A DNA stretch of 63,242 nucleotides, counting the filler, from Reticulomyxa filosa (lineage: Eukaryota > Protista > Foraminifera), in assembly GCA_000512085.1 (NCBI GenBank). It is 18 parts of 18 records of this genome, joined end to end, with 100 filler letters (N's around TTAATTAATTAA, not from the genome) between each part and the next. Parts side by side here need not be neighbours in the genome. Positions count along the whole stretch, not along the records: positions 1 to 13,366 come from ASPP01004659.1; positions 13,467 to 15,451 come from ASPP01026011.1; positions 15,552 to 26,063 come from ASPP01002066.1; positions 26,164 to 27,643 come from ASPP01018030.1; positions 27,744 to 29,072 come from ASPP01023025.1; positions 29,173 to 32,107 come from ASPP01012103.1; positions 32,208 to 34,083 come from ASPP01022483.1; positions 34,184 to 36,947 come from ASPP01009254.1; 10 more parts are not named here. One strand, 5' to 3'. Under the pieces are notes generated by a model. The model was not told the DNA's origin and searched no databases. It saw only the letters and a list, made by a program, of their open reading frames with translations. The position numbers and the translations under genes were made by a program. This document shows, piece after piece, positions 1-63,242 of this stretch (positions are counted from its first letter, which is position 1; each line of letters opens with the position of its first letter).

Positions 1-13
1 AAAAAAAAACAAC

Positions 14-441
14 CTGAATTTCCAACATTTTCACACGACAAACATTTCCATTCTTGCAAAGTGTCATTATGTTCAAACACGCATTCATGTTCAAAGAGGT
101 GGCCACAAAGCTTGTGTATTCATCGACGTCATTATTAAAAAAAGAAAAAAAACGACAACAAACACTTTTTTTTTTTGTTAATGTTCACCCGGCCATGCAA
201 TAATGGCCATAATTTTTTGTTGTTGTTTGAGTAGCGATATATGTATATGAGTATTTTTTTCTTGCAAATATTTCAAAGAATAAAAAAAAACGTGTTTTTT
301 TTTTTTGCTTGTTTAAATTACAAATAGCACATGCAAAAAAAAAAAAAATCTCACCATAGTGATACCGTGACAAGCATCGTGATTAAAACATCTGATCTGG
401 GCACTGGAGACACCATCCATGCTCCATATTGTAATGTCCTG

Positions 442-473
<32 letters not shown>

Positions 474-1169
474 ACATCGATATCAAATAAAATTGACAAA
501 ACAAAACAAAACAAGCAAAAAAGACAAGTTTTTTTTTGGTTCATTTTTTTCCCAAAAGAGTCTTTTGCGTTGTAAGTACTTGACAACTGCGTTCTTGGGT
601 AGTGGCATGGCATTCGATGCTACAATGGAGAGATGAAGATATCGGACAATGTACGTTCAAGTGCGTACATGCGAGACTGCCTGCACATAACATTAACAAG
701 TTTCGACTTGCGTCTGACAATATTTCCATATGCTCACAGCTGTGATCCTGCATGCACAACAACGTTACGTGATCGTCTTTTCCAGTATGTAATTGCGCGG
801 AGTTTATCGCGTGTGGTGCTTCGCTTGTTATAATTATCTCACGTGTAGTCGGACCACTACGTATACCTCTTCTCTCATCTTTGTCTAATGGATCCTTACT
901 ATCCAATTTTAAACCATACCCACTCCATTCACTTTTCAAAAAAATTCGAACGTGTGAAGTTTTTTTGAAATCTTGTAGCGCAAATTTTTGCAGCTGAATG
1001 CGTCGTGGCAAATCAACTCGCACCGCTTTTCTTCACAGTACATGTCCTGGTTGGCACACTGAAGATTTCCTTTGCATTCCACAATCGATCCTGTGGCTTT
1101 TGCTAGAAAGCTTACAAGAGCGAGGTATACCAACAGCAATTTGAGAGAAAAAAATACGAAGGAAGGCAT
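14..1169 (-). CDS. Secreted cysteine-rich repeat protein, multi-exon, 3' partial
   Basis: Signal peptide MPSFVFFSLKLLLVYLALVSFLAKATG, then repeats with regularly spaced Cys (ECKGNLQC, ICHDAFSC, LCMQDHSC, LCAGSLAC, ECHATTQERSC). One-base frameshift in the A7 run near 960-966. Further exons read DITIWSMDGVSSAQIRCFNHDACHGITM, NYGHYCMAG and CGHLFEHECVFEHNDTLQEWKCLSC. Confidence 0.65.
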
Positions 1170-1828
1170 CGTATATTTGCTTGTTGTTGCTTTTTAAAAA
1201 AAAGTAGTAAATTTGTTCGCCGTTAGTACTTACCTTTTCTTTCTTTGTTGTTTAAAAACGACGTTTTTTGCAATGCAAAAGAAATACATAGCTTCGCATT
1301 TGCTAGTTGATTTAATTAGCACAATACAACATTTCATGTGATCGTAAATTTAATTATATTATACGTTTTTGTTGAAGAAAGCAAATTTTATCTCAAGAGG
1401 GTTTTATCACTGTTATCGACTATTGAAATAATCTTTGCTTTTTTTGTCTCCAAATTCAACAGTACTGCTTGTTGTTTAATGATAAGAAAATATAAGGATA
1501 ATTTACTCCTTTACAAAGCAGATTAAAAAAAGTTTTCTTTTGCACCAAGTGGTCTTGATATGAAAAGTTGGACTTTAAAACTAAATCACAAAGAATGACA
1601 AGCATAAGAAAAATGATGTAAATGAGTTGCAGTATGAAGTATCGGGACTTGATCCATACTTATCAATAGAAGAGATTTAATATCAATGGAACCCGAAAAA
1701 TGGAAGTGTTATATGCAATAGAAATTTTGTAATCATTTGTAAATATTGGCCAGCCAGATGTAAAAAAAAAAGAAACTTTTTTTTTTACTGACTGAAGGAA
1801 ACCTTTTTAAAAAAAATCACGATAAATA

Positions 1829-2984
1829 ATGGACGTGGATATTCAATCTTCTCCGGTTGGTTATTTGGAAAAATTTGTGTTCAGTGAAAACCGTGATGAG
1901 ACGTTGAAAGATGCGGTGAAGGGAAGCGAAGAGTATTATATGGGGAAGTTGACGCAGTTGAGTTCAAAAATCGAGAAAAGCGATTTGAAAAATGAGCAAC
2001 AACAGCAGCAGCTGTGGAAAGAGATGAAGCAATTGCACGACGAGTTAGAAGGGAACGAGAAGTTGAAGTACAACTCGACATTGGGGAATTTGAGACAACG
2101 CAACGAGATGCATTTTTTGCACGTAGCAAACAGCAGCGTACAGCTATGGGAAAAGTTGAGACAACAGTTGGGTAAGCCATACCACACTAAGCCATCGAAG
2201 CAAACGCTAGTAACCTCGGAGAACGAGGATGAGAATGCGAGTGAAGTGAAGCAACACGAGCGAAGCAGTATCGACGGAAGCAAATTAGCGGAAGACAAGT
2301 TGAGAAATACGGTGGAAGACTATTGCTTGCCGACAAACTATCAATCATTGACATCACTCCTGTCCAAAGAGGCGATCGTGGAACTATGTACCTCGGACAT
2401 GCTGAAGAAACTTATCAGTGGAGCGAAGACGACCACTTCCTTTATCCTATCGAGCCGATCTCCCGCGTCGGATCGACAAAAGAAGTTGCGTCGCATGGCA
2501 CACGAGATCTTGAACGATCCTTGCTCGGTGTACATTCTAAACGATCCGAGTCGATACAAGCTCGTTCTGGAACTGATCGAAATGGACCTGTTCACGAGAG
2601 ATGACAATAACAACGATGTGTCATTTGGATCCAGATATATCCACAGCTACTTGACCCTCAACCAAATGAACGACTTGCTTGCAAAGTCCAATGACTCACT
2701 GCTTACCAATGTCACCTTTCTCACAAAGTACTTTGTCAAGTCTTTGCCCACCCAATGCTCTGCCTATTATAGCAAGAGCGCTCTGTTCGCTGATGAAATG
2801 CCCGCCGACGTCTTGCTTCAGTTTCATACCTTCATCTCCACCTTCATCAATAGCTACCTCAAACTCCCAAGTCATTCCACTGTCAAGGCTATTTTGTTGT
2901 TTTATTTGATCAATTGCCAATACGAAAAAGATGTTTTTGTTTTTTTTTTTTTTCTTTTTCTTTCTTCATTTCATAAAAAAAACA

Positions 2985-3017
<33 letters not shown>

Positions 3018-6000
3018 TGACTAAAATAAATTCTCTTGAAGGGGTCGTTTGATGCTAAACTCGTGATGGAGTATTTGCGCATTCCAAAACACGCTTCGTA
3101 CAATCACTACATTACTTCAATGTATCAGACATTTGTGCCGGCCTATCAAATGACTGCTCTAGAGCGAAGCACTACCAAAAAAGAAAAGACCAGTTATGAG
3201 GTCATTGGGTCGGGCGACTTTGCCACCTCCTATCAAGCCTTTGACCATTTCAGAAGCATTGGAAATGATGCTGGGATCATCGACGATGCCATTCTTTATT
3301 TCTTCCGAGTTTTTTTCTTGCTTTATTCTCTACACATTTTTTTTAATAGATTATATATCAAATGTTTTAATAAATAATGATTTCAAAAAAAAAAAAAAAA
3401 ACTGGTTTGCGCTTGTGCGAACGTAGAATCCTGAAAAAATGCACGAAGGATTGCCAAAAGACTTGTTGAAGCAAATCGAGCAAGACAAAGTTTTGTTTGC
3501 ATGTGCATTGTTCGTATGTCTGGTATTGTTGTTTGCAATTATGACAAGTCAATGCAATAAAATAAAATAAATTAAAATAAAAAATAAAAAAATAATAATA
3601 ATAACAATATTAATAAAGAAACGATTTGAAGCTCTTGAAAGCGCGATGAAAGCGTTGATAAAACCCAAGGAGACAGCTTCGCAGAAATCAGTGGCAGGTT
3701 GGTTGAAGAAGAAAGTGAGTACACAGAAAAATCGGGAACAGGAACAAGAACAGCAAATACAACAAAAGCAAACACAGAAAAAGCAAACACAGCAAAAGCA
3801 AACACAGCAAATGATATCCACGAAAAGAGTTAGAAAGACCAGTGAAAGCGACCACTACAGCGAGTCTGACCAGTCCGAAAGAAGCTATGACGATAACATA
3901 CGAGAACAACCACAAGAGTATAGTAATGAGAATGACGAAAAAATGCATGAGTTGGTTGATAAAGAGGCATTCATTGATGCACCCTCACGAGTTTAGTCTT
4001 TTTCTCTAAGCAATGCATGCACACACACGTATGTACTGCATACACATATGATATATGTATACGTATATATAGTATGTATATATTATAGCATAACAAAACT
4101 CAAGCTAAACATAAAAAATAAAAAAACAAAAAATTTGGGGGAAAAAAAAAAAGGCTGCAGCTTTAATGCTCAGGCCATATATTGACAGCCCCAAACTTCG
4201 AAAAATGCAAGCAGAGTTTGAATTGAGCCATGGGAACAAAGAGCAAACGAGTGCAGCGTATCATGCAATGTCGGAGCTGATGGGCGACAAGTACGTGCAG
4301 ACGTTGCGTGAGGAGATAATATTGGAATTTGAAAAGTCGAACCCAACGCACATTAGCGTCAAGTCAGGAGTGACATTGCAATTGAAGGCAAAGAACGTGA
4401 AGAGCGTATTGGTGAAAGTGTACCGCATGAACAGCATGAACTACTTGACGAAGCACTTGTCAGAAATCGCCAGCGACCTAAACTTGGAAGGGTTGTATAG
4501 CTCGTTTCCGGATAAGGAAATAAGCGTGAGTGGATTGGACGAGGGCGACGAGAAGAGTGCCTACGCAGTTCGAACCGTGGAGGTGGACCTGCAAGAAACG
4601 TTGAAGAATAAACGAGGATTGTTCTTTGTGGATTGCATTGCCAATGGCAAGCACTGTCGAGCATTGGTTCGAAAGGGCGATATCCGATTCCTCGAGCGTA
4701 AAACAAGCAGTGGTCATGTGTTTACCTTGTTTAACGAATGTAATGAGGTCGTTCTCAATGGCGGCATCATTCTCGATGGCATTCGCTATGAGACGCAAGA
4801 TAAGAGTGGAGAAGTTGTTATCCCCTTTGCAAAGGGGTCGTCGTCGTCGTCGCAAAATAAGAAGATCATCTTGTTCAGCAAAGACTGGGGCGACGAATGC
4901 AGTGTATTGGGCGAGTTCGATCAGTACTTTGAGACGTATTCATTGAATACGTCGTTTTGGATCGAGCGAGAGCAAATGCTCGACAAAAACATGTGTCACG
5001 TTGCCATTCGATCGGTGTTGCAAATCCACGGAGTGGTGACGTCGATTGAAAAGCTTCTGTGCAACGCATCGCTGGACATATCAATGCAGACGCACTCGAG
5101 TGACAATGTCAAAGTGAATCGGACATTTAACAATCTGGAAATGAGCGACTCCAAAGATTGCGTGGTAAAGTTTGTCATGCCCGCTGAGTGTACGCGTGTC
5201 GAGTTGAAATTGAAGGCGCAGATTAAAAAGTGGACGGGACATTGGAAGACGTGGTGCGCACCAAGAGTCTCAGTATCAACGAAATGAACAGAGTGTCGGA
5301 CATTGCATGTGCGCATTTGATTCCGATTTGTTCAAACGAGAAAGCCAAGTTATTTCACATTTTCATTTGCGGCAAAAATGGAGAGCCGCTAAAGCGTGTC
5401 AAGTGCACGGTGGAGTTAAAGCATGTAATGTTCCCGCGAATATTTTCATTTGACTGCGTGAGCGACGATCGAGGTATCGTGGAGCTAAAGAATATATTCG
5501 GCATTGCCACCGTCACAATCCGAATGTCGTGCAGCTCGACCACCTCGTCGTGGTCACTGTTGGGCATGCGCCAATGTATTTTCCGCGCCAAGTATCACGT
5601 AATGGAACACGAGAAGTTGTTCATTCCTTACTTCTTTGCCGAAAACAAGCCCAGTCGATTGCTCCTGACGGATACGTCATTCTCTAACGATTACAGCGAT
5701 AAGACATCTTATACCAATGGCTACATTGCCGTGCAGGAACTGAAGGCAGGCGACTACGAGTTGCGATGCGATTACGACAAGTGCAAGGTCTCCATTCACG
5801 TGTGCAAGCAAGCGCAAGACACGACAGTGGTGGTAACCAACAACAAGGCGTCAGTATGTTTGGAAGGCACCAGCATTTACGAGCTGAGCGACAGACAGAC
5901 GTTACAAATCCAACGCATCGAAGAACAAAAGACATCAGTGCGAGTATATTTGGCCGGAGTCAATGCGTGGACACGCGTCCATATAATGGCCACTCACTTT

Positions 6001-9000
6001 ATGCCCATGTTCCCTGTCTACAACGAGCTCAAGGGCATTGGCGTTCAGCAAAACGAGCTCGGCGAGTACCACGGCGTGCCCACGTTGTATTGCAAAGGAC
6101 GCGAGATTAGCGAGGAGTATCGCTACGTGCTGGAACGAGCCGGTGCACGCCAACACATTGGAAATCTGCTGCAGAAGCCGTCGCTACTGGTACGACCTTT
6201 CAGCGACAGAGCCACCACCACCGAGACGCAGGACGCAAAGAAGGGAGAGACCATCGAACACAAGAAGTACAAACCGCGTCGACAAATGGTCCCTGCTTCT
6301 CAGACCACGAGCACGTTCGATAACGTGCAATCCAATGGCAATTGGCCCGTCATCGAGTTTTTGGGCAATTGTCCGGCCGTTGGTTGGTACAACCTAGTAT
6401 GCAAAGAGGACAAATCCAAAGGACTGTTCTATGTGGAAATCGATAGCAAAGACATTCACGAATATCATCACGTGTTGGCCGCAGTTGCTGTCAATGACAA
6501 ATATTTTAGCATTCAGACTCACGTCCTCGAGTCGGTCGTGAAAAAGCAATCGACCAGCAAAAACGACTCTGCTGATCTTGTCAAGTATCGCGACGTGCGA
6601 ATGTATCCGGGATTGCATCCGGAAAAACATTTTGTGGAACAACGACAGATCGACTTGGTGAAGAATGAGTCCAAAGAGGACAAGGTGCTGATCGACGATT
6701 TCAAAATCTCGCAGGCAGAGGTATTCGAATCCATCGAACAGATCTTCAGCTTATTCAATTCATTGAGTCGAAATCCGCAGCTCGCCGAATGGGCGTTCCT
6801 GTATCAATGGAAGACTTTCAACGATGTTCAAAAACTACAAAAGTTTAACAAGTATTTGTGCCACGAGTTCAACTTCTTCATCTATTGCAAGGACCGGCCT
6901 TTCTTTGACGAATTCATTCTGCCCTTGGTTCGAAGCAAGGTTCACAAAACACTATTGGATCATTGGTTTTTAGGAGATTTGCCCAGCTTGCTGCCTTATT
7001 TGAACATTGGTGTGTTCCGGAAATTAAACGCCATCGAACAGATCTTGCTTTGTTTCGCCTTCAAAGCCGATACCAAAACCAAGTTTGTGGAATACTTCAA
7101 TCAACGACAACAGTCGATCAAACCCAATCCTTATCAATTCAAGTCCTTGTTTGAAGCCGCCTTGGCCAATCGCAGCCATGCTGATTCTTCGTCCGCTGTC
7201 GTCGGAGGAACTACCGTGCTTCCTCCTCTTGCTTCTGTTTCTCCTGCTCGTTCTCCTCTTGCTGGTCTATTTACAACTACTACCACGACGGCTGTCGCCG
7301 GCAATTATATGCAAGACGATGAGAGAGAAAGAATGGTATCATTTTTTAATTGTTGTTTGTTTTTTTTTTTGGTCAAATTTTATTCCAAAGAAAATATATA
7401 TATATACATATATATTATTATTATGCTATTGTAAACTGTTGACTCTATTTATGTTTGTATGTGTGTCTCATACAAAAGAGAGGGATCAGCCTACGTTCCT
7501 TAAGACAACTTTCGATAGCACCATCAGCTAATATGCAACAACAAGTAGAACAGCAAATGCAACAAATGCAACAAATGCAACAAATGCAACAAATGGAAAA
7601 AAAAGAAGAGGATGCGTACTCGAACTCTGATGGTGATGGTGATGATGATGATGATTTCCAATTCAAACGCGAAGCAAGTGTCAGTATGAGTGAGGCAAGT
7701 ATAGCGATGAGTATGAAAATGAGTAATGTTAACAATAACAATAACAATAATAATAACAATAACAATAATAATAACAATAATAATAACAACAATGATCGCA
7801 AGGAGATAATGCCCCAAATTAGAAAGGCTCTTGAAGAACCGGACCAAAAAATCACGAAGAACAATCAAAACGAACAGCAAAAGGCACAGTTAGGTGTTTT
7901 GAAAGTATATTGTATATGGCTACGACACAACGAGTGAGCAGAATAAAAGAAAGTGACAGTAAATGCAAGTTGTATATATGGCCATAACAATTAATCACAC
8001 AAACAATACCACAAAAACATCATAGACGAGGCGAGTATTTTGATCGCGATTTGCGATACCGCGAAGTCGGACGCAAATACTATGAGGAATTGCAAAATAC
8101 CAAGCAATTTCAGGAAACGCAATACTATGGCATTGGCTACAACAAAGACACAAAGGACCTTGTGCCTTTGAACAAATTTTGGTGCGATTACGCGTTACAC
8201 ATATTGTCGAACGACACGCCGAACAGCAAGAAACCCTTTTTGTCTGAGTATTTTGCAATACCGACGAGTTCGTTTACGGAAATGGTCTTTGCAATGTCGG
8301 TATTGGATGTACCGTTGCAAACAAATGGCGAAAGCGTGAAAAAAGAAAAGAACTTTGAAACGATGCAAATGGTAATTCAAAGCGACTATCCTTGCATTGT
8401 GTTGAGCAAGCAATTGCGTGAGACGCAAGACGTGGTCAAACGTGTGCAAGTGTCGCAGCATTACTTTGACCCGGAAGACAGATATGAAATGTTTGACGGC
8501 GAGCAAACGGACAAAATGGTGCCTGTTCATGCCATGGTCCCAAGCAAAATGTATGGTTGTCGAGCCATTATCACCAATGCCAGTAGTGCGCAAATCAAAA
8601 ACGCAGAGGTATTGTACCAAATCCCAGTGGGTGCTATCCCTGTGCAAAATGGTCAATGGACGCACACGCAGTTTGAAACCATCCCGTCGTACTCATCCAA
8701 AATCATTGAGTTTTTCTTTTACTTCCCAAAAGTCGGATATTACACTCACTTCCCAACGCAGGTCAGCAAGAACGGACAGATCCTGGGACATGGCGACAAG
8801 AACGCCAAGGACGTCACGGTGTCATTGCCCACCAAAAAAAAGATCATCAACGAGGAAAATTGGTCCGAAGTCGCGTTGAGTGGAGAGACAAAGACTATTA
8901 TCAAATACTTGGAAAAACACAACTTGCGCAAGACCGATTTAACCCAAATCTATTATCAACTCAGCGACACGGCATTTTACAAGGCGATGATCGAGTTGTT

Positions 9001-10309
9001 GGAATCGAGAAATTATTACGACGATAGTGTTTGGAGGTATTCATTGATATATCAAAACGCCCAGCATTTTGCTCAGTACTTGTATTACAATCCTTACTTG
9101 TTGCGACATTTGTTTGCACCATATTTCAAGAGTGATTGGGGCTATTTCTACGACGACGAGTCCCTTGGCAATCGCGCGAGCACGCATTTGGAATATTTCC
9201 CACTTATCAATGCTCGCACTCACAGACTGGGCGTTCAGAAGAAAATATTAAACGGAGATTTGCTGAAAACGTATACTGCGTATCTGCGACGCATGTGCTA
9301 TGTGAGCACCAGTATCAAGAATATGTCGTGGACAGATTTGATGAGGGGATGCTATTACCTGCTCTTGCAAGATCGAATTGACGAAGCGCAGTTCATTTTT
9401 AACGAGTTGATTGAAAAAGACAAAGGCAAAAACAAGCAAAGTTTTGCCATCCAATACGACTACATGAAAGCCTATTTGAGCTTGGCCGACGAAAAAGATG
9501 AGGCGTGCAAAGTCGCTCGGGAGATATGTCAGAAATACGCAAGTGCAAAGAACTTGCCTATACACAAACAACGCATCTTTGAAGAGATGCAGAGACAATT
9601 GGAGGAAATCAACGGAGACGATAAAAAAGAAGAAGTCAACGATGGCGAAAATACCAATGACGATGTTCAGGCAAATAAGCACGAAATTGGCGAGCCTCTG
9701 ATCACGTTTGAAATTGAAAATCGCCAGCTTCTCTTCCAACACTGCAAAATTGAATCGGTTCGTGTAAACTTTTATTTAATGGATATTGAACTGCTATTTT
9801 CAATGTCTCCTTTCTTAAGTCGTGGCCAAATGGATGCTTCGCAAAACGTTTTTTCATATATCCAACCAAATGAGTATTTGGATATTAAACTTCCTTTAAA
9901 TCAGTCCAATGTACCCAAACCCTACGCTGTCGACATCCCAAAATCATTGCTGCGTAACAACGTGCATTGCGAGATTGTTGTTACCTCGCCGTCAAACTTT
10001 TCTTCGGCTACTTCTTTGTCGCAGACATTTTATGATCATCGCTTATTGATCCAGGTCAAAGAGAAGTTTGGACAGTTAAAAGTCTTGGACAAAGAAAACA
10101 AAAAACCCTTGCCCAAGTGTTATGTCAAAGTTTATGCCATGGTCAACGGATCGCCCAAATTTCACAAAGATGGCTATACCGATCGAAGAGGTGTTTTTGA
10201 TTATGTTAGTGTCAATTGCGACCATTTGACAGCCACACAAAAGTTTGCCATTTTAGTGTCTTCCGAGGAATGTGGAGCCGTAGTGCAAACAGCACGTGCA
10301 CCAAAGTGA
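1829..10309 (+). CDS. Giant (~2560 aa) conserved protein of unknown function, 7 exons
   Basis: In-phase GT-AG introns at 2933-3041, 3309-3426, 3490-3618, 3991-4153, 7336-7478 and 7889-8025; one missing base in the A5 run near 5225. Motifs EEYRYVLER..GNLLQKPSLL, KYLCHEFNFFIYCKD, SFTEMVFAMSVLD, HLEYFPLINARTHRLG, YYLLLQDRIDEA and KDGYTDRRGVFDY recall a ~2000-aa uncharacterised family of planctomycete-type bacteria and some protists (from memory). Confidence 0.8.
7534..7795 (+). repeat. Coding low-complexity repeats: (CAACAAATG)n encoding QQM, and (AAT/AAC)n encoding poly-Asn
   Basis: Directly visible tandem repeats inside exon 6 of the giant gene. Confidence 0.9.
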
Positions 10310-10704
10310 TTAATTTACCACAACGGACCCTTTTTTACAATCCAAAAAAAAAAAAAAAGAAACAATATTGAAGTCTAATGGGCTATCTTTTTTTTGTAAA
10401 ATAGTGCTGTGATATATTGTCAACTTTTCGTTTTCAGTTTAATTAAACGAATTGTTTCTATTTCTTGTGAAATAAAAACGATACAACAAAAATTTTGATA
10501 AATAATACTGAAGTCGATGCACAAGTTCTTTGAGCTCTTCCTTATCATAGAAGCGAGTTTTGATTTCTTCCACATGTTTCTTAATCTCAGTAAAGAACAA
10601 CTCCGAAATCTTTTTTTATTTAAAAAATTGTATTTGATAACGCCAACAAACTTTAAAATGAGGAACATGTGCCGAAAGTTTTTTTAGAAAAGTTTGATCA
10701 AAAT

Positions 10705-12387
10705 ATGCCACCTTCCGCTTCATTAAAAGATTATTTACTTCAAAATTATGTTGATTCATCAGAAAGCAAAGCGGAAATCGCTGGTTATTTAGATGATTTT
10801 GAGTCCTCTTCAAAGAAGAAAAAAGACAAAAAAAACAAAAGGCAAGTAGATGACAAGACAACAAAGGAAGCGAGTCCAAATGTTAGTGAAGCCATACCAG
10901 TGAAGTTGGAAGATAAAAACGAAAGTGACGAAGACGACAAAAAAAAGTTTGAGCGAACAAAGCAAAGATATCAGGAGAAGATCCTCAAAGAAAAGGAGAG
11001 GTTAGAAAAAGAGGAAATGCATAGCCGGTTGATCCCAATGCCAAATATAAATGATGGTTCTGGATGGAAGACAATAACGGAAAAAACCAATGACAAAGCG
11101 AACAAAGATAGACAAGACGAAAAAACAAAAGACCATCGGAAGGAAATAGACAGAGCAAATCGAACAAAACCACCAAACAAAAGAAAGCAAACCGGTGACA
11201 GCAGTCGCAGTCGTAGTCGTAGTCGTAATCGTCGCCGTGATCGTAGTCGCAGTCATAGTAATGAAAAAGATGGCAGCAACAAAACAACAGCATTGGAAAC
11301 GAGAAGAAAAAAAGAGACCACAGCATCGTTGAGAAGCGATGACAGTGATGACTTAGATGTGAGACGACAGAGACCTTCGAAGCAAAGTAGCAATAATGCA
11401 CGTGACAATGATAGTGATAATAATGATAATAACAATAACAATAACAATGACAGCGACAGTGACATTGATGTGCAACGACGTCCACGACGATCAAATACGG
11501 ACACAAAAGCGAATACAGATACAAACAGAAATGCAACTGAAGATAAAAGGAGGTCGATGAGACGACAAAGATATGATAGCGAAGATGAAAGAGATAGCAA
11601 GGAGGGGATGAGACACGAAAAAGAGAAAGTGAAAGAGACAGGGATTACGAAATATAGCAATGCAATAATTCGAGATAGAAAAAGTGGAAAGGTGTTAACC
11701 GAACAACAGATTGCGGACATAATACAAGAAAAAGAAACGAAAAGAGATAAAAAAAAACAATTCGATTACAATTTGGAATGGAGCAGCGGATTGTTACAAA
11801 AAAAAGAAAAGCAAGCACGTGAAAAAGAGTTTGAAAAAGAAAAAAGAAAAGGGATACAGTTGAGTCGATATGCGGACGACCATGAATTAAATGAGTTCAA
11901 AAGGAGTGAATGGCGGAAAGAAGACCCAATGAACGCAATGGCATCCAAAGGGTTACTAAATAGTGATGAAGAACATTCTCATTCTTCTTCGGACGCTTCT
12001 ACAAAACGATCAGATAGAAATAAACACAAACATGAATATAAATATAAACACGAACACAAGTCTAAGCATAGACATCGCCATAAGAGTAATTCAGCTGACA
12101 GAGACAGTGGTAACAACGATAAGCGTCATAAAATAAAGGAAGAAAAGAAACCACGGTCTGAACATACTGATGCTACTTCGTCGCACAAATCTGTGACTGC
12201 CAAAGTCAAAGTTGAACGGCCAACGTATCAGGGCCGTCCTTGGGCGAATCGCTTTAATATCCTGCCTGGATATCGATGGGATGGAATTGACCGCAGTAAT
12301 GGCTTTGAGACTCGCGCTTTGAATAAAATCAGCACTCTCAAAGACGCCACTAACAAACAATACACTTCGCATCACGAAGACATTTAA
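10705..12387 (+). CDS. BUD13: Pre-mRNA splicing factor BUD13/CWC26 (RES complex), intronless
   Basis: N-terminal [13 protein letters not shown]-rich middle, [26 protein letters not shown]...RKEDPM, and the C-terminal signature [34 protein letters not shown] at 10705. Confidence 0.93.
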
Positions 12388-13366
12388 ATTTTTTCTTTTT
12401 TTTAAAAATTAATTACAATTATCTTTGTCCTTCAAAAGATCGCCGTTAATTTGTCTTCATTTTTTTATCTCTTTCTCTTTTCGAAGGGTTCTCTTCTTCT
12501 GTAATGCATCAAGCTTTCAAAGCATCACTTCTACATTCTGACATTTTCTTTTGGTTTATAATAACAGCAATCAATGATGATTCTGCTAAACCATAATATT
12601 TCTGATAATATTTAGTTGCAAAAAGTTGAGCTATTAGCTTATGTGAAGATAAATTAATATGTTACTGGACAAAAAATTCGAAGCACTCTAAGAACACACG
12701 ATTTCGTCAAAACTTTGTTTTGTAATTTGAAATTCAACTAGTTTTTTCGTAATGTATCATTATTAATGCTAATTTATCGCACCAAATTTTCAAAATTTTT
12801 TAGCGATTGTTGAGCCAGATTGGAAATCAAAGAACGTAATTCTAACAAAGATTTGGCAACTGTGATACATTAGTGATTTACTGCAAGTGTGAAAAATAGA
12901 AAATATTAGATTAAGTATTTTTTGAATTTGCCAAGTAATTCATGAAAGATTCTTTTGATATCTACTACTAGTTATTTGTTTGTTTTCAGAATTTGTATTT
13001 ACTTTCTTTTCAAAGTAAATAATTTAAAATATATGACAAATCAATTTTTTTCCTAATGAACGATTCAATGCGATTTATCCCAGTAGTTAGAAATTTATTT
13101 TGTTGTCTTTCTTTTTATACAGTAGGATAAAAAAGAAAGTTGACAAATAAAATGCCAACTTATAGATTATTGTGTTTCTCCACGAAAAAACAACATTTAA
13201 TCAAAATTTTTTAAAAATATATAAGAATCGTGTAGTTTTTAAATATCATTTTGGTTTTTTATTAAGTCTTTACAATTTTTTCAAAAATTTTAATCTTTCA
13301 TTTGATTTGGTAAAATTTCTTTAAAAAAGTTGACAATAGTATTTTTCTCGTAATCATGAAATTTGA

Positions 13367-13466
13367 NNNNNNNNNNNNNNNNNNNNNNNNNNNNNNNNNN
13401 NNNNNNNNNNTTAATTAATTAANNNNNNNNNNNNNNNNNNNNNNNNNNNNNNNNNNNNNNNNNNNN
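13367..13466. other. Artificial contig linker N44-TTAATTAATTAA-N44 (first of 17)
   Basis: Identical 100-nt spacers start at 13367, 15452, 26064, 27644, 29073, 32108, 34084, 36948, 39052, 40703, 51227, 53193, 54432, 56047, 57852, 59179 and 62136. The 12-mer places stops in all six frames. Confidence 0.98.
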
Positions 13467-14017
13467 AAGATCACTTGTAAAAATAGGGAACGAAGGTAAT
13501 TGGATAAAGTGTTATGATTTTTTACAATTCGTGAGCACTATGCAAAAAAAACATTCCTTTCAAAGTTTGCTTAATAAGTTTTTCCGTTTTGGTAATAACA
13601 AACAGGAAGAGAAAAATTTTAAAATATTTGTTATTTGAATTGTTTATTTTGTGATTATATACAACAACAATTTGCAATGTTTATTTTTAAACAATTTATG
13701 AGCTTTCTTGTCTAATCTTTTAAACTACATACAATTTGTTTGTAATATTTAGTTTCTAAAATGCTATTTTTTCAGTTCATATAATGATATTTTTCCATTT
13801 ATGATTTTTATTCATACTTTGTCACATTACAAATAGAAATTTAGGTATTGTACTATTTTTCTCTGGTTTATCATTTGTGTCAAATAATAAATTAATGAAG
13901 ATAAACTCAAATTATAATTTTTTATTGAAGTAAAAAACAATTTAATAAACTAAATTCAAATTTAAAGTTTTTTCAAGAATAATTATAGCTCAAACTTTTT
14001 TTCAAAAAATGAAATTT

Positions 14018-14384
14018 CTACTTATTATTAACTGTCAATGAATATTTTCCAAAGTGACGATTTTCATACTGCTGATGATTGTACTGGTGAATATAATTAT
14101 TGCTTCTTCCTAAAAAAAGAAAATAACAACAAAATATTTAAATGAAAAATAGAAAAATATTTTATTACTTAACTGGTAAGTGGCATTACCATTATGATCA
14201 TACTAAAAAATGATGATAAAAATATAATACCGAAAACTGCCAATACAGCTTTGTAATAATCCAAGTTAACGGAATAAACCAGAGCAGCAAAACTTAAAGT
14301 AATAACAAATACGATTAAATTCAATTGACAGGCATTTGAATCTTGACATTTACGTACAAGTTGGGTTACATGTTTCATGATCAT
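14018..14384 (-). CDS. Small (~100 aa) two-TM membrane protein, tandem copy 1
   Basis: Exon 14174-14384, intron 14110-14173 (GTTAAG..TTTTAG), exon 14018-14109. Two hydrophobic stretches, then the polar tail RRSNNYIHQYNHQQYENRHFGKYSLTVNNK*. Confidence 0.6.
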
Positions 14385-15206
14385 CTTTTTTCTTTATAAT
14401 AACTAGCTGGAAAAAAATTCAAGGGACAGTAAATTTTAAATTTTTTTTTTGAAATTATATGGTAAAAGTAATAATTTGATTAAATCATATCAAATAATTC
14501 ATTCGTTCTTTAAATTACAAATAAAATATGATTAAAATATAATTGCTCAAACATATTTATAGTGGCCAATTCTTTTGATAAAACTAAAACAAAGCAATTG
14601 GTTAATTTAAAAACATAAAACTTGGATTATAATCGTAAATTATTGATCATTTTGATTGAAATTGTGCATTAAAAAATTTTTTTTGAATATATATATCTTT
14701 CATCATTTTATATATTAATATTGTTTCAAATATCTTTTTTTGATTTTTGAAATTGTAACGAAACAATTCACATATTCTATCTTTATAATATACATTGGAT
14801 TAGATTAGATTAAATTTATAAAACAATCGTTTTGGTAATAACAAATAGAAAGAGAAAAATTTTAAAATATTTGTTATTCGAATTATTTATTTTGTGATTA
14901 TATAAAACAACAATTTGCAATGTTTATTTTTAAACAATTTGTGATCTTTATTGTTATTTTTCATCAAATGTTCAAATCATACATAACATAAGAAATAGTT
15001 TGCAAATTTTCAGAGTTACTCCAATTGATAAGTACATTGTCAGATGAATTTTCTTCGAACATAAGAAAGCAATAACGTTAATGTCTGAACTTTTAAACAT
15101 ACATACAATTTGTTTTTAATATTTAGTTTTTAAAATGCCATTTTACCAAATTTAAAGCTTTTTCAAGAATAATCATGTTCAAATTTTTTTTCAAAAAATA
15201 AAATTT

Positions 15207-15451
15207 CTAATTATTATTGTTGACTGTCAATGAATATTGCCCAAAATGACGACGGTTATGCTGCTGATTGTAATGGTTACAATTATAATTATTGCTTCTT
15301 CCTAAAAAAAAAAAAACAACAACAAAATATTTAAATGAAAAATATAAAAATATTTTATTAATTAACTGGTAAGTGGCATTACCATTATGACCACAATAAA
15401 AAATGAGGATAAAAATATAATCCCGAAAACTGCCAATACAGCTTTGTAATA
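15207..15451 (-). CDS. Small two-TM membrane protein, tandem copy 2 (5' truncated by contig end)
   Basis: YYKAVLAVFGIIFLSSFFIVVIMVMPLT, the same intron position, then RRSNNYNCNHYNQQHNRRHFGQYSLTVNNNN*. Confidence 0.55.
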
Positions 15452-15569
15452 NNNNNNNNNNNNNNNNNNNNNNNNNNNNNNNNNNNNNNNNNNNNTTAAT
15501 TAATTAANNNNNNNNNNNNNNNNNNNNNNNNNNNNNNNNNNNNNNNNNNNNAAAAAAAAAAAAAAACAA

Positions 15570-16249
15570 AACTCAACGAATGGAGGTGTGTCTGAGTCGG
15601 ACATATCGTCGTTGTCGTCATCATTGTCCATGTCATTATCGTGACCACGGTCACTGTCATGGCCGTTGCTGTAGTTATTGCTATGGGCGTTGTCGTCGTT
15701 GTGACTATGGCTATGACTATAACTAAGGTTACTGTGGATGGAGTTGGGATTGTAGTTGTATTCGTCTCTGTAACTGCTCTCGACTGACATGTGATGGTTC
15801 AACAGCTGCATTTTTGACTCTTGTGTTGGCATTGTGTCTTCTTCTTTCTCAAATCCGATAAAAACATTGATTGCGTCTTCAATGTTTTTCACTGGGGTCA
15901 CGCTTTGTTTCGCTTTTGTACTTTCATTCATCCCAATTACTGCTTCTGATATTTTTATACTCACACTCTTTTTCATATTCACATTGTTATTGTTGTTGTT
16001 GTTGTTGTTGTTATTGTTGTTATTGTTGTTCAGCAATTGTCTTCCTTCTATCCATGGTACTGATAGTGTCGATAATTGCTGCGGTTCTTGGTAGACGTGT
16101 CCATATGCTATACCTTCACCTATCCCGTCGCTGACGCCGTTCTCCGAACCTGTACGTGCATAGCTTGGTCCTTCTACCTGTTTTTCTTCATTTTCATTCA
16201 AGTTGGTGGGGAAAAAATTATACGATTTATCTGAGCGTTTTCGTTCCAT
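15570..16249 (-). CDS. Hypothetical low-complexity N/D/H/S-rich protein, first exon, 3' partial
   Basis: Open frame MERKRSDKSYNFFP...SDSDTPP, then a probable intron into the contig end. Confidence 0.5.
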
Positions 16250-16600
16250 ATGTAATGTCTCAGTTAAACGATTGCTATGGGGAACCAAAAAAAAAAATTG
16301 AAATTGCAAACTCGTTTTTGTTTGTGTACGGCTGTTTAAATTCCATTTGATAGATGGCCCAAATTGAAATAGAAAATATTCATGTCTTTTTTATCGTCTT
16401 CAACGGCGCTAGATCATTGATTTTATTAATTTTATCTTAGAACACTCTACTCTAATAATTCTACCGATAATTAACATAAACAGCATTTAAAAGGTACATT
16501 TGAGAGGAGTAGTTTAAGTAAAAAGATTGAAAATGTAATTGTCAATTTATATTGAGAAAAAAAGAGGCATTATTTTCAAAAAAATGTTTGAAGTGTAGAC

Positions 16601-17359
16601 CTAAAAAAAATGATGAGGAAGAGTATCAAAATCAAAGAAAGTTCCACTAATTAGCAGAAGATAAGTATAAATGGAACATATCAAATTGGACGAACTGTAC
16701 CAGTCCAAATACAATGAATTCTTCACCCAATAACGAATTGGTTGGTCATAAAATTTTAGAGGAGACCATCTCAAACCAACTTGATAGGGAAGATAGAGGC
16801 GCTGGAACGGCTCTGCCATAGTAACAGATCCACTTCCTGTACTGTCTTCTTTGCTTTCATTTGTGTCCTTTGTTGTCAATTGTGAGACCTTCATTCGAAA
16901 CAAGACAAAAGACTGCTTTTCGAAATTATCGAACAACATGCCAATAATTATTCGAATGCAGTCATCGTTTAAAGAATACATTTTGGACAAAATTATTGCT
17001 AAAGTATGTTCCACCACTCCCAAACCATAGGATTCATATTGCCAATATTCATGGTCTCTAAAGTTTACTGCTATCAAAAAATAAGAACAATCCATTGTTG
17101 ATATATTGTCGAAAAAGATTGCTTGATCTGAGAATGATTGATTTTTTAACAAAAATGTATTTTGAATCATCCGTCGTAGGTATAGTTCGTTACCAGGAAA
17201 CTTTTCGGCTTTGTTTTTGTTCTTTTTTTTTGCTTCGTTCCATTTTTCTACTAAACGTTGTCGGTATGCAACAGTTTGTTGCCATTGATGCTGTTTTAGT
17301 ACGGAAGGCCATGTATTTAAACCTTCAAGAAATCTTTCCTCCTCAAGTGATGAAAACAT
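16601..17359 (-). CDS. Hypothetical protein (252 aa ORF)
   Basis: Long ORF of ordinary composition in an AT-rich background; no family recognised. Confidence 0.5.
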   Translation of the reverse strand: MFSSLEEERFLEGLNTWPSVLKQHQWQQTVAYRQRLVEKWNEAKKKNKNKAEKFPGNELYLRRMIQNTFLLKNQSFSDQAIFFDNISTMDCSYFLIAVNFRDHEYWQYESYGLGVVEHTLAIILSKMYSLNDDCIRIIIGMLFDNFEKQSFVLFRMKVSQLTTKDTNESKEDSTGSGSVTMAEPFQRLYLPYQVGLRWSPLKFYDQPIRYWVKNSLYLDWYSSSNLICSIYTYLLLISGTFFDFDTLPHHFF

Positions 17360-18385
17360 TTTTGAGAGGAGTTATATTTAAAAAAGATCACAACCTTTCT
17401 GCTTACTGAATATTTAGTAAAGTATTCAAATAGTGTTGCTTTCATTTTCTTTAATTTTAAAATCGAGTCACCATTTTCTAGTTTTTTGAAGTGTTATAAA
17501 AAATAACGGATCGACACTTTTACACTCAATTTATAAAAACAAATTTCTACAATCTTGGCAAAAACATAATTGGCAAACTGTCAACCATTTCAAGCGACTT
17601 TGATTATGTTGAATGCTGTGTACTTGGGAAAAGCGTTTCAGAAAAACATATAATAACTCATTGTATTATTGTTTGTTATGCTACAACTTGTGTTATTTGT
17701 TAAACAAATAACACTGGCAAATGATTCAATTTTGTTATTATTCTATCAACAATGATACTACAAAACAGTAAACATTTGTTTGATCTTTAAAAAAAATTGA
17801 TTTTAAGAACAAAGCATTTTGTAAAAATTTTAAAAAAGAAGTGTTATTCATGTGAAATGTGAATATTATAAGCATTTATATATTATAATGAATGAAAAAT
17901 AAATATAACAGAATGCAATTGACTTAGACAACAGTTTGTTCTAATTCCAATTAAAATTCGATTGTTAAATGTAATTCTATATACTGGTTCCATAACATGT
18001 ATAACACTTTTTATAATTTTCTTTTAAATATAAAATGTATCGTATTTGAGTTGATTTTCATTCAGTCATTAAAAAATGCATGAAAAGTGTTATTAATCAT
18101 GCTGTCGAGTGCAAATGAAAGATTGATATATTTCAAAGTGTTCACACACGTTAAATTGAATTTATAGAAATTCAAGTGTGTTAAAGTATATATTATGTTT
18201 CCACATCTTATATAGTATTGCAAGATTATGATAATGTTTAATATTTGTTTGAGCGACTTGTATTAGCATTGCATAAAGTACTGCAGACATTCTACAGTTT
18301 GCAAAAGACAGCGTTTACTGCTCTGACAAAGAGTTTTTGAGTTACCTTCTTTACTAGGCATTTCACAGTTGGATTGTTTTGAAAT

Positions 18386-21300
18386 ATGGAAACGTTTTCG
18401 ACGACGATGAAAACGATACAACCGTTGTATATGCATGAATATGTGATAAAACTGATTGAACAAGCGGAGCACTTGAATGACTTGCTGTCGTTGATAAGTC
18501 AGCTGTTTGACATTGAGGAACTAAAAGAGATATTGAAACAAAAAATGAACAGAATTTGCGAAGTGTTGAAAAGTGACAAAAGCAGCGCGAACAACCAGCA
18601 GCTCCTTGTATCAGAAGAAAAAATCCGAAGTGTATATTTACGTACATGTTCCATCGATCAAATCTTGCCAACAAGCGTGCAGTTGCATATAATCTCCTAT
18701 TTGGAGTCTGCTTCTTTCGCGTATTTGCCTTTGCTATCTCACTCTTTTCATCACCTACTCTGTGCCTATCCAACACTATACAAAGCAGTTTCTATAATCT
18801 AACCCAAAACAATCGAGTGAAAGAAAAAAAAAAAAAAAAAAAAAGTGAGGGATAACACGTGAGACAGTGCAATGCGCCAACAACACATCAAAAAAAAAAA
18901 AAAAAATTTGTGTATACGTAATGTATTGTGAAAAGGTTTGTGTAAATAATGAAAGTGTGTTTTTGAACATAAACAAGTATACAGTGGAAATAGAAGACAG
19001 AAAAAAAAGACCGGTAATTACATATAATGAAGAGATACGCTTTGATATCGACCATTTATCTCAGTACGTGGGGATAGCCATCTGCGATTCTTTCAAAGGC
19101 AAAGTCCATGAAGAGAAAAGCAGCACTTTTGATCGCCTTGTGGTCAATAGCTTTCCTTGGCATGCAATTCGTCGTTGGCAAATCAGCGGTTACCAAACAA
19201 AAAAACGTGCAAACATGTAACATTTTGTTTTGCAATGCAATACAAGGATACCATACAAACAAACAAAAAAAAAAAAAAGGGAATTTGAATTGGTTTCCGG
19301 CATTGAATCAAAAACCAAAGTTTAATTTTCAATCATTATTCGAGGTAACAAGTAATGGCAGGTTTAAACGCAGAAACGTTTTGCGAAAGCGGCGCGTGTC
19401 TCTGAGAGTAAAACACAAGACTAAGGACATGAAATTCAAAGAGGACAGCAGTGAGGAGAGTGATTTGGGCGAGACATTGAAAGAGACAGAAGACATGGAA
19501 ATCAGTGACAATTATGGATATATTGATTACACTGCAATTTTACACGTGGAGCCGAAAAAAAAAAGATCGATTGCGAAGAAAGAAGAAGAAGAAGAAGAAG
19601 AAGAAGAAGAAAAAAAAAAAGAAAAAGAAAAAGAAAAAAAGAAAGAAGGAAAAGGAGACGAAGAAGAAGAAAAGAAAGACGAAAATGCGAATGTTCCTTC
19701 CTATTTATGGGGAAGTGTATCGGAACTTCGGGAACAAGAAACGGACGATATTAAGCGCAGTACCAATATTTTCGGATCACAAGAGAGAATAAAGAGCATG
19801 AGTTCGGATCGGTGGGAATTTGAGCTCAATCCTTTGTTAATAGAATCGCCGATCCAACCTGCCACTGGCACAGTCGCACTGTTTGTCACGGAAGATATAA
19901 ACATTTGCAAGAGATTCGAGAAACATATAAGAGCGAGCTATCTCAAAAAACGGATGGAAAATACTTCCTGGGATTCGGGAAATACACAATGGAGTACTAC
20001 TCGTGCCTTTCAATATGATGGCAATGTAGCCTATGTGGAAGACAATGATGCCATCGAAGAAGCTTGGGATTGTCCTTCCGACGGTGTACGCACTCACGCG
20101 AAGCAGAGCGAGCAAAGAGTGGACATGGAAGCGCTTAGACATTGGGAAAACGCATTGAAGCAATTGTGCAAAGAGTGTGCGCCCTTGCGAGGCGACGTGA
20201 TTGCAGGAGAGTATGCTTCCGTCAGTCGAGTCATTGTCGATATGGCAAAAATCCAGTATTTATATGATCACGTGCTTTGTGTGCGAGAAGTCATTGAGCA
20301 TTTGAGTCGCGACAGAGACGAGTTTGGCGCCTATCCTTTTTGCGAGTGCAATTCCATGACGGGATTTGTCGTGAGTGCATGGATCCATCAAGAACAAAAG
20401 ATGGACGACTACGACAACGGTGGTCATGACCACGAATCGAGTAAACTGATATGCGACATTGCTTGGAATTGTGTGCAACTTGGAGATGAGTTTTCACGCA
20501 TTTGTCGAGAAGGGATGGATAGCATCCGAAATGCTCAAAAGTACATTGTGTTTTGTTACCAAATTGATTTTTCCAAAACGACGAGTAATTTCGAAGAAGC
20601 GTCGAATGCTAACACCTGTGATGTCACAAATGACTTCCCAATGCTTGACATTTTGAGGATGCACGATAAAAATGAAGAAAAAGAGCACATTTTATCTAAA
20701 GAAAAGCAATTATTACGTTGGAAAGAAAAAATGGATTTTTTTTTTTTTTTATAAAAAAATTAAATGTATGTTGTATGTGTATACATATATGCATGGTTCA
20801 GAGAACATTCAAAAATGGAAGTCCCTTAGTCTTGGACGTACTGAAAAAAAGTCAAAAATCAATTCGCTCATTGACCTTCAGATATGGCATTCCCAATTAT
20901 CGAATCGCAGAGTATCCCAATTTCTCCAATCTGTTTTCATTGCATTTGAGTGGTACCATGTACGATCACAGATTGGATTGGGTGAATTCCAGTAAATTGC
21001 CGCAGTTGCGATATCTCGTGATCGAAGGGCTGGTCTTCCCTTTTCACGAAATCGATTTGAATTCGCTGTATGCGCACATTGAGCAAAGCACAATTTACGA
21101 CGCTCCTCAAATGCTAATTGAAAAAGCGTGTCACGGCAAGAGTGAAACGGTGGCTGCCAATCGCGAAATACAACTAGTCAATTCGCTGCTCGATTCGTGT
21201 CCACATCTCTTGGCATTTAATTACATCTACAGCGGTCGTATTAAGGAGTTCACTTTGAGAGACGATACCAAATCAACTCGCTCAAAGGAGTCCATTCGAG

Positions 21301-22205
21301 AAGACCTGACCCGTCCTGTATTGCGCATACCATCTCACATCGAATGGTTGTTCTTGCAGGACATTACCGAGTCTGCGTGGATCGATTTGAGTCAATGCAA
21401 ATTCATTGCTGGATTGTCTGCAAAAAGTTGAGTGGATCATTTAAATTGACTTTTCTTTTGTAATCTGTCCATTTATTTGCTGCCACAACACCAAACAACA
21501 TTAAAAAGATATATCTCCTGGATGCATTCAATGGCCCAAACTACCATTGAAGATTGGCTGTCTGCAGATTGGCAGTCAAAGGAAGCTATTTCGACTTAGC
21601 CAAAAAAAAGATTTGACTTTAATGCTTGGCAAAACTTTTTGTCTGCTGGCAGTGATGCCAACTCACAACGACCATTGATTGCTGCGCAACTGCTCTTGTT
21701 CAATTCGAACCCATCACCTTTCTGTGACAGAATATACGACTTAACCAAAAATGGCTCCATCATTCCAAAAATCTATCAGATCAAGATCGAAGCTCAGATC
21801 AAAGACGTATCATCAGATGTTGAGATTGAAGACAAGAGTCGTCCCAAATTCATAGTTTTGACAAAATCCAAAGAGTCGGTTTCCGAACCATTAGATCCAT
21901 TTTTCATCACACAACCATCCTTGCCTCTACGATCTGCTATACAATTATGGCTACATTTGAAAAACAACCACTTATCTTTAGTGTTGGATGATTCTAATCA
22001 CGCTGATTATGATCTCAACGAAAATTTCAACAAAAAACAATTGTTTGTCAAGATCACGGAAATCATGGGTATGGACAGCGCAAGAATCAAAGAATATCAA
22101 GAATGGTTTGATATTGGCATTGCTGATTGGATTCATCACTTTGGAATTGCAATCAATAAAATTGTAAAAAGGAAACAGATTGTGACAAAAAAATATCAAC
22201 AATAG
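18386..22205 (+). CDS. F-box protein with acidic/Lys-rich insert and LRR-like C-terminal part, 5 exons
   Basis: F-box-like SIDQILPTSVQLHIISYLESASFAYLPLLSHSFHHL; LRR-like FSNLFSLHLSG, LPQLRYLVIEG, CPHLLAFNY. GTT introns start near 18788, 19188, 20716 and 21427. Probable single-base frameshifts near 20823 and 21602. Confidence 0.65.
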
Positions 22206-22434
22206 GAATACTTTTTTTTTTTGAGCAGTTTACACCATCTTTGTTCTTGTTACAAATTTTCATTATTTATTCAAATGTTCTTTTTTTTTTTTTTGCTTTA
22301 AAAAAAAAAATCAAGTTACATCCAAGAGCATTTAATCATTTCAATTCAAAAGATCTATGAAATTTTTTAATAAGACAAGCACTAAATGATTTCTTTTGAA
22401 TAAAGGGAAAAATACACAAAAAAAAAAGCGAAAA

Positions 22435-24280
22435 ATGACTCTACCAAATGACGCAATTTCGTTAGGTCATCGACAAGAACGTTTTTCTTCCACTGAGCCA
22501 TTACGATTGCCAGTGAATACCCTGCCGAACGACGTTCCTGACCTCCCATTTTCGCCGCAGGTATTTGATGACGTGGCGGTCCTTGAGCGCAAGCAAAGTC
22601 TTGAAAATGATTGGGTGATGTTACCAATGGACGAAGAAGAAGCTTCCTTCCTTTGACGAACGAGATAGCCTTCGATGAAGTAGAGCTAAAGAATATGGAC
22701 GAAGGCAATGACACAGCATTGCGTTATCGCAACTCGAGTGAGCTGTACTCGCAGCCACAGCCACAGCCACAGCCACAGCCACAGTTGCAATCGCGACCAC
22801 CACGAAAGCGGCCACCACCTCCTCAAAGAGTAGATACAAGTAGTCAAGATATTTCAAATGGCAATACAAACAATGTGAACGAGAATGAAGTAGAAATGGA
22901 TGACGAGCAAGCAATCCATGAGCCGAATAGAAAAGGATCGACAATAGTATCGCAAGCAGAAATAATCGAACCCATCAATCATAGCAATCCGGATGCAATA
23001 CTAAAATTGCCACCAGAATTGGCAGCGGAAACGGATTCGGACGAGTCGAACGATGATCCATCCAAAAACGCAAGCATTTTTGAAGCGAGCAAAGCGCTGG
23101 TGAAGCGACTGTCCAATCGTAACAGCAACAATATCGATACTTCCAAAAAGCATGGATACATCAGTAGCAATTCATCCAACAGCGTTTCTCATCACCCCCA
23201 GCGATCCCTTCCATTTGAAAATTTCTTTGGTGGTCGACAGAAGTCAAAAAAAAAAACCTTTCTGCCGACTTAAGCACCACCACTCATCGAACAGAAAAAT
23301 CACCTGTGTTAGGTACTTTGAATTTTTTTTTAAAAAAAAAAATATATATATATATATTCAAATGGGTCATAGATGTATTCATTGACGAGCGAATGACTAG
23401 TTTACATCCTTATGTAATGCGTGGACCATACAAGGACAACACAAAAAATTGGTATTGCGAATTCAAGTTTTGCGAAAAAACCAAACATTTGAAACCGGAA
23501 TGCCAGTCAATTGGCTATTGGATGTCTTCGAAATACGAAAGTGATTTCATTCTTTGCGACGACTGTGTCAAAAAGTACTCTCGTAGTCACGTCCCAGTTA
23601 ATATCTTAGAGTTTACTTGCTCTGTCGTTGAATGCCTCCTACGTATACAAAAGTGATGTGGCAACTACACACAGAACGATGACGATAATGGCATTTCGTT
23701 CGCACGAGCAATGGCAAAAAATGAAAAAATGAAAGAGGGATACATGACAAAGCAAGGGGGATCAATTAAAACTTGGCGAAGGCGATATTTTGTACTTTTT
23801 AGTGATGGCCAAATGTATTATTTTAAACAAAAGGAAAATCAAGAAATTGCTAAAGGAAGCGTCGATTTGAGCACTACACATCGTCTTGTCAAGTTGTCCT
23901 TAAATCATGAATTTCACGTTTCTACCAGAGAACGAACGTGGTGTTTTCGGACTGACGACGAACTTGAAAAAAATGATTGGTTAGACGCCATCACCAAACT
24001 TACTAAAATCAAACGAAAAACACTTACAAATTCAAATGATTCAAAAGAAAAAAATATTGCACCTTTAGCATCAGTTACCACACTTTGCACAGAACAAAAT
24101 CTTGCCACTGCAAAACCCTCACGAATTAAACAATTTCATAAATTGGATGTTGCCACTAAATTGGTTAAACCAAATGAAAAACAAAATAATACTACTCCCA
24201 GAAACATAAAACACTCAAAAAAACCTAGAAGAACTATTTCTGAACAACTTAATGGGCTTTCCCAAGAAAAACTGATGTAA
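22435..24280 (+). CDS. PH-domain protein with a disordered N-terminus and a C1/ZZ-like Cys/His module
   Basis: PH domain KEGYMTKQGGSIKTWRRRYFVLFSDGQMYYFK...ERTWCFRTDDELEKNDWLDAI; upstream H..WYC..C...DFILCDDCVKKY. Introns ~23312-23371 and ~23597-23674. Frame breaks at ~22650 and in the A11 run at ~23246. Confidence 0.8.
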
Positions 24281-26220
24281 AACTATTCGAACAAATGAGT
24301 AAATTAACAAATTTATAATATACAATAGACATACATAAATATTTGCTTTTTTCAAATTTTGTTTATCTTCATGATATGTTCTTTTTTTTGTTTGTGTTAA
24401 ATTGTTTTGAATTGTACAGCTTGTTGTTTTTAAAAAAAGTAACTTATACTTTTTCCTTTGTTTTTTTAAAAATATATACATATATATCCCATTGTGCATA
24501 TTTTCGTTTCATCAACTCAACGGAAAACTTGAAATTGTATTGCTAGTCTTGTTCAATCTAAAGAAATATCAATTCTGCACAGTCTTTTAAAAAAGTTTGC
24601 AAGTTGTACAAGTTGATCAATATTTAGACAAACCACGTGAGACTATTGTATTTATATTTGATTGGCAGGGTTCTCTCAAAGACTAAGCAATTCGTTCACA
24701 AATGAACACAAAATTGATTTAAAAAGTCAGTTTTTTGTTTCTTAGTGACGTCAAAAAAATCACACGAATCATCGACCAGCTTGACAACAAAGTTTTAAAT
24801 TCTTTTCTCAAAGAAATTACTTAAAAACTTGACCATGTAAACACAAGACACGAAAGTATCAAAAAAAGAAATAAGAAAATAGTTCAAACTGCTTCCGTTA
24901 CAAGTCGATCTTTTATTATCGATCTTAGTTGACATTTTTGAGTTTTCATTAACACAATTATCGATATATATTTCCATAATTATCATCATATCACTATTAG
25001 TTTGTCAATGTAATTACTATGTATATTATTTTTACAGCAATACCACCAATGCCATTCACATAATCATACTCTATTGAAAAAATACATCATACAATAGTTT
25101 GAAGAAAAAATAGTACACATATTATGCCATTTTATAAATCGATTTTCTACATGAAAAATGAACATTTAAACTTAATTTTTTAAAATATAGTTTTTAAATA
25201 TGAAATTGGTTTGATAACTTTTTTCTATGTTGGTTAAAAACATCGTTTTTTCATATGATTTTGAAAATTTCGAAGTAATGCATATAAACTAAACACGTAT
25301 TACAATATTAAATTTTAACATCTTTTTGTTTCTTTTTTAGTAATCTTCAAATAAATATACTTTTTTAAAAAATTTACATTGTATCTTTCGTAGTTAAAAA
25401 ATTTAACTTTTAGCTTTTGGCGTTTATTTTTCATGTAGAAAATCGACTTTCTTTATATGTATGCAATTTAGTTATTAAAGCTTTTTTCAATTTATTGTAT
25501 TATGTTCACAAAGTAGCATAACATATTTGACATTTTTTCTGCAAACCACTATATTTGATAGTTTTTTTAACAACATAACATAAAACTGTTTTGCTTACAG
25601 TCTTATATATATTGTCATTTATTCTTGAATAATGTTTTTGCAATGTATTATCAACACAAAGAGATCAAAAATCATACTGTTAGGCAAATTGTGTTACATA
25701 AGAGCCGAGATGAGCGAGTCACTTAAGTTTTTCTTTTCAAACAAACAAAAGGGGCTTACTAGAAAAAAAACACAAGTATTTTCAGTAATGAGATATATCA
25801 ATTTAATATTTAACGCACAATAAACACATAATAAAGTAAAAATCATTACGGTGAAGCACTTTGATTAGTTTACAAAGTGATTATCTTTGCAAATGCTTGT
25901 ACGGAAATTATACGCGAAAAGTGACAAAACAAGATTGATCCAATTGAGACCTTTAGTGGATTACCAAGTACCGTACTTACAAAAATAGACAATTTTCCAT
26001 CAAAGATGATATCTTTGACGAGTTTATCAAGCACTTGTACTATATTGAAGGTGATTTGTGTGANNNNNNNNNNNNNNNNNNNNNNNNNNNNNNNNNNNNN
26101 NNNNNNNTTAATTAATTAANNNNNNNNNNNNNNNNNNNNNNNNNNNNNNNNNNNNNNNNNNNNTTTTTTTTTTTTTTTTTTTTTTTTATTTAAAAAAAAA
26201 AAAAAAGGAAAACACGAAAG

Positions 26221-26699
26221 AGGCGTTCTTATTCTTCGTACCAATGGCGGTGATCGCTTCGGTGTTTGGCTACCGTGCCTTTGGACCATGGGTCCCTCGT
26301 GCGGTCGGTGTTTTGGCTTTGACTGGCGCATTTTTCCGCTACAAAGTTATTTTTCTTGTTTTTTTTTTTTTTTTAGCATGAACCGAAAAAAAAATAAAAA
26401 GTGAATTTTTTTTTTTTGGGTGAGAACGAAATAGCCACTATACTTTTTAATTACTACGTTTGCTTGTTTGTTTGTGGTCCATTTTGTTATCTGTCTCGAA
26501 ATAAAATTGAAATATGCAATTCAAACAACAGTACGTAAAAGGGTATATCGAGAGCGCGGAAAAACGAGAGAAGCCATTCCATCGCAACATCACGTTTTCT
26601 GTGAGGCCAGTGGCCTTGTTGGCGGTGGCTTCCTGCGGCTACTTGGCTGGTCGCCAATTGTATGAGTATGTCCAATCCAAAAAGAAAAATGAAAGCTAG
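26221..26699 (+). CDS. MAPEG family protein (microsomal glutathione S-transferase 3-like), 5' partial
   Basis: Joining across intron ~26346-26530, with one T-run frameshift, gives EAFLFFVPMAVIASVFG..P..VGVLALTGAFFRYK|YVKGYIESAEKREKPF followed by a TM helix. This matches the MAPEG E..P / R..Y..GY.....R pattern. Confidence 0.65.
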
Positions 26700-28207
26700 G
26701 CATTAAAAAAAAAATAATAAAAACCAAACCATCCTTGCTGCGTTTTTGATTTTTTTTTTTTTTTTTTAAATGTCAATCTCGTGTTTGGTCGGTTTTTTCT
26801 TGCTTTTTATTGTCAAATTTTCACTCTCTTTTCTTATGCGAAATGTTCAAGCAACATTTTTAAGAAATCAAATTATTTCGAAGAAGAAAAAAAGGTTGAA
26901 TTTTTCAATGTTGCACTAGATAGATTGGCAATGAACTAATCTTTTTAAAAAAATTTTAACGTGGGAAAGATTTTCACACACTTATCATCTTTTTTTTTTT
27001 TGCAGTCGACAAGAAAAAATCTTCATAGTGAAAGGCCTTCTTCATGGCTGAGGCTTTTGTATACGTTGCGGAATCGTATATTGTAAATAATACGTATACT
27101 ATAATTTGTACATATCCTTTTTTTTTGTCCAACCCTCCTTTTTCGTTTTAAAAAAACTACATCAATTAAGTTTGGGGCAAGTGTGACAATAGTTGTTGCA
27201 ACTAGTAGTTGCTGTGGTCTGCAGCCACGCTCTTCAATTTGTTTCTTTCTTGTTTAGTTGTTAGTTTTTCAAAACTTGTCAAACCAAAATAACTACAGTA
27301 TTACTCGTAAGCACTAACAAAGACTGCAAATCATGTCTACTTGCTAGTAGGCAGTTTTTCTTCAAAAGCATAAATTATTAAAAGTTTTTTTTTTGTTGAC
27401 ATGTTGCCAACTTGTATTTTAGTGTTTTTTTAAGCGCTTAGTACGTGATTAAAAATGAAATCTTGGAATTTTTAATTAAAATTTGAAGACAATTCAAGAT
27501 TTGCTCAATTATGCAAGTGTTATTATGTTTCACTTCATTTTATTAATGATTTGAATACTTTTTTTTTGTGAATCACAAAACTATCCCCAATTTGATGAGC
27601 ATTCTATTGAATAAGTAGAATACAACTAAATGAAGCAAAAAAANNNNNNNNNNNNNNNNNNNNNNNNNNNNNNNNNNNNNNNNNNNNTTAATTAATTAAN
27701 NNNNNNNNNNNNNNNNNNNNNNNNNNNNNNNNNNNNNNNNNNNATTATAACTTTACATCATAAAGGAAAAAATATTTTTATTTTTTTGTCGCATGAATAA
27801 GCATTTACTCACATTAACATCTACAAGGGAGAACTTTCGTTGTGTGAGTTTGAAAACAAATTTTTATCATATAGAAAAAAAGATTGTAGTTATTTTCCAA
27901 TGATAACAAAATATTAAAGAATAACTATTTATAAATGTTTATAAAAAAATCAATATGTTCAACAAGTAATCTTTTTCATTTTGATTCATTGCATAATTAA
28001 AAAAAAAGAGCGAATATTCTGATTTTTTTTAAATTTTGGATCATTTTTTTTTTTTTTTTTTAAAGACCAACTTATCTAACACTTATAAAACGCAAAAAGT
28101 GATTACAAAAGCATAAACGAATTATTTTTTTTTTTTTTTGTGTGTGTGTGAAACTTATTAAAGTAGAGCACGTTTGACAATAGTAGTAATGGGAATGACA
28201 AGTATTG

Positions 28208-29047
28208 TCAAGTGCATTTCTTATGGATCAGAGTAGGACCATGTTCATCATATTGCTCCTTCGAAAACCACATTTCTTGGAAAGGAGTCAAAGAAGAGAG
28301 GATGCTGCCACCAATGAAAGCCGAGTGTTTGCGATTTTCTTTGGCGGAGATTTTGACAGGAAGATCATTAGGCGCGATCAATGCGAGTTCTTTTGCAAGA
28401 CGTTGAGCAAAGCCAGAGAGCATAGAATTCCCCCCTCCAATCACAATGTTGCTGTACATATCTTTGCGAAGATTTACGTCGCAGTTTTGAATACAATCGG
28501 CAATGATCTGATGCAATCCTGCTTGCTCTTTTCCAATCAAGTCGGGTTGGAACATGGCTTCGGAACATTCTAACTTCTCATTACCAATAGTGAGTACGTT
28601 TCCATCGGGCAATTCATACGATGAATCTTTAATCGTTTTCATGTCCTCGTCATATTGCGACGAAACCGAACATAGCTTTTCTTTGATGTCTTTTACAATG
28701 CCTCTCTCCGCCGAGGTAGTAAACGAGCATCCTTTTTCAATAAGCAACTTTATCAAAAAAGCAGTCAAGTCTTGTCCACCAATGTCAATCTTGGACGACG
28801 CACGTACCAAACAAGTTCCGTCATTCACCGACACTATTGTCGTCACACCATCTCCAGTCTCCACCGCCAGACCTGTTGGACATCCTGTTGAAAACAATGT
28901 CAACAGCGCCTGTGGTGCAAGGTAAAATGCTGGCACGTTGAAAGTCTCAAACATTATCTGTGTCGTCTTTTCTCGATTCGCATTGGGGTTAAACGCTACT
29001 TCTGTCATTAGCAAAGGGTGTTCTTCGGGGGCTATACGTAATTCACT
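28208..29047 (-). CDS. Divergent actin or actin-related protein, 5' partial
   Basis: ELRIAPEEHPLLMTE..NP.ANREKTTQIMFETFNVPAFY, GDGVT, SFTTSAERGIVKDIKEKLC, YELPDG, RKDMYSNIVIGGG, IGGSILSSL..FQEMW.SKEQYDEHGP.LIHKKC. Confidence 0.93.
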   Translation of the reverse strand, partial: SELRIAPEEHPLLMTEVAFNPNANREKTTQIMFETFNVPAFYLAPQALLTLFSTGCPTGLAVETGDGVTTIVSVNDGTCLVRASSKIDIGGQDLTAFLIKLLIEKGCSFTTSAERGIVKDIKEKLCSVSSQYDEDMKTIKDSSYELPDGNVLTIGNEKLECSEAMFQPDLIGKEQAGLHQIIADCIQNCDVNLRKDMYSNIVIGGGNSMLSGFAQRLAKELALIAPNDLPVKISAKENRKHSAFIGGSILSSLTPFQEMWFSKEQYDEHGPTLIHKKCT

Positions 29048-29222
29048 TTTTTTCATTCCCCCCAAAAAAAAANNNNNNNNNNNNNNNNNNNNNNNNNNNN
29101 NNNNNNNNNNNNNNNNTTAATTAATTAANNNNNNNNNNNNNNNNNNNNNNNNNNNNNNNNNNNNNNNNNNNNACTCCCCTTTTTTGCCGTTCAACTAAGT
29201 GACATTTTGTGCTGGGGAATAG

Positions 29223-30215
29223 ACATACTGTTGCAACGAAGACCTACAACGGGCTTAATTCAGGAACGAATGTGTGTGAATGAAACCTGGTTCCAAATCT
29301 TTGATGTGGGTGGACAAAAGTATGGAATTTTTTTTGTATTTTTTTTTTTTTTTTTTATAAGTCTTTTTGCGGCTTTAAGTCAATTTATTGTAATTATTAT
29401 TTGGGGGAATGGAAAATGATAGTACATTGTCTGTGTATGTGTGTGGTAAAAAAATGAAAATTAGAAATGAACGTCGGAAGTGGATTCATCAGTTTGAAAA
29501 TGTTAGTGCAGTGGTGTTTGTGGCGTCGCTGAGCAGCTTTGACGAACCGATGTTCGACGATGAAACGATAAACAGTTTGCAAGACTCGATCGAATTGTTT
29601 GAGGATATTTGCAATACTCACTACTTTGTCCATCAACATATGATCTTGGTTTTGAACAAACAAGATTTGTTGCAAGAGAAAATTAACGCTGGTATGTGAC
29701 GGGATGAAAAAGGGGAGAGATTTTGTATATAAGTATATATATATATATGTATATGTATATAAGTATTTTTATGTATATAATATCCTTTGTAAAGAATTGT
29801 TTTTTGTTTTAATTAAAAAAAAAATTATATATGTATATGTTTAATGTAATTAAATGTTGTTGAAGAAACCAAAACACAACAAATGCAACTGACGTTGAAT
29901 GTAAGACGATTTGATATGACATGTGTGAACAATACAGGAAAAAAGTTACAGGACTATCCAGCAACTTCAGATTACGCCGGCGCAGAAAAAGATCTTGAGG
30001 CTTCCGTCAAATTCATTGAGTCAAAGTTTCGAGATGCTTTTGAAAGATCTATTGAGAAATTGAAGACATCGCCTCAACAAGCAACGGTAACTGCTGCACA
30101 ACATCGACTGCTCTTTGTTCGTGTGACTTGCGCTTATCAAGCTGACAATGTCAAAACCATATTTAGCGATGTCCAAGGCATTTTGACTGGAAAAATCACA
30201 AAAAACGAAAACTAA
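29223..30215 (+). CDS. Heterotrimeric G-protein alpha subunit, 5' partial, 3 exons visible
   Basis: Switch I DILLQRRPTTG, G3 FDVGGQK|NERRKWIHQFENVSAVVFVASLSSFD, G4 LVLNKQDL, G5 TCA. Confidence 0.93.
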
Positions 30216-32207
30216 AACGAAAACATACAAACGCACACACACACGCATATCCCTTGCTTTTCTATCTCTTTCTAGTCAAGAGAAGCGAAAAGGGAGGAGC
30301 AAAAAAAAAAAAACCAGATGTTGGGAATTCGGCCTTGGTTTGAGTTTTTTTGTTGTGTAATGTTATTGCCCGGCGTTTTACAAGCGCCCCATTTGTGTTG
30401 GTCTATGACGATCGTGTATTGCTTTTCTTTTTTTTTCCCAGCTTTATTTTGGGAAATGTAATCATTCTGACAATCTTTGACATAAAATTTGTCTTCAAAT
30501 ACTTGACTTTTTGCATGTAAATGCCTTGGCATTTGCCTATTGTAAAATAAATTCCAATCAAATAATTGATGATCTTATTCTGAATGATACTGTCGGACTT
30601 TGCACGTCCTATGCTAAGTCATTTTGCACACGCTCAAATATCTTGAATGATGTTATATTCTTAAATAATATATAAGATGGCTTTAATCTCAATAAAAAGC
30701 AAAATGGATATCTCAAAACCTGGAAAAACACGTAGGCACGGCTACCTGGTAGCAACATTCCAAAGGAACTTTAGACCCTTTTTTTACTTAAAATTTCTTT
30801 CCTTACTTTTCACGCCAACTTCCTTTGTTTTCTGCTTTTTGTAACTTTTATTTTATTGAAATTTACTTAAAAGAAAAACTCATGTATCACGCTTTTGTTG
30901 AGCGCACCCTCTTCAACGGCAAATACAATTTCACTTCAAAGAAATCACTTTGAATTTCTTTCGTGATTGCAGTATCTTGTGCTTGCTACTTGCTATTTTT
31001 GACACGCTGTTAGTGTTATATTTTATTTATATATTTCATTAATTGGGACACTTTGGCTACGTTATTTGCTGCAATATATGCACTATTGCATGCATATATA
31101 TTGTTATTATTTCTTTGATGAAATAAAAAAAGAAATTAAGGTGCTTGGTCTCAATGAACATGATAGGGAGAAAAATAAAAAGTTTGAATATGTTAGACAC
31201 AATGAAAATGCTGGGCATGCATTTTATTATTTTTTTTTCAATTTCCAAAATTTCAAAATATGAGTGGAAGCAATGAACAGCAAAAACAAAAATTTTTCTT
31301 TTTTTTGTCAATCATAAATATGGGTATATTTTTGTTTTTCTTTGAGCATTATCGTATTACACTTGAACGTGGTTGATTCGTGTTTATTAGTTTATCAACA
31401 CTGTAACGGTTATGGTTGAAGTACAACCACTTCGAACGGATGAAATATCAATTCTCAGCAACGGGAAAAAATACATCACAAAAGAGCCAATTGCAATTTG
31501 CATAGTTTTTTTAGACATGGTACACTGTTTGCAACATTCAAAAACAACAAACAATAAGCATTTAGTTCCATGTTTTTTTTGATCTTAATGAGCAAATTGC
31601 TCGACAGACTATCAGTTTGTTACACTCGAAAATGAGCTTGAATACTTTTTTTTTAGGGATATATGAAAGGTTTTTAATTATTTTTCTGAGGTATGGCGGA
31701 ATTTGAGATCAAGTGTGAAGCAACATCTGGCTGGTACCAGGTTACCTTTTTGTGTGTGTTTTATGTGCAGCTTGTGAAACGAATTTCTTAGTGAGCATAA
31801 ATGTTGTGGAAAAAAAGGGTATCGTTGATGATTTCGATCCGAAAACAAAGAAATTTCATGTCGTGTACCCTGAAAAGTTACAAATATTTTTGGCATTGCA
31901 TGGGAAAGGCATGCATTTGCGCGTCCTTTTGTCTTAAAAAAGTTTTTTGTTTGCTGTTAATTTTTTTGAGGCATTTAAAAGAGAAATGTATTAATAAACT
32001 TGGTTCTGGGAAAAAAAAAATTTGACGTGTTGCATTTTTTGCAGCTGGAAACCGGCAAGCTGGGAAACCGCAGAGTCCATAAGGCCAATTTCTGACAACA
32101 CTGACCCNNNNNNNNNNNNNNNNNNNNNNNNNNNNNNNNNNNNNNNNNNNNTTAATTAATTAANNNNNNNNNNNNNNNNNNNNNNNNNNNNNNNNNNNNN
32201 NNNNNNN

Positions 32208-34083
32208 AAAAATAATCAATGTATTTTTAACTTTAACCTTCTTGCGAATGCATTCGGATCGACCAAGCCAACCATTTCATACCAATCTTATTTGACAATA
32301 ACGGCAGATTTTTTCACATTGAAAAAAGCAATCCAATCATCAATTAAATTGCAGTAATATTGTCCAACCAAGTCAGCACCTTGGAAATATTTTCGTGTAT
32401 CTTTGGCACGTCAATATTGGAGATCACATTATACATACAGCATAATTATATTACTGCACGTAAAAGGAAGCAACCAATATTTGATTGAATTATGTGCATT
32501 GACGAATTGAAGCGAATTGAGGGCTAATTTGAATGTCGTTATATGATTGTAAATTCATACATATCATGCATAACCATTCAACGTACTGGTGAAATGAATT
32601 CCTTTTGTCGTCCTCTTTTATTCACCTTATCCTCTTGCCTCTCAATAGCCCATACTTCTTGCACGATTCATTGTCATAATCCATATACCACAATACTACT
32701 GGTCCACATTTTTGCTTCCTTCTTTTTCTGTTCTTCTTCTTCTTCTTCTTCCCTTAATATATTCTTCTTTCTTTTTCTGTATCCTCTTCCTCTTTCTTTC
32801 ATTACAAACATACAATTAAATTATCCATGCTCATATTGTTTTAGTTAATATATTTCACAACAACTGAAAATATAATACAAATAACATATACCTTCGAGTA
32901 AAGCTGCTATCTTTTGCGATTGATATTTTTGTATGCCATTAATTTGATTGTCTTGGAGTTGGTGATATGCATTTCCTGTCTTGAATTCGGTAATAGCAGG
33001 ATTGCATGCTATGAAGGAATTCTTCACAGAATATGCATTTATTTGAACTTTTCCACTTTTCTTTGCCCTCGCACTTCATTCGTCACACTCTGATGAAGCT
33101 ATCTTTCCTAGACTGTATGTATTGTATTTATTAATTTGTGCACTTACACAAACAATCCACTTTTGAGCTGTGATTGCGATAGACCAAGAAAACACCAAGC
33201 CGGACAACGGTATAATCGCGCTGCATCTGTCCATAGCTTTGATTCATATTGTCTTTGTAATTTTTGATGATGGCTTGCGGTATGTATAATATTTTGAGAT
33301 AGGAAATGCAATTTTGAGTTGCTTATTGGATATCAAATGATCAATTCGTGGATTGCTGATCATGGTTCCAATTCACTTGTTTGCTGGGCCCCGTGTTAAT
33401 ATGTCGACTGGGCGTGTTCAATATTGACTATTTATCAATACAATTTGGAGATGATGGAATGTAGGCAGTGTATTGCCGAAGGAGATCGAGTGGCTATAAA
33501 TAGCGCCAATATTATTTGCAAGCCGAGGATAAGACTTCAATGCTTCAATTCACCATTCAAGCTTTACAAGACGAGTTTGCATTACATACGTTATTATATG
33601 CCGATTCTACTCTGAACAACTTATTAATAATATCAATTCTTTCACTTGAAATATTTTTGTTGCTTCGAATCTATTTTCACAGGAATAAAGTAGCAACTGG
33701 ATATTTTTCAAAAAAAGAAAAAGTATTCAATCAAGCACATACTTATTCCAAACTCACTTTCGACGATTGTGAGATTCGGACATATGGAACTTGGTGTTGC
33801 ATTATTTCTATATTGCATCTTGAATGAACGCCTAATTCTTAGAATACTTGTTCGACCTTGTACGGGCATGCCAATACTTGAGAATGCTGGTATAATCTAT
33901 AGCCAATTTGAAGATTTCTCAGAATTATGTTCGTCCACACACGATCAACAAAGTTGTGGACGTAATAGGGATTTAATTGAATCGATAATGACAGGAATCG
34001 CAAGTAGTTGTATACATTACCAACTTTGTTTGACATGCAAATGTCCCGATCAATTTCTGAATGTTGCAGCTGGTGATCCATTT
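32208..34083 (-). mobile_element. Probable heavily decayed non-LTR retroelement remnant (RT C-terminus / RNase H region)
   Basis: Stop-riddled coding-like sequence with only weak resemblances (YNYLRFL..IQLN to the YLG..D..L motif; LWTDA to the RNase H TDGS motif). Confidence 0.3.
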
Positions 34084-34183
34084 NNNNNNNNNNNNNNNNN
34101 NNNNNNNNNNNNNNNNNNNNNNNNNNNTTAATTAATTAANNNNNNNNNNNNNNNNNNNNNNNNNNNNNNNNNNNNNNNNNNNN

Positions 34184-34223
<40 letters not shown>

Positions 34224-34229
34224 GAAGTA

Positions 34230-34839
34230 ACGTGTTGATGTGAGACTCTTGTGGATTATAGGAAAACATGTAAGGCGAAGCCAAACCCCAGCCTTCGAGT
34301 GTAAGGGTGAACCAACTGTCTGGATCACTTGCAAAATATATCCAAAATGGCACCGTCCAAGAAAATGGAATGATCAGTAGAAAATACATAAGTTGAGTCG
34401 ATATAGGCTTTCCTTGGCCAAATCTCCACACAAATGCCACACCATTGGCTACTTGTGTTAATAACATTATCGCTAAACTCGCCTTATAAAACTCATTTCG
34501 ACCACTTTTTTTTAATTCTATCAATACATATAAATCTGTTATTAGGTCGGCGATATTCAATATTCCATTCATCATGTCGTACCACTTCTCATCCATTCTC
34601 ATACATGTTTTGCGGGGTTTGGGGGGGTTCTGTCCTTTTTTTATTTTATTTCTTTGCTTATTTTTTTTTTCCTCAGTCAATATTCTGTGTCCTCCTACTG
34701 CCGCTCTTCGGTCGTTTGCACAAAACACTACCGAAAAGGACCCTTGGAAAAATGTTTTGTTTTTATGTGTATATTTGTATTTTTTGCCTGCTAGCGTCGA
34801 ATCATGGGTTATCATTATATCACTTATGGGTGCGTCCAT
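34230..34839 (-). CDS. Multi-pass membrane protein, possibly XK-related-like, 3' partial
   Basis: GILNIADLITDLYVLIELKKSGRNEFYKASLAIMLL resembles the D..TD first-helix motif of XK-related proteins; further TM segments follow. Two short introns are likely. Confidence 0.45.
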
Positions 34840-35254
34840 CTTTTTTTTGGTCCAATCATCCCTCTTTCTTTCTTTGCTTGCACTGACTCTGTACAATATT
34901 AAAGCGCAAAGAAATTGCTTATTTTGGAAAAAGAAACGCAAGTTGTAGTATTAGCGATCGCTGCTTTGTTTAGTATTGAAATTAAATTTAAAAATTTTTC
35001 ATTTTTAATTTGATAATTTTCAAAATGCATAGTATGTACCAAAAAAATGCTCTAAAAATTGGATATATTTTTGACGATATTATGGAGATTATTTAGTTAA
35101 CTTTTTTACAATGATGCTGTCAAATATATTTGTACCATGAGATACAATCGTCACATAATTTAATTTTTTACTGTTGGGCTCACTTCCATTGTTTAAATTT
35201 TGCCCTGATTAACTAGCTATTGCTTTAAACTTCTTCAATTTCAATTTCTCGAAA

Positions 35255-36893
35255 ATGTCTGAGTCTCAAAATGATTGCGATCCAGTTTCCTCTCAATATT
35301 TTCAAGACATAGGGGACTTAGAAACCTCAGACGCACAGCAACATGTGACAGAAAAAAAAGAATTGAGTAATTTAAATCACCGGCTAGAAATGTTTGTTCG
35401 ACATCAACGAGATAGTCGAAATGAAATAAGTCGCTTGCGAAAAGCATTAGTAGATACAGAGGTCGATTTAAGACAACGCCTCAAAGACGCTGAAAAACGC
35501 CATCAAATAATACAAGATAAGATCATGGCGGAGAACGAACAACTTTCGATACAAAATAAAACCTTACAAGATCAACTCGAAACTACGGAAAAGTTATGTT
35601 TTTGAAGTGAACTCATGCAAGGAGAATTTGTTTTTAAAAATTTTAGTATAAATAACTTGAAAAAAAATTAATGCATTCTTTTCCTCTCCTCGCAGAGCAT
35701 ATCAATCTTCTGAGTCTCGTCGTGCATCACTTGATGAAAAAGTGACATGCAAAATGACCGAGATAGAGCTGAAAGACCAGCAGTTGGAGATGCTCCAAAA
35801 CCAGCTGGAGGCACTGACGAACGAGTTGATTACTGTCAAATCATCCGTCAAACTAATGGTAAAAAATGACGAGCACACGGCAGAGCATCTCCAAGCGCAA
35901 TGTGACCAATGGAAAAACAAATTTGATGTGACATGTGAAGAGTTAGCCAAAGTTACTTACGCTTTTTTTTCATTTTTACTCCAAACTTTGACTCCAAACA
36001 TCGATCATTGTTTTTTTTTTCGGAATGAAGATTTTGGAAAATTCTCGACGAAAAAAAAGAAACTCTTTTTAAATAAATGCTTGAATTGCAATATTGTGAT
36101 AAAAATACTCAGATCAGATCTCGCTACAAATGTGACGTCGATAGCTATCAGCGATCATTTAGTGACAAATTAGTGGAAAATGAAAAGTTGAAAGAGCAGT
36201 TAAATGAATCTACAACAAAATTTCAAGATATGGAAGACCAATTGAGAAAAGAGTTTGACGTCAAGATGTTAGAAGTTTGGAGCGGTTTTATTGTATTTTT
36301 ATGTTTTTTTACTTCTTTGGTGGAAAGTTTGGAGTCACCCTTTTGTGCATGTGCGTACATACAAAAAGTTCACTCAAAAAAGAGAATCGCAATATCAAAA
36401 TGAAAAAGAAGAGTGGATAAAAATGTTTAAAGAAGAATTTCAAAAGAAATTGGCTCATTTCAAAGAGGAAAATGCTCAATATTTAGAGTCCAACAAAAAG
36501 TTGGAGTGTGAGATTGTTGATACCAAAGCACGGCTTGCCCGTGTTCGTCGTGAAAAATTGGAATTGGAGGCTGAGAAACGCTCTCTAGTTCATTTTCTTT
36601 TAAAGTTCTTTGTTTTAATTTTTTAATATGAATAATGCAAGGGTAGAAAAGAGGATTAAAGAGATGTGGTTGAGACCAAAGGGAAAAATATATATATACG
36701 CATATTTTTTCAAAAAAAGGAGGAAGAAGTGGAAAAATCGCACAGTGATGTGAATGAACTTCGTCAAAAGAAAGATGAAGAGATTCATGAAAAAACAGAG
36801 TCACTCCGAACTTTGAATGACACGATTCGGCAAAAAGATATCCAATACCAACAATTGTCAAGTGCAAAAGTGCAATTAGACAATGAAATTGCT
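35255..36893 (+). CDS. Lamin-like intermediate filament protein (head and rod; tail lost at contig end)
   Basis: Exons 35255-35592, 35696-35951, 36113-36274, 36369-36587 and 36720-36893 join in frame (383 aa). Coil-1A motif EKKELSNLNHRLEMFV and coil-2 end YQQLSSAKVQLDNEIA. Confidence 0.85.
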
Positions 36894-37303
36894 GTTAAGT
36901 GCTTGCTCTAGTAAACTTTGGATATCTATATACTCTTTTTTTTTTTTNNNNNNNNNNNNNNNNNNNNNNNNNNNNNNNNNNNNNNNNNNNNTTAATTAAT
37001 TAANNNNNNNNNNNNNNNNNNNNNNNNNNNNNNNNNNNNNNNNNNNNACTATACAAAATTAAAAACACAATACTTCAAATATCCAGTAACTTATTTTGCT
37101 ATTTGGCTACAATTTTGATTCATTATGTTTTTGAATTCTTTAGAAAACATTGAACGCTACTTTTTTAATTTTTTTAACAAAGTAAGATAGTAAAAAAAAC
37201 ATACCTTTCAATGCTTGCATTCAATCAAGTCAAACAAGTTTACTTTTCTTTTAAGCAAACTTTTCAAAAAAAACTTTCATTTCTTTAGATAAAAAGCAAA
37301 TTA

Positions 37304-37545
37304 TCCCTAAATACAAGTAAGACCATTGAGTGAACCATAAAACAAATTCAATTCTTTTCATTTTTGCTGTTCTTTTCTTTCTTTTTCAATTCAATAATTC
37401 CATTATATCCTTTCTAATCTCCTTTGATCACGTACAATTCTTTTTTGTTTAATTGTATTATCATGTGACCCAGAACATATCACATTTGAAATACTGTCAA
37501 CTTCATTACTATTTATTTACAAATGGTGAATATCTAACTGCAAAT
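37304..37545 (-). pseudogene. WD40-repeat family pseudogene, C-terminal remnant
   Basis: AVRYSPFV..SNVICSGSHDNTI..KELYVIKGD*..LFYGSLNG with stops and indels; same family as the neighbouring gene. Confidence 0.7.
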
Positions 37546-38174
37546 ATTTTCAAAATATATAAAAAAAAAGGTAAATAGTCAAAACAAATAACAAATTATT
37601 CAATAAATATTCTATGAATATTTTAAAATTTTTAACCAAAGATTTTAAAATTTATTACTTTTTAGAAAGTTTCCAAAAAAATATAGTATAACCTTTGCCA
37701 CTGGCCATTTATAATAATTGAGAAACTAAATTTAAATTATAAAGTTTACATATTAAATCAAAATGGCAACAACAATTGACTTTACGTGCATGAAAAAGAT
37801 ATTTTAAAATTTTCTTTTGCATTAATCGCTTGGACCTTATAATTTCTTTGAATATGATCCATAGTACTTATGATTTCCTACGAGTTGCCTATGTACATGT
37901 AGAAGCATTTCTTGCGCTATCCTTTGGCTTTGGTTGCTCGGTCTTGATGTGTTTATTCTTTGGTTGACTTGATTTAGCTACTAGAATTTTTCTCTAAGAA
38001 TTGGTTTGATTTTTATAAGATTCTATTTCATTCTTTTGATTTTTATTAAAAAGTTACTTTGAAAATTTAAGTAAATAGGAAACCAACTGGAAAAAAAAAA
38101 TTCTAATTTTTAAATCATACATATCGTTATCATCATCAAGGAAAACCTAAGAGAAAAAACAAATAATCAAAAGG

Positions 38175-39051
38175 ATGGACAAGTCTCTCAGTAAAAGAGT
38201 ACCCCCAGCACAAATACCAGCGGTAAGTTTCATTTCGCTCAATCTTAAGAAAGCTGTTTGCCGTTTTTATATGTGATTTAAGATAAACCTATCCGAAGAA
38301 AAAATTAAAGTAATGATTAAACATTGGATTCGAGTATTAAATATTAAATTAGGATGGATCAATGATTTTGATAAATTTGTTATCAAATATGTAAGTTTTT
38401 GTTTTTCATTTAATAGATAAATATTTTTTATCGTTATTGATGATAATCATTATTTAACATAGGCAAGCAATTTTTTCATGATTGACATGTTTCGTTCATC
38501 ATCTAAATTAATTAATACATTCCTTGGACATACAGATTTTGTGTGGGCTATTGATTATTCAGCATTTGATGGTAGTAACTTACTTTGTTCTGGATCAGCT
38601 GATGGAACATTCCGCGTGTGGGATGTAGATACTGGCAAACAAGTTCAATCGTTAAATGATAATTTAAATCAATTGTATTGTGTAAAATTTTCACCATATC
38701 ATTACCATAATAACCACCGTAATATTATTTGTTCTTCATCATTGGATAATACAATTCATTTTTGGGATATAAAAAAAAATGAACAATTGATCACATGTAA
38801 TGGACACACTAATAATGTTTGTGGCATGGAATTCTCACTATTTAGTGGTGGTAAATATTTGTGTTCTGGATCATATGACAAAACAATTCGTTTATGGGAT
38901 GTTGAAGCATCAAAATCATTACATGTTTTCAATGGACATGAAAATACTGTTTGGTGTGTTGATATTTCACCATTACAAAGCAATAATAAAAATGATAATA
39001 ATAAAATGAATAATATTGGTGTGATTGGTGGAAATGGATATACTATTTGTT
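38175..39051 (+). CDS. WD40-repeat protein of a lineage-expanded family, 3' partial
   Basis: HWIRVLNIKLGWINDFDKFVIKY, FRSSSKLINTFLGH, repeated CSGS.D.T.R.WD, DISPLQSNN..IGVIGGNGYTIC. Two introns with canonical GTAAGT donors. Confidence 0.92.
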
Positions 39052-39151
39052 NNNNNNNNNNNNNNNNNNNNNNNNNNNNNNNNNNNNNNNNNNNNTTAAT
39101 TAATTAANNNNNNNNNNNNNNNNNNNNNNNNNNNNNNNNNNNNNNNNNNNN

Positions 39152-40549
39152 ATCCGAGCCAACATCCGAGCCAACATCCAAGCCTACATCCGAGCCAACA
39201 TCCAAGCCTGTCTCCAACAAAGTCCCCGACTTATGTCCCGACACGTCATCCGACCAAGTCTCCTACGTACAGCCCGTCACGACGGCCTACTCGTCATCCG
39301 ACAAATGTTCCTTCACATCTTCCAAGCAGAAACCCATCAAGACGTCCAACTGTACGTCCTTCTTCGAGACCAACTCAGTCACCAATTCGGTTACCAACCA
39401 AAAAGCCTACAACGCCCCAGCCTACAACGCCCCAGCCTACTACTTCTCGACCCACCACATCACAGCCCACTACGTCTCGACCCACAACATCTCAACCTAC
39501 TACGTCTCGACCCACCACATCACAACCCGCATCTCCGTCTACGACACGCCAGCCCACCACATCGCGACCTACGAAACGACCTACGAAACGACCTACGAAA
39601 CGACCTACAACACGACAGCCGACAACATCTAATCCAACAAAGCGTCCTACTGCATTTCCAACTACCAGTTTGTTGTATCACAACGCATACAAAAACAAAC
39701 CAAAAAAAAAAAATTGTTGCATCTAAACGTTTCACGAATTATACGATAAAAAAAAAAAAAAAAAATACAAAGCAACCACATTGTCACCAACTGCTGTCGG
39801 TCAAGCCAATCAAGCGAATGGGAATTTTGGCAAAACCAAAACAACTTATATACTCGCACTTGCCGCGCTAGTGCTATCGGCAGGAGCTTGCTGTGTGTGC
39901 GCATTCCTGTACATGAGGATTCGCAAAATACAGTCCCAACAATCGGTCCCAGAGTCGCGACTTGCTGATTCTTTACACGTGCAAACACTCTATCCTGAAA
40001 AGCAAGCTGTCGACACTGCTGGTGCTGACAAGGATCACGTTACAAACGAAGCACCTGTGTCTACTGACACGGTATGTGTTTGTTTGTTTATTTGTTCTTC
40101 TGTCCTCTTTTCTTCTTTCAATAAAGCCAATTGCAAGTACATTTCATTGGTCACACTTTTTGCAGCCTCACGGTCATCACGAAGTACACGTGTCCACCAC
40201 CTTGCCGACCAAAGGCCGAACTGCTCGGAAGTCAATGAGCTCTGCTGAAGGGAGTAGCAATGACGAACTATACAGCAAGATTGCAGCCACAGAAATATCC
40301 GCACAACGCCCTGAAGGGGAGGAGCATTTGGCCGGAATAACCAAACACAAAGCAAACAAGCCTTCAAAGATACCCGAGGACGCTGAAGGTGTTGAGTTGG
40401 GAACAACGCAATTAAACGCGATTGAAGTTCTGAAAATTAATCATAGAGATGAGAATCAAGAGGAAGAAGAACAAGAAATTAGTGCTGTTCATGAAACAAC
40501 CAAACATCCCAATGATAGACGAACTTCGTTTGATGATTATAATTTGTAA
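39152..40549 (+). CDS. PT/TSEP-repeat mucin-like type I membrane protein, 5' partial
   Basis: 12-nt repeats (ACATCCGAGCCA, ACGACCTACGAA) encode TSEP/TSKP/PTT repeats; TM segment YILALAALVLSAGACCVCAFLYM followed by RIRK; acidic cytoplasmic tail. Confidence 0.75.
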
Positions 40550-40903
40550 CTTCAATACCATTTTATATTTCTTCTCGGTGAGTTTATTACATTGTAAATA
40601 TTTCATTTCTTTCTTCAACTTACTAATTTTTTTCCATTACACATAACTGGTAGTCACTTGAGTTTAAAATTTTTTTTTTTTTTTGACTTTTTTCCGTCGC
40701 TTNNNNNNNNNNNNNNNNNNNNNNNNNNNNNNNNNNNNNNNNNNNNTTAATTAATTAANNNNNNNNNNNNNNNNNNNNNNNNNNNNNNNNNNNNNNNNNN
40801 NNTTTTTTGTAAACCTCTTTTTTTTTCCAAAAAAAACACTTTAATATGAACTGCATACGTGTGTACCACGTTGGACACGCAAACTTGAATGAATAAACGA
40901 AAG

Positions 40904-42364
40904 GACAAGCGGCGAAGACAGCAGCTCGAAGAGCGAAACAAGTGGATCCTTCGCAACGTCCCAATCGCAAAGGTGCAGATGCGAAGAAGAAAAGCGGATG
41001 GATGAGCAAAATGACGAAACGATTGGGTGGTGACAACAAAGATCTAACCGAAGAGGAATTACTGTATTTGAAAGCACAACAAGAGGATGAATCGTACAAA
41101 GCGTCGGTTATGACGGCGAATCATGAACAAGGAATCTATGTTCAAATTCAGCAAAAATTTAAGCAAGAATGTCACGAAATCGAAATTGATCGAATGAATT
41201 TTTGTGTTGAACAAGTCAAAAAATTTACTGTGCAACACAAAGAAATGTTTACCAATGAGACAATCTTGGTTTGTCTTTGCAATTGTCAATTCTCTTCTCT
41301 CTTCTTTCTGTTTTTACACTTGTTATGTTTTGCAAATACACTCAGACGATACGAACTCAACTTGAAACTGCATTGGATGCCTTGAATTCCAAAGATAACT
41401 TTGAAAAATTCCTTAAACACACGTTTTGTATTTTTTTTATAATTCGTAGGTTATAAGCATCCATTGTCAACTCTCTCTCTCTCTTTATTTCCATAGCATT
41501 GAGTCCAAAGGCCCGGAAAAAAAGCCTGTTGATTTTGTCTATCAATCTGCCGACTTTCAAAATCCTTTCTATTCTCTCAAAGACGCAATGGAAGTGACTA
41601 AGGTTCTTTTCTTTCCTTTTTTTTTTTTTTAATGAGCCAAATACATTTGAACGTGTCAAATAGAAAATTGACGTAAAAGCAAATGTTCCTAGGATTATGA
41701 CTTCGTTGTGCCAAAAGGTAATTGAATTGGACGGATTACGAACAGAAGGGATTTTCAGAATATCTGCTGCAACCTCTCATTTGGATGCTCTTCGAGAAGA
41801 CGTTTTACATCTTTTTTTTTTTTTGAGACAAAAAAAATAAATAAATAAAAAGTAAATATGTATGTTGTAACAGCTCCTAAACAACGACTATTCAGTCCAA
41901 ACAAAGGATGTCCATGTACCTGCGGGCATGTTGAAAGAATGGCTTCGAGGATTGAATGATTCCCTCATACCCGGCACCCATTATAACATCTGTGTCGCCA
42001 TGGCAAAAGAAAGACAAAAACTGGACCATGAAACATTAGATGTGTTTTTATCACAATTGCCAGGTCACAACTTATCTCATATGTTCTTTAAATATTTTCT
42101 TTTGCAAACATTGCGTGTTGTGTTGAAATTGATAAAATCAATGTAGAGGAAAACCGAGAAAGTATTCGATACTTGGTATCATTCTTGAAAAAGTTTTTGA
42201 ACCCGCAATATGTGGAAGCAACCAAAATGAATTTAGAAAATATCTCCATTGTGTTTGCGCCTACCATATTGAAATGTCCAGTTGACGACCCTACCCTACT
42301 CATGCAAAACAGCAAATTTGAAAAAGATTTTGTACAGCAACTAATCACAAATTTGGCGGTGTAA
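40904..42364 (+). CDS. RhoGAP domain protein with an N-terminal coiled-coil (F-BAR-like) region, 5' partial
   Basis: VPRIMTSLCQKVIELDGLRTEGIFRISA (arginine finger), DVHVPAGMLKEWLRGL.DSLIP, TKMNLENISIVFAPTILK. Upstream YKASV..AN..Q...F...C.EIE.DR..F fits an F-BAR C-terminal pattern. Confidence 0.9.
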
Positions 42365-42954
42365 TTTCACAAACAAATTTTTTTAAATCTTGGTGCACAA
42401 AAATGAGTGGTAGAGGATGAACCATGGCAATTTTGTTTGCAAACAAATTACTTCGCTTTTTTGACATGCAAACTATAATTCCATGTATTCATTTCCCTGG
42501 TCATAAAAGAAAATCTTTTTCTAAATTTATTGAAAATATACTCAAATCTTTCTAGCCATGCACAAAATAGCAATACCTGAACAAATTAAACTTTTAAAAT
42601 TTTTCCTTTTGCTTCCTTTTGACTTTTCTCTTTTAAAAAAAATGTTTTAAAAGGATATTCTATTTTTCTGTCCTCTCTCAATTTCATACAATTATCACGT
42701 GGATATTTTAATTTAGTAACATATATTTTTAAGAGATATCGATCACTATTTTTGCTTTGCATTTTGAAGAGGTTGTCCAGAGAAGATTCTTAATTTTGTA
42801 AGGAAAATTTTTTGAGTAAATTCTCTATAACACATTAACCATCTTATGACCTATTAAATTGATTTTCTGTTGCTTATATGGGTTGGCTGGATAGCGTTTT
42901 TTAAAAGTTTGCGAACGTAAGGAAGGAGACCGTTTAATTCAAAAAAGCCGACAC

Positions 42955-45900
42955 ATGCACTCAAATCACGAACGGTTAGTGGAATATTTCATTACTGTTG
43001 GGCTAGAAGAAAATTGCGTTCTTCCAATAACTGATGACAGTTACCTCTGTGCTAACAAAGATGTTGGAAAAGCAAGCAAACAAAAAAAATACTTGTGTGA
43101 TGAAAGCGTGCGCAAATCCAATTCGAGAGCTTCGAATAATCTCAGAAAAGGAAGAACTACCAGAAGAGTTTGTACGAATTAGTACAACAGTAACAGGCAA
43201 AGATGCGCACTTAACGAAGTTTTGATTGTCAGTTGTGAAGATATGAAAGAAAGAAAGCACAATAATGACAACATGAAAAAAAAAAAAATATATCAACATA
43301 CCAAAAAAATAAATAATAACACATAAGGAAAGGATTGGTAAACCCGGTGAAATATTATTTATGTTATGCACGTGGGAGTGTATTAAGCAACAACAGCAAA
43401 GTGTTAAATCGAATAGGATTTGTACCTCTAAAAAAAGTGAATAAAAAAGAATGGACAATTGTCGAAGAAACAATATCACATAAACAAACGGACTATTGTT
43501 TAGTGGTCAAACATGACTGTAATTTGCCGCCCATTGCGGATATATGTCTACTCTCTATTGAGGCACAAGACAAGTGTCCAGACAAATTTATGCCATTGCC
43601 AATCTCCATTAATGGCCTCACTCTGTGTTTTCGTCCAGGTTTGTGTTTTCTTTGCATGTCAGACACATAACGCAAAGACTTTTCCAACGACATACACAAA
43701 GTACCCGGAAGTGCGTTAGGACTGAGATACCAAACGTGCATATTGGATCGGTATCCACTTCAAGACTACACCGAAAATCCTCTGAGTAACACCGTGGCCG
43801 TGGTACGTCCTTCATTTTTATCTTTCCATTTTGAATACGAGCATGCGTGCACGCACAACAATTCCACTGTTGTGTGTCTTTGCATTGAACCAGTTTTGTC
43901 AGCCCGAAGGAGCCGAAATACTGATTGACAATTGTCCATTGCCCACGTTTTTGTCGTTTGTGTTGACAGACGCAGAGGGTTAGATGTCCACAGTTGTTTG
44001 TGTTGTCATTCGACAATAATGCAACTTTTGCAGAATCGAAAGGGGGGATGTGTTGTTTGACAGGCGAAAAAATGTTCGCAGTGACAGTGACATTCTACGA
44101 AGAGATGGAGGAAGCAATGGTCGAAATGGCAAAGAAGTCAGTGAATAATATGTTCTCAGGATCATGGAAACCTTCATGGCCGGACAAAGCCAAAAAATTT
44201 TACTACAGTAAATCCGTGTGTATTCTCTCGTATTATCCATTTTTTCGGAGATTTCGCGAATGTTTAAAAGAAATCTATCGCGTTGCATGTTCTCCAGGAA
44301 ATACACCAATTGAGGTTCTACCAAACCTTTTCCTGCTTGTCTATTTCTCTCATTTGATCAATTCAACAACAATCTTCTGTCTGTGTGTTATGTGACACAG
44401 AGGTTCATTGTTCATTTGTGCAAAGAGATACCACTGCCATTGCCGGCCATTCGAGCCGTTGTCGCTCAATATGCTCACACGCCAATTGTCTTCAAAAGGC
44501 CAGGCCCCACCGAATTCCCATTGTTGGATGTGGACTTGGAGAGAATCTTTGGGTGTCTGTCCTTAGACAATGTCATACTTGTGTTTCGTGCTCTTTTAAC
44601 CCAAGCCTACAAAATTGTATTGACTTCTAATTATGTCTCCGTTATCACCGAAATTAGTGAAGGTCTTATCTCATTTTTAGTTCCATTTGAATGGCAGTTT
44701 ACATGTTAGGTTCTGTCTTTCTTCTTCTTCTTTACCATTCCACCAAAAGTGATCCCCTTTTTTTTTTTCTTCGGTCTATAGACATCCCCGTCCTACCTTA
44801 TGCTGTATTCGAGATTTTAGAGGCGCCTGTACCTGTCCTTTGTGGAATGTCCTTGTCGAGAATTCGACCTGAATTCTTCTCTGCAGAGGTAATTCGATGC
44901 ATATTGTATATTTACATATGTAGTGTATATCTTTTTGGCCAATCCAAAAAAAAAAAAAAATAGTACACAGCGAGAAACGATAATAGTGGATTTAGACAAT
45001 AACAAGATCCATATTCCAGATTCGATCTATTTAATCGAACTACCAAATATCTTGGAAAAACAATTGAAAACGCAACTGATCCAAGAAGCACATGTAAATG
45101 TAGTGGAGAGATATACTTCATTGACATTGCAAACACTGGACGCAGCATTTGTTGCACAAGATACTTTGGTTAACAATATCTGGGAAAAAAAAACAGATAA
45201 TCAAATGGGTTTTTAAAACAACATGTGCGACACAGAAAGAAGAAAAAGCTGTTCGATTTGATGCATTTGCTTGTCGTGTCGCATTTTGGAATTTTTTTGT
45301 GACGGCAATGGGATCTGATTATCTGAAACATTTGATCTATCCTGATGACTCGTCTCCAATTCATGAAATTACAGATATGATACGATTGGACGATTTTTTA
45401 AAATATCGTCCAAAACCATTTCGTTCATTTTGGGAAGCTTTTTCAAAAACCCAAGCCTTTGAACGTTTTGTCGAAAATCTTACTTTTGGCTCTTCATCAC
45501 CAGACTCGCGAAAATATCAACTTCAATGGTTCTATCAGTTTCGTTCATTCCAATTCATATATCATCACCATATTCTTGCTTTGTATGCTCAACTAGCTGA
45601 CACATACACACCACTGTGGTGCGTTTTTCCCCTTTTTTTATTTTTTATTTTTAAAGAAAAGACGTTGTTATTATGTGATGTGCCGCCATGTGTGAAATGC
45701 AGATGTTGCGCACATATATCCAGCGATGTGCAAGATTCGCTCAACTCCACAGTTTTGTTTGGGAATCATAAATAGACAAATAAATAAATGAATGAACGAA
45801 AAAAATAAAAACTAAAAAAAAATAAAAAATAAAAAATAAAAAATTGAAATAACAGAAAAAAAAAAGATCCCATTTGAATAATGGATTTCAAGACTGGTGT

Positions 45901-48353
45901 TGGAAGCAACAAATCACAAAACTCCCCAAATACATAGTTCCTGCAGTAAACACTGCCGATATTCCAGACGACTATAGCTTTGAGCCTTCGGGAGTATTTC
46001 CAATGTTTGTCCCCAGTTTGTTCAGTGAGCCTCGCCATGATGAAGAAAACGAAAAGGAGGACCAAAAACAAATGAAAGCGGCGGAGATCGCAGATGAGGT
46101 TTGTCCATATCCAAACTACAAATACACAGAGAAAAGAGAAAAGGAAAAAAAAAAAAGATCAAAGAATTGAAATGTAAAGTACTCATTGAAATGGGATTGA
46201 TGAAATAGACACCTTCCTCTTCAAATAATAATCCCTATGGAGGTCGTGGATTGGTTTCCAATGCGAAATCCAAATCAATTGACGAAAAGACAAAATATGA
46301 TTTACTGCAAATCTATGGCTGTTGGTTTGCTACACGAGTGGCATCATTAGATTACGCCTCAGATATAGAGTTGACGTCCAAAGCGGCAGAAAAAACAGCG
46401 AGGGCCATTTTAGACGTGTTATATCGTATGAGTGATTCCAAAATTAGCCACGACGTGCCATTGAAACCAGACGAATTGATTTATAAGTCTGGTTTGATTT
46501 TGTGTGGCAAATTGAAGCGTCCGAATGTTATGTCCGTGATTTGCATGTTTGTGCGTATGCATCTCATTATATATAGGAATGTCTTGTATTCTTTTTTTTT
46601 TTGTCTGTGTTTAGGAAGCCAAAAAAATTTTCAAAGAATTGAAAAAACAAGGAATTCAGCCCTCTCAATCAACCTATGGGGCTTACACAAATGCGATGGC
46701 CAGCAGCGGAACTTCCAGTATGCTGCAATCAGGACTATCAAGTGGCTCCGGACGCGGCTCTTTGGAAGCACACACAGGACGCAACTCCCTGGACCTGCAT
46801 CCAGCCACTGTGGCGGACATATCCGCGAAACATCAAAAACAATCTTCTCGCAGTCGTTCTGCCATAGTAGCAAAAACAATCAAACATCAAGAAACTTCAC
46901 CCAAGTTATTCAACACAATCAATGAATCGCAAGAAATTGATCCATCCAAAAGAATGACAACAGTTGACATTTGCCTTTCTTTTTTTTTATGTGTTCGGTT
47001 CATTGTACATTGCATATTCGCACTCACACATGTAATGGAATCATGTTTGTGTATCTCCTGCCTTTCAGCCAGAGTTGTCAACGAAGCTGAACACATCTTC
47101 AATTGCATCGCATGACGAGGACGGCACAGAAGTGAAGATGATTGAAAGCGGCAACGACTACGTGTCGAAAGCAACCGAAAGATTAAATCGAGCGAGTTCA
47201 AAGGAACACCAAGCATTGGAAGAAAAAGAAGAAGAGAAAGTACAATCTACTTCATCAATGAAGAAACAAACGAGAAGTGCAGAGAATGGGTCAAGAGACG
47301 AAACAAAGAATATAAGCGAGCCCAAAAAAGAGCAGACGCAGCAAACTGCTATTTTAATAGATTACAGTACGATCCAAATGGACACTCGACAACAGTGCAA
47401 ATGTGGATATATGTTATCTGACGCGGAAGTGTTGGCAAACTGGCCTGAAGAATTTTTGTCCATGACTATCAATTGCAGTGCTTGCAATTTGAATTCTTTT
47501 GTTCCAAAAATTCGAGTTCGATGTATTGCTACTGAAATGTCTCTTCAAAAACAAATTTATCAACAAATCACTCTTGACTTTAAGGTGACTTATTTGTCAC
47601 CTTCTTATCTTAGACGATCGATGGAAACTATTGTCAGCAAAAATCGTCAACGCTTAGAAGACGGTGAAAATCTGAGGAAACATCATCCTGATCAATATTG
47701 GAATCTTTTGTGGTACTTTTTCCAACGAAAACTAGATTTGAATTGGCTTTTGGAGGATCTCGATTCAAAAAATCTTCAAATTGTACCTATTATCGACACT
47801 GATTCCACCAAATTTCCAACTGACAATGAGGTATGCTTTGCTGTACTTTCACAAAATAACCAAATGTTATGCACATTTTCAATGAACGTGTGTGTCTTCT
47901 CTATGGCGGTGGGGAAAAAAAGGATCTCGATAAGCAAATGCAGGTCATCCTCGGACATCTCAAAACAAAAATTTAAAATTGGCAATGATGCAGTGGCTAA
48001 AGAATAGAGAGAACACCTCAAAAATGGAGCGAGGATATTCGGTATGGGATGTATCGTTACGTGATGCTTTTTTCAACTTAGGTGTTCCCGTGTTGTTTGA
48101 AAGATATGAAGACTATATAAGTGAATTTCGAAAAGTTTGCGCTATCATACAACCAGTTCATTTTCTTTATTTTTTTATCCACATCTAGCAGCAAACAATT
48201 TGTTTTTCATTTGTCGTGTGTAAAAAGGTTATGGGCGATTGCCCTCCAGAAAAAAAAGCAGTTAAATACGAACTCTTTTTCGGTCATGTGCGACCTTTAT
48301 ATCCAAGAATACAACAGTTTCAAATTCAATCAACTACTGCCAGTCACTCCTAA
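42955..48353 (+). CDS. DENND4: DENND4-like Rab GEF (MABP + uDENN/DENN/dDENN + PPR-like + C-terminal Cys domain), ~15 exons
   Basis: RLVEYFITVGL; MABP PIRELRII..EELPEEF.RI.TT.TG.DA.L and YLCYARG; LDRYPLQDY; SKSVCILSYYPFF..FRECL; KTQAFERFV; PDELIYK..LILCG..QGIQP...TYGAY; C.CG..LSD.EVLA.W..C..C; YLSP..LR; HP..YWNLLWYF. Confidence 0.9.
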
Positions 48354-50689
48354 TTCCCAATATTTGCGAATACTGATTACAGAAAACATTTCTTTTATTT
48401 TGTTTGTTTGTGTATGTGATACTTCCTATTAATTATTTTTATCAACCGTTGTTCACTGTAGAAGTGTGATGTTTGGTCAATGAAATTCTTTAACCTAAAT
48501 GGCTTTGTCACTGGACCTTTTGACAATTTTTGTGTGTGTTGTGTCAAAACCTATTCAATGTTTTTTCTTATTGTCATCCTGGGACAACTCACGAAAATAC
48601 TTTGGACACTTCAATATTGTTGAGTTCAGAATTTGTTTTTGTATGTTAATGTTCATTTTGTGGTTATTAACTTTTCTGAACGTCGGTGATCAAAATATTG
48701 GTAATCCAAAAAGTAAAAATTCGGTTCAGAGGCACGAGCATGTCTTAAGATTTCATTGTGCATTGCACATTTGACTTCTTTCATAAAGACAAATCCTCAA
48801 GCACAAAACGCTCGCTGTCGAACAAATATAGAATTAAAATTTATAACATTTCCTAACAGATAACGAGTTGCACCTGACAATCTATATGGCGATTTAATTT
48901 TTAAAATGCCCATTTGAATGAATAACAAGGGATTTTTCCATGGTCAGTACAACAATGACTGTTGTATTTAATAATATTAAATGTTCTTGAACATTCTTTG
49001 TGTAACATATTTGAACTATTCGATTATAACGAAATTTCTTTTTACAATGTTGTTTAATTGGCGTTCTTCTTTCACTTTAAAAGTAGTTTCATCAATTTAT
49101 CAAAAGTATTTGTTTTAAATATTCACTATGATTTAAACAATAAAAAAAATATTTTATTGTAATTTAAGTCAGTATTTCTTTGTTTAGATTCGATTTTAGA
49201 GTCTTTAGCATAACTTGATTACTATGTGATGTACTGACTTTGACTTGCACAAAATGTAATACGAAAGTATAACTTATTGAGTGAGTTTTCAACAAAAAAC
49301 AAGTAAATTAAATCAATAAAAAGAGAACATACAACAACAAAATAAGGAAAGGAAGAAGTAACTTGTGTAAGGAAAAAGGGAAATTCAAGGTTCGCTCGGT
49401 GTAAGTTTAAATTGAAACATTTACAACTATCATGACGTCAACAGATGAGATAAGTTTTTCATATTTCTTTTTTTTATCTGCACTACAAAACAAATATTAA
49501 GTGGTGCTGAACAATATAAAACGAGAAATTGTGCGTGAATGTAAATGTCAAAACTAATGTAGGCGACAATGCCAAACAAACGGCCAAGTCATATTCGGTA
49601 GTGAAATACATTGGTAAAAAACGTAAATTAAAAGACTAGTTTGATACGAAATTTGAATCTAAACAAGTATGTGTTGACTATGAAACAATTGGGGATAAAT
49701 TGGGGATAAATATTAGTATAATTATTTATAGCAAAAGTTAATATTAATAATGAAGTATGTTAAAATGTTTTTTTTAATTATACAAATAATCATTTAATAA
49801 AACTTTGACAGTAATCAATAGACAAATGATCTTGCGTTCACTAAATGTTAGTGAATGCAATACAATTATCTCTTACGAATGTCTGCTGCATTATTTTAAA
49901 ATGCTGATTCATGCTCGAGACTTGGATAAACGATTGTCTTGTATAATAGATTATGCTTGGTCTAACACATTTGTAAAAAAAAATAAAAATAAACCTAAAT
50001 ATATCATCGATATCAGATTTGTTGACTGAAATTGTTTGTTGGAAGGGATCAATGTTTATCCGGCTTCAATATATGCTTAGATTTGAAAATTTTTTGGAGA
50101 AATTAGGTATAGCATAAGTCTGTTCGCAAAATGATTGCAGAGTCGAAAGAAGGCCTTATCAAAAAGAAAACAATAAATCTCCGATTGACCAGGTCACATT
50201 GAAAAATGTGTTTCGCTCAAGTCAATTGCTTGCTCAAGGGACCAACAATTGTATTCACACCAGTGGATTGAAAGACATCACGATCCAAGACATCTGTATT
50301 GAAATTATTCGGCGATGACAAGAAGGTGATGGTAAATGTACATACATTCTCGCAGCATTGCGAACACTGTATGGGGCTTCAATTATCAACAGGTGGACAA
50401 AAAACTCATTGAAGAGCATTGCCGAGAGATGCACCATGAACCAGAAAACAAGGACAAGTTACTATTTACACGAAAAAGAGATAGAATTGCATTTGGATCA
50501 GTTGCAGTCGATTACATTCAAGATAAAGAACAAGAGGAAATATCCAAGGACGAAACTCCAGCTCAATGGAGAGACAGACAATGTCAAGTATTTGGGTCTA
50601 TCCAAAGAATTGAGATTTGCAAGATCATTGGGGTGATGAATTCGACAGTATACAATACCGTGAATGATATCACAGTTGACTCCATTGGA

Positions 50690-50880
50690 ACTAAGAATGT
50701 AATCAAAATAATCAATAATTATTAGATGTTGCTGTGGAACCTTGGACTAATTGTGTGATACAATCAGCAAAGCAAAGTATTGGAACAAGGATAATTTGGA
50801 AGGAAAATAAATCTTGGTGGAGTTATTCTCTTCACAGAAAAAGGAAGTATGTCCATCTATTGAAAAGAAAGTACTCTTCC
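50690..50880 (+). mobile_element. Decayed LINE ORF2 fragment (endonuclease-RT linker)
   Basis: AVEPWTNCVIQSAKQSIGTRIIWKENKSWWSYSLHRKRKYVHLLKRKY matches the A....I......KPWW...L..L.K pattern of LINE ORF2; surrounding frames are broken. Confidence 0.6.
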
Positions 50881-51326
50881 TTCAATGATTCGATACTTTT
50901 AATCAAATATTATGTTTCTCCTGTCCCAATTTTCTTTTTAATTGTATTACTGCCCGTTTGCGTCTCTTGTAGTTTACTTTAGTTTTGTTTTTTCTAAACA
51001 TAAGGAAATTATGTTCTCAATTCAAGTCACAAAGTTTCAATAATTCCAAAATGAGTTGTTATCCATTTTGGAGTGACAATAAAAAAATTTTAAGTTTGAG
51101 ATTTATTTGTTTTTTTTGATATTTTAAAGATTAAATTAAAAGGTTATACGGCGAAATCAATCAACGGTTGCGAAAACAAATTTGGCTATTCCCTGTGTAA
51201 TGATCAGGGGGATTACAGGAGCAATGNNNNNNNNNNNNNNNNNNNNNNNNNNNNNNNNNNNNNNNNNNNNTTAATTAATTAANNNNNNNNNNNNNNNNNN
51301 NNNNNNNNNNNNNNNNNNNNNNNNNN

Positions 51327-52298
51327 TGTGTGTATAGTAGTAGAGAGTAAAAAAAAAGAAACGCATGCACGCATAAACATGAAATCGACACAAACCAAAT
51401 AAACAAACAAACAAACGCAAGCAAGTAAACCTTCCAGCTGCAGTAGCAATTAAATTGTGAGCATGATTTTCGGAGAGACGATCCATTTGACTGCAGACAG
51501 AGATATTTTTGCAGTTTTTGATCAGCTCGATACAACCAAAGTCGAGTCCCATGGGGACACAACGATAGGTGAAGGCCTTGACCACGTAGTGGAAATACCG
51601 CAGGTCATGACTGTCCCATATCCAATTCATAAAGCGCAGCACATTCATCACTGCCGCGTCTCGGCGCAAATCGTCCCCTTTTTTGAATATTATCGTTGAG
51701 CTACGCAGTGTTTCGGACTTGCCAAATAATGGATGTATCTTCCGACTGTCTTTTCTTACAAAGCAGTCAATTGCCATTGGTCGATTGTTCGACTTGAAAA
51801 TATTGCGAACTGATTTTTATGTAAATAAATAAGTGAATATTTATTTATTTAATTTGTATTTGTATTTGTATTTATATTTATGTATTTGTATTTATGTATT
51901 TACATATTGATACATACATAAAACAAAAGAATATAATTTTTTTTTTTCCTTATTTCTCTCTCTCTCAAACACACGTATACATTTAAAAAAAAAAAAAAAA
52001 AAACCTTTTAAATTTTTCCAAAGGTGGCACATGACACTGAATGGGGTCGCACAAAATGAGCGCTTTTTTTTTGTGCGCTTGCGTTTGTCACGGAGCAAAT
52101 GTTTGACAGAGGGATCGGACTTGCGTGTGTGTATACCCGCAGGTGGCGTCGTGCTTTGTTCCAACACCAACGTCGGGTCAGCTGCGGCCTTATGTTGTTT
52201 TTTTTGGAAGGCGACTGTCCTCGCCGACTCGAATGCGACGACGTACCAATGCAGCCACTGCTTTCCTCGTCCAGAGTTATTGTTGTTGTTGTTGTTGG

Positions 52299-52334
<36 letters not shown>

Positions 52335-53130
52335 AATGGTCGATGCCGATGACGATGTTGTCGTCAAGTTGTTGGCATTGCACTTGCATCGCTCCAGCAA
52401 CAATGGCTTCACGTCGATCCACTCATCGACTTGGCACTCGTAGATCATCTCAAAGAAATCGCTGCAGTGGAACTGGATAATGTCTACGAACAAGTCTCGA
52501 TCCAACGCGTTTTTGAATAGCAACATCAGCTCTGTCGATTGGTAGCACCGTAAGAAATACTCCAAGCCCTGCTGTAGTTCCGCATGTTTCTCAATTCGAT
52601 CACAAAGCATCGTCAACAATAAACTCTCATTGTTGGCGCGTTTCTCTCGCATTATATACATCACCAAGGAACCTTACCCACATTTTTTTTTTTTTACAAT
52701 AGCAACAAAACAATAAATATACGTTCATAGAACATGCACACATATAATAAAATACATATAATAAAATACATATAATAAGATATATATAATAATAAATACA
52801 TAAACAAATAAAATATGTGTATATTTATTTGTTTAAATATTGATTACCATAAAGTCACACAGTTGGGTGATGTCACAACTGTGCAGACATTGGAACAAGT
52901 CTTTTTCATAAAATGCTTTCATCATCGACTTTTCCCACTTTTGTATTTCGTACACTGTTTTGTTGCTGACTTTCCACTCTGCCACGAGGTCAAGTCCGTG
53001 CTTGGTCCCCTCGGCTATTTCCAAAGACTGTGGACGTGCGGCCTCGGCTTCGTCATACTCGCTAATGCAGCTGTAAATTTCCCAGTTCTCGGCCTTTTCG
53101 ACGTATCCCTTCTCAACCTCGTCACTGTGT
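51327..53130 (-). CDS. Phosphatidylinositol 3/4-kinase family protein, internal fragment
   Basis: IFKSNNRPMAI, IIFKKGDDLRRDAAVMNVLRFMNWIW, TYRCVPMGLDFGCIELI, LIATAAG form the catalytic N-lobe; upstream helical exons. Confidence 0.85.
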
Positions 53131-53314
53131 TTCTGTTTGTTTGTTTTCGTATTGACATCATTATTATTATCATCATTGTTATTATCATCATTNNNNNNNN
53201 NNNNNNNNNNNNNNNNNNNNNNNNNNNNNNNNNNNNTTAATTAATTAANNNNNNNNNNNNNNNNNNNNNNNNNNNNNNNNNNNNNNNNNNNNAAAAAATT
53301 GACAGGGCGACGAG

Positions 53315-54352
53315 GGCAATGAAATAAGTGAAAAGGGGTCACAGAGTGCGGAGAGTACCGATACTGAGTCGGAGGCAGATGCCAAAACAGAATACCAAGA
53401 GGAAAAGGAAGAAAAACATATGGTGCTCGTGGACGACACAGAACTGATCTTCTCCCAAACGTATGACTGGCCAGAGTTTGCAAAAAACCAAAACAGTCGA
53501 GGGTTACTCACGCCAAGAAACGGCAAGGAACATAAAAGCACACAGTTGTCTTTGTCGTTTTTACCAGTGGCAGACGCCAATACAAGTCAAGATATGGGCC
53601 AAGGCACGCCTGTTGACAAAGGTACATATATACATGTATAAACACACATATATATATACATATATATATATGTGTCTATACAATATGTAAAAACAGAAGA
53701 AGAAAAGGAAAAGCAAAGAGAAGAGGCAGAACCGAGAGAAGAAAGCTTGAGTGGGACGATGGACGTGGACTTGACATTTGTGGCGAAGGATGGACAAAAT
53801 AATCCCTCGCCGCGAGAGTATAGTAGGGAACAAAGCCCCCAAGTCTCCATTTGCGTCAACGCCGAGTGAAAAGCGCAGGACGAGAAAAAGAAAGCACACA
53901 CACAAGAAACGGTCAAAGCAAAAAGAGAAGACGTGGAGCAAGAGAAAAAGAAGGACACAGAAAAATTGAAAGAAGACGGACAGCCACAACAACAAGGGAA
54001 CACCCTTAAAGCAAAGATGAAAAAGAAACACATTTGGAATCCGGATGACAAAGAGCGTGAAATTGAAAAGACGCGAAAGCTGCTTTCCGCCAGCGACCAA
54101 CTGTCGAGTGAGGACGAGGAAGACGATCCCGAAGAAGACGATGCAGAGGAAGAGGACCACGACGAGGAAGGTGATGATGACGATCTCGACAGAGATAATT
54201 CCTCCTCCATTCCTGATCTTGTTGCTGACACCGCTGCGGCGGCGGCGGCGGCGGCGGGGATCAACGACCCCTCTTCTGTTCCTCCTTTGCCACTAGCTTT
54301 GCAAAGCAAAGATTCCATGAACCAGTCTTCACATAACATTTGGGTTTTGTAA
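53315..54352 (+). CDS. Acidic low-complexity hypothetical protein, fragment
   Basis: E/D/K-rich frames separated by an intron starting ~53623; frame anomaly at 53834-53878. Confidence 0.45.
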
Positions 54353-54637
54353 TTTATTTTATTTTTTTTTTTAGAAGTTCAAATTGAAAATTGAACTTCT
54401 CTTACCCCCCCCCCCTTTTTTTTTTTAAAAANNNNNNNNNNNNNNNNNNNNNNNNNNNNNNNNNNNNNNNNNNNNTTAATTAATTAANNNNNNNNNNNNN
54501 NNNNNNNNNNNNNNNNNNNNNNNNNNNNNNNTTTTTTTTTTTTTTTTTTTTTGATATATGTATATGTGTATATACAACAAAGTCAATACAATACTAATAC
54601 GCTGTAATAATCCCCTCTTCATTACACAAATTAAAAG

Positions 54638-54816
54638 CTTTATCCCATGCTACATTTCGAGATGGCTATTCGGGTGGATTTGTGCGCTCCGCAGTCATCA
54701 CCGAAAAAGGAATCAATCGCACTTCTCATGAAATTGTGAAAAAGCATGAAAGTATTGAGCGAAACTTGGATGTGGAATACACAGTGAAACCCGAGGAAGA
54801 AGAGGAACTTGACTGA
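54638..54816 (+). CDS. 20S proteasome beta subunit, last exon (beta1- or beta5-like)
   Basis: Not in the ORF track. After TTAAAAG the frame reads ALSHATFRDGYSGGFVRSAVITEKGINR...EEELD*, with the RDxxSGG motif of catalytic beta subunits. Confidence 0.8.
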
Positions 54817-55504
54817 GAAACAGATCCCCCTTACAAAAGAAACTTTTCTTTTTTTTAAAAAAAAGGAAATACAAAAACCAAATTTTGGACGAGTTTCAAA
54901 GTCATTTCAAAAAAATTTTGTTACACTTGCTCGATTTGTTCCACTTCCCACTACAACTCATTTTTTTTTTTGCTTGTTGAAAAAAAAATGATACGTGGAG
55001 CTATTCCATGTCAACAACAGACCCAAAACCTTACATTCTTTCCAATTGATAGATTAGTTATTACTTTTTTTTGGGTCTAGTTCGAATACCCCATTTTTTT
55101 TAATCTTTAAACACCATATTTCAGTAACCTCGTGTATCTCGGGGTATATTGCTCACATTTCAGTCCTTTTCTTTTGTATGGATCATTCTCCCAAAAAAGG
55201 GTATACAGTACAAGCATTTTCTCGAAACGTTAAAGCGAAGACAGGGAAAAAAGCAGAAAGTGAACCTTAAAAAAAAATATGTCGGGAGAAACCTGAACAG
55301 GTTAGATCGATTTGAATGACAGATTTTGGGATTGGAAAAGTAAGCTGTTCTTTTGTTAATCGTGCTTGTTAGTTTGCTAAACAAAAGCTGTTATCGAGAC
55401 GAGAAACAGTAAACAATTTATAACAACAGAAAAACGGTTCGGAAGTGAGCATTATAAGAAGCAACGAACTAGACAAAGCACCAAATGGAAAATCGAAAAG
55501 CGAG

Positions 55505-55829
55505 ATGACGAGGGTGTTGTATTTGAAATGTGACACGAATGGAGACCTAGCAATGAGACACTCCGACATAATTTCAGTAGTTCATGGTTTCTACGATTGC
55601 GGTTGCGACAGCAGTGGGAACAGCAGTGGGAACAGTAACAGGAACAGTGTCACAAATGCCGACACTACCACTACCACCCAGATCAAACAAGCCAATTGCA
55701 TCGTCAACACGTATCCATCAAATAATAAGACTGGAGTATTTGTGGAATTTGTGGATCTTTCATCGGCGATTCGAGTGTTGAAAAGTTTTCGAGAGAAAAA
55801 AAAAATGGACAATCTACCGACGTTTCGCG
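55505..55829 (+). CDS. Putative RRM-like protein, first exon, 3' partial
   Basis: RNP2-like RVLYLK and RNP1-like TGVFVEFVDLSSAIRVL, interrupted by an S/N/T-rich loop. Confidence 0.4.
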
Positions 55830-56004
55830 GTGAGCAAACACTTTGCAAGCCCCCAAACAAACAAACAAAAAAAGGGGGCACTCTTTTTTTTTTTGTTTGT
55901 TTTTTCCCTTCCTCCTTCTTTTTCCCGGTTCTTTAACAAAAAATTAAAAGTGTTCTTGAAGCACATACACATACAAGTTACGACAACCAGAGTTCTAATT
56001 ATAC

Positions 56005-56044
<40 letters not shown>

Positions 56045-56279
56045 AANNNNNNNNNNNNNNNNNNNNNNNNNNNNNNNNNNNNNNNNNNNNTTAATTAATT
56101 AANNNNNNNNNNNNNNNNNNNNNNNNNNNNNNNNNNNNNNNNNNNNAAACATGTGCAGAAGTGGCCTGAGGGGAGAAACAACTCCTGAAGACCTGAAAAT
56201 GGACCGAAAATAAAAAATGTGCAAGACGACGAGTTTAAATTGAATAATCAGTTTACCACCATCAGCAAAGATGAAGAAA

Positions 56280-57700
56280 AAGTTGGATCAGAACTAGTTG
56301 TTGATGTGGGCAAGCATTATCCACGTTGAAGAATGGATTTGAGGTTTCCAAGCTAAAAGTATTTGGACCCGAATTATCTATTGAACAAAGAGTACCATCT
56401 GCGAATGAAGAGCAGCTCAAGATTTTGGAAGAAAAAAAAGAAAAGGAGTTGCAAAAGGAGGAATTGAGTGAAATGGTTGGAAAATTGCAAGTGAATGATC
56501 GTGTTGAAACAGCTGCAGGGACGAACAGGTTTATTTTAATTATCATTTATCATTTATCATTTATCACTTATAATTTTGTTTTGTTTATTTCGAATGAACA
56601 AATGACATAAAAAAAATATGTATACATATATGTGTATATATATTTATATATATTTATATGAAATGAATCAATAGAAAGCAAGTTGGATAAAGCACTCGCT
56701 CTAGGCCATGATGGCAAAGCCAAGTTTTCGATGAGACATGACCACGGACTGCTTGTGACAGCGAAAGACATTGACAAAGTGTTCCTACAATTATCAGAGC
56801 GGAGTACATTCCGATGGTCCATCGATTTCAAGTAATTTGAATACTTGGCATCAAAAGGCCATATATAACAACAATTTGAGTGAAGGTAAGTTTGTAAATA
56901 TCAAATACTACGACATCATTGGATTTTGGCAGTCACAGTCTCAGCAACGGCGAAAATTATCAGATTGGACTTGCAACATTGGTGGACCAATGAAGGTGAT
57001 GGGTAATGCAAAAATGGCAAAGAGTATTTCAAATGTCAGCTTTTTTGGTTATTCGTACTTTTGTTCGCGAAGAGACATTGAAAGAATTGTGCCCCACCCC
57101 TACGGCGAGTCTGCAACAGCTGCCAATTATTAAAGATCGCGTGAAGCATATTTGATGAATAGATAAGAGGTATAATTTAATTCGTTGAGGACTTATGGAA
57201 TTTGCCAAAGGGGGGTGGGGGGGGGTATGATGAACTTTTTGGTCGCTGCCACGGACGCGGGCATAGTCAAGAGCACTCTTCTTACTTTAGGACGCATCCG
57301 CATCGAGGCTTTTTTTTTTTTTTTTTTTGGCGCCATCAAAGCGGCTCATCGAAAACTTAGGTTCGATTATCAAAAAAAATCATTCAACATGACGGACTGA
57401 CAAGTGTAAAGTACATTGGTCCTGTGAGGCGGCGAATCCTGAAATTATTACTATCAAAATGAACTCATAGAATCCCAATGAACACAAATGACAAAAAGCT
57501 CTTTTTACTGGCTGGCATTTTACAAAACGCTCCGAAATTGTCGAAATCATGAATCATATTGCAGCTTACTTGGAGCAATTACAAATCCAATTGCAGCGAC
57601 ATAAGCAAATCCTCAGTCTGCGAAAAACGTCTTCGACAAAGAATTGCGCTCCGACATCGAATTGGACTAATTGCAAGAGTTGACAAAAGCCTTTGAACTC
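56280..57700 (+). pseudogene. Decayed coding sequence of unknown family
   Basis: Exon-like segments with an apparent intron, followed by several in-frame stops and frame changes. Confidence 0.3.
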
Positions 57701-59311
57701 AACTGCCATGTCGTCGACTGCATTTAGCGTGGTCAATCGCCACTGTGGAGAGAAACTAAAAAAAAAATGATCTAGATGGATGGTAATGGAAAATCAAGAA
57801 AAAAATCTGAATTGAGTTGTTGGCGACTGAAACATGCACTTTGAATGGTGTNNNNNNNNNNNNNNNNNNNNNNNNNNNNNNNNNNNNNNNNNNNNTTAAT
57901 TAATTAANNNNNNNNNNNNNNNNNNNNNNNNNNNNNNNNNNNNNNNNNNNNTTTTTTTTTTCTTTTGTGTGAAGATGAATGGACATAGATTGTAACAATA
58001 ATTGCAGACGATGGAACCTATGTTACACAGCAACAACACAAAATACTTAAACATATTTTTAAAAAAAGATAGATAGAACAAGCCTTTGCTTCTCCTTTCG
58101 GAGACGGGGTGGTTTCTACCCCGTATTCTTTTCCAGCCATTTGCACGATCGATGATTCATACTTGCTCAGTCTATACAAGCAACAACCAAAAAATATATT
58201 CTTATGTTATTGTTACAGCAGCAAACAAATAAAAAATAACTTGACAAGACCACATTGGTCACTTTTTGATGTTGATGCCGCTCTGCTTGTTCAGGCTATC
58301 AACAAATTTTCCCATACATTATTTGCTTGGCTGCCATTAGATTATTGGATTATGTTTGTGGACAATGCGAGCCTTGTGTTCAATTGCGTGCGTAATTGCA
58401 TAAGTGCTATTGGATAGACCATGCCTTGGTAAAAGTAGCTCTGTTGCATAAAAAAGGATGGTTATCACCACTGACTTACAATTCAATTGTTCGTCAATTG
58501 TGTTTAACCATATCCTCCTTTACGCCATCAGCGCTTCTTCTACCTTAAAGGCAGGTGCTGATCCATGATAGCTACTTATTTCCATTAAAATGTGCAGCTA
58601 TTGGTCCATTTGTCAAAGTCGTCCTTGACATTATTTTCATCCATTTTGTGCATGTCGTCCATATTCTATTTTTTGCGCCACATTGTACGATCTATCAAAT
58701 TTTTTTTTTGTTTGTTGTTATAAAAAAAAAAGTATTAAAAAAAAAAAAAAAGAACATAACATTGAAGTATTGAACAACATTTGAAAAATATTGCTCGTTG
58801 ATAGGACTATGACTTGCGAATAGCGAATTGTTGGTGCATGACAAAGTTGATGGCGTTTGCGACAATATCTTGGACTTGTGTGTTTGTCTTTGTGTAAATT
58901 TCGAATCTCAATTTTTTTTTATTATAGCATGGGACATTTGAAATGCAGAATTGCAGCTGATAACCAATTCGGAATTCACGCTGACGTGGTACTGGAGCAA
59001 TTGGTCACAAACAATTCGTTAAATGCTCTATTCGCTATCGCATATCCAACCCATTTGCACGCTCCATTCGATAGTGATGTGCTTGTCATCACGATTACAA
59101 CCGCACTTGTAAATACATTATGTTTTTGTTTGTTAAAAAAATTCATTTTAAATCAAAGCTATCATATACATACAATCTNNNNNNNNNNNNNNNNNNNNNN
59201 NNNNNNNNNNNNNNNNNNNNNNTTAATTAATTAANNNNNNNNNNNNNNNNNNNNNNNNNNNNNNNNNNNNNNNNNNNNATCAAGCACGTTATGCACGTTG
59301 TATTACAAACA

Positions 59312-62120
59312 GTGATTTTATCGAGTGCATTCGATTTGGAGGCTATGACGCACTAATCAACTCGTGGCCAGGAAAAATTCGAGTGATAAGCAGTATGGGA
59401 AAACAATCGACTGGCAAGTCTTATATGTTGAATCATTTGCTGGGATGCAAATTCGATATTTCAGGCGCTCGTTGCACAGATGGCGTTTGGATCACTGCAA
59501 GGATTGCTGGAGATGTATTATACGTCATTTTGGACTTTGAGGGACTAGGGTCATTTGAACGATCTCCACAAGAGGATGTTTTTTTGTTTGTGTTCAATGC
59601 GGCCATTTCCAATTGCACTATATTCAGGTGTGAAAACCGTTTTGATCAAGACATTGCCGAAATGTTTAAGAGATTCCAAAAAGGAGTCCAGTTTTTACAA
59701 GATGACAATGACAAATTGTTCAGAGGCCGCTTGCTCATTGTTGTCAAAGATATTCCAATTACAGACATCAGACAAGTCATGGATGATCTTTCCAGCAAAA
59801 TTAAATCCTTTTGTCGCAACGGCACAAATGGAGAGTCGGAATCATTTGTGATGCAAATGTACAAAGATGTGGTCAACATTCATATTGAGCCTTATCCTCC
59901 ATTAATGCATGAATTATTTTTTAAAAAATTGGATGCCTTGCGAATATTGATTGAAGGCTCTCCGAAAACGCACAGCGATGATGCTGTCCTACCTTCACCA
60001 ATCGTCCATGTAGATGGTGGTATTCCTTTCTTGCGACACATGAAAGTGATTATGGCAAAGCTGGCAATGAAAGATTGGAATTCCAATCTAAGCGATCAGA
60101 TTGTGGAATCGGCAGTGGAGAGGGTGAAACAACACATAAAGAGTGTAATCAATTTTGGAACATTAGCTATATCAAAAGAACAAGAATCGTTGGAACGCTT
60201 TGATATCACTGAGAATATGGAAGTAGTGAGTTTGACCAAAAAAGAAAAAATAATTGTAAAGAATTCAGATGTGATCAACGCCCTTTTGCAAAAACTGGAA
60301 CACGTTCGGTCTCAAAGTAGTGAACAGTTAAATGCGACAGTGACTGAACAAATCGACCAGTTAAAACAACGGACAGAAATTTTGGAAAAGATGTTGGACA
60401 ATATTCCAAATACCGGATTGAATTTAATTCATAATAACATTTTGAAATGGTTGAAGGAGAAATTTGAAAGTTTATGCACAGAATTGAAGATGTCGAACCA
60501 GAAATTTGAAAAAGAAATGTCAGAATATAAGCGGAATCATTTCACTCACAAACAGTGGTTCAATGTATTTCAACTGTTTTTAAAATTGATTTATTTGAGA
60601 CGAGAAATGACATTAGAGAAGTGGATTGCCAGTGAATTGCATGAGTTTGGGTTTCAAACGCTACGAGAATATAATACGCAAGAACAAAAGATCGACACAC
60701 CCGATAAACGTGCAAAACGTATTCAAGATCAAATGGTCGCCAAATTTGTTAGACCTCTCATTAACAGTGTACTTAATCAATTGCAAGCAATAGAAAATTT
60801 ACTTAAGTTGTGTGGAGCAAAATGCAAAGATTGTTATTTCCAATGTTTGCTGAGACAGGCACATCAATGGAACGGTGAGCACAATTGTTTGGGATCGCAT
60901 CAATGCGATCAGCCGTGTAGCCGCTGTAAGCAAAACGAAGCCGAAACAAAAGAAAACGCGTTACCATGTCAATTGCAATCGGGTCATGAAATGCCTCATA
61001 ATTGTCGTGATAGAAACCATACGTGTGGTAAGGATTGCTCATTGAAGCAATATGGTCATTGCTATGAAAAATGTGGCTTGGAATTTGGACAAAGCAGCGA
61101 AGCAGCTTGTATTTGCAATAGCATTATCCATTACTGCAATCAAAACTGCTCTTTGTCTGAATATCCAAACAAATGTGAAATCGACTATACCAAGGAGCAT
61201 ACGAAGTATTATTGAGAAAAGTTTTTGAAATTTGAGGATCGTTGTAAACTTTCGGCTCGAAAGCAATTTGAGAGATGCAGTCATTTTTGTCCTCATCCCG
61301 GTCATGAGACCATCAAGGATGAACGTGATGAGGTCAATAAATCGTATGACTCTTTTTTTTTTTGTTTTTTTTTTTTAAAAAAGTATATTTACCATCGATG
61401 CCAGCATGAGATCGGCAGATGTGAAGCCCAGTAGAGAGGAAACAAAAAACTATTCGTCCCCCTCCACGAACAGATTCGGTCTTGATAATCGCTTGGGTGC
61501 AGTATACGACGCAAGTTGAGACATGTGTGAAAAAAAAATAAAATAAAAAGGAAACATTTACAACTCAGTTTTTGCAAATAAACAAAACAATACGCTAGGA
61601 TCGTTTCAAAAAATATGACATCTAATACACACTTGGAAATAAATAGTTTACTCATTTATTCAACAGCGAAGCACAGGATGTAAAGAAAAAGGGACCATCA
61701 TTCTTTTTAATGAAACAGCTACGATTATCAAAGAAAACATTGAATTTAATCTTAACACAGTGAAAGAGGTTCTCTACCCAGCTCGTGTATTCAATCTGGG
61801 CACGTCGTTTCTTGCAGCTGTTAAACGTATCGACGAGGTCGTAAAACGAAACACATCAAAGCCTGTTGTCATCATTTTTTTTAACTGATGGCGATAAAGA
61901 TAATGGAGCTTCCGCACTTTTAGCAGAGATCAAAAAATCTTGTTCTCAAGGATTCCATTTCTTTCCTTGTATTTTCCGCAAAAGACAGAGTGCTACTTTG
62001 AATGCAATGGCAAGCAAAGTTGGTACAACAGTAAAAGACAACTTGGATGCAAATGCTTTAGAAACTCATTTTGTGGGAATTGCAAAGAAAATTGCTAACA
62101 TTTCATATATTCAAGATTAA
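59312..62120 (+). pseudogene. GB1/RHD3 (GBP/VLIG-like) GTPase + Cys/His repeats + vWA protein, 5' partial, 3' half disrupted
   Basis: G1 VISSMGKQSTGKSYMLNHL, G2 RCTDGVW, G3 LDFEGLGSFERSPQED; helical stalk; repeats C...C..C...C.L..GH...H.C; vWA IILFN..GTSF.AA..VIIFLTDG. In-frame TGA at 61213 and further stops at ~61432-61530. Confidence 0.8.
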
Positions 62121-63242
62121 GAATTGTATCTCATTNNNNNNNNNNNNNNNNNNNNNNNNNNNNNNNNNNNNNNNNNNNNTTAATTAATTAANNNNNNNNN
62201 NNNNNNNNNNNNNNNNNNNNNNNNNNNNNNNNNNNTTCTACGAACGGAACCAATAGCAATGGCGATCAATTGGAATGCAATATTCATGGCCTTGTACTTA
62301 TTCACATTTAATACAATGCTTTGATCATTGTATAATGTGTTAAGCCGTTGCTTTGTCTCTGGACATGAATAAAGACAAAAGGGGATCGGCATTGCTTCAA
62401 CGTGGAATGATGAACAGTGCTTGCGTTTACAATGGCAGGACTGTTTGTGTATTGGAGAGGCTGAGTGACTACCACAAGAACGAGATATGGTATTGAGATT
62501 GTGTGTATTGTGAGAAAGACGACCACTACTTTCTTGATTCGGATTTCGTCTTGGAAGGGATCAACCAACCTTTATTTGATTGAATTTAATGATACACCCA
62601 ATATTGTAGACAAAACCAATATTGTTTCCCAATCCAATATCTTCATGTGTCTTTTCCATTAATATTGTTCGTTGTTGTTGATATTGTTTATTACGGAATG
62701 GTCACTATATTATTATTTTCTGGATATCGTTTGCACACAAATGTTTTTTGTCGTTTCCACTCTCACCAAGACAGCAGCATTTGCTTCAGCAAGTTTGTGC
62801 TTATATTCTCTTTCTTCTTCTTTATTTGCGGTTCCATTATCTTCAATGTTTTTGGACTTTGCATATTCTAGCTGTTGTAAAAACAAAAACAATAAACAAC
62901 AAATCAATTCAAATTGTTTAGAAATAAAGACACAAATAATCAATGATTTTTAACTTCAATTTTCTTTCAAAAGTATTCAAATCATTTCCTGCCAATCTTA
63001 TTTGACGTGTAGTATAATATTATTTTAATAATATTTTCCACCAAATCAACATCAATTGTATTTTGGGAATGTTCGATGCATCATTAGTGTGTCGACGTCT
63101 GAGTGGGGGGAGTCATAAATAACATAATCACAAACACATGTAAAGAGCAACGACTGATTATGCGCATTGTGGAGCCGGAATGAATTGAATGAAAGTAGTG
63201 CATGCTAATCTGAGTGTTATTGTATGATTGCAAGCACATAAC

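Follow-up and report, generated by a model that had tools for sequence, protein, structure and literature searches.

Donors of spliceosomal introns are regarded as having, near-universally, a purine at +3 and a G at +5. How, then, are donors read in a genome where most introns seem to begin with GTT? This question is raised by 18 joined contigs of the foraminiferan Reticulomyxa filosa, which make up the stretch of 63,242 nucleotides analysed here (the window). The original prediction for this DNA held that about three quarters of its introns begin with GTT, that they share no GTRAGT consensus, that positions +4 to +6 look random, and that U1 or U6 may be altered or donor choice relaxed.

We collected 55 donors of putative GT-AG introns, 44 of them in the plus-strand subset from 2933 to 48230 (Table 1; a slash marks the cut). 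Junctions were inferred from frame and homology rather than from reads: 19 were fixed by alignment to homologues without a donor model, nine of which depend on R. filosa paralogue models that are themselves gene predictions, and 36 were placed by frame reading, a logic weakened by the homopolymer frameshifts of the assembly. For the DENN-domain gene the homologues were P0003, P0005 and P0007 and the paralogues P0004, P0008 and P0156; its junction at 46963 is not homology-fixed. Exon-based protein searches returned R. filosa models only, the outside homologues coming from a separate search, and two metagenome scans with the DENN alignments detected no relative. For six of the donors counted, the acceptor is not fixed (36894, 51430, 55830, 354, 32891 and 56529). 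Excluded ahead of the count were a PI3K intron near 52850 (minus strand), donor 54343, where a contig stops, a frameshifted segment at 57952-59178, what may be a short intron near 23642, and the third F-box intron; all four F-box introns had been predicted to begin with GTT, which holds for three, but the third has no in-frame GTT donor. The 49 introns with both ends are 60-246 nt long, and their GT and AG ends agree with the reading frame, as in U2-type GT-AG introns. Ahead of the AG neither a branch-point motif nor a pyrimidine tract was seen (positions -23 to -4 are 38% A and 36% T), and three branch-type patterns occurred no more often at the 3' than at the 5' ends of introns and fell below shuffles. 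An Introner origin was considered and rejected: all-against-all blastn of the 49 introns matched only the duplicate pair N1/N2 and short low-complexity sequence.

Table 1. Introns and donors by gene, with positions along the window; shifted type, G at +6 and T at +7 as in intron A3.
Feature	Position	Strand	Donor	Remarks
Intron A1	2933-3041	+	T/GTTTTT	non-G/GTT without +6 G; frame logic; composition model just 0.34
Intron A2	3309-3426	+	A/GTTTTT	non-G/GTT; frame logic
Intron A3	3490-3618	+	A/GTTTTGT	shifted type (+6 G, +7 T)
Intron A4	3991-4153	+	A/GTTTAGT	shifted type
Intron A5	7336-7478	+	G/GTATCA	GTA group
Intron A6	7889-8025	+	CA/GTTAGGT	shifted type; most stable shifted duplex, -7.6 kcal/mol; GTG donor at 7934 is an alternative of similar composition score
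Intron N1	14110-14173	-	CA/GTTAAGT	exact canonical signal, one base over; frame holds in duplicate gene
Intron N2	15302-15366	-	CA/GTTAATT	N1 paralogue, 94% identical
F-box-like gene	18788-18977	+	A/GTTTCT	domain match weak (E=0.021)
F-box-like gene	19189-19279	+	G/GTTACC	
F-box-like gene	near 20620-20801	+		placement ambiguous, uncounted
F-box-like gene	21427-21508	+	A/GTTGAGT	shifted type
Intron S1	26346-26531	+	A/GTTATT	non-G/GTT
G-alpha gene	29320-29464	+	A/GTATGG	canonical group; Pfam G-alpha profile positions 162-193 and 195-268 adjoin the junction
G-alpha gene	29692-29937	+	G/GTATGT	canonical group
Intron T1	31741-31817	+	G/GTTACC	
Intron T2	31877-32044	+	A/GTTACA	uncertain; GTC donors favoured by composition model
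Coiled-coil gene	35593-36947	+		five non-G/GTT donors, three with +6 G; last exon stops at Filament profile position 301/313 (weak, E=0.034)
Coiled-coil gene	35593	+	GTTATGT	
Coiled-coil gene	35952	+		
Coiled-coil gene	36275	+	GTTTGG	
Coiled-coil gene	36588	+		
Coiled-coil gene	36894	+	GTTAAGT	contig ends within intron
WD40 gene	38223-38282	+	GTAAGT	fully canonical
WD40 gene	38391-38462	+	GTAAGT	fully canonical
Intron M1	39668-39772	+	CA/GTTTGT	
Intron M2	40072-40165	+	G/GTATGT	
RhoGAP gene	41269-42146	+		Pfam RhoGAP match; junctions best-scoring against R. filosa paralogues P0158/P0159
RhoGAP gene	41269	+	G/GTTTGT	
RhoGAP gene	41423	+	C/GTTTTGT	shifted type
RhoGAP gene	41603	+	G/GTTCTT	
RhoGAP gene	41802	+	C/GTTTTA	
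RhoGAP gene	42064	+	G/GTCACA	
DENN-domain gene (RFI_13653 locus)	43219-48227	+		15 introns, 12 GTT
DENN-domain gene	43219, 44705, 45538, 45752, 46527	+	non-G/GTT	all with +6 G
DENN-domain gene	46963, 48156	+	non-G/GTT	
DENN-domain gene	43639, 43979, 44315, 45169, 46099	+	G/GTT	
DENN-domain gene	43803, 44889, 47831	+	GTA	
PI3/PI4-kinase gene	52004	-	G/GTTTTT	outside the range of the original prediction; not favoured by composition model
PI3/PI4-kinase gene	51430	-	G/GTTTAC	outside the range of the original prediction

GTT opens 38 of the 55 donors and 33 of the 44 in the plus-strand subset (75%), much as predicted, and the donors singled out at 2933, 3309, 3490, 3991 and 7889, together with the five of the coiled-coil gene (then called lamin-like), read as quoted at the time. 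Among homology-fixed donors the share is 15/19 (null mean 8.3, P=2.4e-4). A purine at +3 occurs in 16/55 donors and G at +5 in 18/55, so that neither belongs to most donors, as it usually does in U2-type introns. The T at +3 is above background: internal intron GTs are followed by T in 35% of cases (P=2e-7) and coding GTs in 27% (P=5e-11); set against the local T content at +7 to +26 (51%), the excess is smaller but persists (P=0.005, or P=0.013 for the homology-fixed set).

The donors fall into three groups, GTA/GTG, G/GTT and non-G/GTT. The absence of a GTRAGT consensus cannot be upheld: GTRAG itself is found in 5/55 donors, and the GTA/GTG group (16 donors) is canonical, with G at -1 or +5 in 15. 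The 12 G/GTT donors are in normal register. The largest group, the 26 non-G/GTT donors, carries the ordinary signal displaced one base downstream (C-2, A-1, T+3, A+4, G+6, T+7), and positions +4 to +6 look random only when the classes are pooled. Spotted post hoc, after looking at the data, the +6 G occurs in 14/26 non-G/GTT donors versus 1/29 of all others (P=3e-5), in 0/12 G/GTT donors and, among homology-fixed donors, in 6/8 versus 0/11 (P=0.001); it is lacking in 12/26 of the group. Donors with +6 G are spread over six genes, and omission of the duplicate gene and the donor-only cases leaves 13/24 versus 1/24. Control frequencies are 16/93 at internal intron sites and 6/61 at frame-compatible decoys (P=2e-5 versus true donors), the decoys of intron Y1 (579, minus strand; donor counted) being derived from the wrong phase.

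A scan with a nine-base consensus, from which the positions defining the groups were left out, places the non-G/GTT donors at shift +1 (81 matches, 44.2 expected, z=6.9; z=1.8 at shift 0), with no fit at -1, +2 or +3. The GTA/GTG donors fit shift 0 (z=5.4), as do the G/GTT donors (z=2.6), which do not fit +1. On the exon side of the non-G/GTT donors, A-1 is found in 20/26 (10.5 expected from the codon-position background, P=2e-4) and C-2 in 10/26 (5.0 expected, P=0.017). Individually A+4, T+7 and C-2 reach just P=0.02-0.03, and A+5 is not enriched (8/26, P=0.17). A literature search found no description of this donor pattern.

Which molecule could read a signal one base out of step? Duplex energies were calculated with the U1 5' end as printed in PMC4856993. 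For the GTA/GTG and G/GTT groups the normal-register means are -5.6 and -4.9 kcal/mol; these 28/55 donors fit standard U1, which has therefore probably been kept in R. filosa. The non-G/GTT donors fit U1 better at +1 than at 0: the shifted register is better in 15 of the 26, the normal one in 1, and neither is stable in 10, with a mean of -1.5 kcal/mol for true donors versus -0.1 for decoys (P=2e-7). On balance we consider it probable that U1 snRNP reads these donors in a register shifted by +1. By homology, the cut stays ahead of the GT. In such a duplex G11, U10, C9, A7, the two pseudouridines, C4 and A3 of U1 would pair with -2, -1, +1, +3, +4/+5, +6 and +7, respectively, after which U5, U6 and Prp8 would fix the cut at GU; exons ending in G, whether followed by GTA or GTT, would use standard U1 in normal register.

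Since standard U1 sets U+2 opposite C8 and so binds weakly, the model predicts a second U1. When U1 positions 3-11 were changed one at a time (27 variants), the non-G/GTT donors reached -4.6 kcal/mol solely with C8A or C8G; decoys also gain (-1.5), because all GT sites carry U at +2 and the gain is thus partly built in. It may tentatively be proposed that the cell has such a second U1, with position 8 occupied by A or G, and it is rather doubtful that proteins instead stabilise the shifted duplex of standard U1. An Rfam search of the window gave no match, the window holding no snRNA. Of the predicted alternatives, altered U1 or U6 and relaxed choice, what stands is a lineage-specific reading of donors, but the largest group does have a consensus, the canonical one shifted by a base; altered U1 is still the leading sub-hypothesis. 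In its fullest form, which is possible at best, the reading gives foraminifera a pair of U1 snRNPs: the standard particle would serve G-ended exons, and a purine-8 U1 would read (C)A/GUUNNGU one base out of step in about half of introns.

Other components of the spliceosome might read the displaced signal with U1 in a minor role: the U6 ACAGAGA box, one U bulged, would read G+6/T+7 and U5 loop 1 the A-rich exon end. No other single signal comes near G+6 in strength (P=2e-7), A+5 is not enriched, and both A-1 and A-4 (16/26, P=0.002) are in excess, as U5 loop pairing would yield according to PMC8283771; the A-4 enrichment points at U5 loop 1 and not at U1. PMC11162779 also describes one human site with a proposed non-canonical U6 register, but that shift is -1 rather than +1, and the cut normally lies at a fixed distance from the pair of the +5 G with U6 (PMC11162779). 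Moreover, C-2 and the fixed T+3 are expected from U1 G11 and A7, not from U6, and we regard this explanation as unlikely.

Relaxed selection at +3, whereby T-rich intron starts drift to GTT and the remainder is small-sample noise, would suit the 51% T of intron 5' ends, which makes the +3 excess over local background modest, and the several donors in which GT leads straight into a run of T. A model based on composition alone, with +3 to +6 hidden from it, is not significant by itself (GTT chosen in 26/49, 21.5 expected, P=0.10); it returns the hand-placed donor in 35/49 and is too noisy, being at odds with homology at 6/15 DENN introns. Such drift may well explain the 12 G/GTT donors, and the shifted-register model leaves T+3 in 12/25 donors with a G-ended exon without explanation. 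However, drift fails to produce +6 G solely after non-G exon ends, and in PMC11347168 Table S4 'major' introns make up 89% in Plasmodium falciparum and 57% in Dictyostelium, both AT-rich, versus 12% in R. filosa; assignment to this class takes the 3' end into account as well and relies on annotation. As a full account it is improbable.

Less probable still is a single U1 altered opposite +3, with all donors in normal register, on the model of Entamoeba, whose GUUUGU donors have a matching U1 arm (10.1101/2022.06.08.495308). T+3 does predominate in both groups of exon ends, but the non-G/GTT donors show no normal-register gain (G+5 in 4/26, P=0.35), none of the eight best single-change U1 fits lies in register 0, 16 canonical GTA/GTG donors remain, and 88-90% of Entamoeba donors are one hexamer, whereas GTTTGT makes up just 4/55 here. 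That the pattern is an artefact of hand placement, or that cleavage really occurs one base downstream at TT donors, which do exist in human (PMC6280755), is very improbable. The assembly has frameshifts and public gene models include only 3/20 of the DENN and RhoGAP junctions placed here (several lying beyond their span), but when every in-frame cut point was ranked, whatever its dinucleotide, the placed GT came top in 17/19 homology tests, TT alternatives score worse in 8/8 homology-fixed cases, and in the public model conserved DENN motifs are missing and stretches of F and K are present.

If the shifted-register reading is right, what has been treated as a human curiosity would serve about half of the introns of a free-living, intron-rich eukaryote, and the model makes one sharp prediction, a U1 gene whose position 8 is A or G. 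The organism would offer a natural system for asking how the cut site is set with U1 paired elsewhere, which partner U6 has if G+5 is missing, and whether snRNA paralogues can share out donor classes. The two-U1 reading, if true, would amount to a third donor-recognition system, a second code within the major spliceosome, in which the spacing between U1 helix and cut site differs by one base. Gene finders trained on GTRAG would misplace shifted donors, and two public models checked read through 6/20 donors; the main foraminiferan reference proteome may therefore need re-annotation.

How does this compare with known donor systems? The +1 shifted U1 register of human (Roca and Krainer 2009, as described in PMC4856993, PMC11162779 and PMC6280755) likewise involves GT-AG donors that fit the U1 5' end one base downstream and are cut before GT; it is rare and its pairing was demonstrated by suppressor U1, whereas the R. 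filosa group comprises 26/55 donors, half with +6 G, whose pairing is inferred. The bulge +2/+3 register (Roca 2012; Tan 2016; PMC4856993), for which Tan et al. list 54 human sites, shares the GTT start, G+6 and T+7, but was rejected here: it needs G-1 for its exon-side pairs, and G-1 is absent from all 14 GTT donors with +6 G. The U12-type spliceosome also provides two donor classes per genome, often within one gene, but its donor consensus is absent here; PMC11347168 reports none of the minor components from Rhizaria, and its Table S7 gives zero snRNA hits for R. filosa in four columns. In Entamoeba and Mastigamoeba the U1 5' arms have co-evolved (Roy and Bowser, 10.1101/2022.06.08.495308), and Entamoeba is a parallel in having U+3 as majority base in a protist with a U1 arm changed to match. 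Entamoeba is intron-poor, with one rigid GUUUGU hexamer, G+5 in normal register and one U1, whereas R. filosa is intron-rich, with 15 introns in one gene, and has degenerate donors with G at +6 and canonical donors alongside.

The window consists of 18 short contigs with N spacers between them. Reading the genes in three frames gave 49 introns with both ends placed (60-246 nt) and six donors without a fixed acceptor, after five doubtful cases had been excluded. This frame logic is limited because frame shifts also occur within exons, at ~5230, ~21605, ~43080, ~47970 and ~61880, mainly on A or T runs, and these are probably assembly errors. Across the 55 donors, the +3 base is T in 38, A in 14, G in two and C in one (a single GTC donor). 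The original prediction that about three quarters of donors begin GTT is borne out on the plus strand of the range it covered (33/44), and the five coordinates it named carry the quoted hexamers on re-reading. A GTT majority among the donors of the window is real.

Splitting the donors on the last exon base yielded three groups. The GTA and GTG donors (n=16) carry G-1 in 12, G+5 in 10 and T+6 in 10, with G at -1 or +5 in 15/16 and GTRAG in five. GTT donors after an exon-final G (G/GTT, n=12) have A-2 in eight and G+5 in four, and all lack G+6. Where the exon ends in A, C or T, GTT donors (non-G/GTT, n=26) have A-1 in 20 and C-2 in 10 on the exon side, followed by A+4 in 10, G+6 in 14 and T+7 in 19 (both of the latter in 12), with G+5 in only four. 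Positions +4 to +6 had been described as random, but G+6 occurs in 14/26 non-G/GTT donors versus 1/29 of all others (P=3e-5), and in 6/8 versus 0/11 among homology-fixed donors (P=0.001). The 14/26 also compares with 11.5% G at +8 to +20 (P=2e-7), 16/93 internal intron sites, 40/152 coding sites (P=0.006) and 6/61 frame-compatible decoys (P=2e-5); the pattern was found post hoc in the tabulated data, and its binomial P holds after correction for a few hundred cells. When a 9-base donor consensus was slid along each group, ignoring the group-defining positions, the GTA and GTG donors peaked in place (z=5.4 at shift 0; G/GTT, z=2.6), whereas non-G/GTT donors gave z=6.9 at shift +1, 1.8 at 0 and negative values at -1, +2 and +3. 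The claim that there is no donor consensus thus fails: in the largest group it is displaced by one base, not lost. Donor 14173 (-) shows a displacement of exactly one base. If intron positions are shared, read-through residues in R. filosa paralogue models would be compatible with the donor pattern: P0026 implies G+6 where donor 45538 lies and RhoGAP paralogue P0158 implies G+5 where donor 41423 lies, each together with T+3. Acceptor and phase showed no clear difference between donor groups, and no mutual intron-intron similarity was found beyond one duplicated gene.

Donor placement was checked in the 15 introns of a DENN-domain gene, an exon of which matches hypothetical protein RFI_13653 of Reticulomyxa filosa at 100% identity (RFI_13651 lies on the same contig), and in five introns of a RhoGAP gene. 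All frame-compatible GT/GC donors were combined with all AGs, and each joined peptide was scored against homologues. Ten DENN donors, GTT in 8/10, are favoured by proteins from outside the assembly: P0003, whose 1442 aa are encoded on a 4508-base contig and which is therefore intronless, P0005 (a EukProt entry labelled Nonionella stella) and P0007. Margins are thin at 45538 (1, 8 and 7 points) and at 44889, where P0005 prefers a GC site. For nine further donors, GTT in 7/9, the favouring homologues are R. filosa paralogue models, a less independent support because these models are gene predictions; at 46963 homology leaves the position unfixed (1/20). Together, GTT makes up 15/19 homology-favoured donors versus 8.3 expected from random frame-compatible GTs (P=2.4e-4), and with any dinucleotide allowed, the chosen GT ranked top in 17/19 tests. 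A composition-only model blind to +3 to +6 gave a weaker result than homology (GTT 26/49 versus 21.5 expected, P=0.10), agreed with the chosen donor in 35/49 and conflicted with homology at 6/15 DENN introns. The public models RFI_13653 and RFI_13651 (window 40803-51226) contain 3/20 homology-favoured junctions, some of the 20 falling outside their span, and read through six donors; RFI_13653 has F and K runs in place of conserved DENN motifs.

How might such donors be read? Duplex energies were computed from the U1 5'-terminal sequence given in PMC4856993. In the normal register the means are -5.6 kcal/mol for GTA and GTG donors and -4.9 for G/GTT; non-G/GTT donors average -0.15 normal, -1.5 shifted by +1 and -0.6 bulged, with shifted pairing the better in 15 donors, normal pairing in one, and neither duplex forming in 10. 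Decoys reach -0.1 versus -1.5 kcal/mol in the shifted register (P=2e-7), and this modelled direction fits a +1 register. We propose that U1 would pair with non-G/GTT donors one base downstream of its usual position, the cut staying before GT; such reading through a shifted U1 register is probable, if far from certain. The enriched A-1 (P=2e-4) and C-2 (P=0.017) would fit U10 and G11 of U1. The shifted pairing is low in strength because U+2 lies opposite C8. Among 27 single changes at U1 positions 3-11, only C8A or C8G bring non-G/GTT donors to -4.6 kcal/mol, with 22/26 at or below -2 versus 17/61 decoys; this gain is partly built in, and is therefore a prediction, not evidence. A second, variant U1 is a tenable but tentative reader of the shifted donors, and standard U1 with help a rather unlikely one. 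Two other candidates were rejected: a bulge register, which needs G-1 (G+6 is in 0/12 G/GTT donors), and a cut one base later at a TT donor, which scored lower in 8/8 homology tests.

The enriched A-4 (P=0.002) would match U5 loop 1 instead of U1 and speaks for a reading by U6/U5, which we nevertheless consider improbable. Drift behind the GTT donors is distinctly improbable. The share of GTs with T as the next base is 35% inside introns, 27% in coding sequence and 34% overall; the 38/55 at donors is above the internal-intron and coding backgrounds (P=2e-7 or smaller). In favour of drift, intron starts are T-rich (51% T at +7 to +26) and the excess over this local content is real but modest (P=0.005; 19 homology-fixed donors, P=0.013), so composition accounts for part of the effect. 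That a single altered U1 reads all donors is highly improbable, and we give very little credence to an artefact.

At the 3' end, the 49 introns have A-4 in 30 and A-6 in 29, with C, A and T at -3 in 20, 16 and 13; no pyrimidine tract precedes their AG, and no branch-point pattern sought rose above background. The introns run from T-rich to A-rich, and 3' splice-site recognition may therefore be unusual as well. All four F-box introns had been said to begin GTT, but the third intron of this F-box-like gene (20602-20801 (+)) has no in-frame GTT donor; its in-frame options are GTC at 20623, GC at 20608 and GA at 20734 (before a T run, leaving a 68-nt intron), and a homopolymer error could rescue a GTT donor at 20717. 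The earlier lamin-like label of the coiled-coil gene is weak. The duplicated small gene probably encodes a membrane protein, and its +6 base is G in one copy and T in the other.

Other features of the window
Feature	Position	Strand	Remarks
Large gene, ~2,500 codons, six introns	1828-10309	+	Three long exons without Pfam match above cut-off
Bud13 homologue, RES-complex splicing factor	10705-12384	+	PF09736, E=2.6e-25; intronless; long low-complexity N-terminal part
Tandem duplicated small gene	14000-14400 and 15200-15451	-	Introns 94% identical
Actin-like coding stretch	28189-29047	-	Judged by eye; each frame over 28191-29045 contains a stop
Coiled-coil gene	35277-36947	+	Filament match in last exon only, E=0.034, below cut-off
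WD40-repeat gene, AT-rich	38175-39051	+	Two GTAAGT donors, sole perfect canonical hexamers of the set
644-codon open frame	59281-61212	+	Weak URGCP/RHD3/GBP-type GTPase matches; Cys-rich tail; in-frame stop downstream

A Rfam search of the whole window returned zero matches. Neither GTT nor shifted donors are described for Foraminifera in the literature searched, which left most subscription papers beyond its reach. The R. filosa genome paper of Glockner (2014) and its supplement may show a donor logo. The accessible text of PMC3079666, PMC10245619, PMC11069148, PMC13746701, PMC9860276 and PMC8283771 contains no foraminiferan donor motif. In the available part of PMC11347168, whose intron classes also score the 3' end and for which the R. 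filosa annotation is poor, 6,244/50,607 annotated R. filosa introns are major (12.3%) and 11,851 non-canonical (23.4%), against 44% and 4% in Plasmodiophora; these shares are indirectly consistent with altered donors, and that text mentions R. filosa solely for minor-like introns. According to the accessible portion of 10.1101/2022.06.08.495308, 88-90% of Entamoeba introns open with GUUUGU, to which the U1 arm of that lineage is matched, and Mastigamoeba has a different altered U1 arm; the Entamoeba donor is rigid and in the normal register, unlike the displaced signal of R. filosa. The closer likeness is to the shifted register in human: if our U1 reading is right, the non-G/GTT donors of R. 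filosa would work alike, at a far higher frequency.
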